Shown: positions 1 to 64,000, counted from the first letter of the stretch. The stretch is DNA of 64,000 nucleotides from Eimeria praecox (GCA_963920595.1 OY986947.1:4836001-4900000), one strand, 5' to 3'. The notes: generated by a model from the letters alone, not told the origin. Numbers and translations: made by a program.

Positions 1-3000
1 ACTAACCAACCTCCCATATGCATGTGCTATGCCCACTCCTCTCGCCCACATCAAACGCAAAATCAGCTGCACCTCAAATCACCTACGGCCCCAAAGAAAC
101 CAAATCATACACAAACCTGTCAGCCTCAACAACAATCAAACACACCGATGCTAACAAGGAGTGTCCTGTCCACCCACTTTCTCCTCCGTCTGAAACAGAA
201 TATCAAATAAACCACCCGCAAGTCCATTCCACACTCACATCCATCCTTGTACTGCCGTGCGCTTAAATGCACAAAGTCACCACACGCCCCCCCACAAAGC
301 ACCTCAAACCTCCAATACTAACCAAGAAAATGCTGAGCAAGTCCCCCAACACACACAACTAAACCTTGCAACTCCCTAACTCTACATACGGATTACGAAT
401 TCTAATTCCACATAAACACCACACACGCAACGACTAACCAACCTCCCATATGCATGTGCTATGAACCCTGCTTCCGCCCACACCAAACACAAAATCAGCT
501 GCACCTCAGATCACCTACGGCCCCAAAGAAACCAAATAATACACAAACCTGTCAGCCTCAACAACAATCAAACACACCGATGCTAACAAGGAGTGCCCTG
601 TCCACACACTTTCTCCTCCTTCTGAAACAGAATATCAAATAAACCACCCGCAAGTCCATTCCACACTCTCATGCATCCTTGTACTGCCGTGCGCTTAAGT
701 GCACAAAGTCACCACACGCCCCCCCACAAAGCACCTCAAACCTCCAATACTAACCAAGAAAATGCTGAGCAAGTCCCCCAACACACACAACTAAACCTTG
801 CAACTCCCTAACTCTACATAGCATCACGAATTCTAATTCCACATAAACACCACACACGCAACGACTAACCAACCTCCCATATGCATGTGCTATGCCCACT
901 CCTCTCGCCCACATCAAACCCAAAATCAGCTGCACCTCAAATCACCTACGGCCCCAAAGAAACCAAATAATACACACATCTGTCAGCCTCAACAACAATC
1001 ACACACACCGATGCTAACAAGGAGTGTCCTATCCACGCACTTTCTCCTCCTTCTGAAACAGAATATCAAATAAACCACCCGCAAGTCCATTCCACACTCA
1101 CATCCATCCTTGTACTGCAGTGCGCTTAAACGCACAAAGTCACCACACGCTCCCCCACAAAGCACATCAAACCACCAATACTAACAAAAAATAGAACCCA
1201 TATACCACCCTGCCAACACACCCAATCATCTTTCATTAGCGGTAAACAACGCACAGGCTCAGTTGGCTGAGAAAGTCCCCCAACACACACAACCAAACCA
1301 TGCAACTCCCCAATCCTACATACGTATCACGAATTCTAATTCCACGTACACACCACCCACGCAACGCCTAACCAACCTCCCATATGCATGTGCTATGCCC
1401 ACTCCTGTCGCCTACACTAAACACAAAATCAGCTGCACCTCAAATCACCTACGGCCCCAAAGAAACCAAATAATACACAAACCTGTCAGCCTCAACAACA
1501 ATCAAACACACCGATGCTAACAAGGAGTGTCCTGTCCACCCACTTTCTCCTCCGTCTGAAACAGAATATCAAATAAACCACCCGCAAGTCCATTCCACAC
1601 TCACATGCATCCTTGTACTGCAGTGCGCTTAAATGCACAAAGTCACCACACGCTCCCCCACAAAGCACCTCAAGCCTGCAATACTAACCAAGAAAATGCT
1701 GAGCAAGTCCCCCAACACACACAACTAAACCTTGCAACTCTCTAACTCTACATACGCATCACGAATTCTAATTCCACATAAACACCACACACGCAACGAC
1801 TAACCAACCTCCCATATGCATGTGCTATGAACCCTGCTTCCGCTCACACCAAACACAAAATCAGCTGCAACTCAAATCACCTACGGCCCCAAAGAAACCA
1901 AATAATACACAAATCTGTCAGCCTCAACAACAATCAAACACACCGATGCTAACAAGGAGTGTCCTGTCCACACACTTTCTCCTCCTTCTGAAACAGAATA
2001 TCAAATAAACCACCCGCAAGTCCATTCCACACTCTCATGCATCCTTGTACTGCCGTGCGCTTAAGTGCACAAAGTCACCACACGCCCCCCCACAAAGCAC
2101 CTCAAACCTCCAATACTAACCAAGAAAATGCTGAGCAAGTCCCCCAACACACACAACTAAACCTTGCAACTCCCTAACTCTACATAGCATCACGAATTCT
2201 AATTCCACATAAACACCACACACGCAACGACTAACCAACCTCCCATATGCATGTGCTATGCCCACTCCTCTCGCCCACATCAAACGCAAAATCAGCTGCA
2301 CCTCAAATCACCTACGGCCCCAAAGAAACCAAATAATACACAAATCTGTCAGCCTCAACAACAATCAAACACACCGATGCTAACAAGGAGTGCCCTGTCC
2401 ACACACTTTCTCCTCCTTCTGAAACAGAATATCAAATAAGGCACCCGCAAGTCCATTCCACACGCATATGCATCCTTGTACTGTAGTGCGCTTAAATGCA
2501 AAAAGTCACCACACGCTCCCCCACAAAGCACATCAAACCACCAATACTAACAAACAATAGAACGCATATACCACCCTGCCAACACACCCAATCATCCTTC
2601 ATTAGCGGTAAACAACGCACAGGCTCAGTTGGCTGAGAAAGTCCCCCAACACACACAACCAAACCATGCAACTCCCCAATCCTACATACGTATCACGAAT
2701 TCTAATTCCACGTACACACCACACACGCAACGACTAACCAACCTCCCATATGCATGTGCTATGCCCCCTGCTTCCGCCCACACCAAACACAAAATCAGCT
2801 GCACCTCAAATCACCTACGGCCCCAAAGAAACCAAATAATACACAAACCTGTCAGCCTCAACAACAATCAAACACACCGATGCTAACAAGGAGTGTCCTG
2901 TCCACCCACTTTCTCCTCCGTCTGAAACAGAATATCAAATAAACCACCCGCAAGTCCATTCCACACTCACATGCATCCTTGTACTGCAGTGCGCTTAAAT

Positions 3001-6000
3001 GCACAAAGTCACCACACGCCCCCCCACAAAGCACCTCAAACCTCCAATACTAACCAAGAAAATGCTGAGCAAGTCCCCCAACACACACAACTAAACCTTG
3101 CAACTCCCTAACTCTACATACGGATTACGAATTCTAATTCCACATAAACACCACACACGCAACGACTAACCAACCTCCCATATGCATGTGCTATGAACCC
3201 TGCTTCCGCCCACACCAAACACAAAATCAGCTGCACCTCAAATCACCTACGGCCCCAATGAAACCAAATAATACACAAATCTGTCAGCCTCAACAACAAT
3301 CACACACACCGATGCTAACAAGGAGTGCCCTGTCCACACACTTTCTCCTCCTTCTGAAACAGAATATCAAATAAACCACCCGCAAGTCCATTCCACACTC
3401 TCATGCATCCTTGTACTGCCGTGCGCTTAAGTGCACAAAGTCACCACACGCCCCCCCACAAAGCACCTCAAACCTCCAATACTAACCAAGAAAATGCTGA
3501 GCAAGTCCCCCAACACACACAACTAAACCTTGCAACTCCCTAACTCTACATAGCATCACGAATTCTAATTCCACATAAACACCACACACGCAACGACTAA
3601 CCAACCTCCCATATGCATGTGCTATGAACCCTGCTTCCGCTCACACCAAACACAAAATCAGCTGCACCTCAAATCACCTACGGCCCCAAAGAAACCAAAT
3701 AATACACAAATCTGTCAGCCTCAACAACAATCAAACACACCGATGCTAACAAGGAGTGTCCTGTCCACCCACTTTCTCCTCCTTCTGAAACAGAGTATCA
3801 AATAAACCACCCGCAAGTCCATTAAACACTCACATGCATCCTTGTACTGCCGTGCGCTTAAACGCACAAAGTCACCACACGCTCCCCCACAAAGCAGACC
3901 AAACCACCAATACTAACCAAGAAAATTCTGAGCAGGTCCCCCAACACACACAACCAAACCATGCAATTCCCTAACCCTACATAAGCATCGAGAATTCTAA
4001 TTCCACGTAAACACCACACACGCAACGACTAACCAACCTCCCATATGCATGTGCTATGCCCACTCCTCTCGCCCACATCAAACGCAAAATCAGCTGCACC
4101 TCAAATCACCTACGGCCCCAAAGAAACCAAATCATACACAAATCTGTCAGCCTCAACAACAATCACACACACCGATGCTAACAAGGAGTGCCCTGTCCAC
4201 ACACTTTCTCCTCCTTCTGAAACAGAATATCAAATAAACCACCCGCAAGTCCATTCCACACTCTCATGCATCCTTGTACTGCCGTGCGCTTAAGTGCACA
4301 AAGTCACCACACGCCCCCCCACAAAGCACCTCAAACCTCCAATACTAACCAAGAAAATGCTGAGCAAGTCCCCCAACACACACAACTAAACCTTGCAACT
4401 CCCTAACTCTACATACGGATTACGAATTCTAATTCCACATAAACACCACACACGCAACGACTAACCAACCTCCCATATGCATGTGCTATGAACCCTGCTT
4501 CCGCCCACACCAAACACAAAATCAGCTGCACCTCAAATCACCTACGGCCCCAATGAAACCAAATAATACACAAATCTGTCAGCCTCAACAACAATCAAAC
4601 ACACCGATGCTAACAAGGAGTGTCCTGTCCACACATTTTCTCCTCCTTCTGAAACAGAGTATCAAATAAACCACCCGCAAGTCCATTCCACACTCCCATC
4701 CATGCTTGTACTGCCGTGCGCTTAAGTGCACAAAGTCACCACACGCCCCCCCACAAAGCACCTCAAACCTCCAATACTAACCAAGAAAATGCTGAGCAGG
4801 TCCCCCAACACACACAACTAAACCTTGCAACTCCCTAACTCTACATAGCATCACGAATTCTAATTCCACATAAACACCACACACGCAACGACTAACCAAC
4901 CTCTCATATGCATGTGCTATGAACCCTGCTTCCGCCCACACCAAACACAAAATCAGCTGCACCTCAAATCACCTACGGCCCCAAAGAAACCAAATAATAC
5001 ACAAATCTGTCAGCCTCAACAACAATCACACACACCGATGCTAACAAGGAGTGTCCTGTCCACGCACTTTCTCCTCCTTCTGAAACAGAATATCAAATAA
5101 ACCACCCGCAAGTCCATTCCACACTCACATCCATCCTTGTACTGCAGTGCGCTTAAATGCACAAAGTCACCACACGCTCCCCCACAAAGCACATCAAACC
5201 ACCAATACTAACAAAAAATAGAACCCATATACCACCCTGCCAACACACCCAATCATCCTTCATTAGCGGTAAACAACGCACAGGCTCAGTTGGCTGAGCA
5301 AGTCCCCCAACACACACAACCAAACCATGCAACTCCCCAATCCTACATACGTATCACGAATTCTAATTCCACGTACACACCACCCACGCAACGACTAACC
5401 AACCTCCCATATGCTCGTGGTATGCCCACTCCTGTCGCCTACACTAAACACAAAATCAGCTGCACCTCAAATCACCTACGGCCCCAAAGAAACCAAATCA
5501 TACACAAACCTGTCAGCCTCAACAACAATCAAACACACCGATGCTAACAAGGAGTGTCCTGTCCACCCACTTTCTCCTCCGTCTGAAACAGAATATCAAA
5601 TAAACCACCCGCAAGTCCATTCCACACTCACATCCATCCTTGTACTGCCGTGCGCTTAAATGCACAAAGTCGCCACACGCCCCCCCACAAAGCACCTCAA
5701 ACCTCCAATACTAACCAAGAAAATGCTGAGCAAGTCCCCCAACACACACAACTAAACCTTGCAACTCCCTAACTCTACATACGGATTACGAATTCTAATT
5801 CCACGTAAACACCACCCACGCAACGCCTAACCAACCTCCCATATGCATGTGCTATGAACCCTGCTTCCGCCCACACCAAACACAAAATCAGCTGCACCTC
5901 AAATCACCTACGGCCCCAATGAAACCAAATCATACACAAATCTGTCAGCCTCAACAACAATCAAACACACCGATGCTAACAAGGAGTGTCCTGTCCACGC

Positions 6001-9000
6001 ACTTTCTCCTCCGTCTGAAACAGAATATCAAATAAACCACCCGCAAGTCCATTCCACACTCACATGCATCCTTGTACTGCCGTGCGCTTAAATGCACAAA
6101 GTCACCACACGCCCCCCCACAAAGCACCTCAAACCTCCAATACTAACCAAGAAAATGCTGAGCAAGTCCCCCAACACACACAACTAAACCTTGCAACTCC
6201 CTAACTCTACATACGGATTACGAATTCTAATTCCACATAAACACCACACACGCAACGACTAACCAACCTCCCATATGCATGTGCTATGAACCCTGCTTCC
6301 GCCCACACCAAACACAAAATCAGCTGCACCTCAAATCACCTACGGCCCCAATGAAACCAAATAATACACAAATCTGTCAGCCTCAACAACAATCAAACAC
6401 ACCGATGCTAACAAGGAGTGTCCTGTCCACGCACTTTCTCCTCCTTCTGAAAAAGAATATCAAATAAACCACCCGCAAGTCCATTCCACACTCACATCCA
6501 TCCTTGTACTAAAGTGCGCTTAAATGCACAAAGTCACCACACGCCCCCCCACAAAGCACCTCAAACCTCCAATACTAACCAAGAAAATGCTGAGCAAGTC
6601 CCCCAACACACACAACTAAACCTTGCAACTCCCTAACTGTACATAGCATCACGAATTCTAATTCCACATAAACACCACACACGCAACGACTAGCCAACCT
6701 CCCATATGCATGTGCTATGAACCCTGCTTCCGCCCACACCAAACACAAAATCAGCTGCACCTCAAATCACCTACGGCCCCAAAGAAACCAAATAATACAC
6801 AAATCTGTCAGCCTCAACAACAATCAAACACACCGATGCTAACAAGGAGTGTCCTGTCCACGCACTTTCTCCTCCGTCTGAAACAGAATATCAAATAAAC
6901 CACCCGCAAGTCCATTCCACACTCACATCCATCCTTGTACTGCCGTGCGCTTAAATGCACAAAGTCACCACACGCCCCCCCACAAAGCACCTCAAACCTC
7001 CAATACTAACCAAGAAAATGCTGAGCAAGTCCCCCAACACACACAACTAAACCTTGCAACTCCCTAACTCTACATACGGATTACGAATTCTAATTCCACG
7101 TAAACACCACCCACGCAACGCCTAACCAACCTCCCATATGCATGTGCTATGAACCCTGCTTCCGCCCACACCAAACACAAAATCAGCTGCACCTCAAATC
7201 ACCTACGGCCCCAATGAAACCAAATCATACACAAATCTGTCAGCCTCAACAACAATCAAACACACCGATGCTAACAAGGAGTGTCCTGTCCACACACTTT
7301 CTCCTCCGTCTGAAACAGAATATCAAATAAACCACCCGCAAGTCCATTCCACACTCACATCCATCCTTGTACTGCCGTGCGCTTAAATGCACAAAGTCGC
7401 CACACGCCCCCCCACAAAGCACCTCAAACCTCCAATACTAACCAAGAAAATGCTGAGCAAGTCCCCCAACACACACAACTAAACCTTGCAACTCCCTAAC
7501 TGTACATAGCATCACGAATTCTAATTCCACATAAACACCACACACGCAACGACTAACCAACCTCCCATATGCATGTGCTATGAACCCTGCTTCCGCCCAC
7601 ACCAAACACAAACTCAGCTGCACCTCAAATCACCTACGGCCCCAAAGAAACCAAATAATACACAAACCTGTCAGCCTCAACAACAATCAAACACACCGAT
7701 GCTAACAAGGAGTGTCCTGTCCACACACTTTATCCTCCTTCTGAAACAGAATATCAAATAAGCCACCCGCAAGTCCATTTCACACTCGCATCCATCCTTG
7801 TACTGCAGTGCGCTTAAACGCACAAAGTCACCGCACGCTCCCCCACAAAGCACATCAAACCACCAATACTAACAAAAAATAGAACCCATATACCACCCTG
7901 CCAACACACCCAATCATCTTTCATTAGCGGTAAACAACGCACAGGCTCAGTTGGCTGAGAAAGTCCCCCAACACACACAACCAAACCATGCAACTCCCCA
8001 ATCCTACATACGTATCACGAATTCTAATTCCACGTACACACCACCCACGCAACGACTAACCAACCTCCCATATGCTCGTGGTATGCCCACTCCTGTCGCC
8101 TACACTAAACACAAAATCAGCTGCACCTCAAATCACCTACGGCCCCAAAGAAACCAAATAATACACAAACCTGTCAGCCTCAACAACAATCAAACACACC
8201 GATGCTAACAAGGAGTGTCCTGTCCACGCACTTTCTCCTCCGTCTGAAACAGAATATCAAATAAACCACCCGCAAGTCCATTCCACACTCACATCCATCC
8301 TTGTACTGCCGTGCGCTTAAATGCACAAAGTCGCCACACGCCCCCCCACAAAGCACCTCAAGCCTCCAATACTAACCAAGAAAATGCTGAGCAAGTCCCC
8401 CAACACACACAACTAAACCTTGCAACTCCCTAACTCTACATACGGATTACGAATTCTAATTCCACATAAACACCACACACGCAACGACTAACCAACCTCC
8501 CATATGCATGTGCTATGAACCCTGCTTCCGCCCACACCAAACACAAAATCAGCTGCACCTCAAATCACCTACGGCCCCAATGAAACCAAATAATACACAA
8601 ATCTGTCAGCCTCAACAACAATCAAACACACCGATGCTAACAAGGAGTGTCCTGTCCACGCACTTTCTCCTCCTTCTGAAACAGAATATCAAATAAACCA
8701 CCCGCAAGTCCATTCCACACTCACATCCATCCTTGTACTAAAGTGCGCTTAAATGCACAAAGTCACCACACGCCCCCCCACAAAGCACCTCAAACCTCCA
8801 ATACTAACCAAGAAAATGCTGAGCAGGTCCCCCAACACACACAACTAAACCTTGCAACTCCCTAACTGTACATACGGATTACGAATTCTAATTCCACATA
8901 AACACCACACACGCAACGACTAACCAACCTCCCATATGCATGTGCTATGCCCACTCCTGTCGCCCACATCAAACGCAAAATCAGCGGCGCCTCAAATCAC

Positions 9001-12000
9001 CTACGGCCCCAAAGAAACCAAATCATACACAAACCTGTCAGCCTCTACAACAATCAAACACACCGATGCTAACAAGGAGTGTCCTGTCCACGCACTTTCT
9101 CCTCCTTCTGAAACAGAATATCAAATAAGCCACCCGCAAGTCCATTCCACACTCACATCCATCCTTGTACTGCAGTGCGCTTAAATGCACAAAGTCACCA
9201 CACGCCCCCCCACAAAGCACCTCAAACCTCCAATACTAACCAAGAAAATGCTGAGCAAGTCCCCCAACACACACAACTAAACCTTGCAACTCCCTAACTC
9301 TACATACGGATTACGAATTCTAATTCCACATAAACACCACACACGCAACGACTAACCAACCTCCCATATGCATGTGCTATGAACCCTGCTTCCGCCCACA
9401 CCAAACACAAAATCAGCTGCACCTCAAATCACCTACGGCCCCAATGAAACCAAATAATACACAAATCTGTCAGCCTCAACAACAATCAAACACACCGATG
9501 CTAACAAGGAGTGTCCTGTCCACACACTTTCTCCTCCTTCTGAAACAGAATATCAAATAAGCCACCCGCAAGTCCATTCCACACGCATATGCATCCTTGT
9601 ACTGCCGTGCGCTTAAATGCACAAAGTCACCACACGCTCCCCCACAAAGCACACCAAACCACGAATACTAACCAAGAAAATGCTGAGCAAGTCCCCCAAC
9701 ACACACAACTAAACCTTGCAACTCCCTAACTGTACATACGCATCACGAATTCTAATTCCACATAAACACCACACACGCAACGACTAACCAACCTCCCATA
9801 TGCATGTGCTATGCCCCCTGCTTCCGCCCACACCAAACACAAAATCAGCTGCACCTCAAATCACCTACGGCCCCAATGAAACCAAATAATACACAAATCT
9901 GTCAGCCTCAACAACAATCAAACACACCGATGCTAACAAGGAGTGTCCTGTCCACACACTTTCTCCTCCTTCTGAAACAGAATATCAAATAAGCCACCCG
10001 CAAGTCCATTCCACACGCATATGCATCCTTGTACTGCCGTGCGCTTAAATGCACAAAGTCACCACACGCTCCCCCACAAAGCACACCAAACCACGAATAC
10101 TAACCAAGAAAATGCTGAGCAAGTCCCCCAACACACACAACTAAACCTTGCAACTCCCTAACTGTACATACGCATCACGAATTCTAATTCCACATAAACA
10201 CCACACACGCAACGACTAACCAACCTCCCATATGCATGTGCTATGAACCCTGCTTCCGCCCACACCAAACACAAAATCAGCTGCACCTCAAATCACCTAC
10301 GGCCCCAATGAAACCAAATAATACACAAATCTGTCAGCCTCAACAACAATCAAACACACCGATGCTAACAAGGAGTGTCCTGTCCACGCACTTTCTCCTC
10401 CTTCTGAAACAGAATATCAAATAAACCACCCGCAAGTCCATTCCACACTCACATCCATCCTTGTACTGCAGTGCGCTTAAATGCACAAAGTCACCACACG
10501 CCCCCCCACAAAGCACCTCAAACCTCCAATACTAACCAAGAAAATGCTGAGCAAGTCCCCCAACACACACAACTAAACCTTGCAACTCCCTAACTCTACA
10601 TACGGATTACGAATTCTAATTCCACATAAACACCACACACGCAACGACTAACCAACCTCCCATATGCATGTGCTATGAACCCTGCTTCCGCCCACACCAA
10701 ACACAAACTCAGCTGCACCTCAAATCACCTACGGCCCCAAAGAAACCAAATAATACACAAACCTGTCAGCCTCAACAACAATCAAACACACCGATGCTAA
10801 CAAGGAGTGTCCTATCCACGCACTTTCTCCTCCGTCTGAAACAGAATATCAAATAAACCACACGCAAGTCCATTTCACACTCGCATCCATCCTTGTACTG
10901 CAGTGCGCTTAAACGCACAAAGTCACCGCACGCTCCCCCACAAAGCACATCAAACCACCAATACTAACAAAAAATAGAACCCATATACCACCCTGCCAAC
11001 ACACCCAATCATCTTTCATTAGCGGTAAACAACGCACAGGCTCAGTTGGCTGAGAAAGTCCCCCAACACACACAACCAAACCATGCAACTCCCCAATCCT
11101 ACATACGTATCACGAATTCTAATTCCACGTACACACCACCCACGCAACGACTAACCAACCTCCCATATGCTCGTGGTATGCCCACTCCTGTCGCCTACAC
11201 TAAACACAAAATCAGCTGCACCTCAAATCACCTACGGCCCCAAAGAAACCAAATAATACACAAACCTGTCAGCCTCAACAACAATCAAACACACCGATGC
11301 TAACAAGGAGTGTCCTGTCCACCCACTTTCTCCTCCGTCTGAAACAGAATATCAAATAAACCACCCGCAAGTCCATTCCACACTCACATCCATCCTTGTA
11401 CTGCCGTGCGCTTAAATGCACAAAGTCGCCACACGCCCCCCCACAAAGCACCTCAAACCTCCAATACTAACCAAGAAAATGCTGAGCAAGTCCCCCAACA
11501 CACACAACTAAACCTTGCAACTCCCTAACTCTACATACGGATTACGAATTCTAATTCCACATAAACACCACACACGCAACGACTAACCAACCTCCCATAT
11601 GCATGTGCTATGAACCCTGCTTCCGCCCACACCAAACACAAAATCAGCTGCACCTCAAATCACCTACGGCCCCAATGAAACCAAATAATACACAAATCTG
11701 TCAGCCTCAACAACAATCAAACACACCGATGCTAACAAGGAGTGTCCTGTCCACGCACTTTCTCCTCCTTCTGAAACAGAATATCAAATAAACCACCCGC
11801 AAGTCCATTCCACACTCACATCCATCCTTGTACTAAAGTGCGCTTAAATGCACAAAGTCACCACACGCCCCCCCACAAAGCACCTCAAACCTCCAATACT
11901 AACCAAGAAAATGCTGAGCAGGTCCCCCAACACACACAACTAAACCTTGCAACTCCCTAACTGTACATACGGTTTACGAATTCTAATTCCACATAAACAC

Positions 12001-15000
12001 CACACACGCAACGACTAACCAACCTCCCATATGCATGTGCTATGCCCACTCCTGTCGCCCACATCAAACGCAAAATCAGCGGCGCCTCAAATCACCTACG
12101 GCCCCAAAGAAACCAAATCATACACAAACCTGTCAGCCTCTACAACAATCAAACACACCGATGCTAACAAGGAGTGTCCTGTCCACGCACTTTCTCCTCC
12201 TTCTGAAACAGAATATCAAATAAGCCACCCGCAAGTCCATTCCACACTCACATCCATCCTTGTACTGCAGTGCGCTTAAATGCACAAAGTCACCACACGC
12301 CCCCCCACAAAGCACCTCAAACCTCCAATACTAACCAAGAAAATGCTGAGCAAGTCCCCCAACACACACAACTAAACCTTGCAACTCCCTAACTCTACAT
12401 ACGGATTACGAATTCTAATTCCACATAAACACCACACACGCAACGACTAACCAACCTCCCATATGCATGTGCTATGAACCCTGCTTCCGCCCACACCAAA
12501 CACAAAATCAGCTGCACCTCAAATCACCTACGGCCCCAATGAAACCAAATAATACACAAATCTGTCAGCCTCAACAACAATCAAACACACCGATGCTAAC
12601 AAGGAGTGTCCTGTCCACACACTTTCTCCTCCTTCTGAAACAGAATATCAAATAAGCCACCCGCAAGTCCATTCCACACGCATATGCATCCTTGTACTGC
12701 CGTGCGCTTAAATGCACAAAGTCACCACACGCTCCCCCACAAAGCACACCAAACCACCAATACTAACCAAGAAAATGCTGAGCAAGTCCCCCAACACACA
12801 CAACTAAACCTTGCAACTCCCTAACTGTACATACGCATCACGAATTCTAATTCCACATAAACACCACACACGCAACGACTAACCAACCTCCCATATGCAT
12901 GTGCTATGAACCCTGCTTCCGCCCACACCAAACACAAAATCAGCTGCACCTCAAATCACCTACGGCCCCAAAGAAACCAAATAATACACAAACCTGTCAG
13001 CCTCAACAACAATCAAACACACCGATGCTAACAAGGAGTGTCCTGTCCACCCACTTTCTCCTCCTTCTGAAACAGAATATCAAATAAGCCACCCGCAAGT
13101 CCATTCCACACTCACATGCATCCTTGTACTGCAGTGCGCTTAAATGCACAAAGTCGCCACACGCCCCCCCACAAAGCACATCAAACCTCCAATACTAACC
13201 AAGAAAATGCTGAGCAAGTCCCCCAACACACACAACTAAACCTTGCAACTCCCTAACTCTACATACGGATTACGAATTCTAATTCCACATAAACACCACA
13301 CACGCAACGACTAACCAACCTCCCATATGCATGTGCTATGAACCCTGCTTCCGCCCACACCAAACACAAAATCAGCTGCACCTCAAATCACCTACGGCCC
13401 CAATGAAACCAAATAATACACAAATCTGTCAGCCTCAACAACAATCAAACACACCGATGCTAACAAGGAGTGTCCTGTCCACGCACTTTCTCCTCCTTCT
13501 GAAACAGAATATCAAATAAGCCACCCGCAAGTCCATTCCACACTCACATCCATCCTTGTACTAAAGTGCGCTTAAATGCACAAAGTCACCACACGCCCCC
13601 CCACAAAGCACCTCAAACCTCCAATACTAACCAAGAAAATGCTGAGCAAGTCCCCCAACACACACAACTAAACCTTGCAACTCCCTAACTCTACATACGG
13701 ATTACGAATTCTAATTCCACATAAACACCACACACGCAACGACTAACCAACCTCCCATATGCATGTGCTATGAACCCTGCTTCCGCCCACACCAAACACA
13801 AAATCAGCTGCACCTCAGATCACCTACGGCCCCAATGAAACCAAATAATATACAAATCTGTCAGCCTCAACAACAATCAAACACACCGATGCTAACAAGG
13901 AGTGTCCTGTCCACACACTTTCTCCTCCTTCTGAAACAGAATATCAAATAAGCCACCCGCAAGTCCATTCCACACTCACATCCATCCTTGTACTGCCGTG
14001 CGCTTAAATGCACAAAGTCACCACACGCTCCCCCACAAAGCACACCAAACCACCAATACTAACCAAGAAAATGCTGAGCAAGTCCCCCAACACACACAAC
14101 TAAACCTTGCAACTCCCTAACTCTACATACGCATCACGAATTCTAATTCCACATAAACACCACACACGCAACGACTAACCAACCTCTCATATGCATGTGC
14201 TATGAACCCTGCTTCCGCCCACACCAAACACAAACTCAGCTGCACCTCAAATCACCTACGGCCCCAAAGAAACCAAATAATACACAAATCTGTCAGCCTC
14301 AACAACAATCAAACACACCGATGCTAACAAGGAGTGTCCTATCCACGCACTTTCTCCTCCTTCTGAAACAGAATATCAAATAAACCACCCGCAAGTCCAT
14401 TCCACACTCACATGCATCCTTGTACTGCAGTGCGCTTAAACGCACAAAGTCACCACACGCTCCCCCACAAAGCACATCAAACCACCAATACTAACAAAAA
14501 ATAGAACCCATATACCACCCTGCCAACACACCCAATCATCCTTCATTAGCGGTAAACAACGCACAGGCTCAGTTGGCTGAGAAAGTCCCCCAACACACAC
14601 AACCAAACCATGCAATTCCCTAACCCTACATAAGCATCGCGAATTCTAATTCCACGTAAACACCACACACGCAACGACTAACCAACCTCCCATATGCATG
14701 TGCTATGCCCACTCCTCTCGCCCACATCAAACGCAAAATCAGCTGCACCTCAAATCACCTACGGCCCCAAAGAAACCAAATCATACACAAACCTGTCAGC
14801 CTCAACAACAATCAAACACACCGATGCTAACAAGGAGTGTCCTGTCCACGCACTTTCTCCTCCTTCTGAAACAGAATATCAAATAAGCCACCCGCAAGTC
14901 CATTCCACACTCACATCCATCCTTGTACTAAAGTGCGCTTAAATGCACAAAGTCGCCACACGCCCCCCCACAAAGCACCTCAAACCTCCAATACTAACCA

Positions 15001-18000
15001 AGAAAATGCTGAGCAAGTCCCCCAACACACACAACTAAACCTTGCAACTCCCTAACTCTACATACGGATTACGAATTCTAATTCCACATAAACACCACAC
15101 ACGCAACGACTAACCAACCTCCCATATGCATGTGCTATGAACCCTGCTTCCGCCCACACCAAACACAAAATCAGCTGCACCTCAAATCACCTACGGCCCC
15201 AATGAAACCAAATAATACACAAATCTGTCAGCCTCAACAACAATCAAACACACCGATGCTAACAAGGAGTGTCCTGTCCACACACTTTCTCCTCCTTCTG
15301 AAACAGAATATCAAATAAACCACCCGCAAGTCCATTCCACACTCACATGCATCCTTGTACTGCAGTGCGCTTAAACGCACAAAGTCACCACACGCTCCCC
15401 CACAAAGCACATCAAACCACCAATACTAACAAAAAATAGAACCCATATACCACCCTGCCAACACACCCAATCATCCTTCATTAGCGGTAAACAACGCACA
15501 GGCTCAGTTGGCTGAGAAAGTCCCCCAACACACACAACCAAACCATGCAATTCCCTAACCCTACATAAGCATCGCGAATTCTAATTCCACGTAAACACCA
15601 CACACGCAACGACTAACCAACCTCCCATATGCATGTGCTATGCCCACTCCTCTCGCCCACATCAAACGCAAAATCAGCTGCACCTCAAATCACCTACGGC
15701 CCCAAAGAAACCAAATCATACACAAACCTGTCAGCCTCAACAACAATCAAACACACCGATGCTAACAAGGAGTGTCCTGTCCACGCACTTTCTCCTCCTT
15801 CTGAAACAGAATATCAAATAAGCCACCCGCAAGTCCATTCCACACTCACATCCATCCTTGTACTAAAGTGCGCTTAAATGCACAAAGTCGCCACACGCCC
15901 CCCCACAAAGCACCTCAAACCTCCAATACTAACCAAGAAAATGCTGAGCAAGTCCCCCAACACACACAACTAAACCTTGCAACTCCCTAACTCTACATAC
16001 GGATTACGAATTCTAATTCCACATAAACACCACACACGCAACGACTAACCAACCTCCCATATGCATGTGCTATGAACCCTGCTTCCGCCCACACCAAACA
16101 CAAAATCAGCTGCACCTCAAATCACCTACGGCCCCAATGAAACCAAATAATACACAAATCTGTCAGCCTCAACAACAATCAAACACACCGATGCTAACAA
16201 GGAGTGTCCTGTCCACACACTTTCTCCTCCTTCTGAAACAGAATATCAAATAAGCCACCCGCAAGTCCATTCCACACGCATATGCATCCTTGTACTGCCG
16301 TGCGCTTAAATGCACAAAGTCACCACACGCTCCCCCACAAAGCACACCAAACCACGAATACTAACCAAGAAAATGCTGAGCAAGTCCCCCAACACACACA
16401 ACTAAACCTTGCAACTCCCTAACTCTACATACGCATCACGAATTCTAATTCCACATAAACACCACACACGCAACGACTAACCAACCTCCCATATGCATGT
16501 GCTATGCCCCCTGCTTCCGCCCACACCAAACACAAAATCAGCTGCACCTCAAATCACCTACGGCCCCAAAGAAACCAAATAATACACAAACCTGTCAGCC
16601 TCAACAGCAATCAAACACACCGATGCTAACAAGGAGTGTCCTGTCCACCCACTTTCTCCTCCTTCTGAAACAGAATATCAAATAAGCCACCCGCAAGTCC
16701 ATTCCACACTCACATGCATCCTTGTACTGCAGTGCGCTTAAATGCACAAAGTCGCCACACGCCCCCCCACAAAGCACATCAAACCTCCAATACTAACCAA
16801 GAAAATGCTGAGCAAGTCCCCCAACACACACAACTAAACCTTGCAACTCCCTAACTCTACATACGGATTACGAATTCTAATTCCACATAAACACCACACA
16901 CGCAACGACTAACCAACCTCCCATATGCATGTGCTATGAACCCTGCTTCCGCCCACACCAAACACAAAATCAGCTGCACCTCAAATCACCTACGGCCCCA
17001 ATGAAACCAAATAATACACAAATCTGTCAGCCTCAACAACAATCAAACACACCGATGCTAACAAGGAGTGTCCTGTCCACGCACTTTCTCCTCCTTCTGA
17101 AACAGAATATCAAATAAGCCACCCGCAAGTCCATTCCACACTCACATGCATCCTTGTACTGCAGTGCGCTTAAATGCACAAAGTCACCACACGCCCCCCC
17201 ACAAAGCACCTCAAACCTCCAATACTAACCAAGAAAATGCTGAGCAAGTCCCCCAACACACACAACTAAACCTTGCAACTCCCTAACTCTACATACGGAT
17301 TACGAATTCTAATTCCACATAAACACCACACACGCAACGACTAACCAACCTCCCATATGCATGTGCTATGAACCCTGCTTCCGCCCACACCAAACACAAA
17401 ATCAGCTGCACCTCAGATCACCTACGGCCCCAATGAAACCAAATAATATACAAATCTGTCAGCCTCAACAACAATCAAACACACCGATGCTAACAAGGAG
17501 TGTCCTGTCCACACACTTTCTCCTCCTTCTGAAACAGAATATCAAATAAGCCACCCGCAAGTCCATTCCACACTCACATCCATCCTTGTACTGCCGTGCG
17601 CTTAAATGCACAAAGTCACCACACGCTCCCCCACAAAGCACACCAAACCACCAATACTAACCAAGAAAATGCTGAGCAAGTCCCCCAACACACACAACTA
17701 AACCTTGCAACTCCCTAACTCTACATACGCATCACGAATTCTAATTCCACATAAACACCACACACGCAACGACTAACCAACCTCTCATATGCATGTGCTA
17801 TGAACCCTGCTTCCGCCCACACCAAACACAAACTCAGCTGCACCTCAAATCACCTACGGCCCCAAAGAAACCAAATAATACACAAATCTGTCAGCCTCAA
17901 CAACAATCAAACACACCGATGCTAACAAGGAGTGTCCTATCCACGCACTTTCTCCTCCTTCTGAAACAGAATATCAAATAAACCACCCGCAAGTCCATTC

Positions 18001-21000
18001 CACACTCACATGCATCCTTGTACTGCAGTGCGCTTAAACGCACAAAGTCACCACACGCTCCCCCACAAAGCACATCAAACCACCAATACTAACAAAAAAT
18101 AGAACCCATATACCACCCTGCCAACACACCCAATCATCCTTCATTAGCGGTAAACAACGCACAGGCTCAGTTGGCTGAGAAAGTCCCCCAACACACACAA
18201 CCAAACCATGCAATTCCCTAACCCTACATAAGCATCGCGAATTCTAATTCCACGTAAACACCACACACGCAACGACTAACCAACCTCCCATATGCATGTG
18301 CTATGCCCACTCCTGTCGCCCACATCAAACGCAAAATCAGCGGCGCCTCAAATCACCTACGGCCCCAAAGAAACCAAATCATACACAAACCTGTCAGCCT
18401 CAACAACAATCAAACACACCGATGCTAACAAGGAGTGTCCTGTCCACCCACTTTCTCCTCCTTCTGAAACAGAATATCAAATAAGCCACCCGCAAGTCCA
18501 TTCCACACTCACATCCATCCTTGTACTAAAGTGCGCTTAAATGCACAAAGTCGCCACACGCCCCCCCACAAAGCACCTCAAACCTCCAATACTAACCAAG
18601 AAAATGCTGAGCAAGTCCCCCAACACACACAACTAAACCTTGCAACTCCCTAACTCTACATACGGATTACGAATTCTAATTCCACATAAACACCACACAC
18701 GCAACGACTAACCAACCTCCCATATGCATGTGCTATGAACCCTGCTTCCGCCCACACCAAACACAAAATCAGCTGCACCTCAAATCACCTACGGCCCCAA
18801 TGAAACCAAATAATATACAAATCTGTCAGCCTCAACAACAATCAAACACACCGATGCTAACAAGGAGTGTCCTGTCCACGCACTTTCTCCTCCTTCTGAA
18901 ACAGAATATCAAATAAGCCACCCGCAAGTCCATTCCACACGCATATGCATCCTTGTACTGCCGTGCGCTTAAATGCACAAAGTCACCACACGCTCCCCCA
19001 CAAAGCACACCAAACCACCAATACTAACCAAGAAAATGCTGAGCAAGTCCCCCAACACACACAACTAAACCTTGCAACTCCCTAACTCTACATACGCATC
19101 ACGAATTCTAATTCCACATAAACACCACACACGCAACGACTAACCAACCTCTCATATGCATGTGCTATGCCCCCTGCTTCCGCCCACACCAAACACAAAA
19201 TCAGCTGCACCTCAAATCACCTACGGCCCCAAAGAAACCAAATCATACACAAATCTGTCAGCCTCAACAACAATCAAACACACCGATGCTAACAAGGAGT
19301 GTCCTATCCACGCACTTTCTCCTCCTTCTGAAACAGAATATCAAATAAACCACCCGCAAGTCCATTCCACACTCACATGCATCCTTGTACTGCAGTGCGC
19401 TTAAACGCACAAAGTCACCACACGCTCCCCCACAAAGCACATCAAACCACCAATACTAACAAAAAATAGAACCCATATACCACCCTGCCAACACACCCAA
19501 TCATCCTTCATTAGCGGTAAACAACGCACAGGCTCAGTTGGCTGAGAAAGTCCCCCAACACACACAACCAAACCATGCAATTCCCTAACCCTACATAAGC
19601 ATCGCGAATTCTAATTCCACGTAAACACCACACACGCAACGACTAACCAACCTCCCATATGCATGTGCTATGCCCACTCCTCTCGCCCACATCAAACGCA
19701 AAATCAGCTGCACCTCAAATCACCTACGGCCCCAAAGAAACCAAATCATACACAAACCTGTCAGCCTCAACAACAATCAAACACACCGATGCTAACAAGG
19801 AGTGTCCTGTCCACGCACTTTCTCCTCCTTCTGAAACAGAATATCAAATAAGCCACCCGCAAGTCCATTCCACACTCACATCCATCCTTGTACTGCAGTG
19901 CGCTTAAATGCACAAAGTCACCACACGCTCCCCCACAAAGCACATCAAACCACCAATACTAACCAGGAAAATGCTGAGCAGGTCCCCCAACACACACAAC
20001 CAAACCATGCAATTCCCTAACCCTACATAAGCATCGCGAATTCTAATTCCACGTAAACACCACACACGCAACGACTAACCAACCTCCCATATGCATGTGC
20101 TATGCCCACTCCTGTCGCCCACATCAAACGCAAAATCAGCTGCACCTCAGATCACCTACGGCCCCAATGAAACCAAATCATACACAAATCTGTCAGCCTC
20201 AACAACAATCAAACACACCGATGCTAACAAGGAGTGTCCTGTCCACGCACTTTCTCCTCCTTCTGAAACAGAATATCAAATAAGCCACCCGCAAGTCCAT
20301 TCCACACGCATATGCATCCTTGTACTGCCGTGCGCTTAAATGCACAAAGTCACCACACGCTCCCCCACAAAGCACACCAAACCACCAATACTAACCAAGA
20401 AAATGCTGAGCAAGTCCCCCAACACACACAACTAAACCTTGCAACTCCCTAACTCTACATACGCATCACGAATTCTAATTCCACATAAACACCACACACG
20501 CAACGACTAACCAACCTCTCATATGCATGTGCTATGAACCCTGCTTCCGCCCACACCAAACACAAAATCAGCTGCACCTCAAATCACCTACGGCCCCAAT
20601 GAAACCAAATCATACACAAACCTGTCAGCCTCAACAACAATCAAACACACCGATGCTAACAAGGAGTGTCCTATCCACGCACTTTCTCCTCCTTCTGAAA
20701 CAGAATATCAAATAAGGCACCCGCAAGTCCATTCCACACTCACATCCATCCTTGTACTGCAGTGCGCTTAAACGCACAAAGTCACCACACGCTTCCCCAC
20801 AAAGCACATCAAACCACCAATACTAACAAAAAATAGAACCCATATACCACCCTGCCAACACACCCAATCATCCTTCATTAGCGGTAAACAACGCACAGGC
20901 TCAGTTGGCTGAGAAAGTCCCCCAACACACACAACCAAACCATGCAACTCCCCAATTCTACATACGTATCACGAATTCTAATTCCACGTACACACCACCC

Positions 21001-23333
21001 ACGCAACGACTAACCAACTTCGCATATGCATGTGCTATGAACCCTGCTTCCGCCCACACAAAACACAAAATCAGCTGCACCTCAAATCACCTACGGCCCC
21101 AATGAAACCAAATAATACACAAATCTGTCAGCCTCTACAACAATCAAACACACCGATGCTAACAAGGAGTGTCCTGTCCACGCACTTTCTCCTCCTTCTG
21201 AAACAGAATATCAAATAAGCCACCCGCAAGTCCATTCCACACTCACATCCATCCTTGTACTGCCGTGCGCTTAAATGCACAAAGTCACCACACGCCCCCC
21301 CACCAAGCACACCAAACCTCCAATACTAACCAAGAAAATGCTGAGCAAGTCCCCCAACACACACAACTAAACCTTGCAACTCCCTAACTCTACATACGTA
21401 TCACGAATTCTAATTCCACATAAACACCACCCACACAACGACTAGCCAACCTCCCATATGCATGTGCTATGAACCCTGCTTCCGCCCAGACCAAACACAA
21501 AATCAGCTGCACCTCAAATCACCTACGGCCCCAATGAAACCAAATAATACACAAATCTGTCAGCCTCAACAACACTCAAACACACCGATGCTAACAAGGA
21601 GTGTCCTGTCCACACACTTTCTCCTCCTTCTGAAACAGAGTATCAAATAAACCACCCGCAAGTCCATTCCACACGCATATGCATCCTTGTTGCCGTGCGC
21701 TTAAACGCACAAAGTCACCACACGCTCCCCCACAAAGCACACCAAACCACCAATACTAACCAACAAAATGCTGAGCAAGTCCCCCAACACACACAACCAA
21801 ACCATGCAATTCCCTAACCCTACATAAGCATCGCGAATTCTAATTCCACGTAAACACCACCCACGCAACGACTAACCAACCTCCCATATGCATGTGCTAT
21901 GCCCACTCCTCTCGCCCACATCAAACGGAAAATCAGCTGCACCTCAAATCACCTACGGCCCCAATGAAACCAAATCATACACAAACCTGTCAGCCTCAAC
22001 AACAATCAAACACACCGATGCTAACAAGGAGTGTCCTGTCCACGCACTTTCTCCTCCTTCTGAAACAGAATATCAAATAAACCACCCGCAAGTCCATTCC
22101 ACACTCACATCCATCCTTGTACTGCAGTGCGCTTAAATGCACAAAGTCACCACACGCTCCCCCACAAAGCACATCAAACCACCAATACTAACAAAAAATA
22201 GAACCCATATACCACCCTGCCAACACACCCAATCATCCTTCATTAGCGGTAAACAACGCACAGGCTCAGTTGGCTGAGAAAGTCCCCCAACACACACAAC
22301 CAAACCATGCAACTCCCCAATCCTACATACGTATCACGAATTCTAATTCCACGTACACACCACCCACGCAACGACTAACCAACCTCCCATATGCACGTGG
22401 TATGCCCACTCCTGCTGCCTACACTAAAGACAAAATCAGCTGCACCTCAAATCACCTACGGCCCCAAAGAAACCAAATAATACACAAACCTGTCAGCCTC
22501 AACAACAATCAAACACACCGATGCTAACAAGGAGTGTCCTGTCCACACACTTTCTCCTCCGCCTGAAACAGAATATCAAATAAACCACCCGCAAGTCCAT
22601 TCCACACTCACATGCATCCTTGTACTAAAGTGCGCTCAAATGCACAAAGTCACCACACGCCCCCCCACAAAGCACCTCAAACCTCCAATACTAACCAAGA
22701 AAATGCTGAGCAAGTCCCCCAACACACACAACCAAAACATGCAACTCCCTAACCCTACATAAGCATCGCGAATTCTAATTCCACGTACACACCACCCACG
22801 CAACGACTAACCAACCTCTCATATGCATGTGCTATGCCCACTCCTCTCGCCCACATCAAACACAAAATCAGCTGCACCTCAAATCACCTACGGCCCCAAA
22901 GAAACCAAATCATACACAGACCTGTCAGTCTCAACAACAATCAAACACACCGATGCTAACAAGGAGTGTCCTGTCCACGCACTTTCTCCTCCTTCTGAAA
23001 CAGAGTATCAAATAAACCACCCGCAAGTCCATTCCACACTCACATGCATCCTTGTACTGCAGTGTGCTCAAATGCACAAAGTCACAACACACCCACCCAC
23101 AAAGCACCTCAAACCACCAGTAGTAACAAATAGAAGAACCCATATACCATCCCACTAACGCACCCAATCATCCTTCATAAGCGGTAAACACCCAACGCAC
23201 AGGCTCAGTTGGCTGAACCAGTCCCCCAACACACACAACCAAACCATGCAACTCCCCAACCCTACATACGCATCACGAATTCTAATAACACATAAACACC
23301 ACTCGCACAACGCCTAACCAACCTCCCATATGC
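1..23333. repeat. Homogeneous tandem array, 52 units of 430-432 bp or 503-507 bp (continues beyond the left edge of the window)
   Basis: The anchor CATATGCATGTGCTATG and the recurring 62-aa pseudo-ORF start at 22, 454, 885, (1388), 1820, 2251 ... 22827. Spacings are 432, 431 (six units), 430 (one unit), 503 (eleven units with a ~71-bp extra segment) and 507. The plus strand is strongly A/C-rich. There is one GAATTC per unit. Confidence 0.98.
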
Positions 23334-26300
23334 ATGTGCTATGCCCACTCCTGTCGCCCACACTAAACATAAAATCAGCTGTACCTCAAATCACTGAGCC
23401 CCCCAAAGAAACCAAATGCACGAGTCTTTCCTTCTGCCGAACAGTTAAGCAGGCCCACGGCAATAAGTCGTATCCTGTCTACTCACCCTCTGGAGCTATT
23501 GATAGACGGCCTGAGCTAAACCCAGCAGCAAATTAATACCACAGGCTCATGCCTCCTCGTACCCCAGGGACCCTAAATACGCCAAGCCACCCGTAAATGC
23601 CCTCGCTCAGTTAAGCATCTGCTCGATCTAAGCCTCTGCACAACACAACCTACATGCCCAGCCCGCGACTCCCCAGTCAGCTCATCAGCATACCAACCCA
23701 CGCCTACTCTACCCACTACCATCCACAAACGCCTAAATCCAAATGCGCGCACTCCCAATCACCACTATCACCACTTCCCCGTATAAGCACAGCTGGCCCA
23801 TCTACCAAACGCCCCCTCCCGTCTACCCCGAACACCTACACACCTTCCTCTCCAACCCCACAACGCTTGGCACAAACAAACACAACCCAGTCACCAGCAC
23901 CGCAACACCGCATACAACCATCTGGATACCGCCCCACCCTTACACCCAGAATCTGGCAACCAAATGAATGCACCAAGCTCTTCCTAAAGATCATTCCCAA
24001 GACGCCATTACTCCAGCAAATACAGACCGCCTACCTCCCTTCCTTACCAAATTCCCAACTGCTCCTAGGCTAATTCCTCATTGCATTCAACGCATTTCCA
24101 TTCCCCCCTTCACCAACCACCTCAAGCCACCAATACTAACCCAGTAACGAACCCACCTACCGTCCCCCCAGCACACCCAATCATCCATCATTAGCGGTGA
24201 GCCGCCAACGCACCGGCTGAGCGGTCTGGAGAAGTCCCCAACACACACAGCCAACGCATACAGCTACCTAGCTCTATCTACCCTTCATAGTCTCCATATA
24301 TACGCCACCCATACAATGGTAACCCAGCCTCGCATATGCATGTGCTATGCCCACTGCTGTTGCCCGCACAAAACGCAAAATCAGCTGCACCTCAAATTAT
24401 CTACGCTCCTAAAGGAACCAAATACACGCCCCCCCCTTCTGTCCAGCAATTAAGCACACCGGCCTCAATAAGTCACGTTCTGTCTACTCACCCTCTGGAG
24501 ATCCTGAAGTACGGACTCAGCTAAGCCCACCCGCAGGTCAATTCGACACTCGCATGCCTCCTCGTACCCCAGGGACCCTAAATACACCAAGCCACCCGTA
24601 AATGCCCTTGCTCAGTTAAGCATCTGCTCGATCTAAGCCTCTGCACAACACAACCTACATGCCCAGCCCGCGACTCCCCAGTCAGCTCATCAGCATACCA
24701 ACCCACGCCTACTCTATCCACTACCATCCACAAACGCCTAAATCCAAATGCGCGCACTCCCAATCACCACTATCACCACTTCCCCGTATACGCACAGCTG
24801 GCCCATCTACCAAACGCCCCCTACCGTCTACCCCGAACACCTACACACCTTCCTCTCCAACCCCACAACGCTTGGCACAAACAAGCACAACCCAGTCACC
24901 AGCACCGCAACACCGCATACAACCATCTGGATACCGCCCCACCCTTACACCCAGAATCTGGCAACCAAATGAATGCACCAAGCTCTTCCTAAAGATCATT
25001 CCCAAGACGCCATCGCTCCAGCAAACAAACATAAGCCACTCCCCCCGCGTCTGATTCTCCCCTCCGCCCTCGCTCATTCCTCATTGCACACCACACATCT
25101 TCACTCTCCCCTCCAACGAGCAACTCAAACCACCAATACTAACAAAAAAAAAGAATCCATATGCCATCCCGCTAAGCAATCACCCATCATTAGTGATGAA
25201 CTCCCAACGCACCAGCTTAGTCGGCTGAACAAGTCCTCCAACACACAGAACCAAAGCATGCAACTGCCAAAATCTACGCCTTGCCTATCCCCCACCAAAT
25301 CCACATATACGCCACCCGTGCAACGCTAACCCAGCCTCGCATATGCATATGCTATGCCCACTCCTGTCGCCCACACAAAACACAAAATCAGCTGCACCTC
25401 AAATCACCTACGGCCCCAAAGAAACCAAATCCACGGCCCCCCTTTCTGCCAATCACACAATTAAGCGCACCGACGACAATAAGTCGTATCCTGTCTACTC
25501 ACCCTCTGGGGCTATTGATACACGGCCTGAACTAAACCCAGCAACAAATTCATACCACACTCTCATGCCTCCTCGTACCCCAGGGACCCTAAATACACCA
25601 AGCCACCCGTAAATGCCCTTGCTCAGTTAAGCATCTGCTCGATCTAAGCCTCTGCACAACACAACCTACATGCCCAGCCCGCGAATCCCCAGTCAGCTCA
25701 TCAGCATACCAACCCACGCCTACTCTATCCACTACCATCCACAAACGCCTAAATCCAAATGCGCGCACTCCCAATCACCACTATCACCACTTCCCCGTAT
25801 ACGCACAGCTGGCCCATCTACCAAACGCCCCCTACCGTCTACCCCGAACACCTACACACCTTCCTCTCCAACCCCACAACGCTTGGCACAAACAAGCACA
25901 ACCCAGTCACCAGCACCGCAACACCGCATACAACCATCTGGATACCGCCCCACCCTTACACCCAGAATCTGGCAACCAAATGAATGCACCAAGCTCTTCC
26001 TAAACATCCTTCCCAAGACGCCATTACTCCAGCAAATACAGATCGCCTACCCCCCTTCCTTGCCGAATTCACCACTCGTCCTACGCCAATTTCTCATTGC
26101 ATTCAACACCCCTCCATTCCCCTCTTCACCAACCACCTCACACCGCCAATACTAACCCACTAACAAACTAATCTGCCATCATCCCAACACACCCGTTCAT
26201 CCTTCATTAGCGGTAAACTCAGTTGGCTGAACAAGTCCCCCAACACACAACCAAAGCATGCAACTCCCTAACTCTACATACGCATCGCGAATTCTAATTC

Positions 26301-27523
26301 CACATAAACACCACACACGCAACGCCTAACCAACCTCCCATATGCATGTGCTATGCCCACTCCTCTCGCCCACATCAAACGCAAAATCAGCTGCACCTCA
26401 AATCACCTGCGGCCCCAAAGAAACCAAATAATACACAAACCTGTCAGTCTCAACAACAATCAGACACACCGATGCTAACAAGGAGTGCCCTGTCCACACA
26501 CTTTCTCCTCCTTCTGAAACAGAGTATCAAATAAATCCACCCGCAAGTCCATTCCACATTCTCATGCATCCTTGTACTGCCGTGCGCTCAAATACACGAA
26601 GTCTGCACATGCCCCTCCACAAAGCACCTCAAACCACCAATGCTAACAAATAAAAGAACCAATATGCCATCCCACCAACGCACCCATTCATCTTGCATTA
26701 GCGGTAAACACCCAACGCACAGGCTCAGTTGGCTGAACAAGTCCCCCAACACACACAACCAAAACATGCAACTCCCCAACCCTACATACGCATCACGAAT
26801 TCTAATTCCACATAAACACCACCCACGCAACGCCTAACCAACCTCCCATATGCATGTGCTGTGCCCACTCCCGTCGCCCGCATCAAACGCAAAATCAGCT
26901 GCACCTCAAATCACCTGCGGCCCCAAAGAAACCAAATAATGCACAAACCTGTCAGTCTCAACAACAATCAGACACACCGATGCTAACAAGGAGCGTCCTG
27001 TCCACACACTTTCTCCTCCTTCTGAAACAGAGTATCAAATAAATCCACCCGCAAGTCCATTCCACATTCTCATGCATCCTTGTACTGCCGTGCGCTCAAA
27101 TACACGAAGTCTGCACATGCCCCTCCACAAAGCACCTCAAACCACCAATGCTAACAAATAAAAGAACCAATATGCCATCCCACCAACGCACCCATTCATC
27201 CTGCATTAGCGGTAAACACCCAACGCACAGGCTCAGTTGGCTGAACAAGTCCCCCAACACACACAACCAAAACATGCAACTCCCTAACTCTGCATACGCA
27301 TCACGAATTCTAATTCCACATAAACACCACCCACGTAACGCCTAACCAACCTCGCATATGCATGTGCTATGACCACTCCCGTCGCCCACATCAAACGCAA
27401 AATCAGCTGCACCTCAAATCACCTAAGCTCCCAGCTAAACTAAATACACGAACCTGCCATCCGCAACACTCGATCACATTGACACGAACAAATAGTGTCT
27501 TCTCCACCCACTTTCTGATCCTC
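178..27523 (-). CDS. Putative chain of 9-12-nt micro-exons embedded in the tandem array (hypothesis)
   Basis: Minus-strand YAG|exon|GT cassettes: TEEK 178-189, KEEK 1041-1052, KEDK 7729-7740, AEEK 22551-22562, DLQR 24492-24503, EDQK 27512-27523; PTEP 1255-1266 and 2621-2632, TAQP 24214-24225, PTKL 25213-25224; KERL 23422-23433. No transcript evidence is available. Confidence 0.45.
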
Positions 27524-27600
27524 CTGAAGCAGGGACTCAAGCCAGCCCGGCCGCACGTCCACTCTACATTCCGATGGGTGCTTGCAAATTAGCTCTACCA
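23334..27600. repeat. Diverged proximal end of the same array: three ~1.0-kb units (near 23334, 24340, 25347), two 508-bp units (26346, 26854) and a partial unit (27362)
   Basis: The same anchors (AATCAGCTGCACCTCAAAT, CCAATACTAAC, CATTAGCGGT) recur with many substitutions. The 1-kb units contain an additional ~0.5-kb internal block repeated three times (ORF MPSPR... at 23654, 24659, 25670). Confidence 0.93.
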
Positions 27601-28022
27601 AACACAAGCAGTCAGCCTCAAGGGCCCCCATCTAGGTAGGTTTCTGCTCGGTTCGCTTCAGCACACCAACCCGCGCCTCCATCCACTACCATAGACAAGT
27701 GCTATGCATCAACTTGGCCCACTCGCGGCCGCAACTGCCCTGTCGTCTCACGGGCCCGCCAGTCTGGCGGTTTTCCACTGCAAAGTACGCTAAGGAAGCG
27801 CATTTCTTTTCTTCTTATCGCCACCGCAGGGGCCCAAACGCTCACAACCCACGCAGCAAGACCGGATGCACGCGCCTGCCTATCACCGCGAAATACGACG
27901 GAAATGCTGGCATCCAAAGCACCGGCCTGCAGCCGGCAGTGGAAGACCCGTAAGCCATCCGTGTCCTGTTGGGGAACGGTCGCTGTCCCTGCTTCAGGTG
28001 TTAGGGGAGATGGTCGGCATAC

Positions 28023-28424
28023 TCCTTCTTTGCTAGCTCCATCCACCTCGTCTTCAGATCCTTTAGCTGTTTCACTTTGAGCCTCTTCAGGCGTCTGCTC
28101 CGGAGAAGAGGTTCTTAAGCTAAAAATGCCCATTGCCGCAAAAACAGCAAGAAGGGCGAGGCCAACGGCAGCCGCCACGGGTCCTTTGGAACCACCGCGA
28201 GTTATGGAATGTGGAGCTTCGGCTCCTTCTAATGAGGCTTGTTGCTCAGCCGGGGCCCTAGGTTCGATCTCTTCCGGACTATGAGCCCCGAAGTCTAGCG
28301 TTCCAACGGCCGCATCTGCATTTGGCAGAAGTGAAACGTCGGCAGCTTCCCCACAAAGTCCCGCCACTGTGAGAACTGCAACCCATCCCAGCCAACGAAA
28401 TGCCGGTGAGCTTACGACCGTCAT
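28023..28424 (-). CDS. Probable first exon of a secreted/membrane protein (signal peptide, transmembrane helix, acidic segment); if unspliced the ORF runs to 27702 (240 aa)
   Basis: ATG in an AAAATG context. MTVVSSPAFRWLGWVAVLTVAGLCGEA looks like a signal peptide and PVAAAVGLALLAVFAAMGIFSL like a TM helix, followed by PEQTPEEAQSETAKGSEDEVDGASKEG. A candidate phase-0 donor GGA|GTATGC lies at 28023/28022. Confidence 0.7.
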
Positions 28425-31400
28425 TTTTAAAGCTCGCCTTGTAGAGTTCTGGGGCGGCCCCCTGTTCAAACGCCAATTAGGGATGGCCTTCTCACAAGGA
28501 GGGCAGCTTGTTACGGTGAGTACTTGGCATACAAAAATGTCAAGTGTATGCTAGTAAATATAGGCGTTTGGGATGGGCTTCTGCAAGCTCTGTGGAAATC
28601 GTACAAGAAGGCACCGGCGACTGCTCTCCCCCCCTCGGGGCTGCCAACAGCCGTGCCTGTGAGCTTCCAGCCATCTGCTCTACGCTAAGCCTGTTCGTGT
28701 CATACTTCCCACTAAACATGTTGAAACTAGCCATTCTCCCAGCTAAGTTTTTATTTTTTCTGCCCAATTTGCACTAGTTCATCTCGAATTTCTCGCCAGG
28801 TGTTGGTCTCATGCTTCCAGGTTCTGTAGATCATCGACGGGCGGGGTGGGCCGTTGCCCAACTTCCGTGTCGTCTGTCGGTATGTCGGTATGTCGGTCTG
28901 TCGTTGCTCAGCGCATATGAAGCCGATTATTTTGGCTCCAGTTTCAATATGTGCAGATATATTAAATGGCTAGAGATAGCGGTTGTAGCCAACTGGTAAG
29001 ATCACAGCGACTGTCGGCGGAGCTCCAGACCAAGCTCCTCCTAAAGGCAAAATGTTTCGGTTTTCGGAACAACGCTTCTCAAGTAGTTTCTTGCACCTAA
29101 ATATTTCATCTCAAATTCATCTGGTAGTTTGTCTGTTACTCGTACTATGCGCAGTTGCTCAACTTGGTATCAGCTGTTCTCCTGTTCTCACGCTTCTGCT
29201 TTCTGTAATGTGGCCTGCAAGCTGGTTAAGGAGCGCAAAGTAACTGTATAACAGCCTTCAACATCTTATGGTTTTAGTCAACAATGCGCACAACGGTAGT
29301 GCATGCGAGGCACTGGCTAAGCGTCCACGTAGGGGTGCCTTGCAGCTCTAGTTTCAGCAAGGTTCGTGCGTTGCAGCTCGTGGCACGCCTCCCCCCAGCG
29401 CTTGCCACCAGCTGATGGGGATCCGCTGTAGTTCGTTGGGCCGTTCTGCCCAAGATGCCTCGATTCCGGAAGTGTGGCCGCCTGCTTTGGCGGGCTGCTT
29501 TCGTTAAGTCTTTGGCTCTGTTTGAAGCACGCACTTTGCGATGCTGGTACTCGTATGTATACCTGTTCCCAGACTCACTAGGGAGGATCAAGCAAGTGCT
29601 TAAACCAATCCAGGATACACTCTTCTGTGATAGAGCATGTAGCAAAATGGCATTATTTTGCATGCATGTGGAGCTGCCTTTGCTGCACTAGCTGCAGCAA
29701 GATGCGTTGCAGCCCATGACGAGCAGGTCCACGTCATCACCAAAGAACGGTGTTGTGCAGCGGTGGCCAGAATTGACCGAGTAGGGAGAGGGAGGTAACC
29801 GCATTTTGAGAACTGTTATTTTATTTGTTTCCATTGCACCCCACATATGCCCTGCGCTAAAGATCAAAGACTCTCGTTACCCTACGCTTCGTCGCGCGGC
29901 TATCAGGGAAGTTGCCAGCGGCGAAGCTTACCCCCGGCATCAGGACAGTTTAGTGTGTAGCAATAACTAGTTAAAAGAAAAAATAAGCGGCATTCAGTGG
30001 AAAGTCTTAGCATAATCTTAACATCTTGAAAGGTCCTTCCCGAATCCTTAGCATTTTGCTCTTTCATCATGGGTATTGAGTATGACCTGAAACTTCGTCT
30101 TCAAAGCCCACCGGAATATCTGCAAGTGGTAGTGGCACTTTCTTTGTTGAAAGGGGACGCAAGACGATAGTTATGACATCTAAGCCAAGATTCGTCATTC
30201 TCGGGGCACATCAGCGTCATTCAAGCGTTCCGGGATGCCCTGCGATGCAGGTTTATTCTCACATCTGCAAGGAAACAGGCTACGGCGGTGCTAAGAAAAC
30301 CTAAGAAAACTAGATGCCGACAAAACGCTACTTCGAAAAAATATCAATCATTGGTGAACAAAAATCCAACGGTGGATGAGGAGCTGCTATGTAGTTAGCT
30401 GAGAGCAGGGCTGTCCCAGGCAGGCACGGAGGCAGTAAGTAACCGGCTGGGCATCGGATAGAGAACTACGGCGCACAAAGGTTGAACTTGCCGAGAAGAT
30501 GGTTTACTTGTGCACAAAACCCTAAACCCGAAACCGCCACCCTACCTGAAAAGAAAGAAAGCGGGTTTGGAAACGACCCGAATTTAGAGTATATGGCAAT
30601 TGGGTCTGTGGATGCCAGACCAGTGCAGAAAGGGATAAGAAGCGCTAACTGGCAGCAGCCAAACCGGGGAAAAGCAGGACTTATAGCATCGCCGCCAGGG
30701 AAAAAAGGAAAACGTCTGGAAGCACCCTCGCTGCCGACGTATCGCGCCGCGCAGTGATGGGGACCGAAGAGGTGACAGTCGCACCGGCAGATAGCCCTAG
30801 TCAATTATCCAGTCGCCTCAGTGCTTATCCGAGTTTGTATTAATGGCTACCACTTCCTACCGCTATGTGACACAGACTGTGAAATGGATGTGGCATCTGA
30901 AGCTACGGCGAGTAGGTGCATTCCACCAGTTCATCCATTAGCTCAGTCTCTGCGGCAACCCTTTGCAGGCAGAAGGCAGGACGAGGGAATCGATAAATCT
31001 ATACGCGTAAAATGCGAGCTCTATTTAGAAATTGATCATATTACTATGGCGCGAGCGGGCCTATCAAGGGCTGGAACGCATCTTACTGCAGCTAGTGATG
31101 CAAGGCAGCCACGCAAGCAGGCACAGCCAGTGCCCCTTTGCTCCATTCACTAGCATTGTAGGCTTCAGTGCAGATTACATTTGAACGTTTACATATTCCA
31201 TCGTGAGCGGATCGGCACGTAAGGATACGGGTACCAGCATCAGGCAGAGCAAGCCACATTCATCGATTTGCAGAGGCCAGAACAAACGTGTCTGCCCGGA
31301 GGCATACAATCGAAGTGTGTTTGTGAGGATCGCTTATGCGGATCAATTAACTAAAAGTGTCCGAGCCCTCCTCTATTCAGAGACAGCGACTACGATGATA

Positions 31401-32980
31401 GGTATATGCAGATGCGCTCAACAGTGTCTTTTAATTCACCTATCGGTGGCTGTTGTACATTGGCGTTTCTGGCGCTTGCAGACTCCGCTCATGTTCTCCG
31501 GATGCTGCACTCTGGCAAGAGGTTCATCTTTATTTTTATCGTGGTTCTTATGCCTGCAATAAAAGGGCCTATCAGTCCTCATAAATGGCAGCATTCCTCT
31601 ACTTGACCGGTGGACACGCTGCTGGTTGGGCACGCTCTCGCGAGCTGCGAGTAAACAGCAGCAGCAGCATACTACGGCTGCATTTCCCCGGATTATCATC
31701 AGCATTTCGCATGGACAGCCAGGCACACGATGGCATTTGTCATTTGGGGAAGACGGCGATGCTGATGTATCTTGCTCTGCGTGATGCTGCTACCCGTATC
31801 CCTGCTTGTTCGCAGGCTCTCTATGGACAGTCTAGTCTTTAACGGCAATCTACACTACAGTCTCAAAAAAGGGGAGTGGCTCTGCAGGCATGTGGCGCTG
31901 CTTTGCATCCGTTGCTGCGGCAAGGTTCGTTGCAGCGCATGACAGGCTGGCCAGTATCTTCCCTTAGTCTAGCCCCTTACGCCACTGTGCCCACGGTGCG
32001 TGGATGCTGGGGATAATCAGCTGGGGAGATCAGCATATTGGGGGGAATCATTTTCTTGACATATTTGGCTCTATTGGAGCTACTAACGGTCTTACGCTAA
32101 GATCGAGGACTAGGACCCGTTGCAACTTCAGATAGACAGTACTGCAGCATGCTACAGAAACGATCCAACGAGCAAGGACAGCAAAGCAAAGCTGATAGCC
32201 TTCTAGGTTTAGCCATGACAATGGAAATTCACTACGTACCCTCTACTGCTCGACCATTCCCAAGCCAGCTTTCTTCTTGGCTAAGGCGGTGGAATTGGTG
32301 TTCTTCGCCTCTCTGACGCATAAATCCTCCATCACTTCGGCGCGTTACATCCTTTCACCTTTCAATTTCCTCTGTGGGACCTAGCCTGTTATCGACTGCC
32401 CCTCTCCAAGGGTCAACCCTACTGTAAGCCCTGAATAGGGATGTTCTGGGTCTACCGTTTATTGGGCATCTGTTCATCAGCGGCTGGCACTTCTCAGTGT
32501 ATCACTCTATCCGCAGCTTCCATTGCTTGAGCTTCATCAGCATTTATGTCATAGCCTGCTTGCCGGCCTGGGGATAAACCTACATCGAAGCGCGCTTTAA
32601 GGCTCCCATACTCCTGATGTGCTTCGGGAAAGCAGTGAGGTTACTGACCGTTGATCACAGTTGCCATGCCCCCTCTTCTAATATGGAGAATGCCAACCGC
32701 AATTGCAGCTGTTCGGGGGAAAGGGAACGTGCAACTCGTGGGAAGCAAGGAACTGTTCCTGTGCCCCTGTCCCGCGACGTTCGTTATATCTTAAGGTCAG
32801 CATAGGCTCAGGCCTTGTTCATGAATTGTTTTGCTGTAGGACCAATATCCACTAATTGAATGCAGATGTTGTGCTTGTTTCAAGGTGGGAGGGCGCCCAG
32901 AAGTTGGTCACTTCCCCACTGAAGAGCACATACTGGGCAATCTCCAGCGTGCGAAAACGAAGGGAGAAGATCTTCGGGAG

Positions 32981-32982
<2 letters not shown>

Positions 32983-33048
<66 letters not shown>
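32983..33048. repeat. (TA)33 microsatellite
   Basis: Perfect TA run, read directly from the sequence. Confidence 0.98.
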
Positions 33049-33052
<4 letters not shown>

Positions 33053-34562
33053 CAAGCTCCTTCGCTAGCAATTGCTTCTAGGCGCCACGCATATAGCAAT
33101 CGTTGTCGATGCTACCTGAGGAAGCCTCCACAAAGCAGCTGGGCTCCCGTCCACTCCCCGTGCAACCTGCGCTCAGCAGCCCGAAGGAAGGGGTATAGTG
33201 CGCAGGGAAAGCAGCCTGTGATGAGCTGCAACGTACTTTTCTGGAACTAATGCTGCAAGGCTGCCCCATGTAGAAGCAGTAGTAAGTCCTCTCTGATACT
33301 CCTTCGCTAGTAATTGCTTGTGTGAGGAGTGTACACGGCTTTTAAACAAAACACCTGGCGCTGCATTGCCAGCTTGCGAGTACATGCGCCAACTTCCCAG
33401 AGGCCATGCTACACCATGCGCTGTAATGTGAAATCAGTTCAGATTGCCGTTCCACTCTGTTGCTTCCCTCATCACACACTTACCCACTATAGGCTTGGGC
33501 TCGTCTATCTTCCTAGTGCTGTCTGAGCTTCGCTCCATCTCTGGTTATTTGCTAAATGGCTAACAACGTGGCATAGGCTGCAGTTATCATAGCAGCCTGT
33601 AACTGCTTTTCCTGGCAAACCAGGGGTGCCTTGCACTCCTTCCTACTACTAAGTGATAAGGGTGCACCTCGCGTCCAAGCCGTCCTCTACTGAACTGCTG
33701 CGACGAGCAGAAGATCATAGGACAACGTATCCGGTTAGCTGTATAAAGTGTAGCCAAGTTTTTACCGATGATTATACCACAGAGAGCAGGCCATCCATTC
33801 AGCTAGCGTCGGTGTTCTCATGGCAATAATGTTCTCCAAGCAGCAAGATGGTTCATTCGACATAGTGCGAAGTGGCGTATAGGCGGCAAAACAAAATTTA
33901 GGTCAGCCTGTTGAGCCACACCCCTGAACTTCATGCTCAACCAGAAGGCGCCCAGTGCTCCTGCCGTGCGTGAAAGAGCTAATCTTCGGAAAGCAGCCAG
34001 CCACCAGGGCTAGTCGGTACCCTTCATAGGCTAGGCTTGCCTAACCAGACTAACTTTAACTACTGTCATCGCGCTTGAAAGCTCTGTAGCTCCATATTGC
34101 CTCCCCCCCTCCCCTTATCTCCCCCCTGTGCTCATACAGTATTCTGTAGACCTGTCTGAAAATGCCAAGTTTCTGCTTGCCTAAGTGCAATGCAACCCTC
34201 CCCCATTACCCTGGGCTACCCATCCTTCAAGTACCTCGCATCACAGTGACATCATATGCTGACACAGACTCGAAAACACACATCTGCGGTCACTACTCCG
34301 CTGCCAAAGCAATCTCAACCAGTCTTCCTGGTCCCACCGTGTTTATAATTAAAAATGCTGCTTGTTCAAACTACCATGGCAATCCGGCATTATCCATACG
34401 GAAAGCAAGAACTAAGCAGTGCCAGTTATTCTTCCTCCTCGCGCACCGCTGCTAAATTGCTCCTATATCGACCCACCAATCAGTGAATCGAGCCTTCCTA
34501 TCCTCAGCTGCACAAGCACCCCCATGCTCACGCGATCCGTGAAGGCGGGTGCTGCGGCTTGT

Positions 34563-37500
34563 TTATAGGTCCTCATCGTGTTTTTGCTGCTCCTGCGGCA
34601 GCAGCTTTTCCTGGCCCTGACGATCCAGCAAATGATTGATAGCATCGAATGCAAACTGCGCCTCCACTGCTGCGCCCAGATGCAATGCTTCTTCATCTAT
34701 AGCAAACTTCGGATGGTGCAATCCGAAAGTAGTTGGCACATGCCCTGCTTTCTGGGCGCCGCTTCTGCGGGAATTTCAGACAGCGCAGCCACACCAAATG
34801 ATGCAGGAATATGAGTGCACAACTAGTAATGCATACGTCAACTTAAATGGCTTCAGGGTATGCAGAAAACACCTAGAAGGTTTACCAAGAACTGTTCTGG
34901 CCACCGTTCACCAAGAAAAAGCTAAAAGCGTCAAGATATGCATAAAACAACAAATAATGGCACAAGCAGAGAGAAGCCGTAGGCGGGTCGAATAAATGGG
35001 GGGCACGAGTAAGGGATGGCGCTGGTGGCTGGTGGGAGGTCCGGCGAAACCAACTGAGTGAACGCACGACGTCCCAAAACCATGCCTAAAGCGGGTTCTC
35101 CTGAGATTAAATACGAGTTCAGGGACTCTACAGACACAAGGACACGAGCGGCTACTGAGGAGCAGCGCACCCAACACCAATAAACGCGAATACTCCCGGA
35201 ATCTTGTCCAGCACGAATGAAAAGTCTTCGCCGCCGTATGTCGGCTCCATAGCCTCCACTCCGCCACCGCCAGGGAGTACTGCAGAGGCAGCCTGGCATT
35301 CAGCAAGCAGAACAACAGAAAAGCGGCGCAGTCACGCCGACAGCAGCACGCAGAGGCACCTGACAAAGAGCAGCTGCGAAGATGCAACCGGCGGGCATGG
35401 ACAATGTACCGCGACGCTTGTAATGAGCGGGGGGGAGGGGATTCATTAGCCTTGCAACAGCTCTTGCAGCCTCGAAACAGCGGCTACAATAAGGCCAAAG
35501 CAGCGGCAAGACGGAGGTACCTTTTTCAATACTGCAAGTGCCTCTGGGTGTACACGAAGAGTCGGCGTATTTGTATAAAGATGGCGGACCCGTAGACTGC
35601 AGCGGAAGGCTTCAGCTGTGCGCTGGACGACCTGGCGAAGTCGAAGTTGCAGCTCTCGCAATTTTTCGTTGCTAAATGCCCTGATGGTCCCCTTAAGAGT
35701 GCACTCCGATGGGATAACATTAAAGGTGCTCCCAGCCTGGAAGAGGCAAAAAAATGTTCTCCTAGCACAACTGTCTCTGCATGTTACATCTGCATTAAAT
35801 GTGCTTGCAGTGGTGTCAATGGGTGCCTCCACGCTTTCTGGTTCCATTAATGCTTTGTGCTGCCGTCTTTGCTTGAATGCGTGCCGGCCACTGTCCAATT
35901 ATTTAATGCCCAGCGTATCAGTTCTACTCTCGCGAGGTCTGTCTTCGTCCAAAGTAGCTATGGGGGCAGAAAGAACCAGAAGCTGAACGGAAAAATGCAA
36001 GGGACTGAATGTTTCTGACCTGGATTTGGGTGACGGACACAAATCCAGATGAAGCAGCTGAGTAATCGTTCTCTCTCGCCACAAAGCTGTTTATGTTCTG
36101 CACGGCAGAAGCACATGCAGTAATAGGGTCGTGAGTCTGATACGGCATCGCCCCATGACCGCCGACTCCAATGATCTCAAAGTGGAAGCTGCGCAGGCAA
36201 CCCAGCGGCATAGCTTGCGATTAAGCACACGCAACAGGTAAGGAATGAACGAAAAGGCCGGTATAGCCAAGGCCGGGATAGACAGCGGCAAAAAAAGGTA
36301 GCGGCATAGTTCGGCGAAAGCAAGCGGCCCGACAAACAACAAACCAGAACTGCTACACAGTAGAGGCAACAGCTATCCAGAGAATAAAAGCTCGAGAAGC
36401 GCACAACGAAAGCCAGGTTAGAAGACCCGCACACAGCAGATCAATGCTGGTGCAGGGAAGCAGCCAGGGGAAATAGCAAAGGAGGGTATATAAGCAACCG
36501 CATCAAGACAGGAAGAAACGGAGCCTTACCTCCCAGTAGCAGCCATGAGGGGCCCCTCCTTTGAGGCAAAAACGCCAGTCGGTAGCTCAGGAGACACATG
36601 TAGCGCCAAAGCCAAACTTGGCCGCGGGTTTCGCTCCACCAAACCCTCATCGAGCATCATCCGAGCACCCTGGCCCCCTTCTTCGGCTGGTTGAAATACC
36701 AACCGCACTGTGCCCTAGACAATCACATACACCAGAGAAATTGCACATTTCAGCATCACCGGATGCATGCACAAACAAAATTTGCCTCCACGGCCTGCAT
36801 TAGAGCAAGCAGAAGCAACGGGAACAAGGGCAAAGACCAGTAAAACTCCTACTGACGCAGGAATGGACGAGGCATGAAACGCTGAGGAAGCACTAAATTA
36901 GACTACTGCGAACTTTAATTGAGGCCTCGTTCTTCTTTAAAATAGCTGCTGCCATGAGGAGCATTGCAGTATGCGAATCATGGCCGCACGCATGCATCTT
37001 TCCTTCCACCTCGGATCTGAAGGCAACATCTGCCTGCAGCAGGAGAAGCAAAGCAACTAGCAACAGCCATATATGAGGAAGGAGTGATCGAAAACAACAG
37101 CGGCAATAGTCCTGCCATAACAGCACGGGCTGGGGCAAGTGCACCAGCACCACAAAAAAAAGACCAGAAACACGGTTAGCAGCAGCAGCAGCTAAGCTGC
37201 AGCAACAGGAGCAATGGTAAGTACAATCGCTCATGCGGGCAGCTCCAGAAGCTTCACGAGTCAAGCAACAGTGCATCACCTGCTCGTGAATAGGAAGCGC
37301 ATCCATATCTGCTCGCAATAAGACGCACGGGGCCCCTCCTGTCCCAATTTCGGCAACGACTCCTGTCCCCGTAACCCCAGTTTTTAGCTGCTGCCGCCGT
37401 TGCTGCTGTTGTTGCTGCTGCTGCATTTGTTGCAGCTCTTCTTTATCCCCCCGCTCGGTAGACGACTCCAGCAGCGACTCATCCACGACAGATGAACGGC

Positions 37501-38000
37501 GGTCTGTGCCCCAACCCGAGGTATATTTTACGCCCAGTTCCTGCAACACCAGAGGGAGCATCAGCAGCTCCTACAGCAAGATCAGGCTACGCTGGGCGTC
37601 AGAGACGCTACACAAGGAGTGGCACCACAGTCTTCATAGTGGGAGTAGCAGCAAGCGTATGATGAAAACCTGCACACTAGCGCAAGCAGTTCCTGCTGGT
37701 GCTGCCGTTGGTGCTATTCGGTAGTTGCCTCACTGTGAGCACTTGCTGCACCAATGCCGAAGTCCGCTCCTCCTCATACATCAGTTCCGGGTATCTATGT
37801 AGCTGCCTCCGTACATTTAATCCCCATTCCTGTAGGGCAGCAGCTTGCTGCAACACGCAGCTGGCGCTTGGGGGAGATTCACATAGTGGTAAGTCAGGTT
37901 TGCTGATAGCTGCACCCGCTGCTGTCGAATGTGTTAATGATGCTGCTGCTCCTACTGCAAGCAGCATCGAGGAGAAATGGCTGTTCCCTAGAAGCAGCAT
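34563..38000 (-). CDS. Peptidase M20D family amidohydrolase (ILR1/IAA-amino acid hydrolase or hippurate hydrolase-like), 8 exons, ~513 aa
   Basis: Exons 38000-37734, 37540-37280, 37033-36914, 36714-36530, 36188-36020, 35736-35521, 35292-35171 and 34764-34563, all GT-AG and phase-consistent (1542 nt). Family motifs: RRQLHRYPELMYEE, LLRADMDALPI, MHACGHDSH, FQPAEEGG, GGHGAMP, GEDFSF, LHHPKFAIDEEAL. Confidence 0.92.
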
Positions 38001-41000
38001 TCCCTCGCAATTCTGTGCTGCTGTAACTTTGCCTGTTGTCCTCCCGTTGGCGTGCTGCCGTTGCTGGAGAGATTTGCGATAGTACTGCCGTCCCTTCTGT
38101 TAACCTGTGTGTATTTTTTCCTTGTTGAAAGTCTGACAAACGATTTAAGTCTTCCCCGGCGCTCCAGAGCTGCTACTGGCCCCTCCCCCCAGCACAATCA
38201 TGGAGCTGGGAGGGTGCTGAGCACACTTTGATGCAATGCTGACTCAGCTTCTGCAACTCAGTGTGGCAAAGTAAAGTAAACATGCAAGAAAACACAGGCG
38301 GAACCACAACTGTAACGACGCAAGCGCTTGCACATGGCTGCAGCAGTGGCGGCTTCAGCAGAAGACACCGCCGTTGCGTGGCCAGCAGCCTCTGGCAGTA
38401 GTGGTTACATAGTTGCTTTATGCCCACTTTTGTGCAGGATGAGGTTAAAAATATACCCATTTTTTGAGATGATGGAGTCAGGCAGCATGTAGTGGTCAGC
38501 CGATTCGCTGGCACTTGGCTATCTCCCGTTGCCCCTCATTGTGCCTTCACACATCTGCGCAGGACGGCGGAATTATTTGGTTCCCTGGTGTATGATGCTT
38601 ATTACATCCTGGGCTGTAGGTAATTGCATTATTGCACGTACTACCGTGAGCGGTGAGCGTGTTGCTCTCAGCTACGTGGGCACTGCGGCGAAAGCCCCTG
38701 GTGTCTTTGAACCCATAAGGCTCATATTTCAGCGGGTGAGGCTGCAGGGGGCTGCGCCATCATGGTGATTGGAATAGAAGCGACGCTGCCTAGGGCCGTC
38801 ATTGGCTGCGGGAGAGACAAAGTGCTGTGCGGGAGAGACAAAGTGCTGTTGAGAGTTCTCAAGAAGCAGCTAACCGCCCTCCAGTTTAGAGGCTTCGGGG
38901 CACACCGAGACGCTCTCCTGGTTGCAGCTCCTTCTGCAAAGCAATCCCACGTGCAAGCATGCTTAAGCATCCAATTGCTGGATGCCCTGGCACCGTAGAC
39001 AACAAACATTTCCTGGCCCTCAGCAGCCCGTCTCCGTGAGAGTGCAAAAATACGAAGCAGATTCGCACAAGCCATGCTACAAGTGATAATCTACAGCCCG
39101 ACGCGCATTTCTTCTGTCCCCCTTTTATCGGGGTGGTTCGTTGTGGCAGTTCTAACAGTGGCAGGCTGCCCTGAAAGCTTCTTTCCTGTTGCTGCTTCTT
39201 CCTTCCGGATTTGCCGCCTTGAGAAGGCTGATGCTTCCATCCCCGCTGCAACAAGGCAAGGGGTTAAGCAGCAGAAGTGCTGGTGGGACCCAGTGTCCGC
39301 CCTCTCGCTGTGTTTGTTCAACTTCAAGAATTCAGTAGTAGTGCGACGGCCCCTGATGCCCCAAGCCTTGGCAGCATTAGCGCCAGTAGGAGCTGTTTCC
39401 AGCTGGCTGGAGATAATTACAAGATGAGGAGCCTCTCGTCTCATCCAGACAAAGTGAAAATGCAAGAGGCAAATGGAGTAGCTCTTGCCGCGCTTGAACT
39501 TGTTAAGACCCCTTTTTAAGGCACCCTCAGCAGCAGCACCAGCAGCAGAAGCAGAGACAGCAGCACGAGCAAGCACTGCAACAGGAGCAGCACTAGCGCC
39601 GCTCGTATGAGTTCACATGGCGGTTTTCAGGCCATCATAGGAAGTACCACAACTGCCAATTAACCGAACATGAAGCAGCAGTAAAAGTGCAGCAACTGAG
39701 GTAGCAGCTGCAAAAAGAGCACTTTTTGGGAACCCAGACATGACGGAAACAGATATAGCAGAGCAATGTTATGTATGTCACAAAAAATGGGTGGTCCCTC
39801 TGTACCCCGCACCTCCCTTCGTACCCTGCTCAGCAGGAGCCGCCACACCGGGAAATGCGGCACAGCGCCTATTTTTCCCTTTCTTCGGCAAAACTACGCA
39901 GCGTAAGGCATGGCCCAGAAGAGGCTTGGGAGTGCTCTACAGTGAGCGGATTACCGCAGCCCTCCCGAAGAGGGGGAAGGAGGTACTATTAAGAAAGTAA
40001 GAAAACTGCAGCGCTTAGCACCTGCCGTCTACACTGGCGTGCTGGAGGAGGGAGGGGGAAAAGGGCGCCAGTTCGGTTGTTGACTTGACTCAGCAACGTA
40101 AGAGGTCAGGCATGAGGCTGCGGGGTTACGGAAAGGCAGAGGGTACTGTATGAAGTGGACTTTGGTGGGGAAGCCTACGTGCTGCAACGGAATCCGCAGC
40201 AGGTAGGGATGGGCGAGTAGGGCCAACAGACAGAGAAACAGCGCGGGCAGCAAATGCCTCAGATTGCAACGAGGCCTGATAGTGTGGATGCGCAGTGCTC
40301 ATGGATGCCCCTTTGTGTTTGCCCGTGACTGCACAATAAGGCCGCTTGGCAGGCTTGGGGTTGTGGCCGTCATAGTGGCAAGAACGGCACGTACAGGGCC
40401 CGCCTCGGGAGACGGCAAAGAGGCTTGCATATACGGATGCATGCAGGCGGCAACGGAAGCATTCCATGTGTACGACCGACATTCTACACAGGCGGCGAAA
40501 GGGAGATTTCCGTATGCTTGCCTGTAAAAACTTGGCAGCTCATCTACAAGGATGCATGTATTTGTTAACTGTGCCAAGGCGGCAAAAATGATGGATCACA
40601 TGCAGGCAAGCTGTGTGCAACTGTGCAGCACATTATGCCCTGCGCAAATGCGTGTTTGCTTCTATGCGCTAGTGCATTCCTACTGTATTGCATACAGCAG
40701 ACACTGTCGCAAGCCCACGCTGTAGAGGAATAATTCGTGTGAGCTTGCATGATCACGGAGCGAAGGCTTCCCAGCCTCCCATGAACTGTTTATTTGAAGA
40801 TCTCTCCGACAATCGAGGGCCCGCAAATGTGCATTCGTGTATGCATGCGGAACGTTGCATTTCCCTGCATACCGTCTGACGCGCTTTGAAGGCGTGAGCG
40901 CAGGTACTGGCTCAACACACGTCAGCAGCTGCTAGTGTACGCAAGATTCGAATGCATGCTTGGTGCATGGTGTTTATTTGTACACGCAGTTCTGCATGCA

Positions 41001-41840
41001 ACTAATTCGAATTCGACTCTTTGCAGCGGAACCATTTGTTGGGCAGCCTGGCATAATGCCTTTACAAATGGCATCAAGACCATTTCAAGAGAGTTGGCGC
41101 ATGGCCTGCATGACGATGCCATCGCTGCTGCTGCTGACGGGCAATGAAAAGCAACGGTATACCCAATATGTTGTACAGCATGCAGTGCACACCCAGTGGT
41201 GCTGAGGCATCTGCCCAAGTGCGTTTGCGAGTGCATATTGCAATTATCTCCCTGGAAGACAAGCATTTCCTTTACAAACTAGTGTGAGGGGATGGCATGG
41301 CCGCGCAAGCACGCATGCACACAAGCAGCAAGCAGATTGCTGAAGGCTGAAAAGCGCAGAAAAAACGCGGGGATTGCTGGTGTCGTTCAGTGTACCAATG
41401 GGTGTTCCGCTCCTAACAGGCTCTGAAAGACCGCGAGCAAAAACTCCAAGAGGGCATAAACACAAAAATATTAACGGGAGCTGATCCCAAAAGGCATTGC
41501 TTGTTGTGGTAGTGGGAGTGCTACGAAGGTTTGTACTGCTGGTGGTGAAACCCCTAGCCTGTAGCCATTCGAGGTGCATTAGACCAAACTAAGACCGAAA
41601 GCATACAACTTCATACCTATCGGCCCCCAACTCCGCAGCTGTTAGCGGTCCCCCCACAGAACCCTAAAGAAGTAAAGGAGAATAAGCAGAGGGACTGAGA
41701 AGCGGTCAATGCACAAGCAGACGCAAAATCTGAAGCGAGACAAGAAAAAGCTATGGGTGGAGCATTCGCCAGCAGAATTAAGAGCTAACAACAGTTTAGC
41801 AAGAGGAGCATACTTCGAACAGTTAAGACGCAAGAAGATG

Positions 41841-44800
41841 TCAAAGGAAAGCGGCGTATTTCACTGTGCGTTGCTCTGTAACCTCAACAAGGAGGCAGCG
41901 CCGGTCGTCAGGATGCTTCCCTGACAGAGGAGGCTTAGCGTACAGCCCTGGCAAGTACACCTTGTACAGTGGCATGAACCTGAAGAGTCACGCAAAACCC
42001 AGGCCACTGGCAAATTTTTCAATGCCGTTTATGCACATGCCCACCACAGAATGTCGAATGTGAGACTTCTCCATAAATGCTGCGGCAGGGTGTTCACGCT
42101 ACTAAAAGACTGCGCCGAAGTCCCTTATGGGAAAAGGACAACGGAGGCGGAGTTATGGAGTATACCACAAGTGCTGAATAGAGCCAAGCGTATGTGAAGT
42201 AGTAACAAATGTAAAAGCAATGCCCTAGAGGCCTGCATCTAAAGAAGGTATAGCCTCTGCCTTAAACGCCCACGTTCATTTAGGATATCCCGAGCGTGCA
42301 TAGCATGCCTAGGTCTGCTCATATTTCGTCAGTGTATGGGTCGATTTTGCACACTTTCTGTGACGATAATGCAGTGCGAAAGGGGGTTAAGGAGGACAAG
42401 ACAGCATAACGCAGCATGAAGGCTTATTACGTAATACACGCAGTGTGTGCACTAGATGCCCCGCGCACGCGAGACAAAACTTTAGGTAGCTGCAGTGTCC
42501 GGACACTTGGCTCCTGCATATGCAAAAATGCAAACGCAAACGGAGGCCTCAAACTAGCGAATGCAAAAGCACTACATTACTGCATCCCAAGGCACTCACC
42601 TATCAACAAAGCCGTTAACTTCACAAGCAGTCATACCCGATCCTGTCTGTTTTCGCGTGTCTCTGCGGCAACACCAAGAGATAGGACAGCTTTCTTGGTC
42701 TGCTTCATGCCGCTATTTCAACAGTAGCGAGAACATATCGTATTCGATTGCCTAATAGGATTTAACGGTGGGAATGTATTATGCGTGCGTACTCTTCTTG
42801 TTCCCGTCTCCACTTATAAACCCACTTTGGCGTTTCCACCTATGGACACAATAAAGAACGTGGCAGGAAAGCATTCCTAACACGGATGCCGCGCTACTGT
42901 AGATGCACGGTTTGGGATGTTTTGAAAGCTGCTATTGTGAACGGTGAAGATCCGTTGCTGCAACTCCTGCCGCTGCTATTGTTGCTGCTTGCCTTGACTA
43001 TGAGCCAAAGGTCAATATATGCGTAGAGAGACTCGTAGTCCTTCAGCGACCTGCAGCCCCAATTTCAAATAAAAGTTCAGAAGTGAAAGTAGTTGCGTAG
43101 CAAGCATTTGGAGGCGTGCCTAGAGTGTTTTCTTGGCAAATATCGTAAGGGACCTCCCTCACTAGTAGGCCTGGCAGTTACCAGCAGCAAGAACTAGAGC
43201 AATTAGCAAAACCATATAGTGCAGGGCAAGCAACCGCAGCAACCGAAGTTGAAACTAAGAAACAGAAAAATCGGGCTAACTCGTTAATTCGACGCAGTTC
43301 TGTTCGTTGCTGTTCGGAAACGTCCAGCCCCGTGAGCACCGTGGAGTCCACATGACGAAATCCTAAGATACAAAAGAAGACAGCAGCAAAATATAATACA
43401 CCCTCGGCAAGTAAGCTCTCTCCAGGCATTCCCTTCTGCAAATACATACTCTGCAGACAGGGGACAAATATGCGTTATTATAGGAGAACGCCCAAATACA
43501 AGCAGGTGCGCTTGCGCGTAAAATACACATGTGCAGGCACACACCCCTGCGTGCATCTTCCGTTGCGTGTAGAGAGACCGTGATACTAGGGCTACAAGCA
43601 CCACCCAGCGTGACTCTTTCACGAGGCAGCAGCAGCAACACCTGGACCTGCAGCAGCGTATACACTGCAAGGTCTCCTCCCACTGAGCAGCGTGAGAAGC
43701 AGTGATGACCGTAAAAGCAACGAGACTAACCAAGCATCCAACCCTCCAAAAGAAACACTTCAAGGTTCCTGGCATCCAGTGGAACCTCTTCATTTGACCT
43801 ATCCCCCGTTCCATTCATCTGGCTCTTGTCGTACTTGGGCAGCATGATATTCCTGGGGAGATGCCACCGAAGTTTCACGCCAAAACCCTAATCGACGACA
43901 GCTACATTCTAAAGGTGCAAAATGCCGCTCTCACTAAACATACTAGATATCTGCATGCCACAACAGCAACGAAAATGCAAAACGTGCTGCCTCTCCGAAT
44001 ACGGCTGAACCTCCTGCAGAAGCATACGGCTTTCTTTCCTTAATGCGCTGCAACACGGATCGACACAGCATTACGTCATGAGTGCCTGGAGGTCCCCGGC
44101 GAGGAATAAGCCGTAGATTAGAACTGGGGTCGTCCCTGAAAGCGACGGGTGGCAAGAGCCTAGTGGGTAGGTAGAAATCATCCATGGAGGCTGCCGCCGC
44201 CTTAACGTTCAATGCGCCAAGGCCAGCCTACAGTGACAGACAGCGATGGTGTTACCAGAACGAAGTTTGCGGTGCAAGGGAAGGAGCGAATATATTCTTG
44301 CTTGGCACAAAAGCAGCAATGGCGTCACAGTCCCACCTTGGATACAAGGATAACAGCAGCAATTAGCGCGGGAAGAAAAAAGAAGGCGGAACGCCAAGAA
44401 ATATGCCGCTGTTGGCGGCGGTGTGATTCCCGCTACTGCTTCTGCTGTGCTGAGCTTCTACTTTTGCTGCGGCTATTGCTGCTCCTGCTATTTGGGGAGG
44501 CTTGAGCCTAGAGCAACGAGGGTGGGTTGAACTCTTCTCACGAGGAGAGACGCGCAGAGTGTCGTCTTGCCACATCCTTGTGGCCCCGTTATCCCAACAA
44601 TGAGAGGCAGCTGTCCATTAACTGGGTCGCCTTTAGCAATGTAAGAGATACAATATGCACACAAAGTAGCAAAGGAGGAATAGGTTAGCAAGCAAGCCAG
44701 TTACACCTCAAAAACGGTCTACCCATCATGGCCTTCACCTCCACAAGTACGCAACGCTAGCAGTTCACGGGAGCTGCAATAGTAGGCAGGAAAACGCCTG

Positions 44801-45009
44801 TGGAGGAGCGAGTGCTCACGTGCATGATATGGGCGCGGTGCACCAAATACTACGTGGTTCCAGTGCACCAAATACTGCGCGGTTCCAGTGTCTCTCTTTG
44901 TTGAGCAGTAGAGGCGAGCCGAAAGGCTGTTGGAACTTACCACTCCCTTGAGACTTTCGTTTGAGAGCCTCCAAGGCAATCCAGCGGGCAAGGGGCCAAT
45001 CTCCATTAG
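41841..45009 (-). CDS. D-glycerate 3-kinase-like P-loop kinase (GLYK/Tda10 family); 5' end unresolved, may extend to ~45.5 kb
   Basis: Exons: 45009-44941 (tentative, PLARWIALE), ~44610-44542 (IVGITGPQGCGKTTL), 44227-44028 (SMDDFYL, RGPPGTHD), 43852-43731 (PKYDKS...GDR, LEGWMLG), 43362-43281, 43050-42993, 42839-42793 (VYKWRREQE), 42662-42600 (GMTACEVNGFVDR) and 41979-41841 (FMPLYKVYLPGL...stop). Phases are consistent from 44542 to the stop. Confidence 0.85.
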
Positions 45010-46720
45010 CTGCGGGTTCAAGAGAAAGGACCACCGTCACTGCAAAAGCTCCTTCCAAGATGCACTATATTCTGCGCTTCGTTACGCAACAACTTGGCAT
45101 GACTACATCAGTATCATGTGCAGCGTGAAGCAATACATTCCATGGAGAATGGTATGGATTCAAGTCTAGGTGGACCATGGCAAAGGTTACGGGCCAAACT
45201 TAAGGGCTTCGGCTCCAGAGGTGGAAGTACCGGCTGCAAAAGCTGCCGTGCCAGCTGCATGGGGATAATCGTTGCGCGCTCTTGCACAGGCTGCTATGAC
45301 GGCCTCCCGATCGGGCTCAGCTCCATCTCCTAGGAGCTTCTCCAGAACGCCAGCTCTGCACACATTGGAAGAAAGAGGATCACGCAATTGCCAAACGATC
45401 TTTCGCAGAAGATATGGTGCGGGGGGGACATGAGTGGAGGATAGAAGCAGAAAAGATTCTTCGAGAGGGAAGAAGACTGGTTTCACTAGCTGCTACTGCG
45501 GGCACTCACTGCCTCTCCATGTCTTCTGTCGTCGGCCGCTGAAAGGCAGTTAGAAGCTCGTCCTGATCAACTGGTATATGCTGTAATCTACTCACGTACA
45601 AGAGTTAGAGTTTGAAGATGAAGGAGTTTTCTGCACGGATATTAGGACACTCGGCCAGCAGAGCTGTGCTCGCTGGCCAAGTAAGGGATCGTAGTGCGAG
45701 TGTGGGAAGCCTCATGGAAGCGACTACAGACGTTATGGGTGAAAATTACGCCACAGTATATACAACACAAAGAAATATCGTACGAGAGGTGGAATAAAGC
45801 AACGCTGGCAATACTTGATGGTCCGTTGTAGTTGCAGGCAGCCTCGCCCGCTGAGGCAACGGTTCTACTCGAACGGCACTTGAGCACCCGCAGCTAGCAC
45901 TACAAATGACCCCTCCTAAAGGGGGTCATAGCATATTATCGAGATGAAATTGAATACGGCTGTAAAATTAGGCCATCGTTCCCTTTCGAACCTAACTGTT
46001 GTCTCCTGTTAGGCTGCTCGCTCGTCGGCAGACAGCCACCGGTTTAGGGTCACTTGTTCCCCTCAAAAGAAAAATCGTGGACTATCGCTGTGAAGTAAAA
46101 AGCTGTGGACTACGAACACACCTAAAGCTGCATCAGCGGAGTCTGAATAATTCCGTCGCATAGACACTGTCAGCAGAATACGCCCTGTACTCTGCCTTGA
46201 CAGAGGCAGTCTGAAGCCCACCTCTCAACTTCCACCCGCTACCCCTACCTACCCTACGTGTACCCAACTGCCTGAAATTGTATGCACTGAAAAACAAACA
46301 GCTTACCTCCCACCATTTCAGTTTCACCCGCTGCTCGTACCTACTCTACTTATGCCCAACTGTCTGACCTTAATCGTGCTGAAAAAACAGCAGCAAGGGT
46401 GCACAAACAGTGACACCCACCTGCTCAGACTGCCTGCCTACCAAGTCTATAAACCTGTAAACTGTACACGCTTTCCGCATCATCTACTGGTGGGGAACTA
46501 CACTAACAACAACATGTCACTTCACGCCCTATAAGTTTTTGCAAATGGCACATTGCGCGGCTGTCGCAGTTCACAGGGAAAGATGCGTTCAGACCGCCTC
46601 GTCTCCCATACGACATTCATGCACGCGTTTGTTTTTGCAAGAACCGCATGCGCCGTTAAATATGTTGGAAACAGATGATGTAGGTTTAAGGGTGAAGCGT
46701 TACATGGGATGATGCAACAT

Positions 46721-48168
46721 TCAGCATTCCACGGGGAGCTGGATGTCCTTGGCCAACGGGAAAGTGTCTGAAAGAGGACCTTTCTTCGCCAACCATTTTG
46801 CGCTAACGCCGTCAGAGACGATGCGCCCCTCAGCTTGCCACTTCTTGTATTCTTCCCGAGTGAAGGGTGTGAAACCCCATTTGTTGGAAGTGAACACCTT
46901 TTGGCGACCTGGGAACTTGAACGCAGCGCGGCGGAGGGCCAGGGCAGCGATGTTGATCGTCGAATCCTGTACGAGAGCAAGGGTGGAAATAATATCAGTA
47001 AGACGATCGTGCCGCCCACGTGCAGCCCCATGTTCTGCTATACGAGTAAAGAGAAATACAGGCTAGAAATCTCACGGTCCTTCGTCACGGCATACACTAC
47101 GAAAATACTAAATGAAGACTGTAGCGGAGACCGAAGTGGTGTACCCCTCCTCACCTTGGTTCTAATGGACATGAGGATTTGGCCAATGTTGACGCGAGCC
47201 ACCAAACCCGTGGGCTTCCCAAAGGCTCCTCTCATACCTGTCTGCAATCTATCAGCCCCTGAGAAGTCACATACGGACACCTGCTCAAGCATACAATAAA
47301 GCGTATCCCCAACCGTAATGAATGCCCCACAACAGTCCGTAATGATGGCGAGATGCGGTTCGAAGGCAACAAGGGAATCGGTGGCATCACGGTAAGCAAC
47401 ACGGCAGCAATGAATTGCAGCAAACACCAAAATGGCTAAAGCAAGCAGGAAGTCCTCTCCTGCGTGAGTGTGTACCTGCGCATGAAAGCATCTTGTTGAT
47501 ACGGAGAACGTGGAAAGGATGAACCCGCATGCGCAGATGGAAGTTGTCCTTTCCGCAGTGCTTAATCATGTACTGCGAACCAACATACGAACAAAACGGC
47601 GTAAAACCCACCATGAAAACCCAAACCCTTCTAGCCCCAGGTCGCAGCACAGGGCCACCCATTCCAGCCCCATCGCTTCGTCCTATGCGTCAAACCCAAT
47701 AAAAATTCAAATAACTAGAAGGCCCCTTGCGGTTTCCGCTTCACCTTCGCACTTTCACACGGGTGCACCACAAACGTATCGCACGCCAACGCGTGCGGGT
47801 ACATGGAACAGTCAGCATAGGCCCATCAGCATACACCCCTCCCGCTTGTCTCCGTTAAAAAAACAAACGTGCACAAATGCAGAACTCCCGCTGTAGGGAA
47901 TGCATCGATTTATGCATGCAGCAGGGCTGATGTCTCGTTTGCTTGCCTTGTTCGCGCAGACGCGGGCAGCCTCGAGGGCTTCTGATGAGATCTGTTCGTA
48001 TTCATCAGACACCAAATGCACGACACTCGGGAACTCATCTACATCGGCCTTCTTGCGGCCCACGTCGTAAATGCGCAGCTTGGCATCAGGCACACCCCTA
48101 CAGAAGCGGGACTTGGGGTAGGGCTTGTTCTTGCAGTAGCGATAGCAGCGAGCTGGACGGCGCCCCAT
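46721..48168 (-). CDS. RPL10: 60S ribosomal protein L10 (uL16), 4 exons, 222 aa
   Basis: Exons 48168-47947, 47572-47476, 47258-47155 and 46966-46721 give [28 protein letters not shown]...ANK/YMIK...[25 protein letters not shown].../...FKFPGRQK...KWGFT...stop. Intron 1 is GC-AG. Confidence 0.98.
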
Positions 48169-48591
48169 TGTAGCAGCTTTAGTAAATCGAAGGAGAAAGT
48201 AAAATAACGGAGAGAGTGGCAGCCGAGGACTAAGCCGCACAGGAAACAGATGAGAGAAGCAGCAGCCACGAACGCGCCTGTGGGGGGGGAGCAGGATGCG
48301 GGCACCCTAGTCAGACACTGCAGCTGCTGTAGATTAATGCAGCTGCCACTTCTTCTTCAGACCGCCTTCTGCCTTAAACAAAAGAAAGTCTGCTGTTGCT
48401 TGTCGGGCATCACCCCTCCTCCACAGCAGCAGCCGCTGCCGCTGCTGCTGGGGCTACGGCAGCCGCTCTTGTTGCTGCCACTGTGGGGCGTCTTGCGGCA
48501 GTCAGCATGATGGAAAGTTAGCAATTTCCGTTTTTTTCTAAAAATCTATTAGTTCATATGTGTCTCAATTTTTTCACAAATAATTAGAGAA

Positions 48592-48658
48592 TGCATGCTT
48601 CCTCTCTAGATAGCTGCTCTCACCCGGCTGCTCATGCCGGGGCGCCACGCTGCATGCA
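48592..48658. promoter_or_regulatory. TGCATGC(A/T) motifs ~0.45 kb upstream of the RPL10 ATG
   Basis: TGCATGCT at 48592 and TGCATGCA at 48651. This palindrome is a known apicomplexan cis-element and ApiAP2 target, but it is also very common in this window, so function here is unproven. Confidence 0.3.
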
Positions 48659-51600
48659 CTTCATAGCGGTGTTTACAATTACTCTGAGCCAATGAGGCGT
48701 TGGTTTTTGCTTACCCTTTACACATTGTCAATATTAAGAACTTGCTGGCAAGCAGATTGATTCCGTCTTGTGATGGAAGGTTAGTCCACTGCTTCTGCCT
48801 TGCTCTTGCTAACGGTTCAGTATGCTAGTTGGATGCGCCCCCCACCTTCTCCAGACTTTCGTGGGCTGCAGTTGAGTCAGAATGTTTCAGGCAAAAAATT
48901 ACATAGAGCAGCGGGCTGCCCCCTCTACTGTTTAGACGTCCTGGGCACAGCAGCACACAGTCCTACGGATGGCGCAGTGGCAGGAAGCTTCTCCTGTGTC
49001 GCAGTGCCCTTTTTTGCAACTCGTGTCACACGGAAGATCAACAAACAAGCGTATCCGATCAAACATCTTAAAATGATGTTAATAAATCTCAACAGACCAT
49101 GTGCCTACGAGTAAGAACGCCTGTACAAAACGCCCTGCTGGGATTCACGACGTTCCTCGGGCATCACCAGTAGGTATCGCCGCATGGTTCAAGAAGACAG
49201 GGGGGACCTGAGAGCTTCACTCTTGCAGCTGGGTCACTTAGTGTAGATCACTGTTTAGCCCTGAAGTTGCCTTGATACTTAGTCGAGAGGGGAATCATCC
49301 TTTACTTGCGCAAGATATTTTTTTTAAAGTTCCAGTTGATTCTTTTCTCGAATAATGAAGTTTGCTCAGCGCCTTCCCTTTGGGCTTTTCGCAACGCTCA
49401 TAGCACATCCACACGAAAGAGGTTCCACTACAAAAGCAGTTTTCTGGGAGTTCCTCTGCCTTTGCTCGCATTCTTCAAAAGGCAGATTCAGCGAAACACG
49501 AACAGTTGAGGGAATTTTTGCTTATCTAAAACTGTATATTTTGCGCCCAAATGCACCTGAAGAGGTACAGCTGTTATTAGCATCTTCCTTATTAGAAGGG
49601 GAGGCAAGGCAATAGCAGTGTAATCCAATCGGGGGTACCGTTCCCCGGAAGCACATCAGAAATATTGAAGCCTTCCTTCATGTGCCAGAATTCCGGTTTA
49701 TTTTCAGGCCGACTGGCTGGCAGGCAATGGCAGAACTAAGGGCGCTTATACAAGGGAAGCTGCGAACAGAACGCTGCAGCGCGCAGTATCAGTAACTGGT
49801 TTGAAAGAGTCGAACTGTGGATTCCGAACATCTAAAGCATTGACATACAGCCCGATTGTTCCCTTGGGAGAAGCAATCAGTAGCCGAGCGGGCATAGCAA
49901 AGGGACCTACCAGGTGGAAGGGTGGAACTTGCAGAGATGGTAGAGTACACCAACCGAATAACACGCTTTACACTCACAGACCTATCTGATAGTAAAGAAG
50001 CTGAGTTTAGAATTGTCCTAGATACAGAGCCTACGGATATCGGGGCTTTAAATTCCAGCGTCGCACAGGAAAGGGCAAGCAGGCAAGCAGCCGGCGGCTG
50101 GCAAGTCGGCACTCCTAAAGCTGAGGGGACGCACCAAACTGCATAACTGCTCCTTTTGGAGCAACTGCCACAATTTATGCGATTGCACGAATACGGGAAG
50201 GGCTAATGAGCACGAACAGCAAGAACTTAAGCAGCATCTCAAGGGGAACAAACAGAGCGAGCAAAGCAGTTCCATACCCCATGCAACGTGCGCCGCTTTG
50301 AGCCCAATGACGTGACAGTTGGAATAACAGATTAGCCGTGGATGAAACCTATTCTTGAGCACTTTCATGATGATGGGCTTGTCACTATTATGGACAGGCG
50401 ACGAAGTGGAACTGGTACCTGAAGCTCCGGGGAGGAGGTGCCCACTGTGCTTTCATCAGAGCCCTCTCTGCGACTGCACTCCATTCGTGGTAAACGGGGC
50501 ATGAGGATCTGTAAATGGCTGGCTCTAGAATGAGAAGTCAATTTGGCAGCAGGTGGTATTACCATGATACAGGACTTTTATGGTGAATCTGTTCACAAGA
50601 TGGTCCTACGCATTCCACGAGTGACTAAGAACAAGATCCGCCTGCGGTCCCAGACGGCATTGTTCCGCGTTGTGCTCAGAGAAGCAAAGAAATATTGCTC
50701 GCCTTAGCGCTTTTAACGGCATTTGTTTCTTCTGCAGTAAGAAGAGTGAAATCAGTGCCCGAAGCACAAGGTAGCCAAGATGCTCCTATGCAGTGGAGAG
50801 TTGTTGCTAAAGCAACGGAGCAATGCATGCACTCCATCGCGATGGTATCACGAAGACGGTAGTTTCGGGTTAGTCGAACCAGCTACCATCCACAGAAGAC
50901 CATAAGTGTGGCAAGAGCGACGATGCGTCTCTCGGACGTAGTAAATAGTAAGGCTGCCAGCAGGCATGCCAGGCGCAAGCTGCCCGATGCAACCCATAGA
51001 ACTCATTCCCCAACATTTGCTTCGAGGTGCAGATGACCCCGGATTCTTGAAGAGGAAATCGAGAGGCAAACAAACTCAATGCTAAGAAAGGGCGATGTTC
51101 AAACCTTCAACTAGCGCATTTGGACAAAGCCGGTAATGGTGGGAAAACGGGAAAAGCGATGGCGCATTTCCGATGCCTTTGAGCCAGTCAACAAACTCAC
51201 GGTGAAGCGAAAGTGTCCGGCGCCTCGGAAGCGCCTAGCCACTTCGCCGCCTGCAGGGCGCAGCAATCTACTCATCATTTTACGTTGCTGCCGCATTTCT
51301 AGCATGCTTCAGTATATCCTGGCGGTAGGCACCAGGCTGCTTTCAATAGTCCCACGCGCAAACGAGTGTGCACCAGTGTGCGCTTTGTGCTCATGAAGGC
51401 AGCTGCAGAACTGCAGCGACAGGTACATCATGATTCGTTTGGCCCAGCCAATGCTTATGGGCATGGACAGAGCGCTTGTTCCTAGTCCGAATTAAGGGGA
51501 GCACATGAAGCACCTGCAGTTTTGCTTTGCATCTGCTATGCGAGAAGCATTCGTTAAGGCACAAAAGTTATCGCATCCCCTGCGAAGCTCTTACGGGATC

Positions 51601-52955
51601 GTGCCTCTACGCCTCTCTGTACCTTAGCCGGATCCTAGCTAAACTGGATAAGATAAAGACTATCTGGAGTTGGCCGCCACCCCATACAGCAGCTAGGTGA
51701 GATTCAAAGTGCTTACATGCTTCCCCTGTTGCCCATATCCCGAGCAAAATGATCCGTCCAACTTTACTGCAAGCATTGAGCGACACCACATGAAGGGCAA
51801 AGACCCTCGCTAAAGCTGCACTATTTGCTCAACCTAAAATATCACGGTGCACAAGAGATTTCATTTCTGTTGTTGGTACATGCCCAACCGAACCGCCGCA
51901 ATTCTTATTAAAACTCTAAAAATGCCACCAAGCACCGAGCAGGGTGTCCCCCGGCTGCACTGAGATATCCATACGGACGAGGAAGGAGGGAGTTGGAGGG
52001 GAAACTGCGAACCCAAAAGCAAACGCAGTGGCCTGCTGGAAGCAAAAAGACTCCCATCGAATGAAGCACCGGTTGAGGCGCACAACAGATGGTAGGCGAA
52101 GAGGTCTTCAGTGTGGGCTAACAACTGTACCGACGAAAGTTCCTACTTCGGCCTCTCCTCTCAGCCTGGGAAGCAGCATGCAATTAAGACCGAACAGGCT
52201 GCCAGCTCACAGATCCGCCTTCCGCTTTAGTCAAGGGGCCGCCTGTGTTACGTCTTACGTCTTTGCACCCCAGCAAAGCACTACCTCTGTGACCCTGCAG
52301 ATGCTACGCAGCAGCTCGGTGTCTGCATCTGACAGGTTGCCTGCTGGTTAGGTGCAAAGTGCGCGGAATGGCTTCGGCTATTGCAAACAGCCTCTGGAGA
52401 AAACGCCCGCCCCCCCCGCTAAAAACCCAGGGGTCACTAAAGGCAAATTGATGACTATCTCTATGGTGCCGTGATGCAATTGCTGGACCAAAATTCAAGG
52501 GAAGGAATGCGTTTGGATAACCCCCCCTGAGGAAAGTCAACTGGCCTGACCGTGCACAGGCCCAGCACGGCAGTCACTCATACATACCGGGTGTCAAATG
52601 GCAAAATAAGGGAGACACGCAGCTAGGCTAAGCAGCACAAGGCAAGCAAGCGCTATACACGGTAGAATGCGTGCATCGACACAGGCGCAAGCAACACCAG
52701 GAATGGCAACAGAAAGCAACGCTGATGCTGCCCCCCCATGTATGCCCACGCAGCAATAATTCGGACTGGCAATTAACCAACAGGACAGGCTGCTGCTGAG
52801 TTTTGATCCCCAACGTCCACCGAGACAATGTTTTTGTGCGAGTCGTGCTGCACCGAACTCCTTGCAACTAATAACCGAGCACCATCAGCAGAGGGGCTTA
52901 GGTGTGTAGAGACAGCTAGCTACTTGGCTGGCTAACTAGCGAACTCTTTGCATGA

Positions 52956-55603
52956 TCAGCCCGTAGTGTTTACCGCCTCCAGCCATGCCTCTGAATCGAA
53001 CTCGTCCTCCTCTGCATACTCCGGCAAAATGCCTCTGAGGGAAGGCAGCAAGACAACAGCAAATGAGACAACGGTGATGAGCAAGCCACGAACCCGGGGG
53101 GCCGAAGTCAGCGTTAAGGTCCCAACCCCCGACGCATTCGGCTGATAATGTGCACTACGGATATATATGTTGGCACTGAAGGACAAATGCTACTCCCGAA
53201 AAAAGAGGTGTAAACCCTCGCACACAACGGAGCATGTCATCACGCACGCAAGCCACTTACGGAAGGAAATAACAAGACATCGTGGGCAAACATGAATAGA
53301 AAGGGAAGTCAGGCAGCCAGGGATTGCCACAAAAGGGCAGGCAAGCACGAATACAAGAAAATTCAAATGCACGCATTCCTAGAAGCATATATGTGCAAAA
53401 GCAAGAACTGGGGAGAGGTATGCCGAAGGAAGCCAGAGGCCAGGAATAGAATGCAGGCAGCACAAGGCTGAGTGACGGAGAGAACCGGGAAAGGAAACCG
53501 CCCAACTTTAATAACCAGGTCACTATGAAGGAAAGAAGTCAGCAAACCAACGCTGAGACAGCAGCCGACGCCTCTTACCTGATCCTACACTTGGCCTTCA
53601 AATCCATAACCTCCGCCGTCAGCGGTCCCAGCGCCTCTATAATGGAAGCGTTGCTGTAGGAAAAGCATAGAAGAGCAAAGAGCCTGATCCCTCAACCCAG
53701 GAGGCACGGGACACTGTTTACAGGGGAGGCAGGCGAAGCGCCCACCAGAAAGCAATCAAAGACAGCAAGCAGCTGGTGCACATAGACAAGCACTTCAGTA
53801 ATAAATGTGCCAGCGTCAAGGGACACTGAGGCCAGCATGTGCCCCCAAGTGAGATGTAATAAGAACGCTGCAGGATAAAATAGCCGCTGTGAACTTCACG
53901 AGGGGAGGGGAACTGCGCAATGCTGAATTTCGATATCAACCAGGGCAGTAAACCGTATAACGAATAAAAGAAAACACAACATGCCACCAGAGCAGACAAG
54001 GCAAATTTGCATATTGCTGCTGCTACTTTTGCTGTTGCTTTTGCGGTGGTTTTCGTTATTTAACGCTATATGGACTTTCGCACTTGTTTTTATACTGCTG
54101 GGCCGTCTGTTCCAGCTGCTTGAGGGTGCCTGAGGCCTCTACCTGCAGCGCACATGGGCAATGAATAGGCAAAGGCCTAAACCCGAGGGGCAAAGAACAC
54201 AAAGAGGGGGGAAGGGGACACAAAAAAGAGGCGCCCCCTCACCTGCTGCACCTTCCGAGTCTTGCATATGGAGTTCTCCTCTTCGGTGCGGCGCTTCGTT
54301 GCAGCGGTAAGCCTGCAAAAACGTTTCAGACAGTCGAGAGGCATACGCAGCGACAAAAACTAAATTGAGGCAGAAACAAGGGAAGATACAACCGACACAG
54401 AAGGGGCACGAAGAACAGACGGGCCCCGAGCAGGAGGCGGACTAGCGCATAGGCAAAACAGCAAGGGTAGGAAAGAAAGAGAAACAGAAAAGGCAAAGCG
54501 AGGAAAATAATAAAGCCAAAGGGCCGACAACACGGAAACGGAAGCCGCAGAAGAAAGATGAAGGCGAAAAAGGACGCAACGGCGAACAGGTAACAACGCA
54601 AGCACAAGCAGCACCAAAAACTAAGACACAAGGACCAAGGAAGCAGCAGCAGGGATAGCAGAAGGGAAAGGAAGCAGCAGCAGGCAGAAGCAAAGATATC
54701 CAGAGGTTTCTGAATCACGCCGCAGGGGCGAACCTGTCTTTGGTCTGCGTGAGATTTGTGAGGTGCCGCTGCCAAGAGGCAGCTGCGTGAGCGTTCATGA
54801 GTTCAAGGTTTATGTGGGCAGTTGCTGCATGCTGTAGCAGCTGCTGACATGTGGTAACCGTCTTCTCCCACGCCTTTACGTCCGTAGCCTTCGAGCCCGA
54901 AGGCACAGAGAATGAAGTGTATTTGCTCATGTCCAACTCGGGGATCGGATCCCCTAAAACATGCACAGAGGCACCAAAAGACCACCTTGTATTACATATT
55001 TGCAAGAAGGTCTGCGAATATATTCATACAGCTATGTATACAGACTATGTTCAATGCATATATGTATATAACAAAAGCCAGGTGCAGACAATAAAACTTG
55101 GCAGAGGTCACAAGGCAGTTGGCACCGCAGCCTTGCAAGCAAAGATAAGGAAGGACACCTGAACACGGGCTACAGGTCTCTGATGCAGGTTCCAAGTAAT
55201 ATACGATTAACTCATGAAAGCTGAGAGAAGCCTAACCCTTTGCCTTTCTGGCCATTTCTTTGCCTAGCATTGTCTCTACATCATCCAAGACCGGGGTTTG
55301 GGGGAGGGGGAGATCGCTGAGGTAGTCGGGGAGCTTGTCGGGGCCCCCAGATTCTCGTGCTATTGCCGCCATTTCCTGTTGCAGCAGCTGCTGCACTTGC
55401 TGCTGCTGCTCAGTTGGCAGCGGATCAACGTATGGAAGGGCATCCAAGACCATTGCATGCGGCAGGCGATCTGTCAGATAGAACTCAGCAGGAGCCGAAT
55501 CCGAGCTAGGCGGCACCTCGCGAAGGGCTCCGTTCACCGGCATTATGGCCTGGGGAGCCGCTGAAGGGGGCCCCCCATTCATGGAGTCGCTAGAGTCTGC
55601 CAT
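52956..55603 (-). CDS. BCAS2: Pre-mRNA splicing factor SPF27/BCAS2 family protein, 6 exons, ~289 aa
   Basis: Exons 55603-55237, 54953-54734, 54312-54243, 54142-54084, 53653-53579 and 53034-52956, all GT-AG and phase-consistent (870 nt). Motifs: LDALPYVD, LDMSKY, AW...QLLQH...NLELM..H...W, N..RKVQQ. Confidence 0.88.
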
Positions 55604-56067
55604 AAGACTGCTGCTGCTGTGGCGGATGCTGCTGCTGCTGTGGCTGCTGCTGTGGCTGCTGCCGCCGCGAATCTGGCAGCAGTATGCGCAGGCCAACTAA
55701 CAAAATCGCCTGCGTTATTCTTTGATTATTTAAATGCAAGGGTTCAAGTCGTCGTGGCTGCGTGCCTATTGATGGAAGGCTGAGCCTAACTGAGGCCCTT
55801 GCATGCATTCAAGTGTGTCGGATCCAACTTTCTGAGCACAAAGCAGCTGATTATTGAGTTTGAAATTGTTAATTTCCCAGTATGGTACTCTGTACCTCCT
55901 GCAACTAGGGCTGGGGCCTCTAGGGCTTAGGATGAAATGTGGCCACATTGCATGCGCGAGCATTCTGCATGCGCTGCCACTCTTTGCAGCATATCTTCTT
56001 TTTGGGTGCCATTAAGATAAATCCAGGCAGAACAAGTGTCAGGGAAGCAAAGAGATTGGTTCCTCTC

Positions 56068-56115
56068 AGGGTTTAGGGTTTATTGCTCTATTTTAGGGGC
56101 AATGTTTAGGGTTTA
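56068..56115. repeat. Interstitial telomere-like (TTTAGGG) heptamers
   Basis: AGGGTTTAGGGTTTA, TTTTAGGGG and GTTTAGGGTTTA. Confidence 0.7.
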
Positions 56116-56759
56116 CTCGAGGGGCTGCGCATGAGTGTATAGGCATTGCAGTCCAGTACCGCTACATCCAGCAGCAACGAAGTACTCTCAGAGGCCCATG
56201 CTGACCTCTGAATCAGTTCAGTAACGCATTTCCTCCCCAGAGCTTACGAATGCAAAGGAAACGTAGGGAATGTGGGAACCCTGTGTAGCCCAGCCGGGCA
56301 CAGTCACCTTCAGCCTTCAGACGTAAACGTGCGTGCAGCTAAATATCATTCATAAACAATATTGAAGGAGTTATGGCCGCGAGAGACAAGGGGCCACTCT
56401 AAGAGTTTGTGTCACACTCGGCCACCCTGGTGTTCCCCCCGTTGGGGCCCAGCGGGGCCTCAGCGCCGCTGTCTTTGCAGCATGAATTTAGCCCATACAT
56501 TCAATTAGCATGTCCCTCGTATTTCTTGAGTTCCTCAGAGTGGAATAGGAATGGCTAAGCTAGCGATGACGGTTCACCTCGACGTGTGACACAAGAGCTG
56601 GGCTTAGTGCATCTCAAGTCACCCTGTTGCCAGCTCTCCACTCTGACGAAGCGGGCTGTTGAACAGCTGAATGATGAATATGGGGAGCTTCACAAAGACT
56701 CAACAGGGGCCTTGGTACTATTCACGAGGCACTGCCTGGAAGCCGTTAGTGAGTTGCAC

Positions 56760-56822
56760 GCCCTGAACTCCCTAAACCCTAGCAGCACTTAACACCTTAA
56801 ACCCTAACAGTATAAACCTTAG
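56760..56822. repeat. Degenerate telomere-like (AAACCCT) heptamers
   Basis: CCCTAAACCCTAG...CCTTAAACCCTAAC...TAAACCTTAG. Confidence 0.65.
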
Positions 56823-57425
56823 CAGTAACACGAACGCCCTACACTTTACCAATCTCAACACATTGGACGGCAGAGACCCAGGAATGAAGAGGAAAAAGAA
56901 AATCAAAACGGAAGGAATGTAAGGACCAGCAGCGTACACAGTAAGGGGGGGAGCACGGGGAGTCCCAAAGATGCCCGATGAGGCCCTAAACAGCTGCTAA
57001 GCCACCAGCGAGGCGATGCAGTATACAAGCCCCGGATGCAGGACGAAACACACGAAGAAATGCAAATACAAATAGATATGAATGCAGTCAAGGCAATTTT
57101 CAGCTCTTGAATCCTGTAAAGGCATCAAGAGGGGCTGCCACGGTACCCTTCATCGTTGCTCAGATTTATTTCAAGCAGCCAGTTGAACCGACAGTACTCA
57201 CCAAGTGCATGCGTGCTGTTGCTAGTGTTACTGCGGGGAGAGGGGAAGGCGGGTACAACAGCGGCAGCTGCAAGCCGAGCAGCAGCAGCAACTGCGCCGC
57301 AGGGCCCAGCCCAGACAGAAACAGCAGTGAAAAAAGGACAGAAACGCTGCAGCAACAAAGGACGAAGCAGCAATGGCACTGCTGCTGCTGAACAGCAGAG
57401 CACACCGGCCGCAAGAGTCTTCCTT

Positions 57426-59297
57426 TCAGTTGCCGATCATACAGTCTCGGTAGCCCTGCGTCTTTGGCAGCTTCCTGTCGCTATGAGGCCTTAAAAAGGT
57501 ACTGCTGCTACCTCTCATATTCGTGCAGCTTCTGCCGCCCGTGGAACGTATCAGCCGCCCGCTACTGCTGGTGCTGCAATAGCGCATTTGCTGCTGCCTC
57601 TGGCGTATGCTGCTGCTGCTGCCGCTGGCGTAGGCTCTTTGCTGACCAGCACAGCTGTTGGAGTTGCTAGCGTTACTGTCATTCCCCTCCAACGCGCTTA
57701 AACGTGATGCGGTTTGGGGGGGTCTACCAAGTTGCTGCTGTTGCTGCTGCTGAGATGTGCTGGGGTTCTTTTCCCTGTTGGGCTCTCTGCCACAGCATCT
57801 TTGACTGCTCATTCCCCTCTTGCCGATATAGTTAACTGCGGCGATGTGTCTGCTGTTGCTGTTACGGTTGTAGCTGCAGCGGTAGCTGGTTGACTCGCAG
57901 CAGGTGCTACAGGTCTTTTCTGCTGAAGCAGCATGACCTACGGGAGCACCTAGTGAGCAGCAGCTGCCACGAGCATGTCGACCCCTAGTGTATCTTTCTA
58001 TTGCTGGAAAGGTGAGGTCCCTGTGGAAGACAGACTGACCGGAAGTGGTTGTGGCTATCTTGGTTGCTGCTGTCGTTCTGCCTTGTGCTGCTGCTGCGGT
58101 GGCTGCTGGCATACGTGCTGATCTCGCTGTTGCTCCTGCTCCTGCTGCCTCATCACCCACACGCTGCCAACTCGGCGGCAAGCTGCTGCTGATGCTTTTC
58201 GCGAAGCCAGTTATGCTCCCTCTTGCGCTGCTGCTCCCGCAACTATCAGTGATGTTGCTGCTGCTCTTGTTGATGACGGTGCTACGAACGACCCTGAGCC
58301 GACGGCCTCCGAGCCCCTGAAAGGCCGGGCTTGAATCAACGGCTACCGGCGGAGTGTGTTGCCCCTCCTGTTGCATCCGCAGCAGCAACAGTTGCTGCTG
58401 GTCCCTTAGTTTCTTTAGAGCTCCTTGCAATTGCAGCTGCCTCCCCCTCTGCTCTGCTGCCGCTGCATGCAGCGTTTGTGACACTGCTGCTGCTGCAGTT
58501 GGGGGGTTGAGGCAGCTGATGTTTGTAACGAAATCCGAGGCAGAAGTAGCGGCACTTGTTGCAGCTGCTTCTTCTCCTGTTGCTGCGTTATCAAATAGCG
58601 CTGCTGACGGTAGGCGCCCCTGCCCGCTTCTCTGAATATTAAGAGCGGTAGCTGATGCAACAAGGCCCTCAGGGGAAACAGATTTGCCAGCAGCAGTAGC
58701 AGCAGCAGGAACCTCTCGTGCTTCAGAGCATTCGTGTCTCCTGCATGCTGAGCGACTTCCTTCTGAACTACTAGGGCTCTCGTGCCTTCTCCATTCGGGC
58801 GAGGGCCTGGCAGCTTTGCTGCTTTCCAGATAGTCATTGGATCCCTTGCTGCATCTCCTGCTGCACCTCCTGCTGCAGCAGCTGCTGCTTCTGCTGCTGG
58901 GAGTCCATCCGCCGGAGGCACTACGCTCTCTGCTTTTGGCATCAGGCAAAAGCACTTGCTTTGCCTTCTTAACGGAAGCAGGGGCAACATGACCGGGAGC
59001 AGAGCCTGCAGCATCTTCTGCTGCACTGTAGGCTGCTGGTGTTGATGATACTAGCCTGGGTGCTTGGTAAAGTGTGCCGATAACCTTATGATTGCTGCTG
59101 CACATGCAATCGCTCCTGCAGCAAGTGCTTCCCCCCTTTACCTCCGCTGCACCGTCCCCCCGTTTCGCCTCCGTTTGGTAATCCTGTAAGCAGCCTCTAA
59201 GGACGCTTCTGCCTGCCACTTTGTCTGTTGCTGCTGCTGCAATAGCAGCACGTTGCTGCTGCTGCAAATGAGCAGCAAGGGCTCCTGCAAACAGCAA
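57426..59297 (-). CDS. Low-complexity (Ala/Ser/Gln-rich) hypothetical protein; probably a large exon of a spliced gene spanning ~56.6-59.7 kb
   Basis: 1.87-kb stop-free frame with CAG-derived homopolymer runs and no in-frame ATG at its start. Small candidate exons lie upstream (DPWETARAFLQQVDPSGCTVRRI near 59450-59520). No recognisable domain. Confidence 0.55.
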   Translation of the reverse strand: MLFAGALAAHLQQQQRAAIAAAATDKVAGRSVLRGCLQDYQTEAKRGDGAAEVKGGSTCCRSDCMCSSNHKVIGTLYQAPRLVSSTPAAYSAAEDAAGSAPGHVAPASVKKAKQVLLPDAKSRERSASGGWTPSSRSSSCCSRRCSRRCSKGSNDYLESSKAARPSPEWRRHESPSSSEGSRSACRRHECSEAREVPAAATAAGKSVSPEGLVASATALNIQRSGQGRLPSAALFDNAATGEEAAATSAATSASDFVTNISCLNPPTAAAAVSQTLHAAAAEQRGRQLQLQGALKKLRDQQQLLLLRMQQEGQHTPPVAVDSSPAFQGLGGRRLRVVRSTVINKSSSNITDSCGSSSARGSITGFAKSISSSLPPSWQRVGDEAAGAGATARSARMPAATAAAAQGRTTAATKIATTTSGQSVFHRDLTFPAIERYTRGRHARGSCCSLGAPVGHAASAEKTCSTCCESTSYRCSYNRNSNSRHIAAVNYIGKRGMSSQRCCGREPNREKNPSTSQQQQQQQLGRPPQTASRLSALEGNDSNASNSNSCAGQQRAYASGSSSSIRQRQQQMRYCSTSSSGRLIRSTGGRSCTNMRGSSSTFLRPHSDRKLPKTQGYRDCMIGN

Positions 59298-59954
59298 CAG
59301 TTTTGCAAGGACTTGCGGTTTACTTGCTGGAGGGCAACATAATCGACAGCGCCCGCAGCAGCGTGCTCATGTGCAACAACAGCGGAAAGCTTGCAGCAAT
59401 TGTAGCAGCAGCAGCAACAACCAGCACAAACAGCTGCAGCGGAGAGCACCTATGCGACGAACAGTACACCCCGACGGGTCGACCTGCTGCAGGAAGGCTC
59501 TCGCAGTCTCCCAAGGATCAGCTGCTGCAGCACACGTCGACCACCACAAGAGAAGCAGCAGCAGCAAGCTATTCTCAGAGCGTCCTGCTCCGCTGAAGTA
59601 CCTGTTACTTAGGGAGCATCTTCGGGCGTTGTTCCTCATCTATCCTATCCTACTTCTCCCTTTAAAGCTGACCCCTTAAGTCAGCCAGCCTCGGCGTTTC
59701 TGTATCTCATGTTTCGTGTTCTATTCGCATGCACTCTGTCTACGATTCCGCCCATGTGTCTTTCCCTGCCCCAGTCCCTTGCAGCAACCCCCAGCCTCGC
59801 CTAGCAGCATGCAGTGTTGCCTTATGCCGCTGCCTGCCCCCCCCCTTGCGTTTTCGCTGTCGCTTTTTGGTGCTGAGTCTGTATCACGAGTTGTGTTCAA
59901 CATTCAGTTCAATGTTCAGTAATTGGGCGTGTGCCGCGCCTATCTACCTAGCGG

Positions 59955-60050
59955 CAAACCTTCTAATCCCTAAATTCTAAGAATACATCCTAAACCTCAA
60001 ACTCTAAACCTAAGCCGTAAACCTAACTAAAACCTAAAGCTCAAACCCTC
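59955..60050. repeat. Degenerate telomere-like heptamer tract in the divergent intergenic region
   Basis: TAATCCCTAAATTCTAAG...CCTAAACCTCAAACTCTAAACCTAAGCCGTAAACCTAACTAAAACCTAAAGCTCAAACCCT. Confidence 0.65.
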
Positions 60051-60988
60051 CGCCAGATATACCTCTGGCCAACAGAAGACAGCCAGGACGCAGAAGATCA
60101 GGAGGTGAAGCAGCAGGGCAACAAGGAAAGGAAACAAAAACTAAGAAGTAGCAAAGAGCGAGCCAGCAAGCCACTCACGCACAAACAGGAAACCGCAGTA
60201 AACGGCAGCAGTATGACAGGCTAAGACAGAGTAAGCAAACAGCCACAAAGGAAGGAGCACGCAGAGCAGCATCTCTGCAGGACTGACATGCATACACACA
60301 TCAGGAATGCGGCAGGAAGAAGAACATGCAGGCGATGAAGGCGTCAGGAAAGGATCCACAGAAGCAGAAAAAGTAGGAGACCCACACAGAGCAACAAAAG
60401 ACGGATGTGGAAGAGTGATAGATTATTATGAGTGCAGCAACTACTTGGGCAGCAGCAGAGAGTCTCCACACGCAATCCCAACACGACTGTCGTCACCAGC
60501 AGGAGCTCCGATGGAGCAAAAGCAGAACTGGCTGGCTTCGTTGCCGCTGTTGTTGCTGCTGTCGCTGCTGCTGCTACTGTTGTTGCTGCTGCTTCGTGTA
60601 AAGCGGCAGTCATCCTGACCCCCAAACGCAGCACACGACTTGCACACAGGCTGCTGCTACAGCGTCTTCTGCAGCAGCACAGAGCTGCAAGGTGCTGATC
60701 ACCGAAGCAACGGCACCATGAATCGGTACCCGGTGAGCTAAATGAATGGCAGCGACCTCAGCAGCGATTACGAGTACCCCAGGAGCACCGACACTGCTGT
60801 TGCTGCAGCTGCAGCTGCTGCTGCAGCAACAGCAGCACGGCATGCAACTGTCTAGCGCGTTTTTAATACGAACAAGCCTTGTAGCATCATCTAGAGCTCT
60901 CAGGAGTCAACATTATAGACACATCTACAGAAGATCTAAGGAGGCTTCAGGCCACAGCTGCTGTCATGTAGTGCTGCAGCAGCAGCAG

Positions 60989-61025
<37 letters not shown>

Positions 61026-61279
61026 ATGCAAGGTCACTGGTGTCAGTTCCTGCGCTTGTCGGAGCAATGTTTTCCCCGTCGGTCTTGTCTTCTCTCCTTC
61101 TTTCCTTGTAAAGTTTTAGTGGCTTTTACCAAACTTTGGTTACATTTGTACTCCTTCAGGACACAGGATCAGCAAAGTTATGCAGTGCATTTGACTTGCT
61201 GCAGCAGCTTCCTCCACACCGGTCAGCGGCAGGCAAGCAACAGCAGCAGCTGATTTTGGCGTGTTTATTTGACTTAATA

Positions 61280-63852
61280 ATGGCTTCTTCTGTTGTTAAG
61301 AACGGAAAGGCTGGGGATACTGACGATATGGCTACTGCTCCCACAGCCGACACATCTCCTGCCGCTGACGCTGCTGCTGCGGGCGACCTGAGCAGCAGCA
61401 ACAGCAGCAGCAGCAGCAGCAGCAGCGCGAGCAGCAACCGCAGCAACAGCACCAGTGTGCGCAGTAACACGAACTACGGAGTGGCTTTGGGGGCCATAGG
61501 CGCTGCGTTATCTGTAACGCTGCTGCAGTACTTACCGCGGCTGTTCTCTGCTGAGGGGCGTGCTGCTTTTCGTGCTGCGCTGCTGGAGGCTGGAGGAGGT
61601 GACTGGCTATTGGTTTGTTGCTGCACCCTCTTCTCTTTCGGGTGTATAGGCAGCATTCTTTACAACGCCCGCCTGGCCCACAACTGGAGGCTTGAACGCT
61701 TTCTTGTCGCGCTTGTCAGCCAGCAGCGCAGACAGCAACAGCATCAGCAGCAGCAGCTGCTGAAGGAGCAGCAGCACCACCACACGAGAGAGCCACAGAA
61801 ATGTGATGAGCAGAAGGAGCAACAGCAGGAAGGGCATGAACACGAGGAGGAGTGCTGCTGCAGCGACGAGGAGGAGGAGAAAATCGGCGTTTTGTTTGTC
61901 ACGGCCCATCCCGACGATGAATGCATGTTTTTCGCTCCTTCTTTGTCTCTCTTCGCATCCAAAAAAGAAAGATTCGAGGTGTTCTTGCTCTGTCTTTCCA
62001 CCGGTAGGCCCAAATCCTAAGCGCTGAGCAAACACTTCGCTCGGCCGCTGCTGCTTGTGCTGGTGCTACCTTTACTGGTTTCTCTTCTGCTGTAATTGTA
62101 TTGCCTGGGGTTGTTATGCTGTTGCTGCAGCTATTGCTGCGGCCTGACTGCCAGTGTGTAGGCTGCTGCTGCTGCAGCTGCAGCGGCAGCCCCAGCAGCA
62201 TTAGCAGCCATATCGGTAGCCGTTGTTGGGGTTCCTCGCAGTTGCATTGGCTTGCCATTGCTGCTGCTCCTACCGCTGTTGCTGCTGTCTTTGCTGCTGC
62301 AGGAGACTACGAGGGCCTGGGAGCCGAGCGTACAGCGGAGTTGTTTGCTGCAGCAGGGGCTTTCGGCATTCCTAAAGAGAATGTCTGCTGCTTAGATGAT
62401 AAGAACATGAAGGATGGATGGACTACATGGAGCAGCAAGACAGTGTGCGAGGCTGTGAAGCGCTTCCTTAAAGATAGGCCGCAACGGATACACTGCGTGA
62501 GCAGCTAGCTGCTGTATATTCTGTAGAATAACCTAACCTTCTTATTCGGGAGGAGGAGGCGTCTGTGTGTTTGTTGGCTGCTTAGCTCTGCATGCGCTGC
62601 TCCTACAAGCAAACAAAGGAAATTAGATATGCTCGAAATATCTGCGTCATGTTTATTGCAGATCTTCACTTTCGATGGTCGTGGGGTGTCTAGCCACCCA
62701 AACCACATCAGCGTCTATGAGGGACTCAGGTGAAAAACAGCAACAGCAGCAGGTGCTGCTGCAGCAGGTGGTACTGCAGCAGCAGGTGCTGCAGCAGCAG
62801 CGGCAATGCCAGTTGCAGCTCCAGAAGGAGCACCTGAGACAGGCTTTCTGTGTGTGTTTTCCTTCTTCAGATTGTTGAACGAGGAAGTTATAGAGGAATG
62901 CAAACGACAACATGAGCAGCAGATGGAGCAGCGTAAAGGGCAGGTTGAATTGCGCCGCCGTGATGATGGGCTTAAGGAGGAGCAGAAGAATGTGCAGCAG
63001 GAGAAGGAAGAAGAGCAGCAGCAAGAGCTGCACGCGCTGCCTTCTGTCTTCATCTTTTCCCTGCAAACACACGGCCTAATACGTAAATACTGTGGAGCTC
63101 TTAACCTTATACCGGCAACTGTCGAAGCCAACAACAAGGGCGTGTGCGCAGCTGCTGCTGCTGCTGTTGCTGCTACTGCTCCTACCGCTGTCGCTGCTGC
63201 TGCTGTTGCTGCTACTGCTCCTACCGCTGTCGCTGCTGCTGCTGTTGCTGCTACTGCTCCTACCACTGTCGCTGCTGCTGCTGTTGCTGTTGTTGCTTTG
63301 TCGTGCTGCCTGCCTATGTTGCTGCCGAAATGGCTGCTTCTGCTCGTTTCGCTGCCGCTGATTATGCTGCTGCCGCAGTTGTTGCTGACGGTCTTCCGCA
63401 GTTCTCCCGTTGCTTGCCGGTTTTGCTGTTTGCTGCTGCAGCAACAAATGCAGCAGCAAGCGTTTCAAACTTGTGGCTTTTTGTGCTCAGAGACGTTGCA
63501 GCCAGTCTTACGCCTTTCTCTGCGATTAGGTGTGTTGTTGGTGGTGCTGCTGCGCCTGCTGCTGTTGCTGCTGCTTTGTCGGTGGCTGCTGAGCATACTG
63601 CTGCCGAAGGGATTCATACTGCTTCTGCTTCTGTTATGAGCGGCCGCGTTTCGTGGGGCTTGCAGCTGCAGTTGTTTCTGCAGTAGCTGCTGCTGTTGCA
63701 GCCGCAGGAGCCGTTGCTGTTGCTGCCGCAGTAGCTACTGGTGCTGCAGCATTTGCTAGTGTATGGATTGCATGTGTTTTTGGCTCTAGGGGGCTGAGGT
63801 GTCATCGCTCGCAGCTCGTTTGGTTTCGCTGGCTTTTCGTCCTCTTCTCCAG
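61280..63852 (+). CDS. PIGL: N-acetylglucosaminyl-phosphatidylinositol de-N-acetylase (PIG-L/GPI12); last exon probably lies beyond the window
   Basis: Exons: 61280-62003 (VTAHPDDECMFFAP, LCLSTG), 62303-62496 (GDYEGLGAERTAEL), 62662-62729 (IFTFDGRGVSSHPNH), 62871-~63141 (LIRKY), ~63491-63529 (tentative) and 63790-63852 (HRSQLVWFRWLFVLFSR). The junction after 63141 is not phase-resolved. Confidence 0.92.
63154..63290 (+). repeat. 39-bp minisatellite (~3.5 copies) built from GCT-like triplets in a probable PIG-L intron
   Basis: GCTGCTGCTGCTGTTGCTGCTACTGCTCCTACCGCTGTC repeated. Confidence 0.8.
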
Positions 63853-64000
63853 GCAAGCCTTCACTATACACTTAGTATATATAGAAAACCCTGAAGCTGA
63901 GCAGGGCATGAGGCTTCTATAGTTCATTTCAAATTACGAGAGCTGCTTCGTAGCCATTGTTCGTGCTGCTGCTGTTGCTGCGTTGCTGCTGCCTCAGTTA

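What the first reader, a model, noticed from the sequence alone, without database searches (positions are those of the whole stretch)
1..28424. The 27-kb 'satellite' may be a giant tandemly amplified micro-exon gene for a secreted/membrane protein
Seen: on the minus strand the 430-508 bp units contain ...TTTGATATTCTGTTTCAG | 12 nt | GT(G/C/T)GT-type donor (GTGGGT, GTGCGT, GTGTGT). That is a branch-like TTGAT, a pyrimidine tract, CAG, a 12-nt block and a donor. The interior varies while AG, GT and the spacing hold: AAGGAGGAGAAA KEEK (1041-1052), ACGGAGGAGAAA TEEK (178-189), KEDK (7729-7740), AEEK (22551-22562), and in strongly diverged units DLQR (24492-24503, GTGAGT donor) and EDQK (27512-27523). 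A second cassette, CAG | 12 nt | GTGCGT, gives PTEP (1255-1266 and other long units), TAQP (24214-24225) and PTKL (25213-25224). All are stop-free in phase 0, whereas phase 1 gives stops in the KEDK and PTEP cassettes. The array starts ~0.4 kb downstream, same strand, of an exon encoding signal peptide + TM + E/K/P/T-rich sequence that ends in a phase-0 donor (28023). The minus strand is G/T-rich, which is intron-like. Established: micro-exon genes made of short symmetric exons encode variant secreted proteins in Schistosoma. Inference: roughly 70 four-codon exons could build a charged repeat domain whose length and sequence vary by exon skipping and unequal crossover. Gene finders and repeat maskers would probably miss this.
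Basis: partly seen in the sequence, partly recalled or inferred. Interest (0 to 1): 0.92.

Follow-up and report, generated by a model that had tools for sequence, protein, structure and literature searches.

The report
Giant micro-exon gene disguised as satellite
A 27-kb tandem repeat in a likely Eimeria parasite genome carries 73 intact 9-12-base cassettes bounded by splice-type signals behind an exon for a predicted membrane protein, and is likely one giant micro-exon gene that gene finders missed, though no RNA confirms it yet.

Summary
Observation confirmed at every coordinate given. The array holds 58 units (window cuts it at base 1) with 73 intact AG|9-12 nt|GT cassettes: 57 of 58 type A (KEEK and variants), 16 of 57 type B (PTEP and variants). 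In the most diverged unit 0 of 16 splice-signal positions changed against 13-14 of 24 cassette bases and about 30% of the rest (Fisher p 0.0003). All cassette donors match the U1-type consensus as well as or better than 14 neighbouring introns. Exon 1 (28424-28023; predicted signal peptide plus transmembrane helix) has relatives only in Eimeria mitis and E. brunetti; all three public models read through a 'V-C' (GTNTGY) point and then lose their charged composition. Against: no RNA run holds the gene; AG..GT pairs are common here (56 per unit); a third 12-nt cassette carries a stop; two old units offer a 24-nt stop-bearing acceptor; 40 short units keep an orphan acceptor; no last exon is in the window. 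Best reading (0.62): a micro-exon gene built by tandem amplification of an exon-intron unit, giving a long E/K/P/T tail. Exon skipping is untested. No apicomplexan micro-exon gene was found in ten literature searches.

The parts
28023..28424 (-). Exon 1, 134 codons: predicted signal peptide (about aa 1-27), spacer, predicted transmembrane helix (about aa 83-101), E/S/T/K/P-rich tail
   Evidence: Open frame; hydropathy peaks at windows 15 and 83; relatives in E. brunetti and E. mitis. Signal peptide read from hydropathy only, no SignalP run
28017..28022 (-). Phase-0 donor GTATGC, read through as 'V-C-R' in the public 240-aa model
   Evidence: public model P0001 equals ORF 27702-28424
27524..28022 (-). 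Predicted intron 1, 499 nt
27512..27523 (-). First type-A cassette, EDQK, CAG / GTGGGT
27229..27240 (-). First type-B cassette, PTEP, CAG / GTGCGT
26115..27100 (-). Two 508-bp-type units: KEEK 27010-27021, PTEP 26721-26732, KEEK 26502-26513; the B cassette of the second has lost its donor by a 15-nt deletion
23575..26120 (-). Three about 1-kb super-units: a 500-bp spacer nearly identical over its central 430 bp, alternating with strongly diverged units; each spacer holds a candidate 9-nt cassette ILG (CAG / GTAAGG) at 25960-25968, 24949-24957, 23944-23952
   Evidence: the ILG cassette is a candidate only, identical in all three copies so not testable by divergence
25503..25511 (-). Type-A cassette with shifted acceptor, 9 nt PQR, TAG / GTGAGT; in-frame alternatives of 3 nt and 24 nt (the latter with a stop)
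25213..25224 (-). Type-B variant PTKL
24492..24503 (-). Type-A variant DLQR, CAG / GTGAGT
24214..24225 (-). Type-B variant TAQP
23487..23495 (-). Type-A cassette with shifted acceptor, 9 nt LQR; same 3-nt and stop-bearing 24-nt alternatives
23201..23212 (-). Type-B cassette PTEP
1..23072 (-). Young homogenised array: 11 long (503 bp, A+B) and 40 short (430-432 bp, A only) units plus one unit cut by the window edge; KEEK, TEEK, AEEK, KEDK, PTEP
4637..4648 (-). KEEK cassette with broken donor (ATGTGT), the only one of 58 type-A cassettes
390..401 (-). Example of the third AG|12|GT cassette with an in-frame stop (NS*S, TAG / GTATGT); likely not an exon

Best explanation
The array is likely the 3' body of one gene whose 134-codon first exon encodes a predicted signal peptide and transmembrane helix, and whose 73 or more phase-0 cassettes of 9-12 bases would be spliced into a long E/K/P/T-rich tail, the array having grown by tandem duplication of an exon-plus-intron unit. 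Shown: the cassettes, their splice-type signals, their conservation pattern, the unit history (old diverged units next to exon 1, young homogenised units further out, exact duplications up to 1152 bp, a 71-bp deletion that removed exon B and then spread to 40 units). Inferred: that the spliceosome uses them; that the product is a single-pass secretory-pathway protein of at least about 420 aa (134 + 290 residues; 41% E, 33% K, 11% P, 9% T in the cassettes, net charge -23) with a low-complexity, probably disordered tail ending in an exon outside the window; that unequal crossover changes tail length between clones while symmetric exons let skipping keep the frame; and that the tail acts at the host-parasite interface (vacuole membrane or surface) as a charged spacer or immunodominant repeat.
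For: Splice positions (-3..-1, +1, +2, +3, +5, +6 of both cassettes) differ at 0 or 1 of 16 sites in all 15 pairwise comparisons among six unit lineages, while cassette interiors differ at 1-14 of 24 and the rest at 39-132 of 423; most diverged unit: 0/16 vs 13/24, Fisher p 0.0003, and 0.0035 against local background. Sequence-blind rank 5 and 13 of 448; the stop-bearing cassette ranks 87. A and B are 2 of only 3 strong pairs among 56. 73 of 73 intact donors score 5-6 of 6 to GTRAGT against 3-5 for 14 of 14 neighbouring introns; predicted introns 202-990 nt against 100-421; acceptor pyrimidine counts within the neighbours' range. 15 of 17 changed codons among cassette variants are non-synonymous and none makes a stop. 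16 distinct indels in the unit alignment, 12 not multiples of three, none inside an intact cassette. AG-free zone of 30 nt or more before acceptor B in 15 of 16 units that keep exon B, but new AGs in 36 of 41 that lost it (linked sites, not independent events). Where acceptor A was destroyed a new one lies exactly 3 nt away, and every AG within 24 nt of the A donor is in frame in 7 of 7 units inspected. The E. mitis and E. brunetti models also show 'V-C-Q' straight after the charged tail; the DEKPTSQ share falls from 0.77/0.83/0.60 before to 0.36/0.34/0.44 after, and the remainder is 106, 35 and 18 aa; anchored alignments favour VC=VC over the alternative (54 vs 38, 8 vs -11). Cassette composition continues the exon-1 tail. 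No long frame on either strand of the array (longest 174 codons).
Against: No transcript or spliced protein was seen. None of the 14 neighbouring introns uses exactly GTGCGT, GTGTGT or GTGGGT, and those introns were read by eye (only the RPL10 model was checked: 222 aa against 221 in Toxoplasma). The old units are only about four partly related lineages and are patchworked by conversion, so the p-values overstate independence; other blocks of the unit that are not cassettes are also highly conserved. In the PQR and LQR units an upstream CAG gives a 24-nt in-frame exon with a stop. 40 short units keep an orphan B acceptor that reads HFLG* if used. Several other phase-0 donors lie further down the 240-aa frame, one scoring 5/6 (27845). 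Unconstrained BLASTP and MAFFT align the E. mitis tail with the stretch after the donor rather than before it, and the read-through stretch itself is similar between the two species (score 29), which also fits a conserved longer exon. The DNA of the two relatives could not be read, so arrays behind them are not shown. The last exon is outside the window.
Confidence: 0.62

Rival explanations
1. It is a real micro-exon gene, but only the first few old cassettes are translated: the 24-nt stop-bearing acceptor at 25526 or 23510, or an orphan B acceptor, ends the protein at about 160 aa, and the young 23-kb array is a runaway amplification lying in the 3' UTR or in a decaying part of the gene.
For: Stop-bearing in-frame CAG acceptors in two old units with pyrimidine counts equal to or above the 9-nt option; orphan acceptor in 40 short units; one broken donor and one deleted B donor tolerated; young units are too alike for their conservation to prove selection (only 21% of columns polymorphic).
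Against: 51 of 52 young units keep donor A and none has a stop in a cassette; no young unit pairs the AG-rich upstream haplotype with an intact exon B (0 of 11), although recombinant units exist; the strongest conservation signal includes the DLQR/TAQP unit, which lies after the first stop option.
Confidence: 0.18
2. The array is ordinary minisatellite or satellite DNA beside a single-exon gene for a 240-aa membrane protein (the public model); the cassettes are chance AG..GT pairs on a GT-rich strand.
For: 56 YAG|3-30|GT pairs per long unit; a third 12-nt cassette has a stop; the public annotation is one 240-aa ORF; the read-through stretch resembles the E. mitis one.
Against: Fixed flanks around hypervariable, stop-free 12-mers in diverged units; in-frame acceptor shift; composition break and unequal lengths after 'V-C' in all three species; the array starts 499 nt behind the donor on the same strand and is intron-like in G+T content.
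Confidence: 0.17
3. The array is an assembly artefact, a plus-strand coding repeat or a structured RNA cluster.
For: The commonest period (432) is a multiple of three and the plus strand has short ORFs.
Against: Periods of 430, 431, 502, 503 and 508 break any frame and every frame has over 260 stops; contigs of sequencing runs X1 and X2 hold the unit variants, one 107-nt piece at 10.5 times single-copy depth against 9.5 copies in the window (one sample, possibly the source of the assembly; depth is a rough guide only); 0 Rfam matches in 22000-30000.
Confidence: 0.03

Closest known systems
Schistosoma micro-exon genes (MEGs)
   Same: Short, mostly symmetric exons after a signal-peptide exon; secreted or membrane-anchored products; missed by automatic annotation; rapid non-synonymous change (PMC10526429 passages; PMC5825161 passages).
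   Different: No sequence relation found; MEGs have 10-20 different exons of 6-81 bp with unlike introns, here 73 or more near-identical 12-nt exons sit in a homogenised tandem unit; MEG variation by alternative splicing is shown, here it is untested; different phylum.
Aphid bicycle and megacycle genes
   Same: Many small exons all of one phase, putative effectors, megacycle has over 100 micro-exons (bioRxiv 10.1101/2021.09.24.461719 passages).
   Different: Those exons are phase 2 and encode CYC motifs; here phase 0, cysteine-free, with a transmembrane helix, and the introns are themselves repeat copies.
Human LPA kringle IV-2 array (recalled, no call)
   Same: A two-exon exon-plus-intron unit amplified in tandem and homogenised, so that copy number sets protein length.
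   Different: Unit of several kb with ordinary exons encoding a folded domain; here 0.43-0.5 kb units with four-codon exons, 3% of the array exonic.
Apicomplexan vacuole-membrane proteins such as Plasmodium ETRAMP/EXP1 and Toxoplasma GRA5/GRA6 (architecture recalled, no call)
   Same: Signal peptide, spacer, one transmembrane helix, charged low-complexity C-terminal tail.
   Different: No sequence match (Pfam 0 hits for exon 1 and both relatives); their tails are not built from micro-exons as far as recalled; localisation here untested.
Eimeria uncharacterised proteins EMH_0025100 (E. mitis) and CDJ50769.1 (E. brunetti)
   Same: True relatives of exon 1 (35% and 39%, E 1e-6 and 3e-7), same layout and same 'V-C' read-through point.
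   Different: Annotated as short 176- and 168-aa proteins; whether arrays follow them could not be read. The UniRef label 'SAG family member' on the E. mitis protein is not supported (see membership test).

Membership tests
Micro-exon gene, Schistosoma MEG type | Most of the coding region made of short symmetric exons (about 80%, 6-36 bp; PMC5825161) | tested here: inconclusive
   Predicted cassettes are 9-12 nt, all multiples of three, and would give 290 of about 424 residues (68%) within the window; exon status not shown by RNA
Micro-exon gene, Schistosoma MEG type | N-terminal signal peptide; secreted or membrane-anchored product | tested here: inconclusive
   Hydropathy peaks 1.71 (N-terminal) and 2.52 (aa 83-101); no signal-peptide predictor or localisation available; the E. 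brunetti model lacks the N-terminal peak
Micro-exon gene, Schistosoma MEG type | Protein variants produced by alternative splicing of the central exons | not testable with these tools
   No RNA holder listed; both laid runs behave as DNA
Micro-exon gene, Schistosoma MEG type | Homology to schistosome MEG families | tested here: not met
   HMMER over 1.84 billion representatives gave 3 hits, the window's own ORF and two Eimeria proteins; so at most convergent
Aphid bicycle genes | Internal exons nearly all phase 2, CYC motifs | tested here: not met
   Phase 0 by the exon-1 donor; no cysteine in any cassette
Eimeria SAG surface antigens | Four or six conserved cysteines in the extracellular domain, GPI addition site, four or five exons (PMC4199364) | tested here: not met
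   One cysteine in 134 aa, central transmembrane helix, no Pfam hit
Eimeria esf1-esf6 families | Listed membership; multi-copy; no signal peptide (PMC4199364 Table S6, Data set S1) | tested here: not met
   EMH_0025100 absent from the E. mitis rows of Data set S1 and from the 6 supplement files searched (file 1 could not be searched); only one relative per species found
Non-coding satellite or minisatellite | Head-to-tail units with no position-specific constraint tied to a gene | tested here: not met
   Tandem structure is met, but constraint falls on splice-type positions around variable 12-mers; few independent lineages

The most novel reading that the evidence does not exclude
Eimeria has its own micro-exon gene system, the first in Apicomplexa: a conserved single-pass protein gene whose tail is assembled from 70 or more four-codon exons held in a satellite-like array, with tail length set between clones by unequal crossover and between molecules by exon skipping and tandem-acceptor choice; such genes would be hidden under repeat masks in other apicomplexan genomes.
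Probability: 0.3. Interest if true: 0.9.

Novelty: new variant of a known kind. Interest (0 to 1): 0.72.

Why it matters
If spliced as predicted, this is a micro-exon gene in a phylum where none turned up in the searches made, and an extreme one: a 28-kb or longer gene whose repeat region is 3% coding and looks like satellite DNA to every masker. It would show that a protozoan spliceosome chains dozens of 12-nt exons, correct three public gene models that stop in intron 1, and give a rapidly changing repeat antigen candidate and length marker in a livestock parasite genus. It also gives a simple rule (fixed AG/GT around variable 3n cores in tandem units behind a signal-peptide exon) to screen other 'satellites'. 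One RT-PCR or long-read run decides it.

Tried and rejected
Whole genome: none held, so the last exon and paralogues could not be sought. Runs: 2 listed, no RNA holder listed; this blank says nothing on expression. Laying X1 and X2 on 27300-29000 gave flat cover across exon and intron and no joints, as for DNA. Word-based protein searches: 0 hits at 73-235 aa among 210 candidates; only the window's own ORF among 4554 longer candidates; only the same 3 proteins among 7996 with a three-sequence profile; no spliced form found, weak evidence. Metagenome scan: 501 pattern matches, 0 confirmed. ESM Atlas: best score 0.87, bacterial hypothetical clusters, below the lead threshold. Pfam: 0 families for exon 1 and both relatives. 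Rfam: 0. Earlier findings of the scan: nothing in 3 look-ups. Rejected: TTGAT as branch point (not kept in old units); the NS* cassette as an exon (stop, rank 87); a 13-nt CAG..GTGAGT pair just before cassette A (donor absent in old units); A half and B half of the unit as ancient duplicates (scores within shuffles, 28-130 of 300); an internal duplication around the two candidate donors (191 of 1000 shuffles as good); a paralogue at 39074-39427 (no tblastn match); plus-strand coding. No structure was predicted: a three-sequence, low-complexity alignment would not inform.


Full report
Setting. The window is eukaryotic and apicomplexan-like: neighbouring spliced genes encode RPL10, an M20 peptidase, BCAS2 and PIG-L, the best solved relative of RPL10 is the chain 5xxb_I (that this is Toxoplasma is recalled), CAG-type repeats abound, and the only relatives of the gene in question are from Eimeria brunetti and E. 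mitis. The genus Eimeria is therefore inferred; the species was not determined. No whole genome was held.

Observation. The array runs from about 27600 to base 1, where the window cuts it, and consists of 58 units: three near exon 1 (87-100% like the reference unit), three strongly diverged ones (72-80%) separated by 500-bp spacers that are nearly identical to each other, and 52 young units, 11 long (503 bp), 40 short (430-432 bp) and one cut by the edge. Type-A cassettes: 42 KEEK (1 with a broken donor), 10 TEEK, and one each of EDQK, DLQR, AEEK, KEDK, PQR and LQR (the last two 9 nt). Type-B cassettes: 14 PTEP, PTKL, TAQP, intact in 16 of 57 assessable units. In all 73 of 74 have GT. They make up 3.2% of the array and would add 290 residues. 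Contigs of two runs of one sample hold the unit variants, and a 107-nt piece has 10.5 times single-copy depth against 9.5 copies in the window, so the array is real and probably does not run much further; depth is only a rough guide and the sample may be the assembly's source.

Is it more than chance? But only three pairs combine 6 or more acceptor pyrimidines with a 5/6 donor, and two are A and B; the third is 5 nt and kept in 1 of 5 old units. Across six unit lineages the 16 splice-type positions differ at 0 or 1 site in all 15 pairs, while cassette interiors differ at up to 14 of 24 and the rest at up to 132 of 423. For the most diverged unit this is 0 of 16 against 13 of 24 (Fisher p 0.0003; 0.0035 against local background). 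Ranked blind to sequence among 448 windows, A is 5th, B 13th and the stop cassette 87th. The lineages are few and related, and non-cassette blocks of the unit are also well conserved, so these figures overstate independence. Of 17 changed codons among the variants 15 are non-synonymous and none is a stop. Of 16 distinct indels in the alignment 12 are not multiples of three and none lies inside an intact cassette. Where exon B is kept, 15 of 16 units have an AG-free zone of 30 nt or more before its acceptor; where it was deleted, 36 of 41 carry new AGs there (linked changes). In two old units acceptor A was destroyed and a TAG lies 3 nt downstream; every AG within 24 nt of donor A is in frame in 7 of 7 units inspected.

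Fit to this organism's splicing. Fourteen introns of four neighbouring genes were read by eye; the RPL10 model gives 222 aa against 221 for 5xxb_I, the others were not checked. Their donors score 3-5 of 6 to GTRAGT, the 73 cassette donors 5-6; their lengths are 100-421 nt, the predicted array introns 202-990; their acceptors hold 6-11 pyrimidines of 12, cassette acceptors 6-8; they are 47-64% G+T, the array 71%. None of the 14 uses exactly GTGCGT, GTGTGT or GTGGGT.

Exon 1 and its relatives. The 134-codon exon has an N-terminal hydrophobic stretch and a strong one at aa 83-101, then an acidic tail ending at GGA|GTATGC. The public model of this gene is the 240-aa read-through ORF. The two relatives, E. 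brunetti CDJ50769.1 and E. mitis EMH_0025100, show 'V-C-Q' (necessarily GTNTGY) just after their charged tails; after it composition turns mixed and length is 18 and 35 aa against 106 here. Anchored alignments prefer VC=VC (54 vs 38; 8 vs -11), but free BLASTP and MAFFT place the E. mitis tail after the donor, and the read-through stretch is itself similar between species, so a conserved donor is likely, not proven. Their DNA could not be read. No spliced form was found in three word-based searches and one full HMMER search.

Problems for full read-through. In the PQR and LQR units an upstream CAG gives a 24-nt in-frame exon with a stop; 40 short units keep an orphan acceptor that reads HFLG*; one donor A is broken and one donor B deleted; other phase-0 donors lie further down the 240-aa frame; no terminal exon is visible. 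No RNA holder was listed, which is no evidence either way.

How it most likely works. An ancestral gene with exon 1 and a few four-codon phase-0 exons had a two-exon unit of about 500 bp duplicated in tandem; old copies diverged with splice sites held and interiors changing; a 71-bp deletion removed exon B in one copy, and long and short units then expanded by unequal crossover, as the irregular long/short order and exact duplications of up to 1152 bp show. Inferred: the spliceosome joins the cassettes into a tail of 290 or more residues, 74% E+K with PTEP breaks, behind a single membrane anchor; symmetric exons make loss, gain or skipping harmless to the frame, so length varies between clones and perhaps between transcripts; the tail likely serves as a charged spacer or repeat antigen at the surface or vacuole membrane. 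Probability 0.62; real gene but early stop 0.18; satellite beside a single-exon gene 0.17; artefact or other 0.03.

Comparison with what is known. It works like a Schistosoma MEG in layout (short symmetric exons, secreted or anchored products, missed by annotation; PMC10526429 and PMC5825161, passages only) and recalls the aphid megacycle gene in exon number (bioRxiv 10.1101/2021.09.24.461719, passages only), but it is homologous to neither, and its exons and introns are copies of one unit, closer in mechanism to the LPA kringle array (recalled). It is not a SAG and its E. mitis relative is not listed in esf1-6 (PMC4199364: passages; supplement searches and one part of supplement 5; supplement file 1 could not be searched). 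PMC9141347 and PMC12309413 (passages) say nothing on such a gene in the passages seen. Searches for Eimeria with micro-exon, microexon or short exons gave 0 papers, the relatives' accessions 0; listings for apicomplexa or Toxoplasma with these words showed no apicomplexan micro-exon gene (listings only). Subscription papers and preprint supplements were not searched.

Verdict. Observation confirmed; interpretation partly supported, with splicing untested. New variant of a known kind; interest 0.72; 0.9 if a variable, genus-wide micro-exon system is shown.

Noticed in passing
window 25960-25968, 24949-24957, 23944-23952 (-): Candidate third exon type in each spacer: CAG | 9 nt (ILG) | GTAAGG, strong on both sides, identical in the three copies.
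   Followed up: partly
window 23575-26120: The three spacers are about 99% identical over 430 bp while the cassette-bearing units between them differ by 20-30%: patchy gene conversion or selection for exon diversity.
   Followed up: partly
unit alignment columns about 183-260, e.g. window 27395-27425 and 27350-27370 (-): Two intronic blocks are nearly invariant even in the most diverged units; possible splicing enhancers or conversion tracts. TGCATG lies upstream of acceptor B in 15 of 16 intact units and is lost in 36 of 41 units without exon B.
   Followed up: partly
window 47945 region (-), RPL10 intron 1: The first intron of RPL10 appears to use a GC donor (GCAAGC); the model is open and of the right length with it.
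   Followed up: partly
window 34650-38000 (-): Multi-exon M20 peptidase (amidohydrolase) gene with an N-terminal hydrophobic stretch and a poly-Q insert.
   Followed up: no
window 29628-29720, 31059-31259, 31765-31947: Short dispersed repeats in both orientations upstream of exon 1, 65-80% alike; possibly remnants of a small mobile element.
   Followed up: no
window 32983-33049 and 28875-28903: A perfect (TA)33 run and an 8-bp tandem repeat 450 bp upstream of the start codon.
   Followed up: no
window 54050-55603 (-) and 61280-62900 (+): BCAS2/SPF27 splicing-factor gene and PIG-L gene (GPI anchor synthesis) with CAG-type homopolymer inserts.
   Followed up: no
P0003 (E. mitis EMH_0025100): UniRef names it 'SAG family member', but it has a central transmembrane helix and no Pfam match; the label looks wrong.
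   Followed up: partly
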